In this document: in pieces, positions 1 through 64,000 of the stretch | Numbering within the stretch: position 1 is the stretch's first letter | Layout: every line of letters begins with the position of its first letter | Source of the DNA: an uncultured Chlamydiales bacterium | GTDB taxonomy: Bacteria; Chlamydiota; Chlamydiia; Chlamydiales; JAAKFR01 | Assembly: GCA_963699155.1 (NCBI GenBank) | Contig: OY969414.1 | Span: forward strand, 779,757 to 843,756 | Length of the DNA stretch: 64,000 nt | Direction: 5' to 3' | Translations under genes and position numbers: made by a program | Notes under the pieces: generated by a model | What the model saw: the letters and a program-made list of their open reading frames with translations, nothing else | Told to the model about the DNA's origin: nothing | Database searches by the model: none

Positions 1-30
1 ATGAAGAGCTAGAGGGTGTGGAGAAGAACA

Positions 31-405
31 ATGGTGTTATCAAAAGCTAAAGTGGAAGAGTTCAAAAAACGGTTGATCAAGATGCGGGTCCAGTTGACCC
101 ACACTCTAGAGGGGACCACTCGAGAGGTGAAACGACCCGACGAGGCAACTGGTTATTCTCAACATCAGGCGGATCAAGGCACAGATGACTTTGACCGCAC
201 CATCAGCCTAGAGGTCACCACCAAAGAATATCAACTCTTACGCCAGATCGATCGAGCCTTGGAGAAAATTGAGGAAAATACCTACGGAATTTGCGATGTG
301 AGCGGTGAAGAGATCCCCTTAGCTCGTCTTGAGGCCGTTCCCTATGCCACTATGACAGTGAAGGCCCAAGAAAAATTCGAGAAGGGGCTCCTTTCTGAAA
401 CATGA
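31..405 (+). CDS. dksA: TraR/DksA family transcription factor
   Basis: HQADQGTD coiled-coil tip; YGICDVSGEEIPLARLEAVP; ATG at 31 after GGAG. Confidence 0.9.
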   Translation: MVLSKAKVEEFKKRLIKMRVQLTHTLEGTTREVKRPDEATGYSQHQADQGTDDFDRTISLEVTTKEYQLLRQIDRALEKIEENTYGICDVSGEEIPLARLEAVPYATMTVKAQEKFEKGLLSET

Positions 406-914
406 TAAAACCCTATCTCCGGGCAGCCGGGCTTCTTTTACTGGGCCTGGTTCTTTTGTTAACCGATTTTGTCAGTAAAGCTTACGTCTACCATCTTCTC
501 TCTTCCTATGGGCTTTCAGCTGTTGACTTGACTGTTTTTAGAGATTGGTTTGGCATCGATTTCATGATCACTTTAGCCATGAACAGAGGTGCTGCCTGGG
601 GCTTTTTCTCTAACTTTCAAATCCTTCTGCTCGTTCTCAGAATCGTGATGATTGTTGGGATGTTCATCTATCTCTTTTTCTTCAACCAACGTTTTTCACA
701 AGCGATCCCTTTTGTGATGATCATCGCGGGAGCATTGGGAAATGTCGTCGATTTCTTCCTCTATGGCTCTGTGGTCGATTTTCTCCACTTTAATTTGTGG
801 GGTTACCATTTTCCCGTCTTCAATTTTGCCGATAGCTGCATCACGCTAGGTGTCTTCTGGCTCCTCATCGCTACCTCCTTGAGACGAAAAGGGAAGAACT
901 ATGCTGGAGTCTAA
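402..914 (+). CDS. lspA: Lipoprotein signal peptidase II
   Basis: NRGAAWG, GALGNVVD, VVDF, FNFAD motifs. Confidence 0.95.
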   Translation: MIKPYLRAAGLLLLGLVLLLTDFVSKAYVYHLLSSYGLSAVDLTVFRDWFGIDFMITLAMNRGAAWGFFSNFQILLLVLRIVMIVGMFIYLFFFNQRFSQAIPFVMIIAGALGNVVDFFLYGSVVDFLHFNLWGYHFPVFNFADSCITLGVFWLLIATSLRRKGKNYAGV

Positions 915-1584
915 AAAAAACCTCCCTGCTCCTTTGCAGGTCTCCAAATGGATCAAACTTCCCCTTTTGATCGATGCTGAGGAGATGCAGGGGCTCATCG
1001 ATGCACTTCCTCCCTTTAAGCTCTATGACGTGCAGAAGGTAAACTCCGTGAATTCTGGTGTGGAGGCTCCTACCTATCTTGTAGAGGGATATCGACGCTA
1101 TGTCTCGCATCTCCAAAAAGGGGAAACGCCGCCTCTAGATCAATTCCGAGGCCTCTTCTCGGCAGCCTGGAGTGTTACTGACGAGGCCTTTTTTTCAGTG
1201 GCTATCGATGAGGGAAGAAGGTTGTTCAAAGCCATCACACCGATCGTCCAGACACAGATGAATCAAATCCGTTATGCTCCAGAGGAAAAAGTCTTCCGTA
1301 CCCAAGTTTTTGGGCCTGATACCCTTTGTTGGGGCATTCAGATCGGCTTTCCTCACCTCTTTTTAGACCCGACAAGCTATGAAGCACTCTCGACCCGGGA
1401 GTTCCCCAACATGGCTCTCTTCAATGCAGTCCAAAGATGGGTCCGTCAGAACACCGTTCCGACCCCATTTATCGTTGAAGGGGAAAAATTGAATTCCCCC
1501 ATTCGCTTAGGTAAAAAGTGCTTTTCTTGGATTGCCTCACATCCCCAATTGAAAGCATTAGGAATATCCATTGATCGAGCATGA
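901..1584 (+). CDS. Hypothetical protein
   Basis: 227-aa ORF overlapping neighbours in operon; no recognised motif. Confidence 0.7.
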   Translation: MLESKKNLPAPLQVSKWIKLPLLIDAEEMQGLIDALPPFKLYDVQKVNSVNSGVEAPTYLVEGYRRYVSHLQKGETPPLDQFRGLFSAAWSVTDEAFFSVAIDEGRRLFKAITPIVQTQMNQIRYAPEEKVFRTQVFGPDTLCWGIQIGFPHLFLDPTSYEALSTREFPNMALFNAVQRWVRQNTVPTPFIVEGEKLNSPIRLGKKCFSWIASHPQLKALGISIDRA

Positions 1585-2044
1585 ACTGCAAAAGCTTTTG
1601 ATCGAGCGACAGGAGACCCTTTCCCTTGCCGAATCGTGTACAGGAGGGGGAATCTCTGCCCGCCTTGTCAAAGTTCCCGACTGCTCACACTACTTTTTAG
1701 GGGGTCTTGTCAGCTATTCGGGGGCAGCCAAGGAGAAGCTTCTCAAGGTCAAGCACGAGACGATTCAAAAATGGGGCGAAGTCAGCGAACAAACCGCTCA
1801 AGAGATGGCTCAAGGAGCTCTAACAGCATTCGGTTCCACACACGCTCTCGCCGTCACGGGCATTGCAGGGCCATCTGGAGGATCTCCTGAAAAACCTATC
1901 GGAACGGTTTTTGTGGCCATTGCCTCTAGGGAGGGTCTTCTTTCAAAGAAACACTATCTTTTCTCTGGGGCGCGCGAAGAAATTATCTCAAAGACAATAG
2001 AAGAGGCACTCCTCTATCTCCTTAATTCATTAAAAATGATATAA
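1571..2044 (+). CDS. CinA C-terminal / NMN amidohydrolase (PncC-like)
   Basis: AESCTGG, VTGIAGPSGG, KPIGTV motifs. Confidence 0.9.
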   Translation: MIEHELQKLLIERQETLSLAESCTGGGISARLVKVPDCSHYFLGGLVSYSGAAKEKLLKVKHETIQKWGEVSEQTAQEMAQGALTAFGSTHALAVTGIAGPSGGSPEKPIGTVFVAIASREGLLSKKHYLFSGAREEIISKTIEEALLYLLNSLKMI

Positions 2045-2054
2045 TTCTTCCCCT

Positions 2055-2864
2055 ATGAATTACCAGCTATTAGACAGTGGGGATGGTTATAAACTGGAAC
2101 AATTTGGTGAAATTATCCTCATAAGGCCAGCTGTTCAGGCCCTCTGGAAGCCTCAACTCCCCAAAGAGGTCTGGAAGAAGGCCCATGCAAGATTTTCGAG
2201 GGAGGGGCAGAATCAGTGGGAGGAGTTTCGCCCCATTCCATCCCAATGGCAGATCACCTTTGAAGGGGTAGAGCTTCGGTTAAAAAGAACCGATTTTGGC
2301 CATCTCGGTCTCTTTCCCGAACATGCGCTCCTCTGGCCCTGGATGTTTCAATTTCCCCTCAAGGGGGCTAAAGTTTTAAACCTTTTCGCCTATTCTGGAG
2401 CCGCTACCTTAGCATTGGCTTCGCAAGGAGCTGCTGTGACACATCTGGATGCCTCACCAGGAATGGTCCAGTGGGCGCGTGAAAATGCGGAGCTCAATGG
2501 CCTGAGCGGTGCGCCCATACGCTGGCTCGTCGACGATGTGCGTAAATACCTGGCGCGCGCGGAGCGTCGGGGAGAAACTTATGATGCAGTGATTTTAGAT
2601 CCCCCCTCCTTTGGACGGGGAAAAACGGGCGAGATTTTTAAAATTGAACGCGATCTCCCGCTCATTCTCCAGCAGTGCCAAAAGCTGCTTACCAACAAAC
2701 CTCTCTTCATTTTGTTTACCTGCCATACACCTGGATTTACACCGCTTGCGATGGGACAAGTGGTGAAAGAAGCCTTGCCCAAGGGCGTGATTGAAACGGG
2801 AGAGATGTACATCGATGGACCTTATAAGCTGCCTAGCGGGACATTTGCCAAATGGAGACCATAA
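2055..2864 (+). CDS. Class I SAM-dependent methyltransferase (RlmI/RlmK-like)
   Basis: LNLFAYSG and ILDPPSFG motifs. Confidence 0.85.
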   Translation: MNYQLLDSGDGYKLEQFGEIILIRPAVQALWKPQLPKEVWKKAHARFSREGQNQWEEFRPIPSQWQITFEGVELRLKRTDFGHLGLFPEHALLWPWMFQFPLKGAKVLNLFAYSGAATLALASQGAAVTHLDASPGMVQWARENAELNGLSGAPIRWLVDDVRKYLARAERRGETYDAVILDPPSFGRGKTGEIFKIERDLPLILQQCQKLLTNKPLFILFTCHTPGFTPLAMGQVVKEALPKGVIETGEMYIDGPYKLPSGTFAKWRP

Positions 2865-3667
2865 CTAGCCTTCAAAATCCCAAGATCAAGCAGGCTCTCA
2901 AATTGTGGAAACGGAGCGAGAGGGAAGAGTCGGACCGTTTTTTGATAGAAGGCTATCGCGAATTGAGCCGAGCAGTGGGCGCACAATTGAAAATCGAAAC
3001 ACTCTTTATCTGCCGTGAATTGTTTCTTGGTAGTAATGAGGAGTCGTTGATCAACCAGCTGGCTGCACAAAAAAGTGCGATCATTCCCTGTTCAGAAGCA
3101 GTTTTCAAGAAGCTCTCTTATCGTGATCGCCCCGACGGCTTGATTGCTGTGGCGCCTCAATTCCATACGACGCTGGACTCGCTATCAAAGAGGCCAAACC
3201 CCCTTTACGTGGTGGCTGAGGGCATTGAAAAGCCGGGAAATTTGGGAACGATTCTCCGTTCCTCGGATGCCACCGGTGTCGATGGAGTGATTGTTTGCGA
3301 TCGCCAGACAGATATTCATAATCCCAATGTGGTTCGAGCGAGTGTAGGGACCCTCTTCACCCTTCCCGTTATCGAAGCTGAGGGAGAGGCCGTTTTCTCG
3401 TGGCTTAAGAATCAAAAGATCGCCATAGTATCTGCCACACCCTCAGCAGAGCGGCTTTTTACAGAAGTTGATTTGAAAGGGCCCTTAGCGATTGTCGTTG
3501 GCACTGAACAGTATGGATTGTCTCAGCGCTGGATGCACGGGGCAGATCTTCAAGTGAGAATCCCTATGCTCGGCAGAGCCGACTCGCTCAATGTGGCTAT
3601 GGCAGCCACCCTCCTCCTTTATGAAGCTGTCAGACAGAGAAATGATGGAACCACTCTACGTCGATAA
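2852..3667 (+). CDS. TrmH/SpoU RNA methyltransferase
   Basis: PGNLGTILRS, GTEQYG, IPMLGRADSLNVA. Confidence 0.92.
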   Translation: METITSLQNPKIKQALKLWKRSEREESDRFLIEGYRELSRAVGAQLKIETLFICRELFLGSNEESLINQLAAQKSAIIPCSEAVFKKLSYRDRPDGLIAVAPQFHTTLDSLSKRPNPLYVVAEGIEKPGNLGTILRSSDATGVDGVIVCDRQTDIHNPNVVRASVGTLFTLPVIEAEGEAVFSWLKNQKIAIVSATPSAERLFTEVDLKGPLAIVVGTEQYGLSQRWMHGADLQVRIPMLGRADSLNVAMAATLLLYEAVRQRNDGTTLRR

Positions 3668-4292
3668 CCATCTGCTCGTGCTCAATAAGTCGGCAGGCTT
3701 ACTGTGCCAACCCAATGGCACTTCAGATCCCTCATTAGAATTACAGGGGAAAGAGTGGCTAAAAAGAGCGTTCAACAAGTCTGGAAATGTCTTTCTCCAT
3801 GCCATGCACAGACTTGACCGGCCCGTTTCCGGAGTTGTTCTCTTTGCACGCACAGATAAAGCGCTTTCGCGCTTAAATGCTTTTCTGCGAAAGGGTGACT
3901 TTCACAAAAAATATATCGCTCTAGTGGAAGGCCATTTTCTACAAAGCGAGGGCATCCTGGAACATGTATTGGTGAAAGAGGAGCACTACTCCCGCCTGGC
4001 TACTCCCAATGAGGAAGCGGCCAAAAAGTGCCTCTTACGCTACCGGACGCTCAAAAAATTCTCGGATAGTTCATTGATAGAAGTGGAGCTCCTTACAGGC
4101 CGCTATCACCAGATTCGCTGTCAATGTGCTGTAGAAGGTCATCCAGTAGTGGGCGATCTGAAATATGGCTCAAAAGTGGCTTCAGACCAGCTCTTTCTCC
4201 ACCATGCTCTTCTGGAATTTCCTCATCCGACTTTAGAGAAGATGGTGAGGGTTGAAGCACCTCTACCTACTATCTGGGATAACTATTATTAA
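3642..4292 (+). CDS. RluA-family pseudouridine synthase
   Basis: HRLDRPVSG, TGRYHQIR, PVVGDLKYG. Confidence 0.92.
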   Translation: MMEPLYVDNHLLVLNKSAGLLCQPNGTSDPSLELQGKEWLKRAFNKSGNVFLHAMHRLDRPVSGVVLFARTDKALSRLNAFLRKGDFHKKYIALVEGHFLQSEGILEHVLVKEEHYSRLATPNEEAAKKCLLRYRTLKKFSDSSLIEVELLTGRYHQIRCQCAVEGHPVVGDLKYGSKVASDQLFLHHALLEFPHPTLEKMVRVEAPLPTIWDNYY

Positions 4293-4368
4293 TTTTAGTT
4301 TGGATAAGTTGCTTTTTAAATCATTTTAGGGTATATTTACTCTAATCTTTTTTTCAACGTTTGGGTAA

Positions 4369-4995
4369 ATGGGATTAGAAGGCAAAATTTTAAACGCCAT
4401 TGACGATAGCACCAATGCGATCCAACAACTTACCAGGCCGCAATCCCTGGCCTTTATCGAAAAAAGTGCACTCGCTTTAGCTGCCTGCTTTCAATCAGGG
4501 GGTAAAGTGCTTCTAGCGGGAAATGGGGGAAGTCTCTGTGATGCCTCCCACTTCGCTGAAGAGCTGACAGGCTTTTTTCGGCGCCACCGAAAAGCGCTTC
4601 CTGCGATTGCCCTCTCTGAACCAGGTCATTTAACTTGTGTTGCCAACGATATAGGCTTCGAACAGGTCTTTGCGAGAGCCATCGAAGCCTATGGCAAAAG
4701 AGGAGATCTCTTTATCGGTTTAACGACGAGTGGTAATTCTGCCAATATGGTCTTAGCCTTTGAGAGGGCAAAAGAGATGGGTTTATCGACGATTGCTTTT
4801 CTCGGAAAAGGAGGAGGAAGGTTGAAGGGGCAGGCCGATCTGGAGCTCATCATTGAGGAGTTTGAGACCTCTGATCGTATCCAGGAAGCCCACATGACGG
4901 CCATCCATATCATTATCGAAATGGTAGAAGAGCTTCTCTTCAAGCAGAGTGAGGAGGATTTTCTCCAGCAACTCTTGGCGGTGGTCCGCCGATGA
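4369..4995 (+). CDS. gmhA: Phosphoheptose isomerase
   Basis: GNGGS, TTSGNS, RIQEAH motifs. Confidence 0.93.
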   Translation: MGLEGKILNAIDDSTNAIQQLTRPQSLAFIEKSALALAACFQSGGKVLLAGNGGSLCDASHFAEELTGFFRRHRKALPAIALSEPGHLTCVANDIGFEQVFARAIEAYGKRGDLFIGLTTSGNSANMVLAFERAKEMGLSTIAFLGKGGGRLKGQADLELIIEEFETSDRIQEAHMTAIHIIIEMVEELLFKQSEEDFLQQLLAVVRR

Positions 4996-5978
4996 GTTGG
5001 GTTTATCGGAGTGGGGTCCGTCTGCGCCATTGGTTCTACGACCAAAAAGTTTTGTCCAAAGCCTTTTCACCTCTGCCCACCGTCAGTATCGGTAATCTGG
5101 TAGCAGGCGGTTCAGGCAAATCGCAGGTGGCTCTCTTACTCGCTAACACTCTCTCAGATCTTCCTCTAGCTATCCTGTCGCGCGGTTATAAAGGAGGCGC
5201 AGAACATGCGCCCGATCCGCTGATCGTCGATACCCAGAAGCATTGCCCTGCCCGCACGGGTGACGAGCCATGGCTTCTCTCTTCTAGACTCCACTCGAGC
5301 TCCTCCTTCGTGGTCGTCAATAAGAGCCGCTACAAGAGCGCTCTCGCTGCAGAAAAGTGGGGAGCGCGTCTACTCATTCTCGATGATGGGATGCAGCACC
5401 GCGCACTCCACCGCGATTTTGAAATCGTCGTGATCGATGGAAAAACCCCTCTGAAGGCATTTTTGCCTTGGGGAAAATTGCGGGAAGAGCCCTATCGTCT
5501 CAAAGAGGCCGATGCTCTGGTCTATATCGGCGAGCCAAAAGCGGAAGTAGCAGCAGAGATCACGCAGCATACCGATGCCCCTGCCATCACTATGGAGATC
5601 ATTTCTGAAGGAAATTTCGATTTAGAGGGTGTGGAGTGCTCCTTAAAGGAAAGAAAGGTCGCCCTCTTCTGCGGTATTGGAAACCCGCTCCGTTTTGTGA
5701 AAACAGTCGAGCAGTTGGGTGGAGAGGTGGTAGCCACTCTCTTTGCCCCTGATCATGAACTGCCCTCAAAAGTAGATTTGGACCGATTTGCCATCGAAGC
5801 GAAAGAGAAAGGAGCAGAATATTTAGTCTGCACTGAAAAAGATAAAGTGAAACTCTCAAAGAATCAATGGCCCCTCAAAATAGTTTGGGTCAAAGCAGCT
5901 CTTCGTGTCGTTGCCAATCAGGAAGGATGGCAGAAGATCATCGAAGAAATTAAATTAATGGTGAGGGTCATACCATGA
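4992..5978 (+). CDS. lpxK: Tetraacyldisaccharide 4'-kinase
   Basis: IGNLVAGGSGKS, LSRGY, LDDGMQH, TEKDKVK. Confidence 0.93.
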   Translation: MSWVYRSGVRLRHWFYDQKVLSKAFSPLPTVSIGNLVAGGSGKSQVALLLANTLSDLPLAILSRGYKGGAEHAPDPLIVDTQKHCPARTGDEPWLLSSRLHSSSSFVVVNKSRYKSALAAEKWGARLLILDDGMQHRALHRDFEIVVIDGKTPLKAFLPWGKLREEPYRLKEADALVYIGEPKAEVAAEITQHTDAPAITMEIISEGNFDLEGVECSLKERKVALFCGIGNPLRFVKTVEQLGGEVVATLFAPDHELPSKVDLDRFAIEAKEKGAEYLVCTEKDKVKLSKNQWPLKIVWVKAALRVVANQEGWQKIIEEIKLMVRVIP

Positions 5979-7237
5979 AACTGTGGAAAAAAATGCTCAT
6001 CGGTATTGGGTTGGGCATCGGAGCAGGCTACCTGCTCGGGCCTCACGCACAATATCTGAAGCCAGTAGGCACCATCTTCTTAGGCCTCCTCAACATGTTG
6101 GTCGTGCTGCTGGTCTTTTCTTCGATGACAGTTGGTATCACTTCGATCAACGACATGCGCAAACTGGGTAGGGTTGGCCTCAAAACCTTGCTGATGTACT
6201 TGGTGACAACGGCCATCGCAATCATCTTTGGCCTCATTGCTGCCCATCTGATCAATCCAGGTGTTGGTTTGGGGCTCAATCATGGCGGTGAGATCAAAAT
6301 CGATGAGACGCCTGAGATCTTAAACATCCTCCTCGACCTCGTCCCGAGCAATCCGATTGGTTCACTAGCGAGTGGAAACATCTTACAGGTTATCGTCTTC
6401 TCTATCTTTTTGGGACTCGGAATCAACTTTGCGGGAGAAAAAGGAAAACCGGTTGCCCGCGTGCTGGAATCACTTTCTGAAGTGATGTTTACCATGACGG
6501 GAATGGTGATGAATTTGGCGCCATACGGGATTTTTGCCATCATGGCCTGGGTTGCAGGGACATTTGGAGCTAGCATTCTCCTCCCTCTTCTCAAGCTAGT
6601 CTTGGCTCATTATGTGACTTGCCTTTTCCATCTCGTTGTCGTTTTTGGAGGGATCCTCTTTTTCATGGCAAAAGTGCGTGTCATGCCCTTCTTTAAAGGG
6701 ATGAGCGATGCGATCACCATCGCTGCTTCGACAACGAGTAGTTCAGCGACGCTTCCAGCCTCCCTACACTGCTGTGAGGAGAACTTAGGAGTCCCCAAAA
6801 ATATTGCCAGCTTTGTTCTGCCCCTCGGCTCAACTGTGAACATGAATGGAACGGCTATCTTTCAGGGGATTGCCGCCGTCTTTATTGCTCAGGCCTATGG
6901 GATCGAGCTTCCCTGGACGAGTCTTCTACTCATCGTCGTCACAGCGACCCTTTCAGCCATCGGCTGCGCAGGTATTCCAGGAGGCGGTTTGGTCACTCTT
7001 TCCATCGTTTTAGGCTCTGTGGGACTTCCTCTCGAAGGGATTGCCATCATTGCTAGCATCGACCGGATACGTGATATTATCGGAACGGTGGTCAACATTC
7101 TCGGGGATGCTGTCGTCGCCGTCTATGTCGCTAAATCGGAAGGGGAGCTCGACGAGGAGTGCTACAATAGCGAAGTCTATGTCAATTACCAAGATTCTTA
7201 CGCCAAAAAGGGCGCGACCGTCACAGAGGAGACTTAA
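5975..7237 (+). CDS. Dicarboxylate/amino acid:cation symporter
   Basis: TTSSSATLP, NMNGTA, multiple TM helices. Confidence 0.93.
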   Translation: MKLWKKMLIGIGLGIGAGYLLGPHAQYLKPVGTIFLGLLNMLVVLLVFSSMTVGITSINDMRKLGRVGLKTLLMYLVTTAIAIIFGLIAAHLINPGVGLGLNHGGEIKIDETPEILNILLDLVPSNPIGSLASGNILQVIVFSIFLGLGINFAGEKGKPVARVLESLSEVMFTMTGMVMNLAPYGIFAIMAWVAGTFGASILLPLLKLVLAHYVTCLFHLVVVFGGILFFMAKVRVMPFFKGMSDAITIAASTTSSSATLPASLHCCEENLGVPKNIASFVLPLGSTVNMNGTAIFQGIAAVFIAQAYGIELPWTSLLLIVVTATLSAIGCAGIPGGGLVTLSIVLGSVGLPLEGIAIIASIDRIRDIIGTVVNILGDAVVAVYVAKSEGELDEECYNSEVYVNYQDSYAKKGATVTEET

Positions 7238-7238
7238 T

Positions 7239-8438
7239 ATGAGCAGCGAAATGATTGAAGTGATTCTGCCCAAATTAGGCGAAAGTATCGTGGGGGCGAC
7301 AGTCGTGCAATGGCTGAAACAGGAGGGAGATCCTGTCGCAGTGGATGAGGCCCTTTTGGAAGTATCGACCGATAAGGTCAATTCCGAGATTCCCTCTCCA
7401 GTGGGTGGAATCCTCAAAGAGATCTGTGTCCGGCAGGATCAGGAGATCGAAGTGGGAGCGCTTTTGGCCCGCATTGAAGTGGGCGCTTCTCAACATTCCA
7501 CACCCAGAATGGCGGTAACCCCTCCAGAATCACCTGTGAAGAGTGAAAGTAGGGAAGAGGTTTTCTCTCCCGCCGTCCTCCGTTTAGCTCAGCTAGAAGG
7601 GATTCCCTTTGACACGCTACGCAAAATTGATGGGACGGGAGATGGCGGTCGAGTGACGAAAAAGGATGTCGAGCGCTTTGTCCAGTTGAGGAGGCCAATG
7701 AAGGCTGCCAGCTGTCCCGCCGCACCAGTGGCTGTTGCCAGCGAAAAACCAAACGAAGAGCGGCTTGTCATGTCAGGCATGCGGAAGGCGATTGCCGAAA
7801 ATATGGTCCGCTCCTTTTATGAAGCGCCGCACGCCTCTCTTGTGATGGAAGCCGATGTGACAGATGCGATGAAGTTGATCAGCCGCGAAAAGGAGCGTTT
7901 CTTAGAGGCCCATGGGGTGAAATTGACAATCACCACTTTTCTCATCCAGGCTCTCAGCAAAGCGCTCCAGCAATTTCCGATGCTCAATGCCTCACTTGAA
8001 GGGGATACGATCGTCATGAAGCGCTATGTCAATGTGGGCATCGCTGTCAACATTGAAAAGGGGCTCGTTGTCCCCGTCATCAAGAATTGCCAAGAGAGAG
8101 GTTTGGTGAGCCTAGCCAAATCGGTCGCCGATCTTTCCACACGCGCTAGATCCAATAAACTTTCGCCCCAGGATGTCACCGAGGGCACTGTCACCTTGAC
8201 CAACTTTGGAATGACCGGAGCGCTCATCGGGGTACCGATCATCCGCTATCCCGAAGTGGCCATTATCGGCGCAGGCACTGTCCAAAAAAGGGTTATCGTC
8301 AGAGAAGATGACTCATTGGCTGTCCGCCACATGGTCTATCTCACTCTGACCTTCGACCATCGAGTTATCGATGGCATTTATGGCTGCCAGTTCCTCGCAG
8401 CCTTCAAGCAGCATCTGGAATCAGTGACAGTTCATTAG
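7239..8438 (+). CDS. 2-oxoacid dehydrogenase E2 (dihydrolipoamide acyltransferase)
   Basis: Lipoyl domain STDKV, GTGDGGRVTKKDV, catalytic DHRVIDG. Confidence 0.93.
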   Translation: MSSEMIEVILPKLGESIVGATVVQWLKQEGDPVAVDEALLEVSTDKVNSEIPSPVGGILKEICVRQDQEIEVGALLARIEVGASQHSTPRMAVTPPESPVKSESREEVFSPAVLRLAQLEGIPFDTLRKIDGTGDGGRVTKKDVERFVQLRRPMKAASCPAAPVAVASEKPNEERLVMSGMRKAIAENMVRSFYEAPHASLVMEADVTDAMKLISREKERFLEAHGVKLTITTFLIQALSKALQQFPMLNASLEGDTIVMKRYVNVGIAVNIEKGLVVPVIKNCQERGLVSLAKSVADLSTRARSNKLSPQDVTEGTVTLTNFGMTGALIGVPIIRYPEVAIIGAGTVQKRVIVREDDSLAVRHMVYLTLTFDHRVIDGIYGCQFLAAFKQHLESVTVH

Positions 8439-8509
8439 GACTCATAGAAAAAGTATTCTCTAGTTGAAAATTCCAATTTTGTGATTAAACAGTGTCAAAA
8501 GGAGTTTTC

Positions 8510-8659
8510 ATGAACCTATTTCACCACCCTCTCACCTTCCCCATCATCTCATTGATCTTCGGGATCCTCATTCTGATCTTCCCAAAGCTACTCAATTTCA
8601 TGGTGGCCATCTATTTGATCATCGTGGGTTTAATCGGGCTCTTGGGCTACTTTAAATAA
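8510..8659 (+). CDS. 49-aa membrane protein, DUF3096-like (absent from ORF track)
   Basis: AAGGAG then MNLFHHPLTFPIISLIFGILILIFPKLLNFMVAIYLIIVGLIGLLGYFK*. Confidence 0.75.
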   Translation: MNLFHHPLTFPIISLIFGILILIFPKLLNFMVAIYLIIVGLIGLLGYFK

Positions 8660-8699
8660 AAAACCTCTCGCATAACCTCCTTCTGCTGTTCGCATAAGG

Positions 8700-9701
8700 T
8701 TATGCAAGAGGTGTCTTTTTTTCCTGAAATGAGTGGAGCAGCGCCACCCCGACCACCACAATAGGGGTTGCGAGTGCCAACCCCAGTGCTCCCACGATCA
8801 TCACAAGGATCATCTGGACCAGGATGGTAAAGCCGGGAGGAATCGAGACGGTGCGCTGTTCAATCTGGGGCGTGATGAAGTAGCCATCGATGAAGTGGAT
8901 CACCAGGTAGAGAATGGTCACGTAGAGTGCTTTCCAGGGGCTCTGGGCAAAGGCGATGAGGATCGCAGGGATAGAGGCTAAAATGGACCCCACATAGGGT
9001 ATGAAGGCCAGTAGAGCTGCTAGCAAGCCCAAAATCAGCGCGAGATTGACCCGCAAAGCCCATAGCCCGATGAAGGTCAGAAGGCCGATCACGACCATCG
9101 AGAGACATTTCCCGAGCAGCCACCACTTCAAGGAGAGACCAATCCGCTCGATGATCTCTTGAGCCCGCTGCTGACGCGTGGCTGGCACCTGAGCGATGAA
9201 CCAGCGGAAATATTGTTGCGGATTCAAAGCGAGATAGAATCCTAAAATGATGAAGAAGATAAAACCGATGACAGAACCGAGGGTCGAAGAGAAGACGGTG
9301 ACGATACTTTGTACCAATTTTTCATTCGAAAAGGAGAGCTCTTTGGTAAAAGTGGGGCTATTGAGAAAGCCCAAATAAGGGGCAAGCACCTTTTCCAAAT
9401 TTTTTCCGGCCTGAGGCAGTTGTTGGATGAGGAGATTTGTCTGATCAGTGATCAATGGTGCATAGAGCCAGAAGACAAAGGTGAAAATTCCGATCAAAAA
9501 GAGAAGAGCTAGGGACAAAGCGAGCAGGTAAGGAAGTCGTGTCACCATTTGGGCGAAACTTCCTAATGCATAAAGCAAAATCGCTAACAGAACTGCTGCG
9601 AAGGCAAGCAAGAAGATATCGATCGCACGCCAAAAAATGAGGGCAAAAACGACAAGCCCAAATAGCAGCCAAATTGCCCGACTGACTCTTTTGTCCAACA
9701 T
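8700..9701 (-). CDS. AI-2E (PerM) family transporter
   Basis: FIPYVGS, LALATP; many TM helices. Confidence 0.88.
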   Translation of the reverse strand: MLDKRVSRAIWLLFGLVVFALIFWRAIDIFLLAFAAVLLAILLYALGSFAQMVTRLPYLLALSLALLFLIGIFTFVFWLYAPLITDQTNLLIQQLPQAGKNLEKVLAPYLGFLNSPTFTKELSFSNEKLVQSIVTVFSSTLGSVIGFIFFIILGFYLALNPQQYFRWFIAQVPATRQQRAQEIIERIGLSLKWWLLGKCLSMVVIGLLTFIGLWALRVNLALILGLLAALLAFIPYVGSILASIPAILIAFAQSPWKALYVTILYLVIHFIDGYFITPQIEQRTVSIPPGFTILVQMILVMIVGALGLALATPIVVVGVALLHSFQEKKTPLA

Positions 9702-9741
9702 AGATCCTCCTCACTCTTCTAGTGAGAAGGAAGATTATTTT

Positions 9742-10446
9742 CTAGGCTTTCAAATAGGATGTAGAATCAAACAGACCAGCTCGCGTCCCAAAATAGTCGA
9801 GCTTGAGCGCTTCTTCCTTTGAACCCTTCTCTTCAGTATAGGCCGCTTTGATCGAAAGGGCTTCAGCATCACGTCGCTCTAACGCCTCTTTTTTTCCCTG
9901 GATTGTGATGCGCATTTTAAAATAGGTTGTCTGATTGGGATCTATAAAACCGCTCTCAGCTACTTCCATTTTCTTTCTCAGAGACTCCATGATCAAAGTG
10001 AAATCCGTTTGCGTTGTGTCGAGTTTGGAAATTCTACCTGCTTCGGAAAGAGTCGCTTTTGCAACTAATTTGCCATCAACAGGGTGAGGATGAACAAGAC
10101 CCTTCTGAAAGTTAAGCATTTTCAGTACTCCACCGGCCGTCTGTTGTTCCAGGAGTTGAGCGGCATGGATAGCAAGAGTAGTCGAATCAAGCTTCTCCTC
10201 GAGCTGTTGGAAGACGTAGTCAGCCTTTTTCACTCCCTGAGGAGCTTGAGCCGGATCGATCACTGCCCCATTGACTTCCAACCTTCCTAAGCGATTTAAA
10301 TCCGTATAGGCGCTGCTCCAGAGGGGAGCACCTCCTTTTACCCTTCTAGAGGGGACCATTTCATAATGGCCCTGCGTCGGCCCCAATTGTTTCTCTAAAA
10401 GAGAAGAGCCCGGATAGATACTCCCAGAATCTTTATTAATTGCCAT
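9742..10446 (-). CDS. Hypothetical orphan protein
   Basis: 234-aa ORF after AT-rich spacer. Confidence 0.6.
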   Translation of the reverse strand: MAINKDSGSIYPGSSLLEKQLGPTQGHYEMVPSRRVKGGAPLWSSAYTDLNRLGRLEVNGAVIDPAQAPQGVKKADYVFQQLEEKLDSTTLAIHAAQLLEQQTAGGVLKMLNFQKGLVHPHPVDGKLVAKATLSEAGRISKLDTTQTDFTLIMESLRKKMEVAESGFIDPNQTTYFKMRITIQGKKEALERRDAEALSIKAAYTEEKGSKEEALKLDYFGTRAGLFDSTSYLKA

Positions 10447-10633
10447 AAATAACTATACTTAATTAAATTTGCTAATATTTTAACAAATTAATTAAATAAA
10501 GTAAATATTTTATAATAAAGTTATTCTGGGAAACTTCTCCCTTTGCAAACTCTTAACGAACGGACAATTCTTTCCAATATATTGGAAAGCTGATATAATT
10601 AACTTAGATGACATCTTCTTAAAGGGACTAAAC

Positions 10634-10963
10634 ATGACCAAGAAAAAGACATTAAAAAAGCGAGAAGAATGTTTTAATGACATTCCAATCGTAAAGCCCA
10701 GTAAACAAGTAAAAGTTAAAAAGTTTGACCCAGAAGAAAAGCTAAGAGATAAAAACTTTGTTGCCCAGGCTCTTTTCGATGCGCTTTCAGAAGGTGATGA
10801 GGAAGCTGCTCTTGAAATTATCAACGCCTATGTGCAAGCGATGAAGAAAACTGAAATTGCCAAACATGAAAAAATGGCCACATCTACTGTTTATCACGCC
10901 CTATCGCCTAAAGCAAACCCAACTTTAAAAACTGTAGCTAAACTACTGCACGCGGTTGCTTAA
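10634..10963 (+). CDS. Addiction-module antidote HTH protein (HI1420-like)
   Basis: C-terminal VYHALSPKANPTLKTVAKLL. Confidence 0.75.
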   Translation: MTKKKTLKKREECFNDIPIVKPSKQVKVKKFDPEEKLRDKNFVAQALFDALSEGDEEAALEIINAYVQAMKKTEIAKHEKMATSTVYHALSPKANPTLKTVAKLLHAVA

Positions 10964-11091
10964 CTGAGAATCTCATTGTTTTTCTCGAAGCGAGATTCCA
11001 GAGGGCCACTCTTCGATTTTTATAATCAACTCTATCTGGGGGATCAAAGCAAGACTCTGCCCAGTTGGTATTCCCAAGTTGGTCCTGTTTT

Positions 11092-11493
11092 TCATTTGAT
11101 CAGGAAGTATTTCTTTAAAGTTTCGTTGTGCCTCTCGATATCCAGTTCGGGATAGCGCGCTTCGAGCTGAGCCCAAGTATCTCGTGAGCTAAGATCATCG
11201 AGGTTGGAGGGTTTTTGACTGTGCCAAGACCTCTGACTGAGGGAAATTCTCCTTAAAATGATCGGAAGGGCAATTCCTGATGCGAGGGCGACCCCGGCTC
11301 CTGCCCCACCTAGAGAGAAATAGAGGGAGGGATCGAGATGGCCAAAATAGGCGCCAACGCCGCCAGCGGCAGCCAAAAGCCCTATGATTAGGCCTGCAAT
11401 AGCTATATTGCGTAATACTTGATGTTTTTTCTCTGCGGCTATGCAGCTAGGCCGGCTAGTTGATGGGGTAATTAATAAAGAGGTGTCTGACAT
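11092..11493 (-). CDS. Inc-like protein with hydrophobic hairpin
   Basis: Ser/Thr-rich N-terminus then two adjacent hydrophobic segments. Confidence 0.55.
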   Translation of the reverse strand: MSDTSLLITPSTSRPSCIAAEKKHQVLRNIAIAGLIIGLLAAAGGVGAYFGHLDPSLYFSLGGAGAGVALASGIALPIILRRISLSQRSWHSQKPSNLDDLSSRDTWAQLEARYPELDIERHNETLKKYFLIK

Positions 11494-11549
11494 AGTGATA
11501 TCCTTTTTACAAAGAACTTATAATATATAAATTGTTAATTAACAAGTTT

Positions 11550-11605
11550 TTATTGTTCGACGTTGGAGAAGCCCTGGCTTGCCGTCAAGAAGGGAGAGGT
11601 TTTGG
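11550..11605 (-). repeat. Degenerate duplicate of icd 3' end
   Basis: ttattgttcgacgttggagaagcc...gagaggttttgg matches 11792-11846 with one indel and a few mismatches. Confidence 0.9.
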
Positions 11606-11791
11606 TGATGTGGCTACTATGGCCTGCCAGAAGCTTGGGCTGATCAACCCTTCTTTTTGAAGGGCCTTGATTTCTGCTGAATTATTAGGAGTATGAATCG
11701 TTGAAAAACCCTCGTCTCCTCCTAGGTAGGCCCCAATGATGAGATCGACGGTGTACTTTTTGAAATTTTGAGTCGCCGCTGTGTAAGGCTT

Positions 11792-13225
11792 TTATTGTTC
11801 GACGTTGGAGAAGCCAGGCTTGCCGTCAAAGAGGTAGAGGTTTTGGGTCTGGATGATGTCGAGGCCTGCTTGATCGAGCTTCTGGAGGAGGGAGGTGATC
11901 TGGGTGAAGGGGATGGGGGAGGGGCTTTCGAATCTGCAGCGCCAGTGGTCGATACAGAAGGTTTCGGGAATGCCTTGGGGCCAGACCTTGACCCCGCGGT
12001 TGGTGATGAGGGAGAGCTTGAGGGTGGAGCCTAAGGGTTGGAGCCTTTTCTGGAGGGTGTCGACAGCATCGTGGGAGTAGAGGTAGACATCGACACCGAC
12101 GAGTTCGCGTTTGGTTGAGAAGGGGGTTGAACCGTGATGAGACCACTCTTCGTGGGGTTTGGTTTTGTAGGTGACTGCGGGGAGGGTTTTGGGTTTCTGG
12201 CCGAGGCGCAGGGCAATGGCTTCGGCAAACTCGCGGGTGCCTACTTTCTGGCGGCTGGTTGGCTCTCGATAGATGTCGGGGGTGTGGATCCCCTCTTCGA
12301 TTGTCTTGAGGAAGGCGTTGTGGATCTTTTCGGCCACCTCGGGCTGATGGATATGGACGAGCATGAGGACTGATGAGAGGAGGAGGCCAGCGGGGTTGGC
12401 CACATTTTGGCCAGCCCTTTTGGGAGCTGAACCGTGGATCGCCTCATACATGGCCCCCTTTTCGCCGATATTGGCAGTGCCGACCAGGCCGACGGAGCCG
12501 GTGATCTGGGCGGTCACATCGGAGACGATATCGCCATAGAGGTTGGGCATGACGATGAGATCGAAATGTTCGGGGGTATCTGCCACCTTGGCGGTGCCGA
12601 TATCGATGATCCAGTGCTCATGTTCGATCTGGGGGTACTCTTGAGCGATCTGGAGAAAAATTTTGTGAAAGAGACCATCGCTGAATTTGAGAATATTGTC
12701 TTTAGTGAAGCAGGTGACCTTTTTACGCCCATAGCGAACAGCATACTCGAAGGCGTAGCGGATGATCCGTTCACAACCGGGGCGACTGATCAGTTTTAGG
12801 GCCTGACAGACATCGGGGGTCTGCTGGTACTCGATTCCCGTATAGAGATCTTCCTCGTTTTCCCGGATAATGACGACATCCATTTGGGGATGTTTCGTCT
12901 GGATGAAGGGGTAGTAGGAGACGCAGGGGCGGACATTGGCATAGAGCCCCAGGGCTCCCCGGATAGTCACGTTGAGGCTGCGGTAACCCCCGCCCTGTGG
13001 GGTGGTGATAGGCGCTTTTAAAAAGACTTTTGTTCTACGGAGCGACTCCCAAGCCTCTGGCTCGATCCCTGCGGGCTCTCCCGCTAAGTAGACCTTTTCC
13101 CCAACAGCAATTTTTTCAATTTCGATCTGAGCCCCCGCCTCTTTCAAAACATGGAGAGTGGCGGCCATGATCTCTGGGCCGATGCCATCGCCCTCAGCAA
13201 CAGTTATAGGGGTTTTCTTGACCAT
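11792..13225 (-). CDS. icd: Isocitrate dehydrogenase
   Basis: GDGIGPE, IRENEEDLY, NLYGDIVSD, EAIHGSAP. Confidence 0.95.
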   Translation of the reverse strand: MVKKTPITVAEGDGIGPEIMAATLHVLKEAGAQIEIEKIAVGEKVYLAGEPAGIEPEAWESLRRTKVFLKAPITTPQGGGYRSLNVTIRGALGLYANVRPCVSYYPFIQTKHPQMDVVIIRENEEDLYTGIEYQQTPDVCQALKLISRPGCERIIRYAFEYAVRYGRKKVTCFTKDNILKFSDGLFHKIFLQIAQEYPQIEHEHWIIDIGTAKVADTPEHFDLIVMPNLYGDIVSDVTAQITGSVGLVGTANIGEKGAMYEAIHGSAPKRAGQNVANPAGLLLSSVLMLVHIHQPEVAEKIHNAFLKTIEEGIHTPDIYREPTSRQKVGTREFAEAIALRLGQKPKTLPAVTYKTKPHEEWSHHGSTPFSTKRELVGVDVYLYSHDAVDTLQKRLQPLGSTLKLSLITNRGVKVWPQGIPETFCIDHWRCRFESPSPIPFTQITSLLQKLDQAGLDIIQTQNLYLFDGKPGFSNVEQ

Positions 13226-13289
13226 AACCGCTACCTTAGAACATTTTTTCAATGACTTCAAGGCCCTTTCTGATTAAAATTCTACTCTC

Positions 13290-14249
13290 ATGTTCCAGGA
13301 TCTTTTAGTCAAACAGAAGCAGCATCTCGATACCTACTTCGATCAGATCGATAGTGCCAGTTGTGAAGCACTTGTCGATGCCATTTTAGCCTGCCAAGGG
13401 GTTCTCTATTTTACCGGGATCGGTAAGAGCGGTTTCGTCGCTCAAAAAATTGCCGCCACAATGCTCTCGACAGGGACCAAAGCCTTCTTTCTGCCACCGA
13501 TCGATGCGCTCCATGGTGATCTCGGCATGGTCGCTAAAAAAGATCTCGTCCTGATTTTGAGTAAGAGCGGCGAAACTGAGGAGCTTCTCCAGCTTCTGCC
13601 CTCGATTCGCAATAAAGGGGCAGCCATCGTCGCCATTACCTCAGAAAAGGGGAGCCGCCTGGCTAAGGGGGCCGATCGGACGGTCATTCTTCCTTGCGAA
13701 AACGAACTCTGCCCTTTCGATCTCGCACCGACCACCTCGACCGAAGTGCAACTGCTCTTTGGAGATGCTCTGGCGATTGCCTTGATGGAAAAGAGAGGTT
13801 TCAGTCTCGCCCAGTTTGCAGAGAACCATCCGGCAGGCCGCATCGGCAGGCGAAGCGCTCTCAAAGTGCGTGATCTGATGCTCGACGAGGAGCGCACACC
13901 TCTCTGTCTCTCCGACGATCGTTTAGAGGAAATTCTGGTCGATTTTTCGAGCAAGCGGTGCGGCTGCATGATCGTCATCGATAGCGACAAAAGACTGAAG
14001 GGCATTTTTACCGATGGCGACTTGCGACGCGCCCTCCAGGCAAAGGGGGAAATGGTCCTCCAACAACATGTAGGGGTACTAATGACCCAAACGCCGAAAT
14101 CGATTTCTGTGGATGCCGCTGCCTGGGATGCTTTGAAGCTGATGGAATCAGATCAAAAGCATCCTGTCATGGTTCTCCCCGTTCTCGATGATGAGGAGGC
14201 TGTCGTCGGCATCATCAAGATGCACGATCTGATCCAAGCTGGTCTTTGA
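13290..14249 (+). CDS. kdsD: Arabinose-5-phosphate isomerase (SIS + CBS)
   Basis: GIGKSG, HGDLG, APTTST, TDGDLRR. Confidence 0.92.
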   Translation: MFQDLLVKQKQHLDTYFDQIDSASCEALVDAILACQGVLYFTGIGKSGFVAQKIAATMLSTGTKAFFLPPIDALHGDLGMVAKKDLVLILSKSGETEELLQLLPSIRNKGAAIVAITSEKGSRLAKGADRTVILPCENELCPFDLAPTTSTEVQLLFGDALAIALMEKRGFSLAQFAENHPAGRIGRRSALKVRDLMLDEERTPLCLSDDRLEEILVDFSSKRCGCMIVIDSDKRLKGIFTDGDLRRALQAKGEMVLQQHVGVLMTQTPKSISVDAAAWDALKLMESDQKHPVMVLPVLDDEEAVVGIIKMHDLIQAGL

Positions 14250-14838
14250 GTGACGCACCACCCCATGCAAGCTGGTCTTTGATTTCCTGACTTGTTGCTT
14301 CTCTGATTTCCTTCCATGTTGCTTCTGTAAAGTAAGGCATGAAAAGATCACAACCCTCAAACTGCTGCTGGCTATGAGCCATGAAGGCGGCACCATCAAA
14401 ATGGGGCTGCAGGACTTTGATTTTTTCCCGACTCTGCTTCTTTAGCCAGATCCCGATGCCATAGAGATCCTCTTTCTCCAAATAATCCATCTTCTCCAGG
14501 CAGGTTAGAGGAATCTGCATCAAAGGTTTGCCATTTCTTTTGAAAGTCAGCGACTCTGCATCGACTTGCAACAGGTGGGGATGGAGCTGCAAGCGCGAGA
14601 GCTGGCGGTAGGGCCATAATCCGAGCGCAATCAACGCCATCCCTGTCAGAAAAAGGGGAATTCCGACGATTTTCAGAAGAGAAAGGGGCAAAAATGTCCC
14701 TCCAATAATGAGCAGGAGTGCCCCAGCTCCACCGAGAATGGCCCCCCGTTTGAGTGAATGATTTAGGAGCTGAGAGCGGATGGCGCTGCGATAGATTTCT
14801 CTTTCCGTGAGACGATCCATGCAAATAGGATATTCCAT
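14215..14838 (-). CDS. Hypothetical membrane protein
   Basis: 207-aa ORF, two TM segments. Confidence 0.65.
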   Translation of the reverse strand: MEYPICMDRLTEREIYRSAIRSQLLNHSLKRGAILGGAGALLLIIGGTFLPLSLLKIVGIPLFLTGMALIALGLWPYRQLSRLQLHPHLLQVDAESLTFKRNGKPLMQIPLTCLEKMDYLEKEDLYGIGIWLKKQSREKIKVLQPHFDGAAFMAHSQQQFEGCDLFMPYFTEATWKEIREATSQEIKDQLAWGGASLKDQLGSDRAS

Positions 14839-15530
14839 ACACTATAACAAAAGATACGGAAGAATGAGAGCGAGGAAGCAAAACTGGCCTCGATCACCTC
14901 ATCGCCTTTCCCCTCTAAAATCCATTTTAAACGGGCTATATTGAAGAAGAAGAGTCCTTTTTCAATAGTTGATTCCGTGACACTACCCTCCTTCGCCCAT
15001 TCCTTGACGAGATAGCGGTGCCATCCTCGAAGGAGCTTTTCGCGGCTGTTTCCACCCTCACTGTCGACATAATGGTCCAAAACATAGTTCTCGGAAGGAA
15101 AGAGAGTCTCTTTTTTAAGTATAGGCTGCTGAAAATAGGCGTAGCCCACAACCAGCATGGGCAGAATCCAAACAGTTTTGCTTGCCCCTTCGATCTGAAA
15201 GAGCAGGAGAAAGGAGATGAGGATGGAGAAAAAGAGCCAGGCGAGGGCAAACGGGGGAGTCGCACTCAAAAAATGGCTCCCTAACGCTTTCCAGAAGGAA
15301 GGGACAGTTTTCTGAAGGGCTACCGAATAGCCCTCTAAAATGAGCCGTTGGTCACTGGGAGAGAGCTGTTGAAACAACTCATTTTTTTCATGCACCATCT
15401 CATAGAGAGCGAGCTGCGATTTATAGGCTACGATTGCTTTGACATAGGGTTGAAGCAACAGCCAAAATAAAAAAGAAAATGCCAAACAAAGATGGCAGAT
15501 GATTAAAATTTTTTTCTTGCGAGACATCAT
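14763..15530 (-). CDS. Hypothetical membrane protein
   Basis: 255-aa ORF with several TM segments. Confidence 0.65.
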   Translation of the reverse strand: MMSRKKKILIICHLCLAFSFLFWLLLQPYVKAIVAYKSQLALYEMVHEKNELFQQLSPSDQRLILEGYSVALQKTVPSFWKALGSHFLSATPPFALAWLFFSILISFLLLFQIEGASKTVWILPMLVVGYAYFQQPILKKETLFPSENYVLDHYVDSEGGNSREKLLRGWHRYLVKEWAKEGSVTESTIEKGLFFFNIARLKWILEGKGDEVIEASFASSLSFFRIFCYSVWNILFAWIVSRKEKSIAAPSALSS

Positions 15531-15558
15531 TTAACGACACTTCTATAATTTATTCCCT

Positions 15559-16419
15559 ATGCGTATAAAGAGAAACTTATTTTTCTTAGTTATCTTTGGT
15601 TTATTGAGTTGGTTGGCCATTTATTCATATAACCATGTGACCGATGGTTTCAGTATCTATCAGATGAGCTCCTCTCTGCCTCCCTGCCCACAATTTGAGG
15701 TGGCATTGACTCATGAGAAAAAAGAGAGTCTCCAACAGGTTTTAGATCAGCCCTTCCGTTACATGGGTAAAGGATGCCAGTTTTATGTCTTTTCCAGCGC
15801 TGATAATCACTATGTGATCAAATTTCTTAAGCAGAAACATCTCAGGCAGTTTGAATGGCTGCAGCGCCTTCCCATGCCCCATCCGTGGCGTAAGCTCGCT
15901 GACCAAAAAATAGAGAGGCGCAAGGAGCGGGTAGAACGTCTCTTTTCTAGCTGCAAATTGGCTTATGAGAAGATGGCAGAAGAGACGGGGCTTCTCTATG
16001 TCCATCTCAACCAGATACCTGCATTAGAAAAAGAGATCCTGCTTATCGATAAGTTGGGTCTCAACCATCATGTGGCGATCGACGATTATGAATTTGTGAT
16101 TCAGAAAAAAGCAGTACCCGTTAAAGAGGCGTTGGCCGATCTGACACCCGAAGAGGTGGCTCACAAAATCGAAGAGCTGGCCCACCTCGTATTAGCCCGC
16201 TGTCAAAAAGGGATTCGAGATCGAGACCGCTCCTTTGTCCAGAATGTGGCCTTTTCTGCCAGCGAAGGGAGAGCTATTTTTACCGATGTGGGTCAATTTT
16301 ATGAAGACCCAACTATCCTCTTAGAGGAAGAACAGGCAAAAGATTTAGCGAAGCGTCTCTCTAATCTCGGCTACTGGATGGGCCGCCATTTTCCCGATTT
16401 AGCCCAGACGGTTCCATGA
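15559..16419 (+). CDS. Membrane-anchored protein-kinase-like protein
   Basis: N-terminal TM; GKGCQFYVF, YVIK, DRD..N, TDVG resemble kinase subdomains. Confidence 0.6.
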   Translation: MRIKRNLFFLVIFGLLSWLAIYSYNHVTDGFSIYQMSSSLPPCPQFEVALTHEKKESLQQVLDQPFRYMGKGCQFYVFSSADNHYVIKFLKQKHLRQFEWLQRLPMPHPWRKLADQKIERRKERVERLFSSCKLAYEKMAEETGLLYVHLNQIPALEKEILLIDKLGLNHHVAIDDYEFVIQKKAVPVKEALADLTPEEVAHKIEELAHLVLARCQKGIRDRDRSFVQNVAFSASEGRAIFTDVGQFYEDPTILLEEEQAKDLAKRLSNLGYWMGRHFPDLAQTVP

Positions 16420-18392
16420 TCAATAGAGCTTCCGAATGTCACCTTTCCTACTGCTTAAGCCCACCTCGAGAAAGTTGTATCATGGCCACAACGATCACTC
16501 TCATTGCGCTTGCGGGCATTTCCACACTCACTTTTTGTCTACTGGGCCATTTTCAACTGATCTCGGGTATTAATACCCTTTCCCAGACCGTTTTAGCATG
16601 CTCCAGTGGGGGATTGGCGGTCGTGGCTTTAGTGATGAGTGCAGTGAGTGCGCTGAAGGAGAAGGAGCCTATCCTTCCAGAGATTCACGATCCTGCCACT
16701 CTCAAAGCCACTTTGGACCAGCTCTGTACAGGGATGATCGAGGCCTTAGAAGCCGAAGATCCGATGGATACGATCCATCAATTGGCTGAAGAGATTCCTT
16801 TAGAACTTTTGGAAAAGGCTGTTCAAACGGCCTTCAATCACAAAAGCAGCGCACAAAAGCTCGCACAAAGCATGATAGGACAGGCACAATTTTTTGTGGC
16901 AGCAAGACATCCTCCCACACCGAGCTGTCAAGCCAGGATGAGAGATCTCGGTGATAAGATCTTGGGCCTCTTTGATAACCTCTTTTGGGCATTCGGGATT
17001 TCAGAGTTCTTTAAACCTTCCGAAAACGACCAACATGCCGATGCCAAATTCCAAAAAATTGTAATGCTCATCAGCTTCTTTACCTTGATGACATCGACAA
17101 TCCTTCCTCTTCTCGGTATTACGACGGGATCCTCCGTCGTTGCAGGGATTCTCATCTTTTTCTGCGTCATGAGCCTGATCTGGCCAAAGATCCGCCCCTT
17201 TTCCACCCATCTTCCCGAAGCGGAAAATTGGTCGAAACAGGTCCGTATGGGCGAAATGATAGCTCCCTTAGGTCGTAAAGAGGCCGTCGACAGAATCCGG
17301 GATGCTCTCAATCAGCGCCAGCCGGTCATGATTGTCGGCCCCTCTGGAATCGGTAAAACCATAGCTGTACAAGCACTGACAGCTGCCATTGAGCAGGGCA
17401 AAAGTCCTGAACTGGCTGGCAAAGAGGTGATCTACTTTAATATGGCCGACCTCATCTCACACTATGATTACTCGGGCTACCGCAACACCATTTTAAAACG
17501 GATCTCTGCAGCCGGCATCCACAATTATATCCCTGTCATCGATAACCTCCTGAAGGCCTATAAGCCTCATGAGGGTACCGATGTCGGAAGCCAGCTGCGC
17601 ACCTTTCTCGATGACAAACCCGAAAATAGTTTTAAGTTTTTCATTGGGATCGCCGAATTGGAAGAATATGCGGAATGGGCCGCTACTTCTGAAGCTTCTG
17701 AAGGACGCCGTTTCGATAATGTCGTTTATGTCAGAGATACGAGCATAGAAAATACGCTCGCCATTCTTCGCCGCCACATTTTACAAGAAGCGCCCTACGC
17801 ATTGGTGGAAAAGGGGGCATTAGAATTTCTCTATGAGTCGACTAAAGACAAGGGCCCTCTTCCCTTATTCCCTCTCCAGATCCTCAAACGATGCATCACA
17901 AAGATCTCACAAACTCAAAAGACGCCACTTGCACAGAAGAGAGATCACGAAGAAAGTAAGCTCTTAGAAGCCCACTCTGAGGGTGCTGTGAGCGGTGATG
18001 AAGTGGTCTCTACGAAGATCGATACGTGTGAAAATCATTTAAAAGTGGTGCAAGAAAAGTTTGATCCGCAGAAGAAAGATGCCGACCTTGTAGCAGCAGC
18101 TCGAAATGCTTTAATCAAAGTACGTGAAGCCAAATTCCAGGCCGTCTTAGATACAGTATCCTCAGAAGAGAATCAAAACAAGCTGACAGAATTCTTGCTG
18201 CTGAAATATTTCTTCGAGAGGCATCTCGAAGAGGCCATCCGAACTACAAGTCAAAAAATTCCCGGCTTTCGCGCCACGATCAATCGTGAGCTGGTCCAGG
18301 AGGCTCTCAAGGAATATGAGGAAAGCCATCGAGAGCAGATCCAAGCTGTGCAAGAAGGTCAAAAACATAAAAAAGACCGTTTAAAAACATGA
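16416..18392 (+). CDS. Membrane-anchored ClpB-NBD1-like AAA+ protein, degenerate Walker B
   Basis: Two TM hairpins; GPSGIGKT; VIDN; RRF; coiled-coil tail. Confidence 0.75.
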   Translation: MINRASECHLSYCLSPPRESCIMATTITLIALAGISTLTFCLLGHFQLISGINTLSQTVLACSSGGLAVVALVMSAVSALKEKEPILPEIHDPATLKATLDQLCTGMIEALEAEDPMDTIHQLAEEIPLELLEKAVQTAFNHKSSAQKLAQSMIGQAQFFVAARHPPTPSCQARMRDLGDKILGLFDNLFWAFGISEFFKPSENDQHADAKFQKIVMLISFFTLMTSTILPLLGITTGSSVVAGILIFFCVMSLIWPKIRPFSTHLPEAENWSKQVRMGEMIAPLGRKEAVDRIRDALNQRQPVMIVGPSGIGKTIAVQALTAAIEQGKSPELAGKEVIYFNMADLISHYDYSGYRNTILKRISAAGIHNYIPVIDNLLKAYKPHEGTDVGSQLRTFLDDKPENSFKFFIGIAELEEYAEWAATSEASEGRRFDNVVYVRDTSIENTLAILRRHILQEAPYALVEKGALEFLYESTKDKGPLPLFPLQILKRCITKISQTQKTPLAQKRDHEESKLLEAHSEGAVSGDEVVSTKIDTCENHLKVVQEKFDPQKKDADLVAAARNALIKVREAKFQAVLDTVSSEENQNKLTEFLLLKYFFERHLEEAIRTTSQKIPGFRATINRELVQEALKEYEESHREQIQAVQEGQKHKKDRLKT

Positions 18393-20332
18393 TCACACTT
18401 CCACTCAACTATACTTCAGAGCATTGGACCGTTTCTGGAAATCAACAGCAGGCAAAAGAAGCGCAGGTATTAATTGTTTCAGGGCTCGCGGCTGCAGCGA
18501 TTGTACTCGTAACCTATTCGCTGCTCTCCTATTTTCAGGTCGTGAACAGCATCAATGCCATTGCTCAGTGGAGTTTGTTGGGAGCTGGGGGAGCTTCCGT
18601 TGTCGCTGCTGCCCTCCTTTCGTTTTTCTCCCCCAAAGAGCTACCCTCGGTTTCCATCACCAGCCCGGAAGAATTGAAGATTCACTTAGAAAAACTGTGT
18701 CGAGAAATGGTCCAGGGGGAGGATCCTCTCGAAGCGATGCAGAAGATTATGGAAAGCCTTCCTCTAGACATGTTGGAGAAAGCTGTGGGAAGTCAAGGCG
18801 CTCTGCAATTGGCTCGAGATATGGTTGTGGAGTCTGAGTTCTATTTTAATGCCAATGAGACATTCTCTCAGACTCTTCAGGCAAAGATGAAAAACCTCCT
18901 CTATACCCTCATCAGCATCATCGATAGTACCTTAGCGATTTTGGGAATCGCCGATTTCTGTAAGCCCTCTGAAAGTAGCTTTCATGCCGATTTCAAATTC
19001 CAGAGGATCATGATGATTATCAGCCTCTTTACTCTTCTAACAGCCACTTTACTTCCGCTTCTGGGTGTCACCTCAGGGGCCTCCATCGTCGGAGGAGTCA
19101 TGCTTCTAATTGCTTTGCTCAGCTTGATTTGGCCAAAGATCCGTCCCTCACTCGGTGAGCTGCCGCGTGGAGAAAATTGGTCGGAGCGGGTGCAGAAAGG
19201 CAAAATCTGGAATCCTGGAATGAGAGCGGAGCTGGTGCAAGAGATCTACCACTATTTGCGTGCGCATCGGCATGTCATGTTCATCGGACCATCGGGCATC
19301 GGTAAAACTAATCTCGCGCAGGAGATCACTCAAGGGATCGAGCAGGGAGAGTTGCCTGAGTTTGCAGGCAAAAAAGTTATCTATTTTAATATGGCTGAGC
19401 TGGCCGCCAGCGCAGATATCTTTAGCAATGAGAACATGATCTTAAAAAGGATCGAAGAGGCTGTAGGCGATCGAGCAGAGGACTATGTTTTAGTTTTTGA
19501 TGAAGCCCATGCCGCTTTCGCTGACCTCACATTTGGAAATAAGTTTAAAACCTTCCTCGACAAAATGCCTTACGTCCTCTGCATGACGACAGCTGAGGAG
19601 TATATGAAGTTTATTTTTATCGATCAGGCAGCAGGCGATCGCCGATTTGTGAAGCTTAATGTTGGTAGTACAACACCCGAAGAAACTGAGGCGATCGTCA
19701 GCTATGACATTTTAAGAAAGGCTCCTGCAACACTCATGGAAGAGGGTGCTCTCGAGCATCTCATCGAACAGACAAAGGAGTTTCCACAGCCTCTTTCGGC
19801 TCTCACCTTTGCTTCCCAAGCCCTCATGGAGCTCAATCTGCCCCATTACACTCCAAAGATGAAAGAACTCCAGCAGACGAAAAAAGAGCGCCTTCTCATG
19901 GGAGCGAGAGGGGTAGTTCTAGGAGCTGCTTCTCAAACAGGGGACCAAAAACGATTTCAGACAGTTGAAGGGTCAAAAAAAACAATTGCGCAACTGGACC
20001 AAGAGGTGGCTCTCGAAGAAGAAAAGCTGCATCAACTAAAAAAACTCAAAGAAGAGCTGACCGCTGTGAGGAAAACAAAATACCAGACTGTACGCTCTAT
20101 CGACCAATCAGGACCCTCAGAAGTCGAACTCAACCAACTGCTCCTTCTGAAATATCTTCTCGAACCCAAACTCGAAGAGGCGATCAAAAAAATCTCTGCC
20201 GATATGAAAGTGGATTCACTATTCAATCGTGAGATCATTGATAAAGTCATCGCCGCCGAAAAAGAGAACCAAGAAAAAAGAAAAGTGGCTATGGAGCAGG
20301 CAAAAAAGGCATCCGAAGCGCGCCAGGTTTAA
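18389..20332 (+). CDS. Membrane-anchored ClpB-NBD1-like AAA+ ATPase (paralogue)
   Basis: Same architecture; GPSGIGKT; VFDEAH; RRF. Confidence 0.78.
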   Translation: MITLPLNYTSEHWTVSGNQQQAKEAQVLIVSGLAAAAIVLVTYSLLSYFQVVNSINAIAQWSLLGAGGASVVAAALLSFFSPKELPSVSITSPEELKIHLEKLCREMVQGEDPLEAMQKIMESLPLDMLEKAVGSQGALQLARDMVVESEFYFNANETFSQTLQAKMKNLLYTLISIIDSTLAILGIADFCKPSESSFHADFKFQRIMMIISLFTLLTATLLPLLGVTSGASIVGGVMLLIALLSLIWPKIRPSLGELPRGENWSERVQKGKIWNPGMRAELVQEIYHYLRAHRHVMFIGPSGIGKTNLAQEITQGIEQGELPEFAGKKVIYFNMAELAASADIFSNENMILKRIEEAVGDRAEDYVLVFDEAHAAFADLTFGNKFKTFLDKMPYVLCMTTAEEYMKFIFIDQAAGDRRFVKLNVGSTTPEETEAIVSYDILRKAPATLMEEGALEHLIEQTKEFPQPLSALTFASQALMELNLPHYTPKMKELQQTKKERLLMGARGVVLGAASQTGDQKRFQTVEGSKKTIAQLDQEVALEEEKLHQLKKLKEELTAVRKTKYQTVRSIDQSGPSEVELNQLLLLKYLLEPKLEEAIKKISADMKVDSLFNREIIDKVIAAEKENQEKRKVAMEQAKKASEARQV

Positions 20333-21408
20333 CTTTGTTGAGGTTCGGGAATCGTCTTTCGTAGAAAGATCATTTCTCGTTTAAACTGCACAAACCTTTC
20401 ATGACATAGCTCCTCCTCTGTTCTACCAAGCGATGCAATCATACAAGCCTCATAGGCTATTTCCGTTTTCTTAATTTCATAAGACAATCTTTCAACGTGT
20501 CTATGGCGCTCGGTTGGGGAGAGTGTGGCAAATTGAAGTCCAAAAGAGGCTTGGCGAGTCATTTCCATTTGGAGATCGAGCTGCAATGGAAAAGCATATT
20601 GAGAGGGATCGATCAGCTGCATTGTAGAGAGCGCTTCTTCAGACAGTTCACAAGCTTCATGATCATTTCCCAGAATATGCTCATGGAGTGCAGCTGCTCT
20701 CAAACAATTAGCTGAGGTAAACAAATTCTCTGTGAAGGGAGCATGGATGTAATCGCGAGGTGTTAATCCCTTAAAGCGATGCTTTCCTGGAGATAGCTTT
20801 AAAAAAGCAGTGGCAGCGGATTGGAGGAGAGAGCTTGCGACAGCGTTGCCTCTCTGAGTCAATTTTTTAAAGGCTTCAGGGGAAGATTCTCTGGGCGCCT
20901 TATCCAAAATTCCGCCCTCATAAATTAGCTTGATCCCTTTTTGAAGCCAGGTGAGTTGTTCGAACGGGCTTTCAGCCAATTCCGCAGCATCTACGGCAGC
21001 TTCTGCTTCATTGATCTGTTCTCTCCATAATGTATAACGTGTTCTCCAGTTCTTGCCAGTGCTCTCTATAGCTGATTGAGCTCTGCGAGCAGAGAGTGCT
21101 CGGACAATCGGATCTTCATCATCCCCTCTGTAGGATTGTGAGGGTAGGGATCCTTTTTCGAGATAATTCCGAAGATCGCCTGGGGAAATTGATAGTTGAC
21201 GGCAGGTCCCATTCGCGATTCTTGGGGCAGTCGGGGAATAACTCTTTTGAGGCATTGCGGCGACGAGTGTGGCACCCAGGGGAATGAGGATTATCAAAAT
21301 AATACAAGCGATAGCGAGTGCCTTTGTCGCATCAAATCGAAAGGAGGCTCTTGGAGGTGGCTCTGTTGCAGCAATAGGAGGATTGTCTCGGGAAACTGGA
21401 GCTGCCAT
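20329..21408 (-). CDS. Hypothetical protein with N-terminal TM helix
   Basis: 359-aa ORF; stop overlaps convergent gene stop (TTAA). Confidence 0.6.
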   Translation of the reverse strand: MAAPVSRDNPPIAATEPPPRASFRFDATKALAIACIILIILIPLGATLVAAMPQKSYSPTAPRIANGTCRQLSISPGDLRNYLEKGSLPSQSYRGDDEDPIVRALSARRAQSAIESTGKNWRTRYTLWREQINEAEAAVDAAELAESPFEQLTWLQKGIKLIYEGGILDKAPRESSPEAFKKLTQRGNAVASSLLQSAATAFLKLSPGKHRFKGLTPRDYIHAPFTENLFTSANCLRAAALHEHILGNDHEACELSEEALSTMQLIDPSQYAFPLQLDLQMEMTRQASFGLQFATLSPTERHRHVERLSYEIKKTEIAYEACMIASLGRTEEELCHERFVQFKREMIFLRKTIPEPQQS

Positions 21409-21424
21409 ATTTTTCTCCTAGGAT

Positions 21425-22462
21425 CTATTTTTTTCGGGAATTTTTCTTGGGAGGCGGAGCTTCCGCTTTGACTTTGCTTTTAGGGGCAGCTTTCTTTTTG
21501 ACTGGCTCGTCCATTTCTTCATCATCATCCTCGTCTTCGTCTTTTTCACTGAAGGAGGGGATGGTAAACTCTCCTTCGAGGCCGAGCTGCATGGAGAGTT
21601 TGCGGAGGGAGGCAAATTTTTCGGAAAGGGCTTGCAGTTGACTTTCTGAATCGGAGCGGGTGGTGCCACGTAAGTGGGCCAAAAATTCCTCTTCGGTATC
21701 AAATTTTTCAGAGAAGGTGATTGAAGAGGCGGAGGTAATTTCGGGGAGGTAGAGGAAGCGGCGCACTGTGGGTGTTACCTGAGTGAAGATATCGCTTGTC
21801 ACCTGGGACTCAATTTCAATCTTGGCCACCTGCTTGGGCGGACGACCACGTTTAGGTCGGGGATTCAGTGCTTCGTTGGAATAGTAGGTTTCCGCCTTCT
21901 TCACAAGAGCGGAGCGTGCCTGGGCGAGATCTTTGGTAACTTTGGGTTCAAAGAGATGAATTTTGAGCTGCTCGATGGTAATGCGTGGAAGATCGAGATC
22001 CTCTTCAAAGACAAATTTAAAGCTATTATTGCGGAGCCATTCGATGATGCGCACACGTGAACGTTCTTGATAATATTGCTGCCACTTTTCTAGCTCAGTT
22101 TCGTTATCGTAGATGAATTCGAGAAACTGCTCACGGGCATCTTTAGAGCCGATGATATCGAGAAGTTTTTCTTTGGTATCGATGTCATAAACTTTTTCGT
22201 TGACAAACCCCTCCATGATCTTTTTGGTCTCATAGAAAGTCAATTTTGAGATGAGGGCATAGCGACCCGCCTGGGCTTTCAACTCTTCTTCCAGCTTTTC
22301 GATCTCCTCGACCTCTTTATCGAGGTCGACGAAGACAATAAAACCTTCGACGCGGTCTAGATAGAAATCGCGCTCATCATTCGATTTGGAGAAGGCATCC
22401 ATGAGTCGGAGGGCTCGAAGAATGAGGGGATTTTGTGCTTGAGGCTGAGAAGATTGTTTCAT
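21425..22462 (-). CDS. UPF0158 family protein (CT429-like)
   Basis: QNPLILRALRLMDAFSKS..ERDFYLDR; RPKRGRPPK. Confidence 0.88.
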   Translation of the reverse strand: MKQSSQPQAQNPLILRALRLMDAFSKSNDERDFYLDRVEGFIVFVDLDKEVEEIEKLEEELKAQAGRYALISKLTFYETKKIMEGFVNEKVYDIDTKEKLLDIIGSKDAREQFLEFIYDNETELEKWQQYYQERSRVRIIEWLRNNSFKFVFEEDLDLPRITIEQLKIHLFEPKVTKDLAQARSALVKKAETYYSNEALNPRPKRGRPPKQVAKIEIESQVTSDIFTQVTPTVRRFLYLPEITSASSITFSEKFDTEEEFLAHLRGTTRSDSESQLQALSEKFASLRKLSMQLGLEGEFTIPSFSEKDEDEDDDEEMDEPVKKKAAPKSKVKAEAPPPKKNSRKK

Positions 22463-23211
22463 GCTCCAGCCATTATAGGTGTTTCTTCCTTTAAAACCAA
22501 GATGGGACCTTCGAGAACCACTTCTGACCAATCGTCATTAAAAGAAACTTTTAAAGTCTCACCTGAACGGACGCCTACCCGAATCGGCGAGGGAAGAGCA
22601 TGCACTTTGTGCGCAATCAGAGCAGCAGCTGTGGCACCAGTGCCGCAAGCTTGCGTCTCTCTCTCCACACCCCGCTCATAGGTGCGTAGAGCGATGGAGC
22701 CATCTTCCTGCAAAGCGACAAAATTAATATTGGCTCCAGCTGGGGCAAAAAGGGGAGAAAAACGGAGAGCCCTGCCGATTTCATTGACTGCGATGGTGTC
22801 TACGCGGTCAATAAAATAGACAGCATGAGGAACACCGGTGTTCACAAAATGGAGATCATAGGGAAGATTCAAGCGGAGTTGGCTAGGTGGAGCTAAGCGG
22901 ATGGCGACGCCTTTCTCCGTCAACCAGCCCTCCTGTAGGCCCGCCAGCGTCTCGATCAAGTAGGTCGATTTTTTCACACCGAGATAGTGGATCAGACAAC
23001 GGATTCCATTGCCACACATCTCCGCTTCACTTCCATCGGAGTTAAAGATCCGCATTTTGGCATCTGCGTGAGTGGAATCTTCCAAAAGGATCAGGCCATC
23101 AACCCCTTCATGCTGACACAAAGAGGCAGCAGTTTGCTCATCAAATCGATGTGAGCGATTGTCACCTACAAGGAAAGTATTGCCTGCGCCTGAATAACGT
23201 ACCCACCTCAT
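22459..23211 (-). CDS. dapF: Diaminopimelate epimerase
   Basis: [27 protein letters not shown]. Confidence 0.95.
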
Positions 23212-23807
23212 TTGAGATCTTTGGCTGTAGAGACAATCTTATCGAGAAGGCCGAACTTTAACGCTTCCTGAGCCGACATCCAGGTGTCTCGGTCGAGCGC
23301 TTTTTCGATCTCTGGTTTGGTGCGTCCCGTATGCTCGACGTAGAGATCGACCAGAAGGGAGTGGGTTTTGAGTATCTCTTTGGCTTGGATGTCGAGATCG
23401 GTTGCTTGTCCCATGACCTGACCTGAAATGGAGGGCTGGTGGATCATGAACCTGGAGTGGGGTGTGGCGTAACGCTTGCCTGGGCTGGCACATAAGCTCA
23501 AAACAGAGCCCATCGAAGCTGCCAAGCCACTGACGCAGGTGATGATTGGCGAGGAGATCATCTTCACCTGGTCCCAAATGGAGAAACCAGCGTCTATCGA
23601 TCCTCCTGGGCTGTTGATGATAAAAATGATCGGCTTTCCAGGATTGGAGAGCTCGAGATACCACAGTTTCCGAATGGCCTCATAGGCTGTTTCATTATCG
23701 ACCTGCGTAAAGAAGAAGAGCCGCCGTGATTGGAGAATCGTATGGTCGATCTTATCGTCTAAGCGTTCGAAATCCTCTTTCTCTATTTCCTTTTCCACTT
23801 TCGCCAT
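23208..23807 (-). CDS. clpP: Clp protease proteolytic subunit
   Basis: INSPGGS, AASMGS, MIHQP; AGAGG upstream. Confidence 0.95.
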
Positions 23808-23813
23808 GTTCAA

Positions 23814-24066
23814 AACCTCTTTCAATCTAAAATTAAATCAGGGTAGTAGAGTTTCACAACCTCTTTCAATCTACAATTAACTCAGGGTAGTAGAGTTTCA
23901 CAACCTCTTTCAATCTACAATTAACTCAGGGTAGTAGAGTTTCACAACCTCTTTCAATCTATAATTAACTCAGGGTAGTAGAGTTTCACAACCTCTTTCA
24001 ATCTATAATTAACTCAGGGTAGTAGAGTTTCACAACCTCTTTCAATCTACAATTAACTCAGGGTAG
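23814..24066. repeat. 44-bp tandem repeat, 5 full + 1 partial copy
   Basis: Unit aacctctttcaatctacaattaactcagggtagtagagtttcac starting 23814, 23858, 23902, 23946, 23990, 24034. Confidence 0.97.
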
Positions 24067-25511
24067 AGCGGATGGCGGCTGAGCAGATCGCGCACCCTTT
24101 GCCTTGCCTCACCTAAAATTTGGGGATCGGTCTCCCCTTTCGCTTTTCCGGGCTTTCCCGATTCTGCCATCTTAGGACGCGTATTTTTTAGGACCAATGC
24201 AATCAGATCGGCCACCTCGTCCATTTCTGTAGGACCCATCGTTAGTGTTGTCAAAGCGGCTGTTCCTAAACGGATACCGGAAGTGTACCATGCGCCATTG
24301 GGGTCGAATGGAACCATATTCCGATTCACAGTCATGCTGGCCTCTGTCAAAGCGCCCTCCGCTATTCTGCCTGTTATACCCAGTTTGGAGACATCAAGCA
24401 AGACAAGATGATTATCAGTTCCACCAGTCACGACCTCGATCCCCCTTTTGACAAGAGATTCTGCGAGCGCACGGGCGTTAGTGATCACCTGGCCTGCATA
24501 GCGCTGAAACTTTTCTGTGGCCGCTTCTTGAAAGCCAATCGCTTTGGCAGCAATGACATGGGGAAGGGGACCTCCCAGCACATAGGGACAACCCTTATTG
24601 ACACTTTCCGAAAAATCAGCCGTGCAGAGAACGAATCCGCCGCGAGGACCGCGTAACGTTTTATGGGTCGTCGAGGTGACCATCTGGGCATAGGGAATTG
24701 GATTTTCTTCCCCCACAAAGGCCTTTCCAGCGACCAGACCAGCAAAATGGGCCATATCGACCATCAAAACAGCACCCACCTCATCGGCAATTTGACGCAT
24801 TTTTGCAAAATTGATCCGGCGCGGATAGGCCGAGTAGCCCGCCAGAAGGATCAACGGTTTTTCACGGCGAGCAATCTCGGCGATGGAGTCATAGTTGAGG
24901 AGGTGGGTCTTGCGATCGACCTCATAAGTGACCGCACGCATCATTTTGGCTGAGACATTTTGTCGGAAACCATGCGTCAGGTGGCCTCCTGATCCGAGAG
25001 CCATTCCTAAAAAGGTCTGATTGCAGAGCTCTTGACGGAGCGTTTCAAATTCAGCTGCAGTTAGCTCGTCAGGGTTTTTTTTGCCCAGTTTTTCCAACGT
25101 TTTGTTTTGGATTTTCTGTCCCAAGATCGCCCAAAATGCGACGAGATTGGCATCTGCACCCGAGTGGGGTTGCACATAGGCATGTTCGGCGCCAAAAAGT
25201 GTACGAGCCCTCTCAGCGGCTTCCGCCTCGATTGCGTCAACATTTTCACATCCCGCATAAAAACGGTGGTAGGGATAGCCTTCACAATATTTGTCCGTTA
25301 GCAGATTACCCATGGCCAGCTGAACAGAGAGCGAACTATAATTTTCTGAAGCGATCAGCTTCAGCGTAGAGCGCTGGCTGCGCAGCTCCTGAACGATCGA
25401 TTGGGCAATGGTGGGGGCAACTGTTGACAGATGGTCCAGAGCAGCTAAGTAAGCGATGACATCGGAGCGCCGCTCCTTCTTCTTCGCGAGATAGTTATCC
25501 AAAAATTGCAT
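24042..25511 (-). CDS. glyA: Serine hydroxymethyltransferase
   Basis: LIASENY, GGHLTHG, STTHKTLRGPRGG. Confidence 0.96.
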   Translation of the reverse strand: MQFLDNYLAKKKERRSDVIAYLAALDHLSTVAPTIAQSIVQELRSQRSTLKLIASENYSSLSVQLAMGNLLTDKYCEGYPYHRFYAGCENVDAIEAEAAERARTLFGAEHAYVQPHSGADANLVAFWAILGQKIQNKTLEKLGKKNPDELTAAEFETLRQELCNQTFLGMALGSGGHLTHGFRQNVSAKMMRAVTYEVDRKTHLLNYDSIAEIARREKPLILLAGYSAYPRRINFAKMRQIADEVGAVLMVDMAHFAGLVAGKAFVGEENPIPYAQMVTSTTHKTLRGPRGGFVLCTADFSESVNKGCPYVLGGPLPHVIAAKAIGFQEAATEKFQRYAGQVITNARALAESLVKRGIEVVTGGTDNHLVLLDVSKLGITGRIAEGALTEASMTVNRNMVPFDPNGAWYTSGIRLGTAALTTLTMGPTEMDEVADLIALVLKNTRPKMAESGKPGKAKGETDPQILGEARQRVRDLLSRHPLYPELIVD

Positions 25512-25601
25512 GGGGCAAAGATTAGGTCGAAAGTACGAAAAAGTCAAATAACGCGAATTTTGGATAAGAAAATTAGTGCTCGCGCCCGTGAGCGTGCCCG
25601 T

Positions 25602-25871
25602 TCAAATAGGGAACTTAGGGTTAATCCTAACAGAAGCCCCAGGGTAGAGAGGGTGGCTTTCGCCGAGCTCGTAGGTGTTGTCGTTCACCAGAACTTTGAA
25701 TTCGGCGGTCGAGAAGGGGGTATCTGTTTCAAAAACCCATTCGTCGGGTTTCTCATGTTTCAGCTGGACCCCTTTATCCCAACTAAGGTCAGAAACCCCC
25801 TCGCCGCGGAGAAAAATGGTGTTGGCAAAATTGGGGTCTACCTGAACGACGATGCGGGTCTTTTTTGGCAT
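25602..25871 (-). CDS. Small beta-rich protein, CBM20-like
   Basis: IFLRGEG..LSWDKG..W....EFKVL pattern; later ATG chosen to avoid overlap with cdsZ. Confidence 0.55.
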   Translation of the reverse strand: MPKKTRIVVQVDPNFANTIFLRGEGVSDLSWDKGVQLKHEKPDEWVFETDTPFSTAEFKVLVNDNTYELGESHPLYPGASVRINPKFPI

Positions 25872-25979
25872 ATGAGCGCATAGTGAATTTTTAACTTTAA
25901 TTTTGCAAGCGTTCTGCCGAATTCCCTTGCATGGAAGAGCCAAAGGGAGTATGATCCACCGTTTTAATTTAGGGAATCT

Positions 25980-26753
25980 ATGCAAGAATCTTTTCATCAA
26001 CTTCTCACGATTCAAGAGCTCGATATCAATATGATCCGTCTGATGAGGGTCAAAAAAGAGAGATCGCGGGAACTGGAAGAGATCCACACCTTGAAGTCTG
26101 ACATCGGCAAGCAGGTGGCTGACAAAGAGGTTCAGATTATGGAGACCAAAAAAGAGCTCCGAATGGGTGAGACCCAGATCAAGGAGATCCAGGAGAAGGT
26201 TGCTAAGCTAGAAGCGCAACAGGCCGCTGTCAAAAAGATGGATGAATTCAATGCGTTGACCCACGAAATGACCCATGCAGGCCGCGAAAGAACAGCTGTG
26301 GAACAGAAACTGAGCGATCTGATGGATAAGCTGGCTATTGAAGAAGATCTTCTCATCACTCTCCGTGAAAATCTCACCTCGACCGAAAACAATAGCAATA
26401 TGATTGAAAAAGAGATTCTCGAGAGTATCGATAAGATCAACGAAGAGGGAAGGGCGCTGCTAGAGCAGAGGGAAGAGCTGAAAAAACAGGTCGATTCTGA
26501 AATCTTTAAGATCTACGAGCGCCTGTTGAAAAACAAGAGAGACCGCGTCGTCGTGCCCATCGAGCAGAGAACCTGCAGTGGTTGCCATATCGTTCTGACA
26601 CCCCAGCACGAAAACCTCGTCCGCAAAGGGGATCGGCTGGTCTTTTGCGAACACTGCTCACGCATTCTCTTTTGGCAGGAAGCTCCACCCGTTGAAGGGG
26701 AGGAGGCCGCGCCCCGTCGCCGCCGCCGCCGCACTGCAGCCAGCGCCGCTTAA
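25980..26753 (+). CDS. cdsZ: C4 zinc-ribbon coiled-coil protein (CT398/CdsZ)
   Basis: Long coiled coil; CSGC..CEHC. Confidence 0.88.
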   Translation: MQESFHQLLTIQELDINMIRLMRVKKERSRELEEIHTLKSDIGKQVADKEVQIMETKKELRMGETQIKEIQEKVAKLEAQQAAVKKMDEFNALTHEMTHAGRERTAVEQKLSDLMDKLAIEEDLLITLRENLTSTENNSNMIEKEILESIDKINEEGRALLEQREELKKQVDSEIFKIYERLLKNKRDRVVVPIEQRTCSGCHIVLTPQHENLVRKGDRLVFCEHCSRILFWQEAPPVEGEEAAPRRRRRRTAASAA

Positions 26754-26890
26754 CATAGACCGGCTGTCGCAGCAGCAGCCGCTTAACGTAGAACTGCGCT
26801 TCGCATCTGCCGCGCTGCTTAAACGTAGAACCACGCTTCGCAGCTGCCAGAGCCGCTACGGTGGCTTCTCTCGCAGCTCGCCGCCGCTAG
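26735..26890 (+). repeat. Degenerate ~30-37-bp repeats of cdsZ 3' end
   Basis: Recurring cgcag..gccgcttaa / cgtagaac..cgcttcgca blocks. Confidence 0.7.
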
Positions 26891-26909
26891 CGCCATTCGT
26901 TTCATTTTT

Positions 26910-27260
26910 GTGGGGGGAAGGGCAATCGCTGCCTCGCTGATCTCGATCAGTGAGGGAGAGGAAAGTCTGGACTTCGTAGAAGAGGATACCAGCGAAAGGC
27001 TGGGGGCCGCAAGGCTACGGAAAGTACAACAGAAAACATACCGCTGGCATTGCCAGAGAGGCTGAAAATCCTAGCTTAAGGAGCTGGGCGCACTTGAGGA
27101 GACTCAAGGCGGTGTAAACCCTATCCGAAGCAAGACGAAAAGAGAATATGGTTCTTCGCCATCTCTTTGAAGAGTCGCTTGAGAACTGCGGTGACGCCGT
27201 TCCTAGATGAATGATTGCAGCCCGTCGTGGCTAACAGAATCCGGCTTATTCTCCCCCCAC
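26910..27260 (+). ncRNA. rnpB: RNase P RNA
   Basis: GAGGAAAGTC and AACAGAATCCGGCTTA conserved regions; gtggggggaa/ttctccccccac P1 pairing. Confidence 0.95.
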
Positions 27261-27291
27261 TTTTTTTAAAGAAAAACTAGAGGAAATTTTC

Positions 27292-29103
27292 ATGGCCGCT
27301 GTCGTTTTAGATCCATCTACCCCTGCCAACCCATTGAAAGAGAGAGGAGCTGTGATACCCTCTTCCTTTCTCCCCTTTGAGGAGTTTAAGGCAAAGTTTA
27401 GCTTAGGTGAAACCTCCACAGAGAAAGAAAATGTGAACACGCGTCACCTGAGCACAGTTCTGAGTGAAGATAGAGGCAAAGGGCTCTCCCTACTTTTGGC
27501 AGAAGAAGTCAATGTTATAGAAGGCTTTAAAAAGTTTGCCCCACAATTGGATCAACTTGCCCCTGAATTAGCGGAGAGAGCGAAACAGGGTGGACGCATC
27601 ATTTTTATCGGTGTTGGCTCTAGTGGACGACTTGGTTTGGATTTGGCTGCAAAAGTGACGTCACACTGTCCGGCGCTCAAATGTGTGGGGATTCTGGGAG
27701 GTGGAGATGGAGCCCTCATCCAGGCTAGAGAGGGTTTTGAAGATTCTCTTGCAGAAGGCAAAACCAGTGCTCAAAAAATGGCCATCACAGCGTTAGATAC
27801 CGTTTTTTTAATCTCTGCGAGCGGCTCTGCCTCATTTAATGCGGGCTTTGGGCATGAGGCGGCAAACCAGGGTGCCAAAGTCTTCTATTTCTACAACAGT
27901 CAAGAAGTGCCTACGAGGACAAAAGAGCTCTTCACGCGCATCAATAATCCTGTCATTCCCCTCTTACTCGACATTGGGCCTCAAGCCATTTTAGGATCAA
28001 CACGCCTCCAAGGATATAGTATAGGCCGAGTCTGTTTGGGCTACTTGTTAGGGCAAACCCTTTTCCATTTTGAGAATAGAGAAGATTGGGGGCACTATTC
28101 TTCTGTAGCTCTCGTTCACAAACTCGAGCTGGCTCTTAAAAACATCGACTCCCAGCTGGACAATCTGATTCGAATCATCGAGGAAGAATATCGCGTTTTT
28201 TCAAGCCCAGAATCCAACTTCAGGCGGGCGCGAGACATGACATCTGAGGGATATGTTACCTTGCTTGGCACTGCCTCTTCCCTCAGAGAAGAGTTGATTG
28301 ATAGTGTGGAAACCTCACCCACTTTCTTTTTGAACCCTCGGAAAAGAGAGCGTGAAGACAAAAAAAGACGCGCTGAATACCAAGCCTATCTCGTTGGTGA
28401 GTCAGATAATGTGAAGGCATGGAAGACGGTTTTAGGGAGAGATCCCTATTTTCCTGAGGATTGGAAGGAAGTCGATGACTTCATTCTCGCGGCAGAGATG
28501 GATGGGAAAGAAAGCTTTCAGAATCGTCCTCATGGCCCGGGTAATTTTGTCCTAGGGGTCGATGTATTGCACCGTGGTCAGACACTTTCTCCACAGCTTG
28601 TGGAGTCACTACACAAAGTGAAACAAGCAGGCGGGGGAACTGCGCTCCTCATTCTTTCAGAAGATCAACTCTCTGTTCCAGAGGATCTTGCAGATATTAT
28701 TTCTGTGGTGCAGCAGGAGGATGATCCATTGGGCATTATATTCAGTCAGTTACTGAAATGGCAGCTCAATCTCATTTCTAATGGCACGATGATTTTAATG
28801 GGTAAAGTCTCCGGCAATCGGATGATCGACTTGCGCACCTCCAACAACAAGCTGATTGATCGCTGCATGCGCCTCATCCATGAACAATGGTCCTTGCATC
28901 ACCCAGATGAGCCCCTTGATGATCGCAAACTGTATGAAATGATTATCGATGTTTATACCAAACAGAAAGGCAATCAAGAGCAGGGTGAATATACCCCTTC
29001 CACTTTAAAATTGGTTCTAGCCATGCTTGAGAAGCGCTCTTCATTCGAGGAGGCCACTCATCTGCTGAGAGAGATCGGCGAGAATATTGACCAATTATAT
29101 TAG
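27292..29103 (+). CDS. Tandem-SIS MurQ/GCKR-like protein
   Basis: GVGSSGRL, ISASG, GSTRL, DSVETSPTF, GKVSGNRMIDLRTSNNKL. Confidence 0.75.
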   Translation: MAAVVLDPSTPANPLKERGAVIPSSFLPFEEFKAKFSLGETSTEKENVNTRHLSTVLSEDRGKGLSLLLAEEVNVIEGFKKFAPQLDQLAPELAERAKQGGRIIFIGVGSSGRLGLDLAAKVTSHCPALKCVGILGGGDGALIQAREGFEDSLAEGKTSAQKMAITALDTVFLISASGSASFNAGFGHEAANQGAKVFYFYNSQEVPTRTKELFTRINNPVIPLLLDIGPQAILGSTRLQGYSIGRVCLGYLLGQTLFHFENREDWGHYSSVALVHKLELALKNIDSQLDNLIRIIEEEYRVFSSPESNFRRARDMTSEGYVTLLGTASSLREELIDSVETSPTFFLNPRKREREDKKRRAEYQAYLVGESDNVKAWKTVLGRDPYFPEDWKEVDDFILAAEMDGKESFQNRPHGPGNFVLGVDVLHRGQTLSPQLVESLHKVKQAGGGTALLILSEDQLSVPEDLADIISVVQQEDDPLGIIFSQLLKWQLNLISNGTMILMGKVSGNRMIDLRTSNNKLIDRCMRLIHEQWSLHHPDEPLDDRKLYEMIIDVYTKQKGNQEQGEYTPSTLKLVLAMLEKRSSFEEATHLLREIGENIDQLY

Positions 29104-29674
29104 GGCATCGAAATGCGGGAGAAGAACTCGGCGCGGAGGGTGCTGTTGTTCTCGAAGCAGCCCTTGAGAATGTGTGTTTCCATCGAAGCGGAGCAGTCTT
29201 GGACACCGCGTGCCACCATGCAGAAGTGGACGGCTTGGATGCAGACGGCCACGTTTTCTGTGTCGAGATGTTCGATCAGGGATTGAGAGATTTCAGCTGT
29301 CAGCCGCTCCTGCACCTGGGGACGTTTAGCAAAATAGTGGATGAGACGGGGAATTTTGGAGATACCCATAATTTTCTTATGGGGGAAGTAGGCGACATGG
29401 ACTTTTCCTGAGAGAGGAACAAAATGGTGCTCACAAAAGCTGACGAAGGAGATATTTTTGACCAGGACCATCTCTTCGGGGATGTTCTCTTCTTGGAAGG
29501 TCAGTTTGGGGAAGCTCTGGCTCTCTAGCCCTGAAAAGATCTCATCGACATACATGCGGGCGATTCGGTGTGGAGTTTCTTTAAGAGAAGGATCGTTGAG
29601 ATCGAGGCCAAGGATTTGCATCACCTCTGCCATTTTCTCGGCGATCAACTCTTTTTTCTTCTCAGGAGACAGTT

Positions 29675-29678
<4 letters not shown>
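29100..29678 (-). CDS. folE: GTP cyclohydrolase I
   Basis: ETPHR, CEHHFVP, QVQERLT, HFCMVARG. Confidence 0.95.
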
Positions 29679-31255
<1,577 letters not shown>

Positions 31256-31303
31256 GGCTGTTCAGGATACGAGAAGGGGAATAAAAAGAGAAGAAGCAGA
31301 AGC

Positions 31304-31332
31304 TGGAGCGGGTATCCAAATAGCCCGCTCCA
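31304..31332 (-). terminator. Probable intrinsic terminator after OMP gene
   Basis: tggagcggg...cccgctcca hairpin with pyrimidine-rich tail on minus strand. Confidence 0.5.
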
Positions 31333-31343
31333 AATAAGAACTT

Positions 31344-32158
31344 TTAGAAATAATAGGCCAAGCCGATAGAGGTGACCTGTTTTCTGGCTCGTGTAGAAAA
31401 CTGAGCGGTATGAGTAATGATTTCACCTTCAAAGAAGGTTGGTCCTGAAGAACCGCTTGTTTTCACTCTCCAATACTGTACTGAGTAAAGGTATAAGCAA
31501 CCTGGAGGCTGAGACATCGGGTGATCATATGCTCCACACCAAAACCTCCCCTAAATGCAACAGAAGTTCTCCTTTTATTCACTGAAATTAGGCTTGCAAA
31601 AGGAGGCAAACCAACTTCGCTTAAGCTATCTGTAAAACTTCCCTTGAATCTTTCTTTATTGACAGCACCACCAAGCAGTCCAAAGAACAAGGTTCTTTGG
31701 CAGAAAACCCAGCCGGGCTTAAAATCAAAAGTAAATTCTGCAGTGGAAAGTTTTGTGCGAGTATTGAGGTTTTCGGTTTGAACTGCTTCAAAAACCCCAG
31801 GGGTGATAGTAGTAGCAATTTCCTCATACTTATGGTTAATATCAAAGCTAGAAAAGTTGACCCCTAGCCGGCCTCCTAAGTAAATATTGCCACACTGAAG
31901 GCCCCAACCAGCAAAGACCTCTCCCCATGGTTTTATCCTATAATTCTTACTCTTTTCAATTAATTCATTGGTTTCGGTTGTTCCGGCAACTAGAACTGTT
32001 ATTAAAGCATCAAATTTAGAGTCTGCCATTTGCGTGGTTATGCCGCCTGAGGCTCCGGCGTAAAAACCAGCGAAAGGGTGGTAATAATCACAGGGTGAGC
32101 TAGCGATTAAGCAGCTACTGGAGAAAATCAGAGTAAAAAATTTGGCAAGTTTCATCAT
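31344..32158 (-). pseudogene. Outer-membrane beta-barrel protein, frameshifted
   Basis: Signal peptide, GFYAGASGG; 5-bp duplication at 31474-31483; restored frame ends IGLAYYF*. Confidence 0.8.
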
Positions 32159-32206
32159 TGACCTCTTTTCCTCAAACTAATTTTTTTTCAAATTTTTTGC
32201 CATTCT

Positions 32207-33166
32207 TTAAGCACGAGGATGGGTCTTGTCGTAGACCTCTTTCTTCAGCTTGGGGGAGACGTGAGTATAGATGGTGGTGGTGGCGAGGGAGGTGTGGCCC
32301 AGGAGGAGCTGGATCGTTTTGAGGTCCATGCCGTTCTCGAGCCAGTGGGTGGCGATGGTGTGGCGGATGGTGTGGGGGGTGATGTGGCCGGCAAGGCCAC
32401 TCGACTTGAGGTAGGCGTCAAAGTTGCGGTCGACGGAGCGGGTGGAGAGGCGGGTACCGAGTTTGTTGAGGAAGATCGTGTGGGGGTCGGCTTCGGCTCT
32501 GTGGCCGTCGGCGTCCTGGTGGCGCTCGTGGTGGTTGAGATAGGCGGTGATCCAGTCGGCCGCGTTTTTGGTGATGGGGACGATTCGCTCTTTTTTCCCT
32601 TTACCACGCACTTTGAGAATGAGGGAAGAAAGGTCGCAGTCAGCACGATTGAGCCCCACCAGCTCACTGACGCGTAGTCCTGAGCTATAAAAGAGCTCCA
32701 TGATGCAACGGTCGCGGAAGCCGAGATAATCGTTAGTGTCGGGTTGATCGAAGAGGCGCAGAACATGATCATAGGAGAGAGAGACGGGGATCCGCTTCTC
32801 CAATTTGGGGCTTTCCAGCTCCTCTGCGGGACTTTTCTCTATCCATTTTTGGCGCACACAGAAGTTAAAAAAGGTACGTAAGGAAGAGAGGCGCCTGACT
32901 ATCGTCCTTTTCTGGATCTTGGCCTCGGCCAGGGAGGCGAGAAAATGACGGAGAGTTTTGCGATCAATCTGATCGAGTGAGATCGTCTCTTTTGAGAGGG
33001 GATGTGGAATGTGGCTGATCTTTGTCCCCTGTTTTTCAGCAGGAAGATCACGTTCTAGGAACTGTTTGAGGGCATTCAGATCGATGGCATAATTGCGGAT
33101 CGTATGCTCTGAAGCATTTTTGACGGCGCGTAAGTAGTCGAGGAATTGATAGGCTTCGTGGATCAT
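32207..33166 (-). CDS. xerC: Tyrosine recombinase XerC
   Basis: SGLRVSE, GKGKKER, HTIRHTIATH, LLGH, TTIY. Confidence 0.9.
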   Translation of the reverse strand: MIHEAYQFLDYLRAVKNASEHTIRNYAIDLNALKQFLERDLPAEKQGTKISHIPHPLSKETISLDQIDRKTLRHFLASLAEAKIQKRTIVRRLSSLRTFFNFCVRQKWIEKSPAEELESPKLEKRIPVSLSYDHVLRLFDQPDTNDYLGFRDRCIMELFYSSGLRVSELVGLNRADCDLSSLILKVRGKGKKERIVPITKNAADWITAYLNHHERHQDADGHRAEADPHTIFLNKLGTRLSTRSVDRNFDAYLKSSGLAGHITPHTIRHTIATHWLENGMDLKTIQLLLGHTSLATTTIYTHVSPKLKKEVYDKTHPRA

Positions 33167-33197
33167 ACTTTAAAAGTATGATGCATCGCTCTATTTG

Positions 33198-34103
33198 TCA
33201 AATGTTGAACACTTTCAGATCTTCTGCGGCATGAGTATTTGAAAAAATTGTGCGCGCTTCGTTTTCAAAGTCGCGCGGATTGAGATAGCGGGCTGAGAAG
33301 TGGGTGAGCACTAAGATTTCGACACCTGCTTCTTTGGCAATCGCTGCAGCCTGCTTTGCTGTGAGATGGTAATGCTTCTCAGCCAGATCATGATGCTCTT
33401 CGAGGTAGGTGCTCTCACACAAAAGAAGTTTCGCTCCCTTGGCAATCTCCACAGCACTTTTGCAGGGCCGCGTATCACTGACGATGGCGATCGCATCTCC
33501 TTTGCGGATCCAGCTCACCTCATCGAGCAAGACCCTTCTTCCCTCGATCTCGAGCTCTCCCTTTTCTTCGAGAGTGCGCACCAATGGTCCTAAAACTTTG
33601 GCCTCTTTCAGCTTGTTTGCATCAAATTTCCGCTTATCCGGCTCGGTAATTCTCCAGGCAATATTGTCGACCCCATGCTCCAAAAAGGCTGCCTCGATGC
33701 GAAAATGGCCATCCTCTTCAACGAGCCCCGCTTTGCTGACAGGATGTTCCACCACTTGAATCGTTTCATGATAGATCGTTCCATAGCGGAGACGATCAAA
33801 GTACTTTTTGCCGCTTGCAGGGTAGTAGCAGTGGACAGGATGGTTCACCTTATCCAGATTGAGCCGCATCAACATCGATCCCAGCCCCAAACAGTGATCT
33901 CCATGGAAATGGCTGACAAAGATCCGCGTCACACAGGTGGGTGCCACATTGGCGAAGATGAACTGCCTCTGGGTCCCTTCCCCCGGATCAAAGAGCAACC
34001 CCTCATCATTCCAGCGAAAAAGATAGGCCCCATGGTTCCGCCTCCTCGTCGGCTGCTGGCTCGACGACCCCAAAATAATCAAATCTTTCACAGACATAGC
34101 CAA
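33198..34103 (-). CDS. rnz: Ribonuclease Z
   Basis: [21 protein letters not shown]. Confidence 0.93.
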
Positions 34104-34124
34104 TAAGAATACAAAGACTTTCGT

Positions 34125-34297
34125 AATAATTCAACGCAAAGACGCTAAGGAATGTGGCCGACAGTCTAAATCGCGCAAAATATTCCTACAAATTCAACGC
34201 AAAGACGCAAAGACGCAGAGACGCAAAGAAAAAAAGGCCGCTTCGCGTACCCTCCTCTTTGCTTCTTTGCGTCTCTGCGTCTTTGCGTTGAATTATT
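34125..34297. repeat. Palindromic element built of ACGCA(A/G)AG octamers
   Basis: Arm 34191-34230 inverted to 34263-34297; partial arm at 34125-34145. Confidence 0.85.
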
Positions 34298-34298
34298 A

Positions 34299-34685
34299 CT
34301 AAACTTTAGCTTCAGTAGACTTTGGTTTTTTTGGCTTTTTAGTGGGAGGGGGTGGGGGAGGGGGTTGGCGGACGCGCATGTAGTCGACGAGGTCGATTTT
34401 GTTTTTGCGGGCGGTGGATCGCATGATGCAGTCGAGGGTGATGGTGGGGATGAGGAGGACGATGAAGGCGCCGACGCCGAAAAGGGGGGTGGTGCTGGGA
34501 AGGTAGTCGGCCGAGGTGAGGCCGATCAGGACTGCTGTTGCGAGGAGAGCTACGACTGAGGCGAGCATGAAGATATTGGCGCTCACGCGCAAACAGTCCA
34601 GTTTTTTATAGACTCTGCGATCGGGAGGGGGAGCGTGAAGTGAAACTGAGGAGCTCAAGGAAGAAGAGATAGACGTAGAGGACAT
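34299..34685 (-). CDS. Inc-like protein
   Basis: Ser-rich N-terminus, bilobed hydrophobic domain, poly-Pro/Lys tail. Confidence 0.65.
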   Translation of the reverse strand: MSSTSISSSLSSSVSLHAPPPDRRVYKKLDCLRVSANIFMLASVVALLATAVLIGLTSADYLPSTTPLFGVGAFIVLLIPTITLDCIMRSTARKNKIDLVDYMRVRQPPPPPPPTKKPKKPKSTEAKV

Positions 34686-34687
34686 AA

Positions 34688-35842
34688 TTAACTTTTGACA
34701 CGCTGTTGAAGGGCAAAGAAACGGAGCCTGCCGAGAAGGTATCCGAGAAGACCGCCGGCTATGTGGGCACTATTGGCGATGGTGATGGAGCTTTCAAAGC
34801 CGCTCGTCAACTGCAAGAAAAAGAAGATGAACTGCAGCAGGAACATGCCCACCACGAAAATGGCGAGGAAAATGAGGGTGAAACGCTGGAGGAGGTAACC
34901 CTCCCAGGGCGCTACCTGCTGTCTGGCCCAGATAAAGGCAGCCATGCCGACAACGATGCCTGAGAGACCCATAAAGAAGGGGCCGCTCATCAAATATTGA
35001 GCGGTGTTGGAAACAATTCCCGTGAGGAGAATAAAAATGAGGTAGCGAAAGGATCCCATTCGATATTCGATCTGATTGCCCAGCAGAATGAACCAGATGA
35101 GGTTGAAGAAAATGTGGAGCAGATCGAGGTGGAGAAGAGCCGGTGTAAATAGGCGCCACACCTGCCCCTCACCGATTTTTTCAAAAAGAGGACCCTTGTA
35201 GGCTAATGGATAGTTGCCATTCTTGAAATGGTTGACGATCCTTTCGTAAATGCCCATCCAGACAGGGGTCTGACGCATCTCTTGGAGAATTTTTCGCGCT
35301 TCGGGCGAAGGGGGGTTTTGGCGTTCAATTTCAATGGGGGTATAGACTTTGAGTAAGCGATCTCTGAGTTGAAAATAGAGAGGATAGTCATAGATCAGAG
35401 CTGTTTCTAAGGTGGAGAGAGTGGGTGCCTGGATGACACCTGGGATCGCAGGCGGGGTCAAGTGGCCTCTTTGCAGAAGGGAGAGTAAAAAGAGCGAAAC
35501 GGTCAAGAAGAGCACGACGATGGAGATAGGGCCATATGGGGAGGGTGAAAGGATACGACGTCGACGAGGTACTGGCTGTTCTTCATCGCTCGCTGGTGCG
35601 CCACGATCAGCGTGCCCTCTGATTTTTGTCTGGTAACGGGAATCAGTGGGATTAGCTTGATATTCTCTGTAGAGGGCTTGGGCCTGCTCGACCTGATCTT
35701 CGTCATAGACCCAGATCCGATATTGCTCCTTTCCCTGGGGACTCTCCTCACATTCGTTTTTGATGCCTTGTGAGGTTAAATAATAAGAAAAGGCAGAAGG
35801 GTTTTCGCGCTCAGTGGCAGTGATTGTACAAATCAGCCTCAT
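34688..35842 (-). CDS. Rhomboid intramembrane protease (GlpG-like)
   Basis: WRLFTP, HIFFN, GLSG, AHIAG. Confidence 0.9.
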   Translation of the reverse strand: MRLICTITATERENPSAFSYYLTSQGIKNECEESPQGKEQYRIWVYDEDQVEQAQALYREYQANPTDSRYQTKIRGHADRGAPASDEEQPVPRRRRILSPSPYGPISIVVLFLTVSLFLLSLLQRGHLTPPAIPGVIQAPTLSTLETALIYDYPLYFQLRDRLLKVYTPIEIERQNPPSPEARKILQEMRQTPVWMGIYERIVNHFKNGNYPLAYKGPLFEKIGEGQVWRLFTPALLHLDLLHIFFNLIWFILLGNQIEYRMGSFRYLIFILLTGIVSNTAQYLMSGPFFMGLSGIVVGMAAFIWARQQVAPWEGYLLQRFTLIFLAIFVVGMFLLQFIFFFLQLTSGFESSITIANSAHIAGGLLGYLLGRLRFFALQQRVKS

Positions 35843-36336
35843 GAACTCCTAAGAATCGTAGAAATAATCTCTGAAGTAGCAAGCCCAGGGATACGATCGA
35901 CAAGATGAACTTTTCCTCCATACTGTTTGACTACTTCGGATTCGATGCAATTTTCGCCATATTCGATGCCGTTGACATGCACATCAGGTCGAATTTTGGC
36001 TAAGATCGCCCGGGGATCTGTCTCATCAAACCAGGTCAAATAGTCGATAAAAGCAATGGCTGAAAGCATTTCCAAACGGTATTCAAGGTGAATAATGGGT
36101 CGCTTAGGGCTTTTATAGGCCTTGACTGAGGCATCAGTATTGACAGCGACAATGAGGATGTCGGCTACTTTCGATGCTTCATAGATCATATACATGTGAC
36201 CGGCATGGAGAAGGTCAAAAGAGCCATTGAGCGTGGCAATGCGCTTGCCCTGTCGTCTTAGATTCTCAACTCTCTTTTCTAAGAGCGCCGGTTCGATCAG
36301 TTTACTCGTTCTATACTCTTGCCAACTCGGCTTCAT
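35839..36336 (-). CDS. Heptose-1-phosphate adenylyltransferase (RfaE domain II)
   Basis: NGSFDLLHAGH, NTDASV. Confidence 0.88.
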   Translation of the reverse strand: MKPSWQEYRTSKLIEPALLEKRVENLRRQGKRIATLNGSFDLLHAGHMYMIYEASKVADILIVAVNTDASVKAYKSPKRPIIHLEYRLEMLSAIAFIDYLTWFDETDPRAILAKIRPDVHVNGIEYGENCIESEVVKQYGGKVHLVDRIPGLATSEIISTILRSS

Positions 36337-38786
36337 GCAGGCAACTCCGGGAAAGCGATCGGGTAGATTTCGTCATAATGCTCCACAAAATGGACACCGA
36401 TCCCTTTTTTTAAATAGTCTGGCAGCTCATCAAAATCGCGCTGATTATCTTTTGGCATGATGAGCACCTCTAGGCCCGACCTGCGCGCTGCGATTAATTT
36501 TTCACGGATACCACCGACACCGAGAATGCGACCTGTCAACGTGATCTCGCCTGTCATCGCTAAGTTGTCTAAAACAGGTGTATCGAGAAGGAGAGAGAGG
36601 AGTGCCGTCACCATCGTCGTTCCAGCTGAGGGGCCATCTTTCGGGGTTGCCCCTTCGGGAATGTGGATGTGGACTTGCGATTTTTCGAAGAAGGTATAGC
36701 CCGGTGCATATTTATAGACAGCGCTGTGCAGATAGCTCCAAGCAATTTGTGACGATTCTTTCATCACATCGCCTGCCTGCCCTGTCAGATGCATATCGGT
36801 GCGTTCTCCGGCGACTTTGATCGCTTCAATATAGAGGGTGGCGCCTCCATGAGAGGTCCAGGCCAGCCCTGTCGCCACACCCACAGGGGTTCTTTCGTAA
36901 AAGCGATCGCTGAGAAAGATCGGTTTTCCGAGATATTCTGTCAGATTGTTTTTGGTGATCGTATGCTTCACTATTTTTTTGCGTCCGCCCCGTTCCCTCC
37001 CTTTGACCACCTCTAGGGCAATTTTTCTCAGAATTTTTTTGATCTGATTTTCGAGATTTCGTACCCCTGATTCCCTCGCATAGCCATTGATGATAACGCG
37101 GAGTGCATCTAGGGTAAAGGAGACGTCGTTGGCATTTAACCCCATCTGCTTGCGGGCTCTCGGCAGGAGATATTTTTTTGCGATTTCGATCTTTTCTTCC
37201 ATGATATAGCCCGAAAGGCGGAGCATTTCCATCCGGTCGATAAGGGGCTCTGGAATCGTATCGGGCATATTGGCCGTCACGATAAAGAGGATATTAGAGA
37301 GATCGACGCGGACATCGAGATAGTGGTCGAGAAAGTCGCGGTTTTGTTCAGGGTCGAGCACTTCGAGAAGAGCAGAAGCAGGATCGCCCTGATAACTTAC
37401 CCCCATCTTGTCCACCTCGTCGAGCATGATGACCGGATTCATCGTTTGGCTATACTTCAGCGCCTGGACCATTTTGCCCGGCATTGCTCCGATATAGGTG
37501 CGCCTGTGGCCTTTGATCTCGGCTTCATCGCGCATGCCACCTACAGAAAAGCGGAAGAATTTGCGGTTGAGGGCGCGCGCGATGCTTTTGCCAATACTCG
37601 TTTTACCAACACCCGGTGGCCCGACGAGGCAGAGAATGCTCCCCTTTACACCCCCTGTCAGCTTGCCGACGCTGATTAACTCTAAAATGCGCTGCTTGAT
37701 ATCTTCCAATCCATAGTGGTCTTTGTGAAGAATCGCTTCCGCTTTGATCAGATCGTGCCGCTCTTTGCTATACATGCCCCAGGGCACAATGGTGAGCCAG
37801 TCAAGATAGTTCCGGCAGACGCCGTATTCAGCAGAGGCAGAGTCCAAGGTTTGCAGCTTCTCCATCTCTTCTTGGACCGTCTCCATCGCTTGTGGAGGAA
37901 CTGTGCGCTTTTTCAGCCGCGCATCAAACTTTTCCGTGTCGATTGACTTCTCTTCTTTTTCGATCCCCAGCTCTTTTTTGATCGTTTTGAGTTGTTCACG
38001 TAAGAAGAACTCTTTCTGAGTTTTGGAGATCGTCGCTTCGATCTTCTGGTTGATGCTACTCTGGAGGCGGCTTAAGTCGAGCTCCTTCTTTAAGAGCGCT
38101 AGCGCCTTTGTGATGCGCAACTCCATATCAAACGCTTCCAATACCTCTTGCAGCTCTTCCCGAGTCGCAGTGGTCAACGCAACGGCAAAATCGGCTAATT
38201 TGCCAGGCTCAGTAAAGTCGGAGTGGCCTAAAAAGATCTGGAGCTCCTCTTTAAAGAGAGGATTGAGTTTGAGCAGCTCCTTGATCACCGAAATGATGTT
38301 GATCGAATAGGCCTTCAATTCATCGGTAATCGTATGACTTTCGGGATGATAGGCCACATGGGCGCGGAGAAACTTGTCTTCTCCCTTCACGGGACGGACG
38401 ATTTCGACACGCTCTTCCATATTCAAGATCACCTGTGCACCGCCGCCCTCCACAGGAATGATACGGAGAATGCGCGCTAACACACCGACCTTATAGAGAT
38501 TGGAGAAGCCCACTTTGTAGATGTTGGCATTCTCTTTCTTCGTTAAAACCAGGGCGATATATTTCTCTTCCTGTTTCGCCACCATCTTTAACACTTCATA
38601 GAAGGGGCCAGGCTCGATCATCACGGGAGCCGCCATACCGGGGAAAAAGGGACGTCTGTTCAAGGGAAGCACATAGACTTCACTGGGATAGCGGGGAGTG
38701 AGAGGCGCATTCGTTTCAAAGGCTTCTTCGAGAGCATCTTCGAGCTCAGCTTCGAAAGAAGTATCATGTTCTTGGTTCTTATCCAA
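36333..38786 (-). CDS. lon: Lon protease
   Basis: GPPGVGKT, PKDGPSAG. Confidence 0.97.
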   Translation of the reverse strand: MDKNQEHDTSFEAELEDALEEAFETNAPLTPRYPSEVYVLPLNRRPFFPGMAAPVMIEPGPFYEVLKMVAKQEEKYIALVLTKKENANIYKVGFSNLYKVGVLARILRIIPVEGGGAQVILNMEERVEIVRPVKGEDKFLRAHVAYHPESHTITDELKAYSINIISVIKELLKLNPLFKEELQIFLGHSDFTEPGKLADFAVALTTATREELQEVLEAFDMELRITKALALLKKELDLSRLQSSINQKIEATISKTQKEFFLREQLKTIKKELGIEKEEKSIDTEKFDARLKKRTVPPQAMETVQEEMEKLQTLDSASAEYGVCRNYLDWLTIVPWGMYSKERHDLIKAEAILHKDHYGLEDIKQRILELISVGKLTGGVKGSILCLVGPPGVGKTSIGKSIARALNRKFFRFSVGGMRDEAEIKGHRRTYIGAMPGKMVQALKYSQTMNPVIMLDEVDKMGVSYQGDPASALLEVLDPEQNRDFLDHYLDVRVDLSNILFIVTANMPDTIPEPLIDRMEMLRLSGYIMEEKIEIAKKYLLPRARKQMGLNANDVSFTLDALRVIINGYARESGVRNLENQIKKILRKIALEVVKGRERGGRKKIVKHTITKNNLTEYLGKPIFLSDRFYERTPVGVATGLAWTSHGGATLYIEAIKVAGERTDMHLTGQAGDVMKESSQIAWSYLHSAVYKYAPGYTFFEKSQVHIHIPEGATPKDGPSAGTTMVTALLSLLLDTPVLDNLAMTGEITLTGRILGVGGIREKLIAARRSGLEVLIMPKDNQRDFDELPDYLKKGIGVHFVEHYDEIYPIAFPELPA

Positions 38787-38903
38787 TGTTAGACCTTAAT
38801 AGATTAACGGTTCAGTGTAACAACGCCCTTCAAAAGATGCAAGAGATGGAATATATATCTTTTAATTAAACCTTAGATTACCATATTATTTTAATTTCTT
38901 TAT

Positions 38904-39491
38904 ATGTCAGTTATAAATACGTTAATCATAGACACAAGCACTGATAAACCGATCATTATTTTTTCAAAGGGTACAACTGTTTTATTGAAAATTGAATTGC
39001 CCGCAGGAATGCCCACATCCCGCTACCTTTTAAGCTCTATTTCTGAAGGGGTTAAGCAGTTAAACTTTCAAATAAATGCTCTAGCTGTAAGCGTAGGACC
39101 CGGCTCTTATACCGGCATCCGTGTAGGCGTTGCGGCAGCCAAAGGGCTCGCTTTTCCCCGCTCATTGCCCCTCGTCGGATTCTGCTCTCTTGAGGGATTT
39201 ATCCCCTCAGTCGATGGCCGCTTTGCCTCACTCATCGAGGCACGTCTAGGAGGCTCCTATATCCTCCTCCAAGAGCGGCATGGTCGGAAAATTATCCCTC
39301 ACTCCACTCCAGCCTTCATTCCCAAAGAGGAGCTCGCACTCTATTTAGCCGACTGGCCACTCCAAGTAGGTCCCCACCTCTGCTATCCTGACGCTCACCA
39401 TCTTGCTCATCTCTCTGCTCAGAAATTAGCAGAAAATCAAAAGAAAGATTTAGAAATTCTCTATTTACGCACACCAATCTATCGTAAGTAA
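38904..39491 (+). CDS. tsaB: t6A biosynthesis protein TsaB
   Basis: IDTS, GPGSYTGIRVG. Confidence 0.9.
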   Translation: MSVINTLIIDTSTDKPIIIFSKGTTVLLKIELPAGMPTSRYLLSSISEGVKQLNFQINALAVSVGPGSYTGIRVGVAAAKGLAFPRSLPLVGFCSLEGFIPSVDGRFASLIEARLGGSYILLQERHGRKIIPHSTPAFIPKEELALYLADWPLQVGPHLCYPDAHHLAHLSAQKLAENQKKDLEILYLRTPIYRK

Positions 39492-39518
39492 TAAGAAAAT
39501 GATGTATAGTTCTCCCCT

Positions 39519-40130
39519 ATGGAAGTCTCTGCTGAAGTCGATCTATTTTCTACCTGGCTCCTTCAATATGGCAGCTTCGTTCTCTTCTTTCTGCTCTCCC
39601 TCGGCATTTTAGCTCTCCCCGTTCCCGAGGAAACCCTGATGGTCATGTCTGGGGTTCTCATGAGTAAGGGTAAGCTCAATATCCCGCTAACCATTTTCTT
39701 CTGCTATGCTGGGGCTATCGCCGGCATCACCACGAGCTATCTTTTGGGCCGCACAGCGGGCCACTTCCTCATCACAAAGTATGGCCGCTGGGTCGGGATC
39801 ACTCCTGCCCGCCTCGAGGTCGCCCATCAGTGGTTCAGCCGCCTTGGCAAATGGCTCCTGATGGTCGGCTACTTCATTCCTGGGGTTCGCCACCTCACCG
39901 GCTTCTCCGCCGGCACTACCAGGATGGAATACCCCACATTCGCCCTCTTCGCCTATACAGGCGCCATCCTCTGGGTCTCCCTCTTCCTCGCCCTCGGCTA
40001 CTTCCTCGGTGGCTACTGCCTCAACTTCTACAACGAGCTTGAGGAGATCGACATCGTCAGCATTGCGATCATCATCCTCGCCATCCTCGTCACCATCTTT
40101 TTCATCCGCCGCCGCTCCCGCAAAACCTAA
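39519..40130 (+). CDS. DedA family membrane protein
   Basis: LPVPEE, SYLLGR, FIPGVR. Confidence 0.9.
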   Translation: MEVSAEVDLFSTWLLQYGSFVLFFLLSLGILALPVPEETLMVMSGVLMSKGKLNIPLTIFFCYAGAIAGITTSYLLGRTAGHFLITKYGRWVGITPARLEVAHQWFSRLGKWLLMVGYFIPGVRHLTGFSAGTTRMEYPTFALFAYTGAILWVSLFLALGYFLGGYCLNFYNELEEIDIVSIAIIILAILVTIFFIRRRSRKT

Positions 40131-40167
40131 AAATTTCAAAAAAAACCAGCATGAAAAAAAATCTTTA

Positions 40168-41041
40168 CTAAACAGAAAGGATAGGGATGAAAAAATCTTT
40201 CAGGAAAAGTATGACTTCTTCCAAGGTGACATGCTCTTCCCCGATATTCCTGAGAAAAAAATCCCAGCGTTCCATGATTTTAGGGGATTTGTAAAATGCT
40301 TCTGAAAATGCATGTGGGTTCTGATCTACGATGGTTTTCCTATTTGAAAACACTTTGAGAAGAATGGGTTTCATTTCTTGTGGTCGAATTTGGAACTGCT
40401 GGATCATTTTCCAAATATCGTAAAAATCTTTCATGCGGGTATTTGCTAGCCCTAGTTTGATGATTGCGTCCATTTTTTCTGCGATCATCGTCTCTGGTGT
40501 ATACCCCTTCAACTGAGGGCATGGAAACTCCAATAACGTGGGATAGTTCAAATCCACAGGTTGAGGAAATATTTTGTCGTTAAATCCGATGTCGATTCTC
40601 AAAGGAAGTTTGGTCGATTCTCAAAGGAAGTTTGGCTGAAAAAAGTTGTGCAAAAAATCGAGCAGACAGTCCAATGTATTCCGTTTCAATTTGAGATTCA
40701 ATGACTTTTATTTCTTTTGTATCAAATTTAATACCATCTGGTTGCACAGAAAAATCACAAATTTCTCTAAGGGATCGTCTTATATTATCGTTTGAGTTAC
40801 CAACTTTAGCAAGTAGATCAATATCCAATGTGGTGCGATGTGTTTCTGGGTTCCATACTTTAAGCATCAGTCCCCCTTTCAGAAAAAAAGTCTCTTTGTG
40901 TGGAGAAAGACTGAGCCGGTATAAAAACCGTTCCATCGCATAATAACGGAGAATTTCCTGAGTAGGGCGCTTTTTCTTTAAAGCAATATTCTTCAATTTT
41001 GTGTAAACAGACTCTTCCAGATTCTTTTTCTCACTATTCAC
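40168..41041 (-). pseudogene. AbiEii nucleotidyltransferase toxin, frameshifted
   Basis: LKGG, RTTLDIDL, AEK, RMKDFYD; split by 22-bp duplication at 40591-40634. Confidence 0.88.
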
Positions 41042-41656
41042 TCAACCACTCACTATTGTTTCCATGATTGGGGCTAAAATTCTCACAACTCTGCATATTT
41101 TTGCAAAATCGTACAGCTTGTCGAGGTTTGTGCGTCCCTGTCGCCAATACTCTTTGAAAGCCTCTAAAACAACATCCATTCCGATCTTTTGTCTGAACTT
41201 CAAACAGTCAGCCAATGTCTTTTCGATGCTATAAATCCTAACTTGGCACCCATCGATAGAGATAGTTTCGATGCCCTCGTGATAGGAAGCATTACTGTAT
41301 AGAAAACATCTTAGAGGAGGATATTCTATTTTGGGGATTCTGGATGCCTTTGGAAGAGCAATATCCACAGCATGAGGAATTTGAGTAGTCAAATTATAGT
41401 ATGAAAGAGCGGAGATCAAACAAATCACACCTTTAGGAATCTTTTTTGCGACAATTACCAAATCAGGTTCCGAAAAATCAGGTAATGAAACTAAACGAAA
41501 TACTCCTCTTCCAAGAGATTCAATGATCCTCTCATCCCTCATTCTGTAAAGATCTCTCGGATGAATGCCTAATTGTAGAGCCTCCGAAGTTCGTAATGTA
41601 CCACCCTTCTGTCTAAAAATATCTATGCGCTTCTCTTCTCTGGATCCACTTTCCAT
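41042..41656 (-). CDS. AbiEi antitoxin (type IV TA)
   Basis: N-terminal wHTH (GRGVFRL), CLISAL, EKTLAD; directly upstream of AbiEii. Confidence 0.85.
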   Translation of the reverse strand: MESGSREEKRIDIFRQKGGTLRTSEALQLGIHPRDLYRMRDERIIESLGRGVFRLVSLPDFSEPDLVIVAKKIPKGVICLISALSYYNLTTQIPHAVDIALPKASRIPKIEYPPLRCFLYSNASYHEGIETISIDGCQVRIYSIEKTLADCLKFRQKIGMDVVLEAFKEYWRQGRTNLDKLYDFAKICRVVRILAPIMETIVSG

Positions 41657-41868
41657 ATAAAAATCTAATTAAGATTGCTGGATAAAAATGCTGGTTGTTT
41701 TTCGTTTCTAAAGGCAATTCTATCCACATTGTCTAAAAAAATCTAGGGAATCTTCATCTTCATGATCCACTGCACATTCGCGAAAAAAATCAAAAATTTA
41801 ATAATATATTAATAATTATCAATTATAATATTTAATAAAAAATTAAATATGAGGTAACTATGTCAATT

Positions 41869-43125
41869 TGGTAACACCTGGGAAAAGCTGGACCCCTCAA
41901 AATTAGAACACTTAAGTTGCATGGGAACCGTCTCTTTTGAAAGGCTAAAGGAAAAAATTTTCGGGATTAAGAGAATAACGGGATTATAAGACTTTATTGA
42001 AAAATTGAGCCCGTATAAGCTGTCTTATCTTGTAAACTTAAGAGAGGTCATATGGGGCTCAGCACATATAGTATGATGATGAAAGGAACACCGCAAGAAT
42101 ATCTTTTTCAATTTAAGAAGCAGGTTGTTAAAAGTGCTCAAGCAGAAGGAATTAAGCCTGCGATGAGAAGGTGGGGCTTAGGTAGAAATACCATCCGACG
42201 TTGGTTGAGAAACTTTGAAGCGGAAGGGAATAAAGGTCTTTATGACAAAAGAAAAGGCCCTAACCATATTCCCCACAAGATTTCCCCAGAGCTAGAGAAG
42301 AAAATTATCCAAGCCCGCCACGAAGTGCCTTGTTATGGCCCCAGAAGATTGAAGTATTTTTTCAATATAGAGTGCTCATTAGATGCTATCTACAGGGTGC
42401 TTAAACAAAACGGTCTCACTGTCAAGAGACGCAAAAAATATCAAAAGAAGAACGATTTGAGAGAGGCTAAAGCAAAGTATCAGGCTTTTGGTCATATGCA
42501 AATGGATTTAAAGTATTTAAGGGATATTCCTAACTACTGGGGATAACTTAAACCTTTAAAGCTTCCACGTTTTCAATACACTGTGAGAGATACCAAATCA
42601 GGTATGCTCTTTCTAGGCTTTTCGGATGAGCTTTCAGAACTTAATGCGAGAACGATGATCGATTATGTGTTAAGACGCTTACGCTCACAAATGCCCGATA
42701 AAAAGATCATTGTGCAAACAGATAATGGTGTGGAATTTGGAGGAACAACAAGACATTTTGAGAAATCTCCCTTTTGCCAAGCTGTGCAGGCCCATGGCGG
42801 AGAGCATCTCTTCATTCCTCCGAAGCTGTGCAATGCAAATGGCGATGTGGAAAGTCTCCACAACCTTATTGAGACAGAGTTTTTTGATATTGCTAAATTT
42901 GAATCTAGGGAAGATTTTATCCGAAAAGCTGAGAGCTACCGACTCTTTTTCAATTTAGAAAGGCCTAATAGCTATAAAGGAGGCAAAACACCCTGGCTGA
43001 TTGCCCAGCAGGACTGGGCAGATAATGATCTAGCTAGTTATGCTGCAATAATAGAAACCGTCGATTTAGATAAAATGACCGTAACTGGTTATTCTAAGCG
43101 GGGTCCAGGTCTACCCAATTCTCCC
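41869..43125 (+). mobile_element. IS element (IS481-like DDE transposase) with 15-bp flanking direct repeat
   Basis: gtaactatgtcaatt at 41854-41868 and 43126-43140; imperfect subterminal IR tggg....ctggacccc. Confidence 0.85.
42052..43125 (+). pseudogene. Transposase with in-frame TAA
   Basis: HTH + QMD, QTDNG, VES; stop at 42544-42546, same frame continues. Confidence 0.85.
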
Positions 43126-43131
43126 GTAACT

Positions 43132-43546
43132 ATGTCAATTCAAGGAAGCAGTGAAAAAAAATCGGATTACATCTCTCTCGCGGGAGACAAAGAGTTCGAG
43201 TTGAACTTACAAGGTAAGTGCCGTCTCGATAGTTTGATGTCTATGTCACAGATGGCTACCGTGGCTGCGATTGGCTTTTGTATTGGGTATTTTAGCTGTA
43301 TACTGCCATACGGGGTTCGGAACTCCTTCGCCCCTTCCAGCTCATCCCACATTTATTGACCAAATGATATTGTCAGTAAAGGAGATACTTCAAAATCCTT
43401 TGGCAATCGTGGGTATTGTCGGCAGTAGCGTTTTTGGTGGGGTTGCTCTTGCAGGAGGCTATAAGATGCTGAAAAACCTTACCGAAGATGAAAGAAAGGA
43501 GTATTTAGAAAATTATCCTCCCCAGGAAGATCTACATCCTATCTAA
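43132..43546 (+). pseudogene. IS-disrupted small membrane protein gene, probably also frameshifted
   Basis: ATG lies in the IS direct repeat; two hydrophobic segments in overlapping frames. Confidence 0.45.
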
Positions 43547-43552
43547 AATCGG

Positions 43553-43573
43553 AGGCCGCACGCGCGGCCTTTT
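43553..43573 (+). terminator. Probable intrinsic terminator
   Basis: aggccgc-acgc-gcggcct followed by T run. Confidence 0.5.
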
Positions 43574-43648
43574 GCGACGTTCATTGAAAGTTAATCTCGA
43601 GATTGTTAAAATCTCCTTTCTTGTTATACGAAAACAATAAGGATAACT

Positions 43649-43825
43649 ATGCCAAGTGTCAAAGTGCGGATTGGAGAGACGATCGAGAAGGCTCTCAGAG
43701 CGTTAAAAAAGAAGCTTGATAAAGAGGGTGTGATGAAGTCGGCGAAGGCCCACCGTTTTTATGATAAGCCTTCTGTCAAAAAACGTGCGAAATCGAAAGC
43801 GGCTGCTAAATACAGAAATCGATGA
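43649..43825 (+). CDS. rpsU: 30S ribosomal protein S21 (absent from ORF track)
   Basis: [28 protein letters not shown]...[10 protein letters not shown]. Confidence 0.95.
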
Positions 43826-43839
43826 GAGCTGGCGAGCAG

Positions 43840-44997
43840 ATGGATTATTACGAAATCCTAGGGATCTCTAAGGGCGCTACTGAAGAGGAGCTGAAAAAAG
43901 CCTATCGTCAGAAGGCGCTCAAGTATCATCCTGACAAAAATCCCAACAACCCTGATGCAGAGGCCCATTTTAAGGAGGTCTCGGAAGCCTATGAGGTCTT
44001 GAGCGATCCCAAAAAGCGGGAGATGTATGACCGCTATGGCAAAGAGGGGGTCTTCGCGGGTGCCGGTGCGCCTGGTGGAGCTCAGGGCTTTGGCTCTATG
44101 GAAGAGGCCCTACGTACCTTCATGGATGCTTTTGGCGGCGGTGGCGGCGAGTCGATCTTCGATACCCTCTTTGGGGGTATGGGAGGGGGACGCGGAGGCA
44201 GAGCCCAGGCCCGTCAAGGGGCTAGCAAAAAGGCGACGATCCGGATCTCTTTCGAAGAGGCGGCGAGAGGGGCAGAAAAAGAGCTTCTCATCACACGTAA
44301 TGTGGTCTGTAAAACGTGTCAGGGGAGCGGTTCGGCCTCTCCAGATGGTGTCAGAACTTGTCCCAGATGCGAAGGCCAAGGTCAAGTCTTTCAATCACGT
44401 GGTTTCTTCAGCATGTCCTCACCCTGCCCACAATGTGGTGGCGAGGGTAAAATTATCACCGATCCTTGCAAAGAGTGCCGCGGCACTGGTCATACCAAAG
44501 AAAAGCAACATGTCAAGGTGCACATTCCAGCTGGAGTCGATACAGGGATGCGCCTCAAAATGTCCGGCTATGGCGATGCGGGCGAAGGGGGAGCTCCTGC
44601 GGGAGATCTCTATGTCTTTATCAACGTCGATAGCCATCCTGTTTTTGAGAGGGAAGGGGATGATATCCTCCTCGAGCTGCCGATCGGTTTTGGAGAAGCA
44701 GCGCTCGGCGTCAAGAAGGAGATTCCCACTCTAGCAGAGAGCTGCCGTCTCACCATTCCTGAAGGGACGCAGAGCGGTAAGGTCTTTCGGGTGAAAGGCA
44801 GAGGGTTTCCCAATGTGCATGGAAGAGGCTCTGGAGATCTTTTGGTGAAGATCACCGTCGAAACACCGACCCATCTGACACAAAAGCAGAAAGAGCTCTT
44901 ACAAGCCTTTGCCAAAACAGAGGGTGTCGACAATCACCCACGCAAAAAGAGCTTCACGGAGAAGATCAAGTCATTTTTTGCTGACCCTTCTCCGTAA
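43840..44997 (+). CDS. dnaJ: Chaperone DnaJ
   Basis: HPD, G/F region, four CxxCxGxG. Confidence 0.97.
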
Positions 44998-45026
44998 AGT
45001 AAGTCGATCACAAACCAGGGAGGAAC

Positions 45027-47036
45027 GTGAGCCAGTCTACACAAACCCAATCTCAGACGGCACTACAAACCTTAAAAATCCTCTATCTCTCTCGCTTTGC
45101 CGATGAGAAAATGGCCAAGCTGGCCAAGCAGAATAAAGGAGGCACCTTCCAGCTTTCGGCTGCGGGGCATGAGCTGGTCGGCGCTGTCTGCGCACAAAGT
45201 TTAGTCTCTGGCAAAGATTGGGGTTTACCCTACTACCGAGATCAAGGTTTCGCATTGGGGATCGGTTGTGAGTTGACAGAGCTGTTCGGCGTCTTTTTGG
45301 GGCGCGAAACGGTCAACCACTCGGCGGGAAGAATGATGCCCCACCACTATTCCGATAAGAAGCGGCGTATCATCTGCCAATCGAGCGTGGTCGGCTCTCA
45401 ATTTCTCCATGCCGTAGGGAAGGCGATCGCGATCAAAAATTTGGGCAAAGATGAGCTGGTCTATGTCTCCGCAGGAGAGGGAGCCACCTCACAAGGCGAC
45501 TTCCACGAGGCTCTCAATTTTGCCTCGATCCATCAGCTTCCCGTCATTTTTGTCATCCAGAACAATGGGTGGGCCATTTCTGTTCCTGTCGAAGAGCAGT
45601 CTGCAGGTGGCAGTTTGATCGAGGTGATGCGTGGCTATTCCGGTATGAGTGTGGAAGAGGTCGATGGCACCGATTATCTCGCCCTGAAAGAGGCGATGGA
45701 GAGAGCTGTGAAACGGGGACGAGAAGGGCGAGGTCCGACAGCGATGATGGCCCATGTCCCCCGCTTAGCAGCGCATAGCAATAGCGACAATCCCAAAAAG
45801 TATCTAAGAGACGAGATGGAGCTCCATGCATTGGCGCGCGACCCGATTCCTGTTTTTGAAAAATGGCTGAGCGATCAGGGAATTGAGTTTACAGCTGTGC
45901 GCGAAGCTGCCCAAGCAGAGGTGGAAGCCGCTGCTGCTGCCGCGGAAGCTCTTCCTTTCCCTGCACAGGGCAGTAGCCGTATGCATGTTTTTGCTCCCTT
46001 TGATCCTCCTGTTCCTTTATCAGAACAGCCTCCACAGGAGGGTGAGAAGATCGTTATTATGGATGCGATCAACCATGCATTGATCGAGGAGATGGAACAA
46101 GATCCCCACGTGGTCGTCTTTGGACAAGATGTGGCTCACGGCAAAGGGGGAGTTTTCGGGATCACCCGCACTCTGACAGAACGGTTTGGAAAGGAGCGCT
46201 GCTTCAACACTCCTTTAGCCGAGTCGACGATCATCGGCCTCGCCATCGGCCTATCGATGGATGGCATCCATAAGCCCGTTGCCGAAGTCCAATTTGCCGA
46301 CTACCTCTGGACAGGGATCAATCAGCTCTTCAATGAGGCTTCCAGCATCCACTACAGGTCTAACGGGGAGTGGGAGGTGCCGATCGTCGTGCGCATGCCC
46401 TGCGGCGGCTACATTCAGGGCGGCCCCTATCACTCACAAAGTATCGAAGGCTTTCTCACCCACTGCCCAGGGTTAAAAGTGGTTATCCCAAGCAATGCTG
46501 CCGATGCAAAAGGGCTGTTAAAAACGGCGATCCGTGATCCCAATCCGGTACTCTTTTTAGAGCATAAGGGACTCTACCGTCAGCAGAAATTTTGTGCCCG
46601 CCCCGAACCCTCCAAAGACTATCTCATCCCCTTCGGTCAAGCCTCCACAGTTCGTTCTGGAACTGACCTCACAGTCATCTGTTGGGGCATGATGGTGGTG
46701 ATGGCAGCAGATGTGGCCGAAAAGCTAGCCTTCGAAGGTATTTCTATCGAAGTGATCGATCTGCGCACTCTCGTGCCACTCGACAGCGCCACCATCATCA
46801 CCTCGATTCAAAAGACAGGTAAGGCATTGATCGCTCACGAAGCGCCCCGCAACTGCGGGTTTGGCGCCGAAATCGCCGCCCGCATCGCCGAAGAGGCCTT
46901 CGAGTATCTCGATGCCCCCATCCAGCGCGTCTGCGGCTTCGACAGCCCCGTCCCCTACAGCAAAACGCTCGAAAACGAGGTCCTTCCCCAAACCGCCGAT
47001 CTCGAGTCCGCCATCCGCCACCTCGCGAGGTATTAA
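45027..47036 (+). CDS. Fused E1 alpha/beta 2-oxoisovalerate dehydrogenase
   Basis: TPP motif GEGATSQG..NN; GVFG, FNTPLAE, HSQS. Confidence 0.92.
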   Translation: MSQSTQTQSQTALQTLKILYLSRFADEKMAKLAKQNKGGTFQLSAAGHELVGAVCAQSLVSGKDWGLPYYRDQGFALGIGCELTELFGVFLGRETVNHSAGRMMPHHYSDKKRRIICQSSVVGSQFLHAVGKAIAIKNLGKDELVYVSAGEGATSQGDFHEALNFASIHQLPVIFVIQNNGWAISVPVEEQSAGGSLIEVMRGYSGMSVEEVDGTDYLALKEAMERAVKRGREGRGPTAMMAHVPRLAAHSNSDNPKKYLRDEMELHALARDPIPVFEKWLSDQGIEFTAVREAAQAEVEAAAAAAEALPFPAQGSSRMHVFAPFDPPVPLSEQPPQEGEKIVIMDAINHALIEEMEQDPHVVVFGQDVAHGKGGVFGITRTLTERFGKERCFNTPLAESTIIGLAIGLSMDGIHKPVAEVQFADYLWTGINQLFNEASSIHYRSNGEWEVPIVVRMPCGGYIQGGPYHSQSIEGFLTHCPGLKVVIPSNAADAKGLLKTAIRDPNPVLFLEHKGLYRQQKFCARPEPSKDYLIPFGQASTVRSGTDLTVICWGMMVVMAADVAEKLAFEGISIEVIDLRTLVPLDSATIITSIQKTGKALIAHEAPRNCGFGAEIAARIAEEAFEYLDAPIQRVCGFDSPVPYSKTLENEVLPQTADLESAIRHLARY

Positions 47037-48656
47037 ATGGCCATCTCTGTAGCAACAGAAGTGAGCAACCCCCTCATATCAGCAAACACGCAAACCCCAA
47101 AACTCAAAATCATCATCGAGGCGATCAGCATCATTCTGTTGATTGGGAGCTTGGTCGCTGCGGGCCTTCTCTTTCCGCGGATGGGCTACCCCGCATGCGC
47201 CATTGCAGGGGGCGGCATCGCCCTCACCATTCTCAGCTTTGCTCTAGTAAGCTATTGCCGACCAGAACCTACACCTCCCTCCTCTTCTGCCACCTTCACT
47301 CCACTGCTCAATCAGCAATTTGAGGCTTCAGAAATGAAGATCGCGGAGCATCGCATTGCCGATATCCCCCTCGAATTCCTCTTTAAACCTCCCACCCTAT
47401 CTGATCGACTCGATCCCCGTTCCTGGTATCACGACTCATGGAATGTGATGGAGGATCAGAAAAATCAGGAGGCAATGCGCGCTGTCCATTCTCGTATCCA
47501 GGCTCTCAATCAAGCCTTCAACTTCGAAGAACGTTTCAAGCGATTGGATTGTGATGATCTGCGGGTGAAAGATCTGATGGGGCCCCTCTCTGCCAAGAGT
47601 TCTCTCTTATTAAAGATGATGCTGGATGAGGAGCTAGTGACGCTCACACTCTCTTCGGTTAGCTCAATCAAAGACAAAAAGGTCTGGAAGGCCTTTGGCC
47701 CGCGCCTGATTGCCTTGAGTCGTCAACATCCTCAATACACTTTCCCTGCTCTTCTCACGCAAGAAAGTGTCGGAACCATCCCCCTGATACATCTTCCCAA
47801 GCTGAAAGCAGAAATGATCAATGCTCACCCGCAGCTTTTCCCACCCCTCACCCTGCTCCTTATCGAGACTGAGGAGCTACAAAAAATAGAGCTCACGAAA
47901 CTCTCTGATGAGCATCTACAGATCCTCTTTTCCTGTAGATTTTATGATTCTGCGCCTGATCCCCATAACTGCTACTATCCCTTTGTCCAGCGTCTCAAAC
48001 CTGAGCAGGTCAATGGAAGCTTACAGCGCATTTCCCAGATGCAGATCAATAAATACTCACATCCCGACCACAGAGGCTGGATCACGGTATTCACTAACCA
48101 TGGTTATGAACTTCTGGACCGCCTCAGCGAAACCCAGATTCTCCATCTTGATCTCTCCCTGATGACCCCCCAAATTTTTAATGTTATTTTTACAACCACT
48201 CATACCTTTTCTGGAGCCAACAAACTCCTCCCCAAATTCCCCCTAGCCTCGATCTACCGGTTGATGCGTTTCTTTCCCAAAGATAGCTTATGGCACTGCA
48301 TTGGAGAAGCACATGCTCTTGCTTTTGAATTCTCCCAAATTGCCGACGATCATCAAAGAAAGGAGGTGTTTAATAAACTCTTCCCCTGGTATCCCCTGAA
48401 AAAATGTACCCTAGAACGCATTCAGGAACTTTCTCCTCTCTTCTCTGATCTCCATTGGCGCGCTATCAGGGAGGAGCATGCGGGTTCCCTCGACTACTCT
48501 CGCATCCCTGAAGCCAATCGTCAAAGAGTCCTCAACCTCATCTTCGAAGGCGGAGGTTCCTACTCATCTGCCGCTCTCTACCTCCCTAAGCTCTCCTCCA
48601 CCCAAAAAGCGTTCGTCAAACCCTACCTCTCCCCCGAGGCCCTTAAACACCTTTGA
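47037..48656 (+). CDS. Inc-like/effector-like protein
   Basis: N-terminal bilobed hydrophobic region, long Leu-rich tail. Confidence 0.65.
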   Translation: MAISVATEVSNPLISANTQTPKLKIIIEAISIILLIGSLVAAGLLFPRMGYPACAIAGGGIALTILSFALVSYCRPEPTPPSSSATFTPLLNQQFEASEMKIAEHRIADIPLEFLFKPPTLSDRLDPRSWYHDSWNVMEDQKNQEAMRAVHSRIQALNQAFNFEERFKRLDCDDLRVKDLMGPLSAKSSLLLKMMLDEELVTLTLSSVSSIKDKKVWKAFGPRLIALSRQHPQYTFPALLTQESVGTIPLIHLPKLKAEMINAHPQLFPPLTLLLIETEELQKIELTKLSDEHLQILFSCRFYDSAPDPHNCYYPFVQRLKPEQVNGSLQRISQMQINKYSHPDHRGWITVFTNHGYELLDRLSETQILHLDLSLMTPQIFNVIFTTTHTFSGANKLLPKFPLASIYRLMRFFPKDSLWHCIGEAHALAFEFSQIADDHQRKEVFNKLFPWYPLKKCTLERIQELSPLFSDLHWRAIREEHAGSLDYSRIPEANRQRVLNLIFEGGGSYSSAALYLPKLSSTQKAFVKPYLSPEALKHL

Positions 48657-48696
48657 TATTTGAACGAGAATCAGTGATTCCCTTGCTGTAACAATA

Positions 48697-48782
48697 TACC
48701 CGACGCACCATCACTCGGCTATCGCCTCGGATGATGGCGCGGGTAAAGCTCACCGAAGGTCGCTACGCTCCCAACGGCTCGG
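48697..48782. repeat. REP-like double hairpin
   Basis: tacccgacgcaccatca...tgatggcgcgggta plus second GC hairpin around cgctacgct. Confidence 0.5.
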
Positions 48783-48888
48783 AAAATTCATGTTTGAGAG
48801 GATTTTTTAACATTGACATTACAGTGAGACTGGGGATGAAAGAATTCCATTCTTACGTTATTATTCATCCAAACTGAATAAGGTAACT

Positions 48889-49443
48889 ATGAACTTTAAG
48901 TATGAAAATCCGGTGGTTGTCTTTAAGGGGAGAAGAATCGATGTGGTGGAGATCGATGTTCTCGATCCGAAAGGAAGAAAGGTGAAGCGGGAGGTTGTCG
49001 ACCATCCGGGTGCGGTGGTGATTTTGCCGCTGCTGGACAATGGGGATGTGGTTTTGATTCGCAATGAGCGTTATGTGGTGCAGCAGACGCTGTGGGAGCT
49101 GCCGGCGGGGACGATTGATGAGGGGGAAGCGCCAGAGGCATGTGCGGAACGGGAGTTGGAAGAGGAGACAGGCTATCGTGCAGGCAAGCTGGAGCCGCTC
49201 TTTGACTGTTTTTCTACGCCTGGCTTCTCTAATGAAATCCTCCACATCTTTTTAGCCGAAAATCTCCACCATGTCGGGCAATCGCTAGAGGAGATGGAGA
49301 AGATCGATGTCGAGCCGCTCCATCTGGATGTGGCTCTAAAAATGATTCGAGAGGGGATTATCCGCGACGCCAAAACGATCGCTGCGCTTCTTTTTTTCTA
49401 TGCCTATCGCCAAAAGCATGATCGCCGTCAAAAACGCCGCTAA
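48889..49443 (+). CDS. NUDIX hydrolase (ADP-ribose pyrophosphatase-like)
   Basis: ELPAG..E...AERELEEETG; DAKT. Confidence 0.92.
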   Translation: MNFKYENPVVVFKGRRIDVVEIDVLDPKGRKVKREVVDHPGAVVILPLLDNGDVVLIRNERYVVQQTLWELPAGTIDEGEAPEACAERELEEETGYRAGKLEPLFDCFSTPGFSNEILHIFLAENLHHVGQSLEEMEKIDVEPLHLDVALKMIREGIIRDAKTIAALLFFYAYRQKHDRRQKRR

Positions 49444-50796
49444 GAGCCAGGGAGCCATCGACGAGATATGGATCGTTTTCAGTGCAATCGGGGGTGATTC
49501 GGTTAAGCGGAGTAAGGTATCGCAGTAGAGACCATTGAGGAGATGCGCCCAAGGACCAAGGAAGAGGCTGGCGATAAAGAAGAGAAGGGCAAAACTGGCG
49601 CACAAGGGGAAGAAGAGGTTGTAGAGCAAACCGCTTAAGGGGAACTGGTGAAAGGTAAATAAGAGCAAAGGGAGAAGGGTGATGTGGACTGCGCTTGTGA
49701 GTGCCAACCCTTCACGCAAAAGTGACACATAGATATAGCCCTGTTGCCATAACCAGTGACGAGGGAGAATGTGTGATAAACGCTCTTTCGGAATCCATTT
49801 TTGCAGCCAAAGGTCGCAGGGTGCATAGAAGAAGAGAATGCCCGCAGTGGCCAAGTAGCTGAGTTGGAAGCTCAGTGTAAGCGCTGAGAGAGGGTCTATT
49901 AGAAGCGCTAAACAGAGGGCCACTCCCAATCCATTTTGAGCCGAGCACCTTCTTTCTATAAGCAGTCCAAGCAGAAAAGCCATCGCCATGATCCACGCGC
50001 GCAGTACGGAAGGAGTGGGACCGACAAAGAGAAAGTAGGCTGTCAATCCTGCCATCAAAAAGAGAGATTCGAGCTTGGAGGGCAAAAAGAGGCGCAAAAT
50101 CAGGTGGAGGGCCAGCGCGATCAATGAAAAATGGAGTCCTGAGATCGCCATGAGATGGGAAAGGCCGAGCTGACTAAACTCTTTCTGCATCACCCGATCT
50201 TCCAACTGGCCTGTGATCATCCCTGTTAAAAAATGGGCGGCTCGAGGCTGCGGGATGTTGCGCTCAATATAGCCTTTCACTGCCTCCTGCGCCCTATAAC
50301 GCAGGTCGCCGAGATTCCAATGAGAAGCTCTCTCCTGCCAGAGCCCTTGCGCTTTTAACTGATGCCAAGGCCCCTGAGCTTTTAACTGATATTGTTTGTT
50401 GCGCAGTTCGCGAACCGTTCCTTTGATCTGATACTTCCTCCCTGCACTGTGCAGATTTTTGGCAAAACATCTGCAAGGGATGAACCCTTTTTCTGTTTTC
50501 AACTTTCCTTGATAGGACCAACCGCCGCTGTAGCGCTCGCTCTTGCGGATCGTCTCGATGGTAAAAATTCCCTCCACCTCACTCCCACTTGGAGGAAAGA
50601 AAAAGAATTGATAGCAGATCGCGAGAGGGACTAAGAAAAGAGCCACTGACGCAAAAAGATTTTCTTTACGGAGCAGTAAGAGAAACGGAACCACCGCTAG
50701 AGCGGTTTGCAGAGAAAAAAGAGTCCCGCATAAGAGGATGATCCCATAGAAGAGGGCGGGGGTTCGTAATCTTATGTGAAAAATCGACTCGTTCAT
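49336..50796 (-). CDS. comEC: ComEC/Rec2 competence protein
   Basis: GLSHLMAISGLH, PSVLRA, SFQLSY. Confidence 0.88.
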   Translation of the reverse strand: MNESIFHIRLRTPALFYGIILLCGTLFSLQTALAVVPFLLLLRKENLFASVALFLVPLAICYQFFFFPPSGSEVEGIFTIETIRKSERYSGGWSYQGKLKTEKGFIPCRCFAKNLHSAGRKYQIKGTVRELRNKQYQLKAQGPWHQLKAQGLWQERASHWNLGDLRYRAQEAVKGYIERNIPQPRAAHFLTGMITGQLEDRVMQKEFSQLGLSHLMAISGLHFSLIALALHLILRLFLPSKLESLFLMAGLTAYFLFVGPTPSVLRAWIMAMAFLLGLLIERRCSAQNGLGVALCLALLIDPLSALTLSFQLSYLATAGILFFYAPCDLWLQKWIPKERLSHILPRHWLWQQGYIYVSLLREGLALTSAVHITLLPLLLFTFHQFPLSGLLYNLFFPLCASFALLFFIASLFLGPWAHLLNGLYCDTLLRLTESPPIALKTIHISSMAPWLLAAFLTAIMLLAIGIEKKKRSDRFGVADNPLSNHF

Positions 50797-50816
50797 AATT
50801 GGAAAGAACATTATAC

Positions 50817-50985
50817 TAACCTGAATTTTGGGTTTTTTTCCCTCAGATTCAGGCAGTTTACTTGCACCTCTTGTGCTTTTCGCCCTTGCAGAGGGCCTTT
50901 GGCCATTTGCTGCGGCCGAAAATCCCAAGATTTGCTGCGTAAACTCCTCTGAATCTGAGGGAAAAAAAACCCAAAATTCAGGTTA
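50817..50985. mobile_element. MITE-like element with 36/37-bp terminal inverted repeats
   Basis: taacctgaattttgggtttttttccctcagattcag vs ctgaatctgagggaaaaaaaacccaaaattcaggtta. Confidence 0.78.
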
Positions 50986-50994
50986 CTTCTCCCT

Positions 50995-51801
50995 ATGGCT
51001 GAACAGATGTTCAATTTCTTCTCCGATCACGGTGAAAATCCCCCTTTTCATCAGGTCATCGCTCTTCATGAGCCTCCCTTTCTTTCATGGGAAGAGAGAG
51101 TGGCGGAAATTCCCCTTTTGCCTCGTGGTTGGTATGAGTTGGCTAAACTCCCTGTCGCGGATAGAATTGAATTTACCCATGATTTCTGGTTCACGAAACT
51201 TCCTTTCATTGCCAGTGCCAATCTGGAAAAAAGGCTCAACGAGTTCTTTGAAACTGTGGAGGAAATAGTCCTCTTTGCAACCCAAGTCAAGCAGGGAGGT
51301 CCCTTCGATCTCCACATGGTTTATAGCCTCAAAGATGATTTGGGCTATTTTCAAGGCCACTCTCCTGCCTCTCCTGAGGCCATTGACCGTTTAGTCAAGC
51401 AATTTGCTCATGTCAATCTCCCTCCCGATTATCTCGCCTTCCTTCAGATTCATGATGGCTTCAGCAAATATACAGATACAGGGCTGATCCGGTTGAAAGA
51501 TATGGTGCAGGTCTATCAGCGTCTCCAGCATCTGCTAATCGAGGATCTGCTAGTGCGGCCTGATGGCCAAATCATCAGTCCCGAAACATTGATCCCCTTC
51601 TATGAATCGTTTGGCCTCCATGCCTATCAATGCTTCTACGCCGATTGGTATCCCGAAATGGAGATGGGCAATCTCTATTTTTCAGAACATGACCGCTCGA
51701 TCAGTAACTATTTAGATAGTCAAACTCTCGAAGAAAATCTTGCTTTTCCTTCGTTTTTAGGATGGCTCATCTTTTATTTAGAAGACATTTGGCATCCATG
51801 A
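50995..51801 (+). CDS. SMI1/KNR4-domain protein
   Basis: LPPDYLAFL..HDG, FPSFLGWL. Confidence 0.7.
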   Translation: MAEQMFNFFSDHGENPPFHQVIALHEPPFLSWEERVAEIPLLPRGWYELAKLPVADRIEFTHDFWFTKLPFIASANLEKRLNEFFETVEEIVLFATQVKQGGPFDLHMVYSLKDDLGYFQGHSPASPEAIDRLVKQFAHVNLPPDYLAFLQIHDGFSKYTDTGLIRLKDMVQVYQRLQHLLIEDLLVRPDGQIISPETLIPFYESFGLHAYQCFYADWYPEMEMGNLYFSEHDRSISNYLDSQTLEENLAFPSFLGWLIFYLEDIWHP

Positions 51802-52748
51802 AACTGGATCAATTTTATCAAGAATTTGGAGAGGAGTTAGAGCTACAGCTGATCGCTGGGAAGAAAGGGCTAGAAAATGAGCTCACACTTGCTGAAGCTG
51901 AGATTCCTGGCCTGAGCCTAGCCGGTTATCGAAAAGCTTTGACCCAGCAGCGGGTGCTCGTCTTTGGGCCTCCTGAACTTGCCTACTTAAAAGAGTTTCC
52001 ACCCAGAGAATTGGAAAAACGGCTCCAGCTACTTTTAAAGAGGAAAGTCCCTGCTCTCTGCGTGGCTGAAGGACTATTGCCACCCAAACAGGTCACAGAG
52101 ATCTGTGAAAAACGGGGAATTCCACTCTTTCAATCCCAACTCTCTTCACTCTCTCTCCTCGGAAAACTCCTCTCCCTTTTGGCCGACATCTTTGCGCCGA
52201 CAGTCTGTTGTCATGGCTCTTTTGTCGAGGTATTTGGCATGGGCCTCTTGATTCAAGGGGATTCGGCTGTTGGAAAGAGTGAAGCCGCCTTGGGGTTGAT
52301 CGAACGGGGTCATCGCCTGATTTCCGATGATATCGTCAGGGTTCGCAAGCTCGATGATCAATCCCTAGAGGGAGGCGGCTCAGATCTGACACGTCATCAT
52401 TTAGAGGTGAGGGGAGTGGGAATCATCAATGTGGCGAGCCACTATGGAGCCGCCTCCATCACAGAAAAGAAAAGTCTTGATATTGTGGTGAAGTTGGAAG
52501 TGTGGGATGATAGTCATTTTTATGATCGTGCAGGTTTAGAGGAGAAAACAGTGACCATTTTAGCCACCGAGGTCCCCTATCACATTCTTCCTGTAAAGCC
52601 GGGGCGTGATGTGGTTCTCCTTGTAGAAACAATCGCTCTCAATCACCGGCTGAAAACGGCAGGTTTTCATGCTGCGCGTGAGCTCGATCAACATCTTCTC
52701 GCGCGAATAGAACATAAACACAGACAGTCATGGATCAAGAACACCTAG
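51798..52748 (+). CDS. hprK: HPr kinase/phosphorylase
   Basis: GDSAVGKSE, LISDD, LEVRGVGII. Confidence 0.93.
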   Translation: MKLDQFYQEFGEELELQLIAGKKGLENELTLAEAEIPGLSLAGYRKALTQQRVLVFGPPELAYLKEFPPRELEKRLQLLLKRKVPALCVAEGLLPPKQVTEICEKRGIPLFQSQLSSLSLLGKLLSLLADIFAPTVCCHGSFVEVFGMGLLIQGDSAVGKSEAALGLIERGHRLISDDIVRVRKLDDQSLEGGGSDLTRHHLEVRGVGIINVASHYGAASITEKKSLDIVVKLEVWDDSHFYDRAGLEEKTVTILATEVPYHILPVKPGRDVVLLVETIALNHRLKTAGFHAARELDQHLLARIEHKHRQSWIKNT

Positions 52749-53020
52749 TTTGTGAAATCCGAGTCAGAAATGAGCTGGGCCTCCACACGCGCCCTGCCAC
52801 AATGATTGTCAAAGCGCTGCAAGATTCCAAAAGTGAAGTTTTTTTTACCTATAAAGATGAAAAGATCAATGCAAAGAGTATCTTAAGCATCCTCATGTTG
52901 GCAGCCCAAAAAAATGCTCTTATCACGATCGATGTGATTGGGGAGGATGCTCGGGCAACGATGGATCGTTTAATCGCCTGTTTTGAAAATGGATTTGGTG
53001 AGGGAGTGAAAAGTGCATAA
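52730..53020 (+). CDS. ptsH: Phosphocarrier HPr
   Basis: GLHTRPA, NAKSI. Confidence 0.95.
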   Translation: MDQEHLVCEIRVRNELGLHTRPATMIVKALQDSKSEVFFTYKDEKINAKSILSILMLAAQKNALITIDVIGEDARATMDRLIACFENGFGEGVKSA

Positions 53021-54776
53021 AGATGAAAATTGGGGAGAGCTCTGTCTACAAGGTTACCCGATCTGCCCAGGTGTTGCTATCGGGAGACCCTTTTTCTTTA
53101 CCGTAGCTGAGGAGAATATCCCTGAATTCTCTGTTCCTCATGACCAGATCGACAACGAGGTTGATCGCTATTATTCCGCTTTAACTAGCTCGAGGAAAGA
53201 TCTCGTCACCTTGCAAAAAAGACTCCAAAATGAGGGTGTGAGCGAGGCGGCGGCGATCTTGGGAGCTCACCTTGAGATCATGCGCGACCCTCTGATGACG
53301 GTAGAAATGGAAGAGGCGATCCGACATCGCGGTAAGAATACCGAATATGTCTTCAAAAGTGTCTTGGGGGAATATGAGAAGAAATTTAATAAGATCCCCG
53401 ATGAGTTTTTTCGCGAGCGCTTAAAAGATTTCCACGACATTTCGAGACGCATCATCGGCCATCTCCGGAAGCATGAGCGGCGCACCCTTGCTCAGCTCAC
53501 CCTGAAGTCAATCGTCTTCGCCCATGAACTCTCCCCCTCAGATACTGCAGAGGCGAATAGCAATGTCATCGAAGCTTTTGTGACCAGAAGCGGCTCGGAA
53601 ACCTCCCATGTCGCCATCATGGCACGTGCCAAAGGGATCCCCTTTGTCTCCAATGTCGATTTCCCCGACCTCACCGTTTCTGTGCCTCCACGTGTTGTTG
53701 TGGATGGGGGTTCAGGAGAGGTGATTATCAATCCCTCAAAGGAGACCATCCGCTACTACAGAGAAGAGCGGAAAAAGTTGAAAATTCGAGTCAAAGGGCT
53801 GCAAAAGCGAGGCGCGCTAGAAACAGAAACTTATGATGGCTACAAGACACGCCTCTCTGCCAATATTGAAACCTTCAATGAACTGGACACTCTCCAAGAA
53901 TATGGCGGAGATGGGGTAGGGCTCTTCCGTTCCGAATATCTCTTTATCGCGCGCGACTCCTTTCCTTCAGAAGATGAACAGTTCCTCGTCTATCGTAGCA
54001 TCGTCGAAAAGATTGAGAGTGATACCTCTGTTATCCGTACCTTTGACATCGGCGGTGACAAGTTTGGCAACTTTCACATCAACCGGTATGAAAAAAATCC
54101 CTACTTAGGCTGCAGGGCTATCCGACTGATGTTGAAGGAGAGGCCGATTTTCCTCACCCAAATCCGCGCCATTTTGCGCGCCAGCGCTTTCGGCGAGTTG
54201 AGCATTCTCTTTCCCATGATTTCAAGCGTCTCTGAGCTTAGGGAGGCAAAAGCGATCATCGAAGAGGCGAAGGAAGAGCTCCTCAAAAAGGGAATCCCTT
54301 TTGCTCGAAAGATTCCTATCGGCTGCATGATCGAGGTCCCTTCAGCTGCTATCACGGCTGACATCATCGTGCAGGAGTGTGACTTCCTCTCCATCGGTAC
54401 AAATGATCTAGTGCAGTATGCGCTCGCCGTCGACAGAGGCAATCCGGCGATGAGCTATCTCTACACCCCTGCAGATCCGAGCATTCTCAGAATGATCAAA
54501 ATGGTCGTCGATGTGGCAGCTATTGCGGAAAAACCGGTCACCGTGTGCGGAGAGATCGCCGCTGATCCACGTTTCACCCCTCTCCTATTAGGATTGGGAG
54601 TCCACGAACTCTCAGTGGCCACCCCAGCCCTGCCCATTATTAAGAATGTGATCCGCCACCTCTCGATTGTGGAGGCCCAAGCATTGGCCCACCAAGCCCT
54701 CACCTGTACCACCGCTGATGAGGTCGAAGAGCTACTCGACCACGCCTATCAAAAAATTCAAAGAATCTTTGACTGA
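53013..54776 (+). CDS. ptsI: PTS enzyme I
   Basis: TSHVAIMAR, GLFRSE, SIGTNDLVQY. Confidence 0.96.
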   Translation: MHKDENWGELCLQGYPICPGVAIGRPFFFTVAEENIPEFSVPHDQIDNEVDRYYSALTSSRKDLVTLQKRLQNEGVSEAAAILGAHLEIMRDPLMTVEMEEAIRHRGKNTEYVFKSVLGEYEKKFNKIPDEFFRERLKDFHDISRRIIGHLRKHERRTLAQLTLKSIVFAHELSPSDTAEANSNVIEAFVTRSGSETSHVAIMARAKGIPFVSNVDFPDLTVSVPPRVVVDGGSGEVIINPSKETIRYYREERKKLKIRVKGLQKRGALETETYDGYKTRLSANIETFNELDTLQEYGGDGVGLFRSEYLFIARDSFPSEDEQFLVYRSIVEKIESDTSVIRTFDIGGDKFGNFHINRYEKNPYLGCRAIRLMLKERPIFLTQIRAILRASAFGELSILFPMISSVSELREAKAIIEEAKEELLKKGIPFARKIPIGCMIEVPSAAITADIIVQECDFLSIGTNDLVQYALAVDRGNPAMSYLYTPADPSILRMIKMVVDVAAIAEKPVTVCGEIAADPRFTPLLLGLGVHELSVATPALPIIKNVIRHLSIVEAQALAHQALTCTTADEVEELLDHAYQKIQRIFD

Positions 54777-54830
54777 AAAGATTTTCTTCTTTACACTATC
54801 TTTGAAAACTAAATCTCAAAGGAGAAGTCT

Positions 54831-55076
54831 ATGATTATAACAAGAATTGCTGAGAATTGCTGTGAAAATACTGCATGTGCTCGAAATACAGGAAGGGCGC
54901 TAGATTGGGCCATTGCGCTCACTTTACTGGTCGTCGGTATCTTGGCAGCCGTTAACGTGATCCACCTTCCCGTTCCTGTCACCTACGCCTTTATCGGTGC
55001 CGGAGTGGTTTATACGGTGGGGATGATTATCCATGAGACACTTCTTTTGAGCTGCGGTAAAAGAGGAAGGATATAG
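54831..55076 (+). CDS. Small Cys-containing Inc-like protein
   Basis: AAGGAG; hydrophobic hairpin. Confidence 0.65.
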   Translation: MIITRIAENCCENTACARNTGRALDWAIALTLLVVGILAAVNVIHLPVPVTYAFIGAGVVYTVGMIIHETLLLSCGKRGRI

Positions 55077-55183
55077 CTAGAGGACTTTCTCGGGCTCTAT
55101 AACATTTCTTTACATAAAAAATCGCCATTCTGCTAGCATTTCGCGTTGAATGGCTTATTAGATAAACTTTTAAGGAGGTAATC

Positions 55184-55537
55184 ATGGCTATTTCAGGATT
55201 AGCGGGCATTGTCCGTTCAGGAGTTTCACTCTGCTCTACTCCAGAGCCAGAGCAAATAAAACAAGACTCTCGCCCACTTGCAGATAAGAAAGTCTGCACT
55301 GCAGATAGAGCACTTTCTATTGTTGATACACTGTTGGGCGTTGCTGCTATCGTAGTCGGCATCTTGATGCTGATGAAAATTTGCCCACTTATTCCAGGTG
55401 TGGGAGTCGCTTTTGCCTACGGAGCTATCGGCTTCGGAGTAGCTAACTTGATCGCATCTCTCCGAGGAGGCTATACAGCCACCCGAGATGCTCTTGCAGA
55501 CTGCTGCGCAGATGACGGCAAACCAAAAAAAGCATAA
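55184..55537 (+). CDS. Small Cys-containing Inc-like protein
   Basis: AAGGAGG; hydrophobic hairpin resembling upstream ORF. Confidence 0.7.
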   Translation: MAISGLAGIVRSGVSLCSTPEPEQIKQDSRPLADKKVCTADRALSIVDTLLGVAAIVVGILMLMKICPLIPGVGVAFAYGAIGFGVANLIASLRGGYTATRDALADCCADDGKPKKA

Positions 55538-55562
55538 CACTACCAGAACTGGAGTGAAACTT

Positions 55563-55596
55563 AAAAAACCTCTTTGGCAACAAAGAGGTTTTTTTT
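55563..55596. terminator. Bidirectional intrinsic terminator
   Basis: aaaaaacctctttg-gcaa-caaagaggtttttt between convergent genes. Confidence 0.8.
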
Positions 55597-55604
55597 ATTC
55601 CCTT

Positions 55605-55674
55605 TCTCTGTGGACTCTGTGAGCTCTGTGCTGTTTTTTTTAATTTACCACAGAGAGCACAGAGCACACAGAGA
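55605..55674. repeat. Palindromic element of CTCTGTG/CACAGAG 9-bp-period repeats
   Basis: Three ctctgtg facing three cacagag. Confidence 0.75.
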
Positions 55675-55691
55675 GGAGGGTGCCTATTTTT

Positions 55692-56000
55692 TTAGAAGCC
55701 AAAACCAGGGGGCATGCCGGGGAAGCTCATGTCGGACATCGAGCTCTTCTCGAGCTTTTTGACGGCTTCGTTGTAGGCGACGCGGATGAGATCTTCAAGG
55801 CCTTCGACATCCTCAGGATCAACACATTCGGGTTTGATTTTGAGCTCGATCATCTCATATTCGCCATTCAAGGTGAGCGTGACAAGGCCACCGCCGGAGG
55901 AGCCGGTTGCTTTCTCATCTTTAAGCTTCTCCTGCATCTCCTTAAATTTTTCCTGCATCGCTTTGGCTTCTTTCTTCTTCTTAGCGAAACCGCTACCCAT
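55692..56000 (-). CDS. YbaB/EbfC nucleoid-associated protein
   Basis: GGGLVTLTLNG, DPEDVEGLEDLI; follows dnaX. Confidence 0.92.
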   Translation of the reverse strand: MGSGFAKKKKEAKAMQEKFKEMQEKLKDEKATGSSGGGLVTLTLNGEYEMIELKIKPECVDPEDVEGLEDLIRVAYNEAVKKLEKSSMSDMSFPGMPPGFGF

Positions 56001-56014
56001 GGGTCGTCTCCTAA

Positions 56015-57367
56015 CTATGATTTTTTGATAGATCCATTCAGCTCTTTTGCCGCAAAACGCATGACGGTGTCAAATCGGCTCTGCTCCTGGATGGAAGGGG
56101 GGGCTGAAGTTGCTTTTGCGGGTGGTACTGCTGCCGTGGTTGTCGGTGGTGGTGGTACTGCTGCTGGAATTGGCTTGGGGAGCTCTTTTTTTGGGGGCGC
56201 AGCGGGAAGATCTTCGAGGCGGGGCATAGGATCTTCGCTGGTTGCCAATTTCTGCTCGAGCTCGATGAGGCGTTTGATGAGGAGGTCGACAGGGAGCTGC
56301 TGGTGTGTGCGTAAGATACGGAGGAAGAGCATTTCGAGAGCCGTTCTTTCGGAGGGGGCGGTTTTGAGCGCCTGCTGTCCTTCGGTGAGGAGCTCTAAAA
56401 TCTGGATGAGCTGCTCAATCCGGTAGGGGGAGGATAGTTGATAGCGTTTGTCGGAGAGGGGAGCGCCACATTTGGAGAGAAGATGGCTTCTGAAGTGGTT
56501 GACGAGCTCTTCGATAAAGTGGGAAAGGTTGTAACCCGATTCGTAAACCTCTGCTGCGATTTTGAAAAGAGAAGCTCCATCCTGTTTGTAGCCCGCTTCA
56601 TCGAGTGCGAAGCAGATCTCTTTGGGGGGAATTCCTAAAGTAGCGGTCACCGCTTGGACGGAGAGCGTTCCTGCTTCACAGGCAATCATCTGATCGAGGA
56701 CCGAGAGGGCATCCCGGAGACTTCCCTCCGCGCGCTGGGCGATAAGGGAGAGCGCAGCCGGATCGGCAGCGATCCCGCTCTCTTGGAGAATTTTTGCCAA
56801 CTGCTGCTCCATCTTTTCGATAGGGATGCGGCGGAGGTTGAAGCGCTGACAGCGGCTCAAGATGGTGGAGGGAATCCGATGTGGTTCTGTCGTGCAGAAG
56901 AAAAATTTGACATGGGGAGGAGGCTCTTCGAGGGTCTTCAGAAGGGCGTTGAAGGCCTCTTTGGTCAACATATGCACTTCGTCGATCAAGTAAATTTTAT
57001 AGCGTCCGCCAGTAGGAGTAAAAGCGATCGTTTCATTGATTTGCCGGATATCTTCGATGCCACGGTGGGAAGCTCCGTCGATTTCGAGCACGTCAATGGC
57101 ATGTCCGGCAGCGATTTCGCGGCAAGAAGCGCAGCTATTGCAGGGCTCGATCTCGTCCGTTAAGGCGATACAGTTGAGCGTTTTTGCAAAGAGACGGGCC
57201 AGTGTCGTTTTGCCCGTTCCGCGACAGCCACAAAAGAGATAAGCATGGGCTGTCCTGCCCATCTGGATCGCATTCTTAAGGGTTGTAACGATCGGTCCCT
57301 GACCGACTACTTCAGCAAATTTTTGAGGACGGTATTTGCGAGCAAGAACTTGATATTCATTTATCAT
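56015..57367 (-). CDS. dnaX: DNA polymerase III gamma/tau
   Basis: ARKYRPQ, GTGKTT, DEVHML, SRCQ. Confidence 0.96.
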   Translation of the reverse strand: MINEYQVLARKYRPQKFAEVVGQGPIVTTLKNAIQMGRTAHAYLFCGCRGTGKTTLARLFAKTLNCIALTDEIEPCNSCASCREIAAGHAIDVLEIDGASHRGIEDIRQINETIAFTPTGGRYKIYLIDEVHMLTKEAFNALLKTLEEPPPHVKFFFCTTEPHRIPSTILSRCQRFNLRRIPIEKMEQQLAKILQESGIAADPAALSLIAQRAEGSLRDALSVLDQMIACEAGTLSVQAVTATLGIPPKEICFALDEAGYKQDGASLFKIAAEVYESGYNLSHFIEELVNHFRSHLLSKCGAPLSDKRYQLSSPYRIEQLIQILELLTEGQQALKTAPSERTALEMLFLRILRTHQQLPVDLLIKRLIELEQKLATSEDPMPRLEDLPAAPPKKELPKPIPAAVPPPPTTTAAVPPAKATSAPPSIQEQSRFDTVMRFAAKELNGSIKKS

Positions 57368-57447
57368 GCAAAATAAATTATGGGCTTGGGTACCCATTTT
57401 CCTCAATTGCTAAAAAGAGAAGTTGGTCTTATCCTTATAGATAATTT

Positions 57448-59637
57448 ATGGATGATTTTTCCTCAGAAAATGGGGAGAGGCTCGCCGAAGAAGATATCGG
57501 CGAGCTCCGTTTTTCCCGAGCCCAAAGTTATTTTGACAAGAGTATCACCATTCGGCTGATCATCGGTGCTCTTTTTGCCCTCTTTCTCTTTTTGTTTTTT
57601 CATTTCCGAGAAACCTACATAGAAAAATTAGAATTGGGAACAGCGGCTCAAAAGTATGTGGTGGCCCAGATCGACTTTGCATTTCCCGATGATGAGGCGA
57701 CCATCATCCTCAAGCAAGAGGCGGCTCATGAGATTGGGGCGATCTGGCGGATCAAAGAGGAGCAGGTCAATCAACGGGTCACCGAATTCCAAAAATATAT
57801 CACCCAAAATGAGCGTGGGAGTCAAAAATGGGAGGCGATCAGCAAGGAGAACAACTTCGCAGACATCGCTTTGGCCTTGAGCCATTTTACCGATGGGCTA
57901 ACTTTGAGCCGATTTACTGACATCCGCTCGATTCAGCGCATCGATAATCTGCCTGCGGATGAGCTCCCTATTCCTGCCCACTATTTTTATCCTTTTCTGC
58001 CCGCTAAGGGGGCTGTCCGCCTGCCTATTCAATTCTGGTCGGGCTTTGGCAAGACTCTCTTTTCGGATGAAAGGGTGCCCCATTCGATTGCCCAATTTAT
58101 TCTCCAATATTTTGAGCCCTTCCTCTGGGAATTTGAGATGGATCAAGGGGTGGAATATACCTTGCGCAAGCTCGCACAGGGCAAAATCCCTGAAAAGTTT
58201 ACTCGCATCCGTGCTGGGGAGAGGTTGATCGATCAGGGGGAGAAGGTGACACCGCGTCACTTGGCGATGCTTCAGGCGATGAAGGAGAAGCTCAATCAGA
58301 AGCGCAACCTCTTCGATCCACTCACGGTGCTCGGCGCCCTCCTGATGACCTTGATCTTTGTTGGTGTCGCTGCCATCTATATCCGTGAGAATCATAAAGA
58401 TATTTTCTATTCGAACCGAAAATTGGCTTTACTAGCAACGATCCTTGCATTCGCCTTTTTGGTGGCGAAAGTGGTCGAGCTATTTTTGCTGAAAAACACG
58501 AGTGATATCCTCGACATTGTCCGCTATCCACTTTTTGTCCCCTTCGCTGCCATTTTGATTGCGAGCTTGATGAATGCCCGCATCGCTGCTTTTTCGGCTA
58601 TTTTCCTCTCTGTGATCTATGCGATGGCGCTCGCTGTCGACAGCATTCCCTTCCTCGTCATCAACATCCTCACAGCGATGGTCGCAATCATGACAGGGCG
58701 GGCCATCCGCCGCCGCAAAGATGTCTTCATCGTCTGTGGAAAGGCGTGGCTTGCCAGCATTATTGTGATGATCGCCTTCGACCTCTATAAAGAGACGACC
58801 TTTACCCAGGCCTTCCTCAATGATTTGACAAGCACTTTTCTCTTCATGGCCGGTACAGCGATCCTCGTTGTCGGCCTCTTGCCAATGTTAGAATCGACCT
58901 TCCAAATCATGACCGACATCACGCTGATGGAATTCATGGATCCTAGCAATGAGCTGCTCCGCCGCCTCACTATCGAAGCTCCAGGAACCTACCAGCACTC
59001 ACTCGTTGTCGGCCATCTCTCAGAGTCTGCGGCCTCTGCCATTGGTGCCAATGGCCTTTTCTGCCGTGTGGCGACCCAATATCATGACATTGGTAAGCTG
59101 ATCAATCCGCAATACTTTACGGAAAACCAGCTCGGTGGGGTCGATATGCACCAACTGCTCACCCCTCTCGAATCGACCCAAGTCATCATCGCTCACATCA
59201 GTGAGGGAGTCGCTTTAGCCCGCCGGGTGGGACTGCCCGAACAGTTTATCGACATCATCAAGGAGCACCATGGGACGACCCTTGTCTACTACTTCTTCCA
59301 TAAACAGATCGAGCTGATGAGTGGGGACAAATCGAAGATCGACTTTAAAGATTTTCGCTATTCGGGACCCAAGCCGCGCACGAAAGAGTCGACGATTATC
59401 ATGATCTCAGATACCCTAGAGGCCGCTTCCCGCTGTCTCGATGTCTTCAACGAACGGACGGTCAACGATCTTGTCGATAAGCTGATTGCTCATAAAATGG
59501 AAGATGGACAGTTTGACGAATCGCTTCTCACTTTTGAAGAGCTAGGGATTGTCAAACAGACCCTTGTCAAGACCCTCATCGCAGCCAGCCATCCACGCAT
59601 CAAATATCCTCCTCACCACCCTGGCGAGGAAGGATGA
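57448..59637 (+). CDS. 7TM-HDIG phosphohydrolase (PgpH-like)
   Basis: APGTYQHS, YHDIGK, EHHGT; 7 TM. Confidence 0.88.
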   Translation: MDDFSSENGERLAEEDIGELRFSRAQSYFDKSITIRLIIGALFALFLFLFFHFRETYIEKLELGTAAQKYVVAQIDFAFPDDEATIILKQEAAHEIGAIWRIKEEQVNQRVTEFQKYITQNERGSQKWEAISKENNFADIALALSHFTDGLTLSRFTDIRSIQRIDNLPADELPIPAHYFYPFLPAKGAVRLPIQFWSGFGKTLFSDERVPHSIAQFILQYFEPFLWEFEMDQGVEYTLRKLAQGKIPEKFTRIRAGERLIDQGEKVTPRHLAMLQAMKEKLNQKRNLFDPLTVLGALLMTLIFVGVAAIYIRENHKDIFYSNRKLALLATILAFAFLVAKVVELFLLKNTSDILDIVRYPLFVPFAAILIASLMNARIAAFSAIFLSVIYAMALAVDSIPFLVINILTAMVAIMTGRAIRRRKDVFIVCGKAWLASIIVMIAFDLYKETTFTQAFLNDLTSTFLFMAGTAILVVGLLPMLESTFQIMTDITLMEFMDPSNELLRRLTIEAPGTYQHSLVVGHLSESAASAIGANGLFCRVATQYHDIGKLINPQYFTENQLGGVDMHQLLTPLESTQVIIAHISEGVALARRVGLPEQFIDIIKEHHGTTLVYYFFHKQIELMSGDKSKIDFKDFRYSGPKPRTKESTIIMISDTLEAASRCLDVFNERTVNDLVDKLIAHKMEDGQFDESLLTFEELGIVKQTLVKTLIAASHPRIKYPPHHPGEEG

Positions 59638-60368
59638 AATCAGCCCTAATCACAGGCGCAACCTCCGGCATCGGCGAAGCCCTAGCCCATCTCTTAGCAT
59701 CGAAAGGCTATCGTCTCTACTTGACAGGGCGGAATGCCCAAAAACTCCCTCCAGATGGGCTTGTGGCCGATTTGACTGAGAGAAAGCAGCGCCAAAAAAT
59801 TATCGAATTGATCCATCAGAAGCAGCCTGATTTGGTGATCAACAATGCTGGCTTTGGCATCTATGGGGAGGCCATTTCTATCCCTGTGGAGGAGCAGCTG
59901 AAGATTCTCGAGGTGAATGCAGCTGCTCTTCTGGAATTGACCTTAGAAGCTGTTCGCACCTGGTCTGCCGCAGGAAAAGGAGGCATCGTGATGAATGTCT
60001 CCTCAGCAGCTGGAGAAATTCCTACACCGGGAATGACGGTTTATGGCGCTTCAAAAGCCTTCGTGACACATTTTTCGCAATCACTAAACACAGAGTTGAA
60101 GGAGAAAAAGATTTTTGTTTTGGTCTGCTGTCCAGGGATGGTCGCTACCGATTTTGCCAACCGCGCTGCAGGAAAAAGCGTCACGCAGCAAGGGCCTCTC
60201 ATGCGCGCCGACTATGCCGCAGAGCAAATCTGGAAGCAGATCGAACAAAAACAGGAAAAGCGTCTGATCGATTGGAAAGTGCAGCTCAGTACTTGGATCG
60301 CTCTCCATCTCCTCCCACTTACATGGATTAAAAAAGTTATATGGAACCGGATCAAAGAGAGAGTCTAA
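59634..60368 (+). CDS. Short-chain dehydrogenase/reductase
   Basis: TGATSGIG, NNAG, YGASK. Confidence 0.92.
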   Translation: MKSALITGATSGIGEALAHLLASKGYRLYLTGRNAQKLPPDGLVADLTERKQRQKIIELIHQKQPDLVINNAGFGIYGEAISIPVEEQLKILEVNAAALLELTLEAVRTWSAAGKGGIVMNVSSAAGEIPTPGMTVYGASKAFVTHFSQSLNTELKEKKIFVLVCCPGMVATDFANRAAGKSVTQQGPLMRADYAAEQIWKQIEQKQEKRLIDWKVQLSTWIALHLLPLTWIKKVIWNRIKERV

Positions 60369-61534
60369 GTTTTGAATCTTTTCAATTAGATCCCTTAGTA
60401 CTCGATGCTATTCGAGAAATGGGATACACCACGCCGACACCTATCCAGAATCGGGCAATTCCGCTCATTCTCGAAGGGAGAGATCTCATCGCCCTTGCTG
60501 AAACGGGATCTGGAAAAACTGCTGCCTGTAGCATCCCCTTATGCCATAAGGTGAGAGCGAGTGAGAACCCAATTCAGGTGCTCATCGTCGTACCTACAAG
60601 GGAGCTGGCGCTCCAGTATGCGACAGAGACACAAAAGATCGGTCGCGTCAAAAAGGTGCGTGCTTTTGCCCTATTCGGTGGCGAAGATATGACGATGCAG
60701 CGGGCGAAGCTGAGGGATGGTGTTCACATTCTTATCGCAACTCCTGGCCGGTTGATCGACTTCATCTATGCAAGGGCGATCGATTTGACCCATGTGGAAA
60801 CGCTCGTTCTCGATGAGGCCGACCAGATGCTCGGTATGGGATTTTATGAAGATCTCGAATTCATCATCCAGTGCTTGATCCACGACCACCAGACACTTCT
60901 CTTTTCAGCCACGATGCCGAAGCAGATCAGTGAAATCGCCAAGCACCATATGCGCCAGCCCTTCGAACTCTCATTGATCGGAGAGACACCTACCCCCGAA
61001 AATCTCTCCCACCAATTTCTCTTCTGTCCTCATCCGAAACAGCGTCCGGAAGAGCTGCTCCACCTGCTCCAAACGATCGATCCCAAACAGTGCATCATCT
61101 TTGCCAACTCCCGCCGCGAAGTGGAAGAGCTCCACCGCACACTCCGCTCCCGCCTCAACGGCGTCGATTTCCTCCATGGTGGCCTCGAGCAGAACATCCG
61201 CACCATCATCACCAACAAATTCAAACGGGGCACCATCCGCTACCTCGTCGCCACCGACATCGCAGCCCGCGGCCTCGACTTCTCCAATGTCACCCACGTC
61301 TTTAACTACCACTTTCCCTTCGAACAGGATACCTATCTCCACCGCGCCGGCCGCACAGGCCGTTCCGGCAGATCAGGCACCTGCATCACCCTCGTCACCC
61401 ATCGCGACCTGGGCGCCATCCGCCAACTTCTGAAGGTCCTCCCCAAAGAGCCACAATGGCTCCGTGAACCCCCTCCACCCGGCTCTCCACCCCCTCATCG
61501 ACCACCGCCGCATCGCCGCCCCCCTCGCCGCTGA
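60341..61534 (+). CDS. DEAD-box RNA helicase
   Basis: GSGKT, PTRELA, DEAD, SAT, HRAGRTGR. Confidence 0.95.
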   Translation: MEPDQRESLSFESFQLDPLVLDAIREMGYTTPTPIQNRAIPLILEGRDLIALAETGSGKTAACSIPLCHKVRASENPIQVLIVVPTRELALQYATETQKIGRVKKVRAFALFGGEDMTMQRAKLRDGVHILIATPGRLIDFIYARAIDLTHVETLVLDEADQMLGMGFYEDLEFIIQCLIHDHQTLLFSATMPKQISEIAKHHMRQPFELSLIGETPTPENLSHQFLFCPHPKQRPEELLHLLQTIDPKQCIIFANSRREVEELHRTLRSRLNGVDFLHGGLEQNIRTIITNKFKRGTIRYLVATDIAARGLDFSNVTHVFNYHFPFEQDTYLHRAGRTGRSGRSGTCITLVTHRDLGAIRQLLKVLPKEPQWLREPPPPGSPPPHRPPPHRRPPRR

Positions 61535-61594
61535 CTCTTCCCCAGCCCGAAACACCTTGAAATGAGATGGGGGATTTGTTAAACAGCGACTCTA

Positions 61595-61757
61595 GTGCCC
61601 AACCACAAAAGTTTTTGCCATTTTGGCTGCGTCAAAGCCCCGGGGCGCAACGATCGCAAATGGGTCCATATTGGATTAATATTGACCCATTTGCGATCGT
61701 TGCTCCGCGGGAGCTTTCACGCTCGCCTAAATGGCAAAAACTTTCGTGGTCGGGCAC
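61595..61757. repeat. 163-bp long palindromic element (MITE/RPE-like)
   Basis: gtgcccaaccacaaaagtttttgccat...atggcaaaaactttcgtggtcgggcac; perfect core gcaacgatcgcaaatgggtc/gacccatttgcgatcgttgc. Confidence 0.88.
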
Positions 61758-61768
61758 AAGGTCAAAGC

Positions 61769-62293
61769 TTGTTAAAATCTCTTTTTTTCATATTCTTTTT
61801 TCTCTCTTCTTCTCTGTTTGCAAGATCAAACGTTGAATATTCAGGAGATATTTTGCAGTGGGCTCTGCCTGCGGCAACTTTTGGAGTGACATTGATTAAA
61901 AATGATTGGCGAGGCTCCCTGCAAGATATAGCCACTATTGGTACGACACGCGGTACTGTCTGGGTGCTGAAAAAAACAATAAAGAGCACAAGACCTCGTG
62001 GAAATTGTGGCAGATCCTTTCCCTCAGGGCACACAGCCGTTTGTTTTGCAGCAGCAGGATTTATCCAAAAGCGGTATGGCTGGGGATACGGAGTCCCATT
62101 TTTAGCAGCAGCAAGCTATGTAGGCTTTACTCGCTTGCATGCCAAAGCCCACTGGTTCCGGGATGTGGTGGCAGGAGCGGCAATTGGCTGGATTTATAGC
62201 CGGATCTTTGTGACACCCTTCTGCCCAAGGCTTTCTCTTGATTTACAAATGACCTCTGATTCCGCTACTCTTTGCGCACACTGTCAATTTTAA
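61769..62293 (+). CDS. PAP2 family phosphatase
   Basis: K..RP, SFPSGHT, R....HW..DV; signal peptide from TTG at 61769. Confidence 0.85.
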   Translation: MLKSLFFIFFFLSSSLFARSNVEYSGDILQWALPAATFGVTLIKNDWRGSLQDIATIGTTRGTVWVLKKTIKSTRPRGNCGRSFPSGHTAVCFAAAGFIQKRYGWGYGVPFLAAASYVGFTRLHAKAHWFRDVVAGAAIGWIYSRIFVTPFCPRLSLDLQMTSDSATLCAHCQF

Positions 62294-62302
62294 AGGAACA
62301 CT

Positions 62303-62953
62303 ATGACTAAACTTTCATGGATTGTGATGGCCTGCCTTTTCTTCTCTCTTCCCTGTTATGCGCACTCAGTATGGTCCATTGAGGGGGCGCTCGGAGGGAT
62401 CTATAATTTTCCAATCCCCTTAAATATCTCACAAGATGGCTATCCTGATATTGACCTCACTGCGCGCTATGAAACACGCCCCTTTAAGCTTCCGCCTTAC
62501 TATATGCTTCGCGTTGGCAGATGGAAAAATTGCAAAGCCTTTGAGGTAGAATTTACCCACCATAAACTTTATCTGATCAACAACCCCCCGAGCGTCAAAA
62601 GATTTACCATCACAAATGGTTATAACTTGCTGACATTCAATTATGCTCATTTATTAAAATATGATTTTATCTTCCGTTTTGGCTTAGGGATCACAATTAC
62701 TCATCCAGAATCGAGGATTCGAGACTTAAAATTTAATGAAAAGGGGGGCACCCTAAACAATCGGGGATATTATGTGTCGGGCCCTATGGCAATGCTTTCC
62801 TTAGGAAGGCGTTTTTATCTATGTAAGAGGCTCTTCTTTCAGCTTGAGGGCAAGCTGACAGCTGCTATCGCCGATGTAAGAATAGCTAGGGGTCATGCTT
62901 TCGCCCCTAACGTGGCCCTCCATGGCTTATGCGGAATTGGAATAGATCTTTGA
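62303..62953 (+). CDS. Putative outer-membrane beta-barrel protein
   Basis: Signal peptide and amphipathic strands. Confidence 0.6.
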   Translation: MTKLSWIVMACLFFSLPCYAHSVWSIEGALGGIYNFPIPLNISQDGYPDIDLTARYETRPFKLPPYYMLRVGRWKNCKAFEVEFTHHKLYLINNPPSVKRFTITNGYNLLTFNYAHLLKYDFIFRFGLGITITHPESRIRDLKFNEKGGTLNNRGYYVSGPMAMLSLGRRFYLCKRLFFQLEGKLTAAIADVRIARGHAFAPNVALHGLCGIGIDL

Positions 62954-62964
62954 CACATGAGCTA

Positions 62965-63390
62965 TCAAGTCCGGCCTCCTTTTTCGCCAGAAGCTCGGGG
63001 AAAATATTCAGAAGTAGCAAGGTGGTGGCGAGAAAGCAGAATCTCTTCAATATAAGCATTTAAGCTGCAGTCTTTCATGGCAGCTTCAAGGGAGAGTTCT
63101 CTATGTAAATCAGGAGTAATGCGGAGGTTAAACTTCCCCGAATAGGGTTTTTCAGGATCCTCACCCTGCTCTTCGCAAAAAGTAAGGTAATCCTCAATGG
63201 ACTCTTCAAATGCCGCACAAAGAGCTTGTGGAGTGACACCTTCATAAGTAATCACATCACGCGTGCCAATCACGCTGCCGTGAAGGACATTACTTTCAAA
63301 GTCTAGTTCTATCGAACCGAGATAACCCTTGTAGGGGCCAACTGTATATGGACTTGTTGGCTCTATTTTTTTTATTTTCTTTTTACTCAT
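62965..63390 (-). CDS. hicB: HicB antitoxin
   Basis: YKGYLGSIE, PEKPYSGKFNLRI..LH RHH tail. Confidence 0.9.
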   Translation of the reverse strand: MSKKKIKKIEPTSPYTVGPYKGYLGSIELDFESNVLHGSVIGTRDVITYEGVTPQALCAAFEESIEDYLTFCEEQGEDPEKPYSGKFNLRITPDLHRELSLEAAMKDCSLNAYIEEILLSRHHLATSEYFPRASGEKGGRT

Positions 63391-63640
63391 CTGTAATCCC
63401 CACCTCTTCTAAAAATTTACGCACATTCTCCACAGCATACTTTTTTGCTATTGGCTTTGGGTGCGGCCTATGAAAGACGGCCATTCTTTCTCTAAATTTT
63501 ATCCGGACACGCGATCCATTCCCCTCTTTAATCTGAGCGCCGAGATAAGTCAAAAGAGACTCAATTTCATTCCAGCGAATATCTCCTCTGGTTGGCGTCT
63601 CAAATATGTGTTTTAGCGTTTTCTCTTGGCGCGAGTTCAT
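63383..63640 (-). CDS. hicA: HicA toxin
   Basis: EGNGSRV, FHRPHP. Confidence 0.9.
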   Translation of the reverse strand: MNSRQEKTLKHIFETPTRGDIRWNEIESLLTYLGAQIKEGNGSRVRIKFRERMAVFHRPHPKPIAKKYAVENVRKFLEEVGITDE

Positions 63641-63648
63641 TAGCTTCA

Positions 63649-63677
63649 ATAGTACCACAAAGTGGTATTATCTGGAA
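63649..63677 (-). promoter_or_regulatory. Putative hicAB promoter with palindromic operator
   Basis: TTCCAG-17-TACTAT (TG-extended); TACCAC-aaa-GTGGTA. Confidence 0.6.
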
Positions 63678-63680
63678 ATG

Positions 63681-64000
63681 TTATCTGAGTAAAAGGGGTT
63701 TGAGGGAGGCGAGGAGGGCGGAGGCGCGGGTGTCGCAGGCGGTGATGGCCTTCTGGAGGGCGTGGAGGTCGCTATGGTGGTGTTTGTCGACCACGGAGCA
63801 GTAGAGTTTGATTTTGGGTTCGGTGCCGGAGGGGCGGATGACGAGTTTGGTGCCATCAGCAAGCCAGAGGCGGAGGACGTCGGAATGGGGGAGAAGGAGC
63901 GGCTCTTTGTGGCCCGATTCGAGGTGGAGGGTGGTGCGGTTGAGGTAATCTTCAATTGTGACGACCTGTTTGCCATCGATCTGCTGGAGAGGTTGCGTGC
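63681..64000 (-). CDS. Phosphoglucomutase/phosphomannomutase, 3' part (truncated by window)
   Basis: VIRPSGTEPKIKLY in frame not listed in ORF track. Confidence 0.9.
   Translation of the reverse strand, partial: TQPLQQIDGKQVVTIEDYLNRTTLHLESGHKEPLLLPHSDVLRLWLADGTKLVIRPSGTEPKIKLYCSVVDKHHHSDLHALQKAITACDTRASALLASLKPLLLR

Follow-up and report, generated by a model that had tools for sequence, protein, structure and literature searches.

Tracts in the analyzed window

The window, a stretch of 64,000 nucleotides from an uncultured Chlamydiales bacterium, contains conserved genes whose ends are C-rich and G-poor on one strand. A tract was defined as a C-rich/G-poor run scoring at least 20 bits, with 2-kb-block shuffles as control. 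Nine tracts inside the window reach this threshold and are given with their scores below, together with three further gene ends for which the skew at third codon positions (skew3) is listed.

11831..12399, minus strand: icd 3' end (minus-strand gene, 11792-13261), C-rich/G-poor, 44 bits
29100..29400, minus strand: moderate third-position C skew at the 3' end of folE, below threshold, the final 300 nt having a skew3 of -0.40
32250..32579, minus strand: 3' end of a xerC-type recombinase gene (32207-33166, minus strand), C-rich, 43 bits
34315..34681, minus strand: gene of 128 aa, C-rich throughout, 38 bits, skew3 -0.72
35303..35552, minus strand: weaker internal C-rich tract in a rhomboid protease gene, not at the gene end, 20.4 bits
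39830..40130, plus strand: dedA 3' end, third-position C tract that is strong but below threshold, skew3 -0.69, GC3 0.85
46737..47036, plus strand: 3' end of a fused E1 dehydrogenase gene, C-rich at third positions, skew3 -0.61, GC3 0.80
47724..48258, plus strand: internal C-rich tract in a 539-aa membrane protein gene (47037-48656), 20.3 bits
48912..49167, minus strand: 5' end of a NUDIX gene (48889-49443, plus strand) with G-rich codons, hence C-rich on the minus strand, 28.6 bits
56088..56532, minus strand: dnaX 3' end, C-rich, with ybaB 15 nt further on, 38 bits
60880..61556, plus strand: 3' end of a DEAD-box helicase gene (60341-61534), C-rich, 56 bits
63662..63946, minus strand: 3' end of a 593-aa gene ("pgm" in the preliminary description), C-rich, 39 bits

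The hand counts of the preliminary description were reproduced exactly (32221-32460, G 44.6% and C 17.5%; 61081-61320, C 40.8% and G 17.5%; 49021-49140, G 40.8% and C 17.5%), and the C-rich/G-poor composition that it reported at conserved gene ends is confirmed as real. In 240-nt bins the skew within the window reached extremes of +0.52 and -0.37, compared to a chromosome-wide replication skew of approximately 0.03-0.05, and most of the skew in the example genes was carried by third codon positions. Among these examples icd, xerC, dedA, E1, the helicase and NUDIX were strongly skewed, and folE only moderately. The G-richness of dnaJ lies at codon position 1 and is therefore due to amino-acid content. 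Skew3 was +0.34 in the first 300 nt of ABC-F and +0.24 in rnz. Within the islands the DNA is AT-rich and shows no skew.

Junction variability was judged against one relative of the same genus, G002, taken whole. Six of the nine strong tracts adjoin DNA that differs from G002 and three do not, namely those in the 128-aa gene, in the middle of the rhomboid gene and at the 3' end of dnaX. The icd segments ranged in skew3 from -0.44 to -0.67 (tract: -0.60 and -0.67, GC3 up to 0.80); the tract faces a TA-like locus (10447-11791) of 1.35 kb here and approximately 0.4 kb in G002, where the last 300 nt of the icd ortholog had a skew3 of merely -0.12. The icd protein is intact (Pfam Iso_dh plus the C-terminal domain). 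The folE end faces a 603-aa SIS gene without a match in the G002 region, and in G001 the last 300 nt of folE reached -0.66. The xerC tract (GC3 0.90 and skew3 -0.71 in the last 300 nt) faces a variable locus (31256-32206) of 0.95 kb, whose counterparts in G002, G003 and G001 span 4.9, 3.2 and 2.4 kb; the tract is common to all four species of the genus (-0.33, -0.51, and -0.53 in these relatives, respectively). The dedA end faces an island with AbiE and an insertion sequence (40131-43821) that is absent from G002, where dnaJ follows dedA after approximately 250 nt and the skew3 of dedA was -0.16; in G003 and G001 this position holds 8-9.5 kb of DNA, yet skew3 was just -0.12 and -0.18. The E1 end adjoins the 539-aa gene, for which no match was found in the G002 region and whose tract is C-skewed at all three codon positions; the E1 3' end had a skew3 of -0.39 in G002, 0.00 in G003, and -0.12 in G001.

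The helicase tract (skew3 -0.50 and -0.76, retained in G002 at -0.48 and -0.55) faces a locus at 61535-63680 encoding PAP2, a 216-aa protein and HicB, none with a G002 match in the syntenic 100 kb. The 593-aa gene (called at 63681-65462, minus strand, running past the window edge) faces the same locus from the opposite side. The NUDIX tract (skew3 +0.65 in the first 300 nt of the gene) is located 170-420 nt past the stop codon of comEC (49336-50928, minus strand), which is convergent with and overlaps NUDIX. This overlap also occurs in G003 and G001 (NUDIX 5' skew3 +0.42 and +0.32); in G002 comEC is 16.7 kb away, E1 adjoins NUDIX and the 5' skew3 was +0.12. Regarding the conserved positions, the junction of the 128-aa gene with rnz is kept in G002 (ortholog skew3 -0.48), and the translated product has a two-lobed hydrophobic segment followed by a proline-rich tail. 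The rhomboid segment had a skew of -0.36 overall and -0.43 at position 3. The dnaX/ybaB junction is likewise kept in G002 (last 300 nt of dnaX -0.33 overall), and the dnaX tract is partly amino-acid driven (its last segment has a skew of -0.79 at position 2, and the segment before that one of -0.49 at position 3).

Genome-wide distribution and composition

Genome-wide, 168 tracts were identified compared to 11 in the shuffles, and the standard deviation of skew3 in 80-codon windows was 0.239 versus 0.159 expected under a binomial model. Tracts are 250-980 nt in length (the longest has 983 nt), and the skew signal is local, extending over approximately 800 nt. The coding strand holds 139 of the 168 tracts, and 97 of these 139 finish no more than 60 nt from the stop codon. 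Antisense calls numbered 22, five of them resembling gene miscalls, which leaves approximately 17 that are truly antisense; a convergent gene on the tract's own strand lies upstream in the case of NUDIX, of the 983-nt tract and of roughly every second one of the remaining true cases. Skew runs as a 5' to 3' gradient across 977 genes genome-wide, with skew3 of -0.5 or lower in 40/2479 windows from the first fifth of genes versus 207/1698 from the last fifth. Where a co-directional gene follows within 40 nt (506 genes), the last 240 nt had a skew3 of -0.114 and 5.9% carried a tract, compared to -0.21 to -0.28 and 15-34% at the remaining gene ends. The spacer after the stop codon had a skew of only -0.03 to -0.06 versus -0.33 in the last 240 nt of the gene. 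The opposite, G-rich bias occurs in real genes whose other strand is C-rich, such as an amine-oxidase-like gene (G 39%, C 14% over approximately 1 kb) and the start of a RecD-like gene.

At four-fold sites C doubles from approximately 0.33 to 0.66-0.72 (71% within tracts), G drops to about one third of its level, and A and T fall equally. NNC codons are preferred in every codon family, and three-base periodicity is clear (median C 0.59 at the best phase versus 0.35). The tracts are purely synonymous and do not reflect amino-acid bias; amino-acid usage is also shifted within tracts (proline from 0.047 to 0.088, glycine from 0.065 to 0.043). A search for a sequence motif in the tracts found none, only composition. 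Replication skew shares with the tracts a G/C strand asymmetry that changes sign at a point, and the sign pattern at variable loci is origin-like. The tracts differ in having approximately 10 times the amplitude, in being local and absent from spacers, and in depending on gene orientation while being similar in both replichore orientations (mean skew3 -0.326 in leading-strand and -0.378 in lagging-strand genes), in agreement with the earlier dismissal of replication skew.

Association with variable junctions

The proposed link to accessory loci was borne out genome-wide against the one relative: junctions differing from G002 follow 129 of 156 core-gene 3' ends with a tract versus 247 of 629 without. 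Rearranged junctions resemble insertions (-0.377, tract in 49/133). Convergent pairs in the present genome (G000) had a skew3 of -0.368 at variable (59/164 with tract) and -0.242 at conserved junctions (6/37; p=0.003), and co-directional neighbors separated by 150 nt or more had -0.375 versus -0.103 (p=0.0003). By regression "variable junction" predicts a tract (t=-6.7), whereas "transcription-unit end" alone does not (t=-0.4). The strongest tract in the genome lies at a conserved junction. In G002 convergent pairs showed no effect of junction variability (-0.249 versus -0.228, p=0.58), non-internal ends did (-0.224 versus -0.146, p=0.0045), and just 17 of 52 sense tracts ended at the stop codon. 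End skew of orthologs correlated between G000 and G002 (Spearman 0.41-0.47; 0.29-0.40 for the end-minus-middle contrast). The signal is maintained although four-fold sites are saturated (identity 0.33-0.38 between both genomes). A 100-kb sample of another genus (G010) contained no tract. The tracts are thus characterized by composition, position, strand and association with variable junctions.

Core genes beside variable loci had a GC3 of 0.606 versus 0.559; third-position G falls, and 5'-facing ends showed no GC3 rise (0.530 versus 0.519). The G-rich gene starts that the preliminary description assigned to the loci are mostly generic to gene starts, with a small extra shift at variable loci (third-position G 0.268 versus 0.241, p=0.0085; C 0.262 versus 0.278). 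Towards-locus skew3 in the first 200 nt was +0.032 at conserved and -0.021 at variable junctions, with a baseline of approximately +0.15. An effect symmetric about the locus did not hold up, since 3'-facing ends respond approximately 3.5 times more strongly (variable minus conserved -0.185 versus -0.053 in the first 200 nt). Skew co-varies between both sides of a locus, in support of the preliminary description: flank skews correlated at convergent variable loci (Spearman 0.41, n=82), and at tandem variable loci C-richer upstream 3' ends accompany G-richer downstream 5' ends (rho -0.31, n=98, p=0.002) versus +0.04 at 42 conserved loci. After subtraction of mid-gene skew these correlations weaken to 0.22 (p=0.07) and -0.08 (not significant), and 10 conserved convergent pairs correlate as well (0.60, p=0.07).

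Evaluation of alternative explanations

The preliminary description offered a polar mutational process and selection for Rho-loading C>G composition; it is partly supported, with the RNA-level reading favored. The first of these, strand-polar mutation or biased conversion tied to recombination or repair at hotspots of gene gain or rearrangement and acting on conserved homology arms, whereby the strand running 5' to 3' to the hotspot would drift to C, is unlikely in our judgment. It would explain why the variable junction rather than the transcription-unit end is the main predictor, why rearranged junctions act like insertions, why flanks co-vary and why gene starts beside variable loci move in the expected direction; the unskewed spacer could be recently exchanged DNA, and in a small population bias presumably attains an extreme composition more readily than selection does. 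A DNA-level process should, however, ignore gene orientation, which the 3' preference and the 139 sense versus approximately 17 antisense tracts do not, and it meets further difficulties in the loss of A, T, and G alike to C without a transition signature, in the weakening of the flank correlation and its presence at conserved pairs, and in the conserved junctions of the strongest, dnaX and 128-aa-gene tracts. GC-biased gene conversion near mobile elements also raises GC3 in adjoining core genes, but here only C rises while G falls, and 5'-facing GC3 is flat. Kataegis-type strand-coordinated clusters have the same mirror-image polarity at breakpoints as the tracts; they lose C, in one event, on the strand ending 3' at the break, whereas here this strand gains C to an equilibrium of 71% at four-fold sites. 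Cytosine deamination in 3'-tailed or resected single-stranded DNA likewise has the opposite sign, and we know of no mechanism for C drift of a strand toward a hotspot. The 3'-end asymmetry, the halt at the stop codon, the loss of A, T, and G to C and the sign opposite to deamination therefore favor an RNA-level C>G signal over polar mutation.

An ordinary gene-polar codon gradient from G-rich starts to C-rich ends, linked to loci only because conserved adjacency marks operons, is still less probable. The trend across 977 genes, the tract-free ends inside operons, the 5' G-enrichment equally present at conserved junctions and the unaffected convergent pairs of G002 are all consistent with it, but the G000 effect persists among genes that cannot share a transcript or are unlikely to (convergent pairs and wide gaps), and non-internal ends of G002 are significant too. 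Translational selection for C-ending optimal codons near gene ends would account for the restriction to coding sequence, the periodicity and the NNC preference; it is very unlikely in view of the opposite bias in NUDIX, the amine-oxidase-like gene and the RecD-like gene start, the shifted amino-acid usage, and a dependence on the neighboring junction for which it provides no reason. Foreign gene ends could have been acquired by donor recombination or, as happens to icd in E. coli, as a surrogate 3' end brought by an integrating element. They would account for the bias to 3' ends, the abrupt limit at the stop codon, island adjacency and species differences, with icd itself among the examples. 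This reading is largely refuted and hardly credible: the last 80 residues were as similar to G002 as the rest (0.707 versus 0.712 in 156 tract genes; 0.686 versus 0.702 in 484 no-tract genes; p=0.18), copies of the C-terminal 100 residues within 30 kb occurred for 9/156 tract genes and 8/156 controls, mostly paralogs of 30-48% identity, the islands are AT-rich and unskewed, and G-rich 5' tracts do not fit donor codon usage.

Putative function as Rho-type terminators

Our best reading, a tentative one with somewhat less than even confidence, is that the tracts are Rho-utilization-type terminators or insulators embedded in coding ends. Hairpins followed by T-runs were not enriched in 20 kb of the window (18 versus 21.7 ± 5.3 in shuffles) and genome-wide occurred at 5-11% of transcription-unit ends, the level of the antisense control strand, so that another mode of termination is needed. 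Rho prefers C-rich, G-poor RNA, and the tracts match this composition (C up, G down to about a third, no motif). The reading also draws on the coding-strand, stop-codon-proximal placement of the tracts, their scarcity inside operons, the correlated end skew of orthologs and the convergent genes upstream of antisense tracts. The tracts would be strand-specific rut-type signals, 250-700 nt of C-rich/G-poor transcript being written into synonymous sites of conserved gene ends. Behind the last ribosome the transcript would expose an extended C-rich 3' stretch free of structure, on which Rho could load and halt RNA polymerase just past the stop codon, so that transcription would not enter whatever follows. 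The coding sequence may be the sole DNA there that stays put: where islands, insertion sequences and rearrangements repeatedly replace the DNA after the stop codon, only embedded signals would last. Alternatively, insertions may survive best behind genes already carrying tracts. G-rich-codon tracts such as the NUDIX 5' end would be the same signal for the transcript of the convergent gene, antisense over its neighbor.

A full-length rho gene occurs in 18 of 21 relatives, among them the three genomes from the same genus, and nusG is intact in this genome. In the present assembly rho reads as interrupted, but so do rpoC, EF-Tu and gyrB; this is therefore probably a consensus error and counts neither for nor against. 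Several observations argue against Rho. Classical rut sites span approximately 60-90 nt, and the tracts are 3-10 times longer; they lie in translated RNA that ribosomes should shield, and the post-stop spacer, where a rut site would be cheaper to evolve, is not C-rich. The variable junction, not the transcription-unit end alone, predicts a tract, three of the nine window tracts adjoin a conserved junction or are internal to a gene, and G002 has few sense tracts at stop codons (17/52) and no convergent-pair effect. The tract-free G010 sample indicates that Rho use alone does not yield the signature, and for a bacterium with an intracellular lifestyle it seems a heavy demand to select at approximately 100 synonymous sites in each gene.

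Rut sites of E. coli, B. subtilis, and M. tuberculosis resemble the tracts in being strand-specific C-rich/G-poor RNA without a fixed motif, at transcription-unit ends and possibly within coding sequence; intragenic Rut sites are treated in part of PMC12350095. The tracts differ in their length of 250-980 nt, in resting almost wholly on synonymous codon choice, in halting at the stop codon rather than continuing into the 3' UTR, in clustering at junctions that differ between species, and in that their function is predicted. A precedent for keeping transcription out of horizontally acquired DNA is Rho/NusG silencing in Salmonella and E. coli, with its protection of islands from transcriptional invasion, which shares the idea that termination bars outside transcription from foreign DNA (PMC6797219; PMC12360218, citing Cardinale 2008). 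There termination takes place in or at AT-rich H-NS-bound DNA with little rut dependence, whereas the candidate signal of the present genome is carried by conserved genes on the flanks. If the Rho-type reading is true, conserved gene ends would block transcription into variable DNA.

Genome, Gene Set and Detection of Tracts

The genome under study (G000) is a single contig (C1) of 2,399,326 bp (GC 47.5%), of which positions 779757-843756 form the window. Its cumulative skew indicates an origin at about 340 kb and a terminus at about 1.6 Mb, and the replication skew amounts to only ~0.03–0.05. Genes were predicted using a home-made rough caller (1,955 genes), of which only those of at least 720 nt were taken into the counts, and transcription units were delimited from gene spacing only. 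C-rich and G-poor segments, hereafter tracts, were detected with a strand-agnostic log-odds segmenter at a cut-off of 20 bits. Gene-end neighbourhoods (junctions) were classed as conserved or variable against one relative, the same-genus whole genome G002, which has ~72% DNA identity to G000, is syntenic with the window and shares 1,153 reciprocal-best orthologs genome-wide. Skew3, G3, C3, and GC3 denote skew or base content at the third codon position, negative skew meaning an excess of C over G. The gene names assigned in the preliminary description agreed with Pfam for icd, folE, ABC-F, the xerC-type recombinase, the rnz-like gene, and dedA, as well as for the fused E1 dehydrogenase, NUDIX, comEC, dnaX, and the DEAD helicase.

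Composition and Position of the Tracts

The base skews counted by hand in the preliminary description were reproduced to the decimal (for example, 40.8% C and 17.5% G at 61081-61320), and the skew in 240-nt bins of the window peaked at +0.52 and -0.37. Splitting the window genes by codon position located the signal mainly at synonymous sites.

Third-position skew in genes of the window
icd, last 1.2 kb: skew3 successively -0.44, -0.46, -0.60, -0.67
xerC, last 300 nt: skew3 -0.71, GC3 0.90
dedA: skew3 -0.69
E1: skew3 -0.61
DEAD helicase: skew3 -0.50 and -0.76
NUDIX, first 300 nt: skew3 +0.65

Genome-wide, 168 tracts reached the 20-bit cut-off as compared to 11 in shuffles (78 vs. 1 at 30 bits), with a median length of ~350 nt; nine of the 168 lie in the window. 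The coding strand carried 139 tracts and the opposite strand 22, five of these being probable gene miscalls, while seven were intergenic. The tract end lay no more than 60 nt from the stop codon in 97 of the 139 coding-strand cases. Windows whose skew3 was -0.5 or below increased from 40/2479 in the first fifth of genes to 207/1698 in the last fifth, and G3-rich windows followed the opposite trend (81/2479 vs. 24/1698). Tracts were rare ahead of closely following co-directional genes, and three of the nine tracts in the window were internal or at operon-like junctions. Where a tract-bearing end was followed by a gap of 100 nt or more, the skew ended at the stop codon (-0.33 in the last 240 nt, -0.03 in the next 100 nt), and spacer skew was -0.03 to -0.06 vs. 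-0.33 in the adjoining 240 nt.

Within tracts, NNC codons were gained in every codon family, G-ending codons were reduced to about one third, A- and T-ending codons dropped equally, and proline, threonine, and histidine were increased. Four-fold sites had a C content of 71% in tracts, and the orthologous sites of G002 were also raised (38.5% vs. ~30%). Since these sites are saturated between the two species (four-fold identity 0.33–0.38), the 71% reflects an equilibrium rather than history.

Two of the non-coding matches of the tract finder in G000 were rejected as instances of the same phenomenon because they are a different kind of sequence, namely a C-rich tandem repeat with a ~110-nt unit that is open in most frames (C1:1254621-1255109) and a 122-nt microsatellite of proline/glycine codons (C1:1295533-1295655).

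Association with Variable Junctions

The window differs from the corresponding region of G002 at the following places:

After icd: TA-like module, missing from G002
After dedA: AbiE/insertion-sequence island, missing from G002
After E1: gene for a 539-aa protein, missing from G002
Next to xerC: 4.9 kb of DNA in G002 vs. 0.95 kb in G000
Between NUDIX and comEC: gap of 16.7 kb in G002

The proposal of the preliminary description that skewed gene ends are concentrated beside such accessory loci was borne out across the genome: variable junctions accounted for 129/156 tract-bearing ends vs. 247/629 other ends in the comparison of G000 with G002.

Skew3 over the last 240 nt of core genes, genome-wide, by junction class (mean; ends with a tract)
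Conserved, operon-like: -0.097; 7/259
Conserved, other: -0.185; 12/99
Extra DNA in G002: -0.329; 23/81
Rearranged: -0.377; 49/133
Extra DNA in G000: -0.428; 35/73

In a regression, the variable junction contributed strongly (t = -6.7) as compared to the transcription-unit end (t = -0.4). The difference between variable and conserved junctions of G000 persisted where co-transcription is impossible or unlikely, in convergent pairs (-0.368 vs. -0.242, p = 0.003) and in co-directional pairs separated by 150 nt or more (-0.375 vs. -0.103, p = 0.0003). The effect returned to baseline over ~800 nt. Against the association, three of the nine tracts in the window lie away from variable junctions, and dedA has no tract in the same-genus relatives G003 and G001 although 8–9.5 kb of DNA sits there in both.

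The same features, in weaker form, were found in G002, where 66 tracts were detected vs. 10 in shuffles; 52 of the 66 were in sense orientation, of which only 17 finished at a stop codon. Its variable and conserved junctions differed (-0.224 vs. -0.146, p = 0.0045), but no variable-junction effect was found in its convergent pairs alone (p = 0.58). A single 100-kb sample of another genus (G010) contained no tracts.

Gene Starts, Locus Flanks and Tracts Opposite to Genes

Genes starting at a locus had been described as G-rich on the coding strand. There was a small, significant excess at variable loci (G3 0.268 vs. 0.241, C3 0.262 vs. 0.278), but the G enrichment of the first 200 nt relative to the gene body was alike at conserved and variable junctions; toward-locus skew3 over these 200 nt was +0.032 at conserved and -0.021 at variable junctions, with a baseline of ~+0.15. 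A test for sign inversion across loci had also been suggested; the two flanks of a locus do co-vary, but the correlations faded once mid-gene skew was subtracted. Spearman coefficients were 0.41 for convergent variable loci (n = 82) and, in coding sense, -0.31 for tandem variable loci (n = 98, p = 0.002), as compared to 0.60 for conserved convergent pairs (n = 10) and +0.04 for tandem conserved loci (n = 42).

Roughly half of the true antisense tracts are preceded by a convergent gene that shares their strand. No tract in the genome is stronger than that at G000:C1:2332431-2333414 (983 nt, 95 bits), which runs antisense over an amine-oxidase/NAD-binding gene, whose own coding strand has 39% G and 14% C; this amine-oxidase-like gene and a two-gene operon converge at a junction that is conserved in G002, with unchanged gene order. 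The NUDIX tract is present where comEC overlaps NUDIX (+0.42 in G003, +0.32 in G001) and is missing in G002 (+0.12), where comEC is 16.7 kb away and the insertion upstream of NUDIX is missing too. Because G002 lacks both, the comEC overlap and the upstream insertion are inseparable as correlates of this tract.

Other Features of the Window

Several features of the window are reported as observations in their own right:

15559-21408: pair of neighbouring large genes for STAND-type NTPases, AAA_16 (16416-18392) and NACHT (18389-20332), with unknown genes next to them; a single related gene was found in G002
34299-34685: 128-aa protein with a two-lobed hydrophobic segment, a proline-rich tail at its end and no Pfam match
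40168-41656 region: AbiEii toxin gene split into ORFs 40168-40602 and 40580-41041 with an AbiEi antitoxin gene alongside; G002 lacks this island altogether
41864-43130: insertion sequence with HTH transposase ORFs (42052-42546 and 42583-43359) and at least 11 further copies in the genome at 99–100% identity
47037-48656: 539-aa protein with a two-lobed hydrophobic segment, without a Pfam match and without a match in the G002 region
~61645-61700: perfect inverted repeat of 17 nt enclosing a loop of ~19 nt, just 3' of the stop codon of the DEAD helicase gene and within the start of the PAP2 ORF

The two-lobed hydrophobic segment of the 539-aa and 128-aa proteins resembles that typical of chlamydial inclusion-membrane proteins.

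Frame Splits and the State of rho

The rho gene of G000 reads with five single-base indels relative to G002, and rpoC reads in at least four frame pieces.

Frame-split sites, rho/rpoC: G000:C1:89955-91199 (outside the window) and C1:1241534-1245585

Altogether 20 of 1420 G002 proteins required more than one reading frame when mapped to G000, and those scanned against Pfam (18 of the 20) were mostly very conserved housekeeping genes such as EF-Tu, LepA, two GyrB-type genes, Mfd, RecO, and Tgt. Because essential genes cannot all be dead, the splits most likely reflect assembly consensus errors in highly conserved genes, and the state of rho in G000 is given no weight here. The reading of rho as a pseudogene was withdrawn, rpoC, EF-Tu, and gyrB being split likewise, and with it the view of the tracts as relics or as released by loss of Rho. 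Of 21 relatives, 18 have a full-length rho, and nusG is intact in G000. In G010 the rho region (G010:C1:242844-244091) is in pieces, one of them with nine in-frame TGA codons; this genome is only 71% complete, and ORF statistics over 100 kb gave no clear call for a different genetic code.

Putative Origin of the Tracts

Several explanations could be set aside. As the preliminary description had maintained, the tracts are not a product of replication skew, which would act on coding and non-coding sites of a strand alike and take its sign from the direction of replication; their amplitude, local extent, and unskewed spacers disagree with this, and values were similar on both replichore orientations (mean skew3 -0.326 in genes on the leading strand and -0.378 in those on the lagging strand). 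GC-biased gene conversion lifts both G and C at silent sites on either strand, whereas in core genes beside hotspots C3 rose from 0.339 to 0.427 and G3 fell from 0.220 to 0.179. Foreign or surrogate gene ends of the icd/e14 type would be more diverged and have the displaced original nearby, but protein identity to G002 was 0.707 in tract segments vs. 0.712 outside, which also rejects relaxed constraint, and displaced fragments were not in excess (nearby duplicates of 9/156 tract genes vs. 8/156 controls). Simple codon optimisation was rejected since real genes bear the opposite bias where the other strand is C-rich. Chi-like or uptake-sequence arrays require a specific over-represented oligomer in fixed orientation; no 6- to 8-mer stood out against codon-shuffled tracts, the top ones being sparse purine words (12–97 occurrences), and no recurrent C-rich word was found among them.

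To our knowledge, the sole bacterial reader of long, C-rich, G-poor, motif-free and strand-specific sequence is Rho on nascent RNA. We tentatively favor, at somewhat less than an even chance, the reading that the tracts are putative rut-type terminators built into gene ends. This is suggested by their position, strand, and base pattern, by the avoidance of the tract signature at gene starts, by an intact rho in 18 of the 21 relatives and an intact nusG in G000, and by the lack of enrichment of hairpins: terminator-like sites of a hairpin plus T-run did not exceed shuffles or the antisense strand, either at 29000-48999 of the window or genome-wide. The tracts do not complement hairpin terminators either, as hairpins occurred at 11/102 tract-bearing vs. 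14/272 other ends, both rates equaling the antisense control. Sites of the rut type comprise at least ~70–80 nt of C-rich, G-poor sense transcript, as the tracts do. The reading of such sequence on nascent RNA by Rho is described in two papers (PMC12360218, PMC12350095), and a precedent in which Rho/NusG keep transcription out of acquired DNA appears in a third (PMC6797219). As terminators, the tracts would need Rho to load on translated RNA, transcription to terminate there, and selection strong enough to hold ~100 silent sites. Their concentration at unstable junctions might then arise because only embedded signals would outlast the turnover of downstream DNA, or because insertions would last longest when they follow a well-insulated gene.

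A strand-polar mutational or conversion process acting at hotspots, which we consider rather unlikely, would best account for junction variability outranking transcription-unit ends and for the co-variation of flanks, but it does not explain why the effect depends 3.5-fold on gene orientation, nor does it account for the base pattern or the unskewed spacers.

Implications

Within the partial literature covered, we found no earlier description of synonymous C-tracts at gene ends beside variable loci. It is possible, if doubtful, that an environmental chlamydial genus marks its hotspots of gene gain and rearrangement with long, mirror-polar “no-entry” tracts in synonymous sites of the conserved flanking genes, whichever of two origins applies: they may be coding-embedded terminators that set where foreign DNA is safely kept, or the product of an undescribed strand-polar conversion on the homology arms of hotspots. 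Under either origin, silent-site composition would foretell where the genome is plastic. If mutational, the tracts would expose an unknown strand-asymmetric process at recombination hotspots. If they are terminators, synonymous codon choice alone could carry termination signals hundreds of bases long, strong local constraint would act on silent sites, and the location of accessory DNA would be linked to how its flanks are insulated from transcription; the tracts would then offer a sequence-only predictor of integration hotspots and transcription-unit ends for unculturable organisms without hairpin terminators.

Follow-up and report, generated by a model that had tools for sequence, protein, structure and literature searches.

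Two adjacent genes of an uncultured Chlamydiales bacterium, AAA-A and AAA-B, encode proteins that look like a ClpB cut down to its NBD1 and M-domain. We think it probable that the pair makes up a membrane-apposed, single-ring motor of the Hsp100 type that threads or extracts polypeptides, with a mixed A/B ring as the probable form. Both proteins belong to a large, fast-evolving and undescribed family that is limited to Chlamydiota within the data searched. Hsp100 machines are known as soluble two-ring disaggregases or protease partners; an NBD1 and M-domain fused to a conserved hairpin would show that the module can act as a membrane-bound single-ring motor.

The genes lie in a window of 64,000 nucleotides, the whole stretch of DNA that was analysed. 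The list of open reading frames of the window places three of them in the same direction on the plus strand, K (286 aa), AAA-A (658 aa) and AAA-B (647 aa), whose features are collected in Table 1. They had been described as joined by ATGA overlaps, and both junctions indeed read ATGA. AAA-A and AAA-B (A and B below) are 34% identical over 638 columns (E 5e-94) and, as read from the sequence, are tandem, translationally coupled paralogues. Two soil-metagenome DNA runs contained ten contig pieces of 151-180 bases that were identical to the window, with zero variants.

Table 1. Features of the K, AAA-A and AAA-B genes, in positions of the window.
Feature	Position	Strand	Basis or remark
K ORF	15559..16419	+	protein-kinase-fold product, N-terminal membrane anchor
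K stop / A start, ATGA overlap	16416..16419	+	sequence read
AAA-A ORF	16416..18392	+	ClpB NBD1 and M-like tail, membrane-anchored, catalytic motifs degenerate
A hydrophobic hairpin 1 (aa 24-46 and 55-80)	16485..16655	+	Kyte-Doolittle hydropathy
A conserved hairpin 2 and interfacial flanks (aa 196-275)	17001..17240	+	hydropathy, conservation
A NBD1-like module	17241..17930	+	Walker A GPSGIGKT aa 308-315; arginines R431/R432
A degenerate Walker B IPVIDNLLK	17529..17555	+	Asn for Glu at 377, Leu for His at 379
A degenerate sensor 1 FFIGIAELE	17637..17663	+	family TT to A413/E414
A C-terminal M-domain-like tail (aa 506-658)	17931..18389	+	profile alignment
A stop / B start, ATGA overlap	18389..18392	+	sequence read
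AAA-B ORF	18389..20332	+	ClpB NBD1 and M-like tail, membrane-anchored, catalytic motifs intact
B hydrophobic hairpin 1 (aa 26-49 and 61-81)	18464..18631	+	Kyte-Doolittle hydropathy
B conserved hairpin 2 and flanks (aa 188-267)	18950..19189	+	hydropathy, conservation
B NBD1-like module	19190..19864	+	Walker A K306, sensor 1 T400/T401, R418/R419
B pore-loop region AELAASADIFSNE	inside NBD1-like module 19190..19864	+	
B Walker B VLVFDEAHA	19487-19513	+	alignment
B C-terminal tail	19865..20329	+	aligns with ClpB M-domain and the helix returning to NBD1

The ATPase modules, likened in the earlier note to the NBD1 of ClpA and ClpB, were placed in the Clp/Hsp100 NBD1 clade by NCBIfam, by profile search of the PDB and by hhalign. 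The best NCBIfam matches were ClpB, ClpA, ClpG and ClpK, with scores of 36-39 bits that did not reach the equivalog cut-offs of 993-1417 (39 versus 1417 for ClpB). All 39 matches of a phmmer search of the PDB were Hsp100-type chains, with ClpB/ClpA NBD1 as the best ones. When the family profile was compared with the PDB, the top 44 rows were again all of Hsp100 type (ClpB 8e-42; the next family, Midasin, 3e-8), and the ClpB match covered NBD1 and the M-domain (T. thermophilus residues 159-512). With the ClpB of the genome itself, hhalign gave a probability of 99.6, family columns 237-612 corresponding to ClpB 187-570, and the family protein ends where the ClpB NBD1 and post-M helix end. In the ESM Atlas, B fell among generic AAA/Clp clusters (0.87-0.88). 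Neither Pfam nor NCBIfam holds a model for the A/B family. PADLOC gave matches at the P-loop level only, and a known defence system is hence not indicated.

With ClpB/Hsp104, the family NBD1 shares Walker A, the G(D/E).PE..GK signature, DE.H of Walker B, TT of sensor 1 and the RRF arginines. The putative coiled-coil segment aligns over the full length of the M-domain and on into the next helix; in the B tail, LLLKY stands opposite ..LRY of ClpB. Profile alignments passed through the ClpB M-domain with low bias, although alignment in coiled-coil regions is less reliable than in NBD1, and the heptad signal was weak and crude. The differences lie at the two ends of the module. Clp_N gave no Pfam match at E up to 1; a helical domain with a conserved TM hairpin stands in its place, and this sublineage adds a further N-terminal hairpin, so that one or two TM hairpins precede NBD1 in the family. 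A second NBD is missing, as had been noted, each protein having exactly one G....GK[ST] motif; a search for fused relatives of at least 1134 aa found none, which is weak evidence.

Hydropathy and the conservation of the hairpins bore out the proposed membrane tether of both proteins. Each carries two hydrophobic hairpins, bilobed and with short loops, the second spanning aa 214-260 in A and aa 206-252 in B. This second hairpin with its flanking stretches (FGI.DFFKPSE..HAD.KFQ ... SLIWPKIRP), which had been noted as conserved in A and B, recurs in their relatives as well; in A the region reads SEFFKPSE..HADAKFQ, two TM segments and IWPKIRP..LPEAENWS. The fourth TM segment of B ends near residue 248 and NBD1 homology begins at B257. 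The last TM segment and the first NBD1 helix would thus lie only about nine residues apart, which would set the N-terminal, substrate-entry face of a hexameric ring against the membrane. A pore-loop aromatic residue is present in most of 68 family rows, and its conservation suggests a motor pulling polypeptide out of or through the membrane towards the ATPase side. The working geometry would be that of FtsH and Msp1, built here from an Hsp100 module; ring formation, the membrane-facing orientation and the A-B contact are predicted from homology. Msp1/ATAD1 and FtsH likewise have their TM segment directly N-terminal to a single AAA ring, whose entry face is presumably turned towards the membrane. 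They belong, however, to another AAA+ clade (with the family profile, the classic-clade chains VCP and p97 reached only about 1e-7 to 1e-5), and the A/B family differs in having no protease domain and in its own M-domain-like coiled coil, missing from them.

We then considered the catalytic motifs of the two paralogues. In B every one is retained, including GPSGIGKT, RRF, the sensor 1 TT and Walker B, whose VFDEAH was confirmed by alignment, and B looks active as an ATPase. In A, D376-N377 and A413-E414 are found where the family has DE and TT. The alignment thus upheld the reading that the catalytic Glu is gone from its Walker B (VIDNLL) and that GPSGIGKT and RRF are kept, and A looks dead for hydrolysis yet not decaying. 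The loss of sensor 1 (TT to AE) was absent from the earlier note's list. Hydrolysis would be supplied by B, and A would bind ATP and offer arginine fingers to the neighbouring subunit without hydrolysing. The likeliest assembly would then be a mixed ring with A as a structural or regulatory subunit. According to PMC12793716, ATP hydrolysis persists in Msp1 rings in which wild-type and E193Q subunits alternate, and some of the constructs are still able to extract substrate.

Such a hetero-oligomer is plausible because A and B are translationally coupled and A keeps the arginines that act in trans; it is weakened because the only family copy of some genomes is Walker-B-degenerate. In G129, a genome that is 96% complete, and in G244 (90%), the sole family copy is of this kind, with DQ and DH respectively at Walker B; both genomes also encode canonical Clp proteins, and no active family paralogue was found in them. 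Dead copies can therefore function, or at the least survive, with no active partner from the family. Overall, a non-acidic residue replaces the Walker B Glu in 7 of the 73 distinct family sequences examined. Three of these Walker-B-dead genes occupy loci of one other genus, in three species and with shared neighbour genes, and two of them are 45% identical; as judged from the sequences, dead copies arose repeatedly elsewhere in the family, which supplies natural Walker-B "trap" variants for study. A and B might work separately, B as an active homo-hexamer and A as a non-hydrolysing binder (trap or holdase), a ring cap or an inhibitor. The lone degenerate copies speak for this arrangement, as do the age of the A/B split and the other three genomes of the genus, which have a single AAA copy at this locus (disrupted by an IS in G147). 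We nevertheless regard it as unlikely, since the ATGA coupling of A to B favours matched synthesis and both arginines acting on a neighbour's ATP site are kept in A.

That A is a decaying pseudogene left over from a duplication appears extremely unlikely. In favour of decay are the loss of Glu and His from Walker B and of sensor 1, the fact that no orthologue of A was found in the relatives searched, and a terminal branch that is the longest of its clade (1.48, versus 0.91 for B). However, its frame of 658 codons is intact, and of the 54 family-conserved columns A retains 43 and B 42; of the 13 changes in A, seven lie between Walker B and sensor 1. In an AU test on quick trees, A and B were rejected as exclusive sisters (p 0.006), which makes their split older than the spread of B's clade, too long a time for an unconstrained ORF to remain open. 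The similar dead variants at the shared-neighbour loci of the other genus also argue against decay. Synonymous sites were saturated in all seven pairs (pS 0.76-0.85), and dN/dS was not computable. Complementary degeneration of the two paralogues was considered and rejected: their changes at conserved columns coincide twice where about 2.9 coincidences were expected, i.e. at chance level.

The kinase-like gene K had been proposed as a regulator of the AAA pair. The AlphaFold2 model of its product (pLDDT 96.4) has the bilobal protein-kinase fold (Foldseek, VIA), with a hydrophobic N-terminal segment at aa 3-25 and the membrane anchor placed at aa 6-25. The conserved residues are G72, K88, E142, D223, N229 and D243; K88, D223, N229 and D243 are invariant or nearly so in 45 sequences, the kinase motifs being assigned by sequence pattern. 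The usual catalytic-loop spacing of kinases is D-x4-N, and the D223-N229 spacing of K is one residue longer. K had no Pfam or PDB sequence match and no curated kinase family in Pfam or NCBIfam at E up to 1, and Pfam gave none in its 45 relatives. The closest known counterparts of K are atypical kinases of the Rio2, Bud32/PRPK and AceK type, from which it differs in its N-terminal membrane anchor, and no Pfam family matched any of the 45 members. In the ESM Atlas, K fell in unnamed clusters of Chlamydiota only; the weak leads to YrbL or WaaY (0.86-0.87) were not confirmed by Pfam.

If K phosphorylated or otherwise regulated the pair, the three genes would form one functional module. Their common direction and ATGA overlaps, the conserved kinase catalytic pattern and the adjacency of K to an AAA gene in two further genomes of the genus are in line with this idea, and yet we find it very unlikely. 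K belongs to a backbone in the order kpsF, mem207, mem255 (two membrane proteins), K and UPF0158, which is free of AAA genes in 8/8 other genomes of the same family examined; the AAA genes are thus an insertion beside K. Within the genus, K and the AAA gene of G147 have an ORF of the opposite strand between them, and G302 has an AAA gene at this locus with the K orthologue absent (best match 35% identical). Elsewhere, K lies inside the flanks of 0/29 other AAA loci and of 2/20 named loci, and in family f15 all four genomes have the AAA gene and none of the four a K-family gene. The positive residues that precede the anchor suggest that its kinase domain points to the non-cytoplasmic side, and if both proteins sat in the inner membrane it would lie opposite the AAA domains. 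At the loci compared, the linkage with K is not conserved, and K adjoins the AAA pair but is no established partner of it; in this genome, its predicted co-transcription with A and B would be a by-product of the insertion of the AAA genes beside it. Of the overall interpretation in the earlier note, the Clp clade, the membrane tether, the active-looking B and the dead-looking A held, and regulation by the kinase was not supported. A false lead is thereby removed, the adjacent kinase-fold gene being part of a separate conserved module beside kpsF.

Conservation of the neighbourhood in Chlamydiota was likewise examined for the AAA family itself, and no conserved neighbour gene was found beyond within-genus synteny. 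The family is present in 58 of 300 Chlamydiota genomes, in 0/29 genomes of family f3 (presumably the Chlamydiaceae), and forms at least 150 clusters at 50% identity. Homologues also occur in records titled Simkania sp., Parachlamydiaceae and Waddlia. Some genomes carry up to four matches, and copies that are IS-disrupted, frameshifted or contain stops occur. The AAA gene changes faster than every flanking gene at its locus, with a within-genus identity of 33-49% versus 70-89% for icd, kpsF, UPF0158 and clpP. For chlamydial biology this is a sizeable, fast-evolving and lineage-restricted family whose evolutionary pattern resembles that of host-interaction genes.

This pattern bears on which membrane holds the motor. 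The pair could be Inc-like effectors, delivered by type III secretion to the inclusion membrane so that the ATPase lies in the host cytosol, where they would remodel or extract host or inclusion-membrane proteins; the location would differ and the motor mechanism would be the same. We consider this possible, if on balance doubtful. The patchy and multicopy distribution, the broken copies, the variable neighbours and the rapid divergence all agree with it, as do the bilobed hydrophobic domains with short loops of both hairpins and the Ser/Asn/Pro/Ile-rich N-terminus of most members, which, judged by eye, has no signal peptide. Like the A/B family, Incs have bilobed hydrophobic hairpins, are restricted to the phylum and evolve fast. 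Their hydrophobic domains are poorly conserved, whereas in the A/B family, whose secretion is putative, the sequence of hairpin 2 and of the stretches flanking it shows strong conservation. The flanks of this hairpin also obey the positive-inside rule expected of a bacterial inner-membrane hairpin, and in most members it lies about 200 residues from the N-terminus, both of which argue against an effector. No description of an Inc carrying an AAA+ module was found in the literature searched.

Plasmodium PTEX has an Hsp100 motor (HSP101, with the EXP2 pore) at the vacuole membrane of an intracellular parasite, and HSP101 chains (6e10, 6e11) were among the PDB matches of the family. PTEX combines a two-ring HSP101 with separate pore proteins, whereas in the A/B family a single ring and its membrane segment form one polypeptide. 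An export role for the family is speculation; by this analogy, it could be a self-contained chlamydial translocation or extraction machine in the inclusion membrane, a fused single-ring counterpart of PTEX pulling proteins into the host cytosol, which we judge quite improbable. The conserved hairpins would in that case form or flank a conduit, host Hsp70 might activate the ring by way of the M-domain-like coil, and proteins would be drawn from the vacuole membrane or across it, while catalytically dead paralogues, A among them, would tune the ring.

Finally, among the matches listed, a scan of metagenome contigs for K-AAA linkage gave three irrelevant loci of 21-27% identity, alike in the P-loop only. 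In the metagenome pairs P0004/P0029, P0006/P0031 and P0011/P0041 the contigs are of equal length, a mere hint that the members of a pair share one contig.

Both junctions of the three co-directional genes K (kinase-like), AAA-A (the paralogue with a degenerate Walker B) and AAA-B (the paralogue with intact catalytic motifs) are ATGA overlaps, as the earlier note had read them. Since the ORFs are so tightly packed, they most likely form one transcript. A divergent gene lies 28 bases from the K start. The source genome is a single contig of 2.40 Mb, and public records label its relatives Chlamydiales or Chlamydiota. The 359-aa ORF that shares a variable islet with the AAA genes had no match in Pfam or NCBIfam and was found in 0 of 28 further genomes from this family. 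ClpP is encoded less than 3 kb from the ClpB-like pair, but its gene belongs to the conserved backbone, which genomes lacking the pair have too. No tRNA gene was found within the window.

Coordinates of the features (window-based unless a locus is named)
Feature	Position	Strand	Remarks
icd, kpsF, 207-aa and 255-aa membrane proteins, K (block)	13290-16419		K divergent; loci L078-L085
K	15559-16419	+	286 aa
AAA-A	16416-18392	+	658 aa
AAA-B	18389-20332	+	647 aa
Orphan ORF	20329-21408	-	359 aa, one hydrophobic segment; convergent with AAA-B, the two stops overlapping
UPF0158, dapF, clpP homologues	21425-23825	-	beyond the islet; UPF0158 by Pfam (E 7.6e-74), dapF and clpP named from ORF translations
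RNase P RNA, bacterial class A	26910-27264		241 bits
Low-GC islet	about 40168-43359		GC 0.38-0.42; AbiEii toxin gene as two ORFs, AbiEi antitoxin gene, IS-like pair (HTH ORF and rve_3 integrase-core ORF)
Broken AAA gene of G147	L034: 4834-5949 and 7706-8799		broken after residue ~483
Tandem AAA pair of G128	L038: 2980-6789		663 and 575 aa; another family of the phylum
Second K-family paralogue	G000:C1:1606826-1607527 (L087)		same genome as the window; 37% identical

AAA-A and AAA-B are 34% identical across 638 columns. By hydropathy each has four membrane-length segments forming two short-loop hairpins, in agreement with the two hairpins described in the earlier note and here called hairpin 1 (at the N-terminus) and hairpin 2 (just before NBD1). 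The top NCBIfam matches were ClpB, ClpA, ClpG and ClpK, at 25-39 bits and thus far under the family cut-offs, and all 39 PDB matches of AAA-B were Hsp100-type chains. A profile built from 47 sequences of the family (the chlamydial membrane-anchored ClpB-NBD1-like proteins, both paralogues included) matched ClpB in the PDB at 8e-42 across residues 159-512, which comprise NBD1 and the M-domain. Its top 44 distinct sequences were all Hsp100-type (42 named Clp or Hsp, 8xon_S and 2p65_A named otherwise), and the first family outside Hsp100, Midasin, followed at 3e-8. When the family was aligned with the genome's own ClpB by hhalign (probability 99.6), its columns 237-612 spanned NBD1, the M-domain and the helix returning to NBD1. 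These comparisons uphold the proposed Clp-type NBD1; the absence of a second NBD is likewise borne out, as each protein has one Walker A and ends where the alignment with the ClpB post-M helix stops. Judged by sequence, both are ClpB-like proteins cut to NBD1 and a putative M-domain, in which a helical region and membrane hairpins stand in place of the Clp N-domain; what is shown is a lone Hsp100 NBD1, with predicted membrane anchors ahead of it and an M-like tail behind. The genome has canonical ClpB- and ClpC-like genes at other loci as well.

AAA-B follows the family consensus in Walker A (K306), Walker B (D371, E372, H374) and sensor 1 (T400, T401) and also has both arginines (R418, R419). 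AAA-A keeps Walker A and both arginines and departs at D376-N377..L379 in Walker B and at A413-E414 in sensor 1; the alignment thus confirms an intact Walker B in AAA-B and a lost glutamate in AAA-A beside a retained Walker A and RRF arginines. Over the 54 columns conserved at 85% or more among the other 45 sequences, AAA-A keeps 43 and AAA-B 42, with one exception the lowest values among family members. The changes in AAA-A amount to 7/13 between Walker B and sensor 1, the 12 in AAA-B are scattered, and the two sets share 2 columns (~2.9 expected by chance). Because its changes cluster there and the conserved columns are otherwise mostly kept, AAA-A is predicted to be specifically hydrolysis-dead, without general erosion.

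The Walker B glutamate position is non-acidic in 7 of the 73 distinct family sequences inspected, AAA-A among them. The other six all belong to genus g53, with DQ in G276 and G129, DG in G088, DH in G244, and DN in G121 and a second G276 copy. Loci of the DQ, DQ and DG genes have neighbour genes in common (45% identity between the two DQ genes, 30-31% between each and DG), so the dead state has outlasted speciation. In G129 and G244 the dead copy is the sole family member, beside canonical Clp proteins, which speaks against a strict need for an active partner from the family.

Homology to NBD1 starts ~9 residues past the last TM segment, and in Hsp100 rings (ClpB, Hsp104) substrates enter at the N-terminal face. 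Given this short gap and that route of entry, a ring of family proteins would press its entry face onto the membrane, the arrangement of FtsH and Msp1, and would pull polypeptide from the membrane side. An aromatic residue conserved in the pore-loop region of most members fits such threading. In the PDB-hit and hhalign alignments alike, the LLLKY aromatic lies opposite the Tyr of ClpB M-domain motif 2, a region that contacts Hsp70 in ClpB; a contact of LLLKY with Hsp70 may be taken as a lead only. In this genome AAA-A and AAA-B are probably made together and mixed in a single ring, to which AAA-A would give ATP binding and arginine fingers without hydrolysis. Msp1 rings with alternating dead subunits are reported to retain ATPase activity and, in part, extraction (PMC12793716).

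A word-indexed search returned 22 proteins only. When all 1.84 billion representatives were scanned with an HMM, 1129 proteins matched at E ≤1e-30, the best 150 of which all scored below 3e-118, with lengths of 339-743 aa. AAA-B matched 58 of 300 sampled phylum genomes, not mutually independent, across many families (E ≤1e-15), and 0 of 29 in family f3, whose genomes of 1.0-1.2 Mb are presumably Chlamydiaceae. Searching the hairpin-2 pattern against genomes of 185,579 species gave 20 confirmed loci: 18 titled Chlamydiota (Parachlamydiaceae, Waddlia/Waddliaceae, Simkaniaceae, Rhabdochlamydia and others, including one MAG titled Chlamydia trachomatis) and two titled 'uncultured bacterium'. Public names are 'AAA family ATPase' or 'hypothetical protein' only, and our literature search found no description of such a protein. 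Hairpin 1 is limited to the sublineage of the window; in most members a soluble N-terminal region of ~100-190 residues leads into hairpin 2, NBD1 and the tail. The neighbourhood conservation that the earlier note proposed to check was absent, no neighbour being kept beside the AAA gene across the family loci. Several genomes have 2-4 family matches, and some copies are IS-interrupted or carry frameshifts or stops. Tandem duplication is recurrent, since G128 holds a second pair, with Walker B DE intact in both genes. The bilobed hairpins, phylum restriction, patchiness, turnover and high rate of change resemble those of host-interaction genes; the strongly conserved sequence and positive-inside flanks of hairpin 2 fit an ordinary inner-membrane protein.

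In 8/8 further same-family genomes examined, the backbone icd, kpsF, mem207 and mem255 (the two membrane proteins), K, UPF0158, dapF and clpP contains no AAA gene (UPF0158 and dapF undetected in the stretch of L079); in one of the eight, G116, an AAA gene sits on another contig. Among the four genus g1 genomes the K-UPF0158 interval is variable. It holds AAA-A, AAA-B and the orphan ORF in the window genome; in G147, an opposite-strand ORF (371 aa, no Pfam match) and then a single B-type gene that an IS630-like element (HTH and DDE_3 ORFs) interrupts; in G301, a single AAA gene 129 bases downstream of K. G302 has a single 742-aa AAA gene immediately beside mem255, and no K orthologue was found in that genome (best K match 35% identical). 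Within-genus identity to the window genome was 75-89% for icd, 81-84% for UPF0158, 76-79% for clpP, 70-78% for kpsF (53% across a broken match in G301), 53-67% for K and just 33-49% for the AAA gene. Quick maximum-likelihood trees united AAA-A, the G301 gene and the clade of AAA-B (support 93-97) and placed the G302 gene elsewhere. An AU test rejected an exclusive sister pair of AAA-A and AAA-B (lnL difference 25.8, p 0.006; group named after the tree was seen, AAA-A branch long). On this rejection AAA-A is taken as an old lineage maintained intact, not as a fresh or rotting duplicate. Synonymous sites were saturated in family comparisons and hence gave no dN/dS value.

The K sequence had no match in Pfam, NCBIfam or the PDB. 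Its AlphaFold2 model (pLDDT 96.4, pTM 0.90) indicates a real kinase-fold protein, and G72, K88, E142, D223, N229 and D243 show little or no variation. Of 300 phylum genomes, 219 contain the K family, frequently as tandem arrays; it is independent of the AAA family, since the distributions disagree: f15 has AAA in 4/4 genomes and K in 0/4, f1 K in 16/17 and AAA in 5/17. K flanks 0/29 other AAA loci and 2/20 named ones; those two mirror the G147 and G301 arrangements and may be non-independent of these. A conserved linkage with the kinase-like gene is thus not borne out, and K as functional partner of the AAA pair is not supported, given the independent distributions, the 0/29 flanks and the backbone, AAA-free in 8/8 genomes examined; the pairing here is positional. 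What K does keep is the icd-kpsF-207-255-K block, found in 8/8 further same-family genomes examined. An N-terminal anchor preceded by basic residues, as read from hydropathy, points to a kinase domain oriented away from the cytoplasm. Linkage to kpsF, which encodes the entry enzyme of the Kdo pathway, and weak ESM Atlas leads to the LPS kinases WaaY and YrbL suggest an envelope-related small-molecule kinase. Other lineages carry tandem arrays of at least 8 K paralogues.
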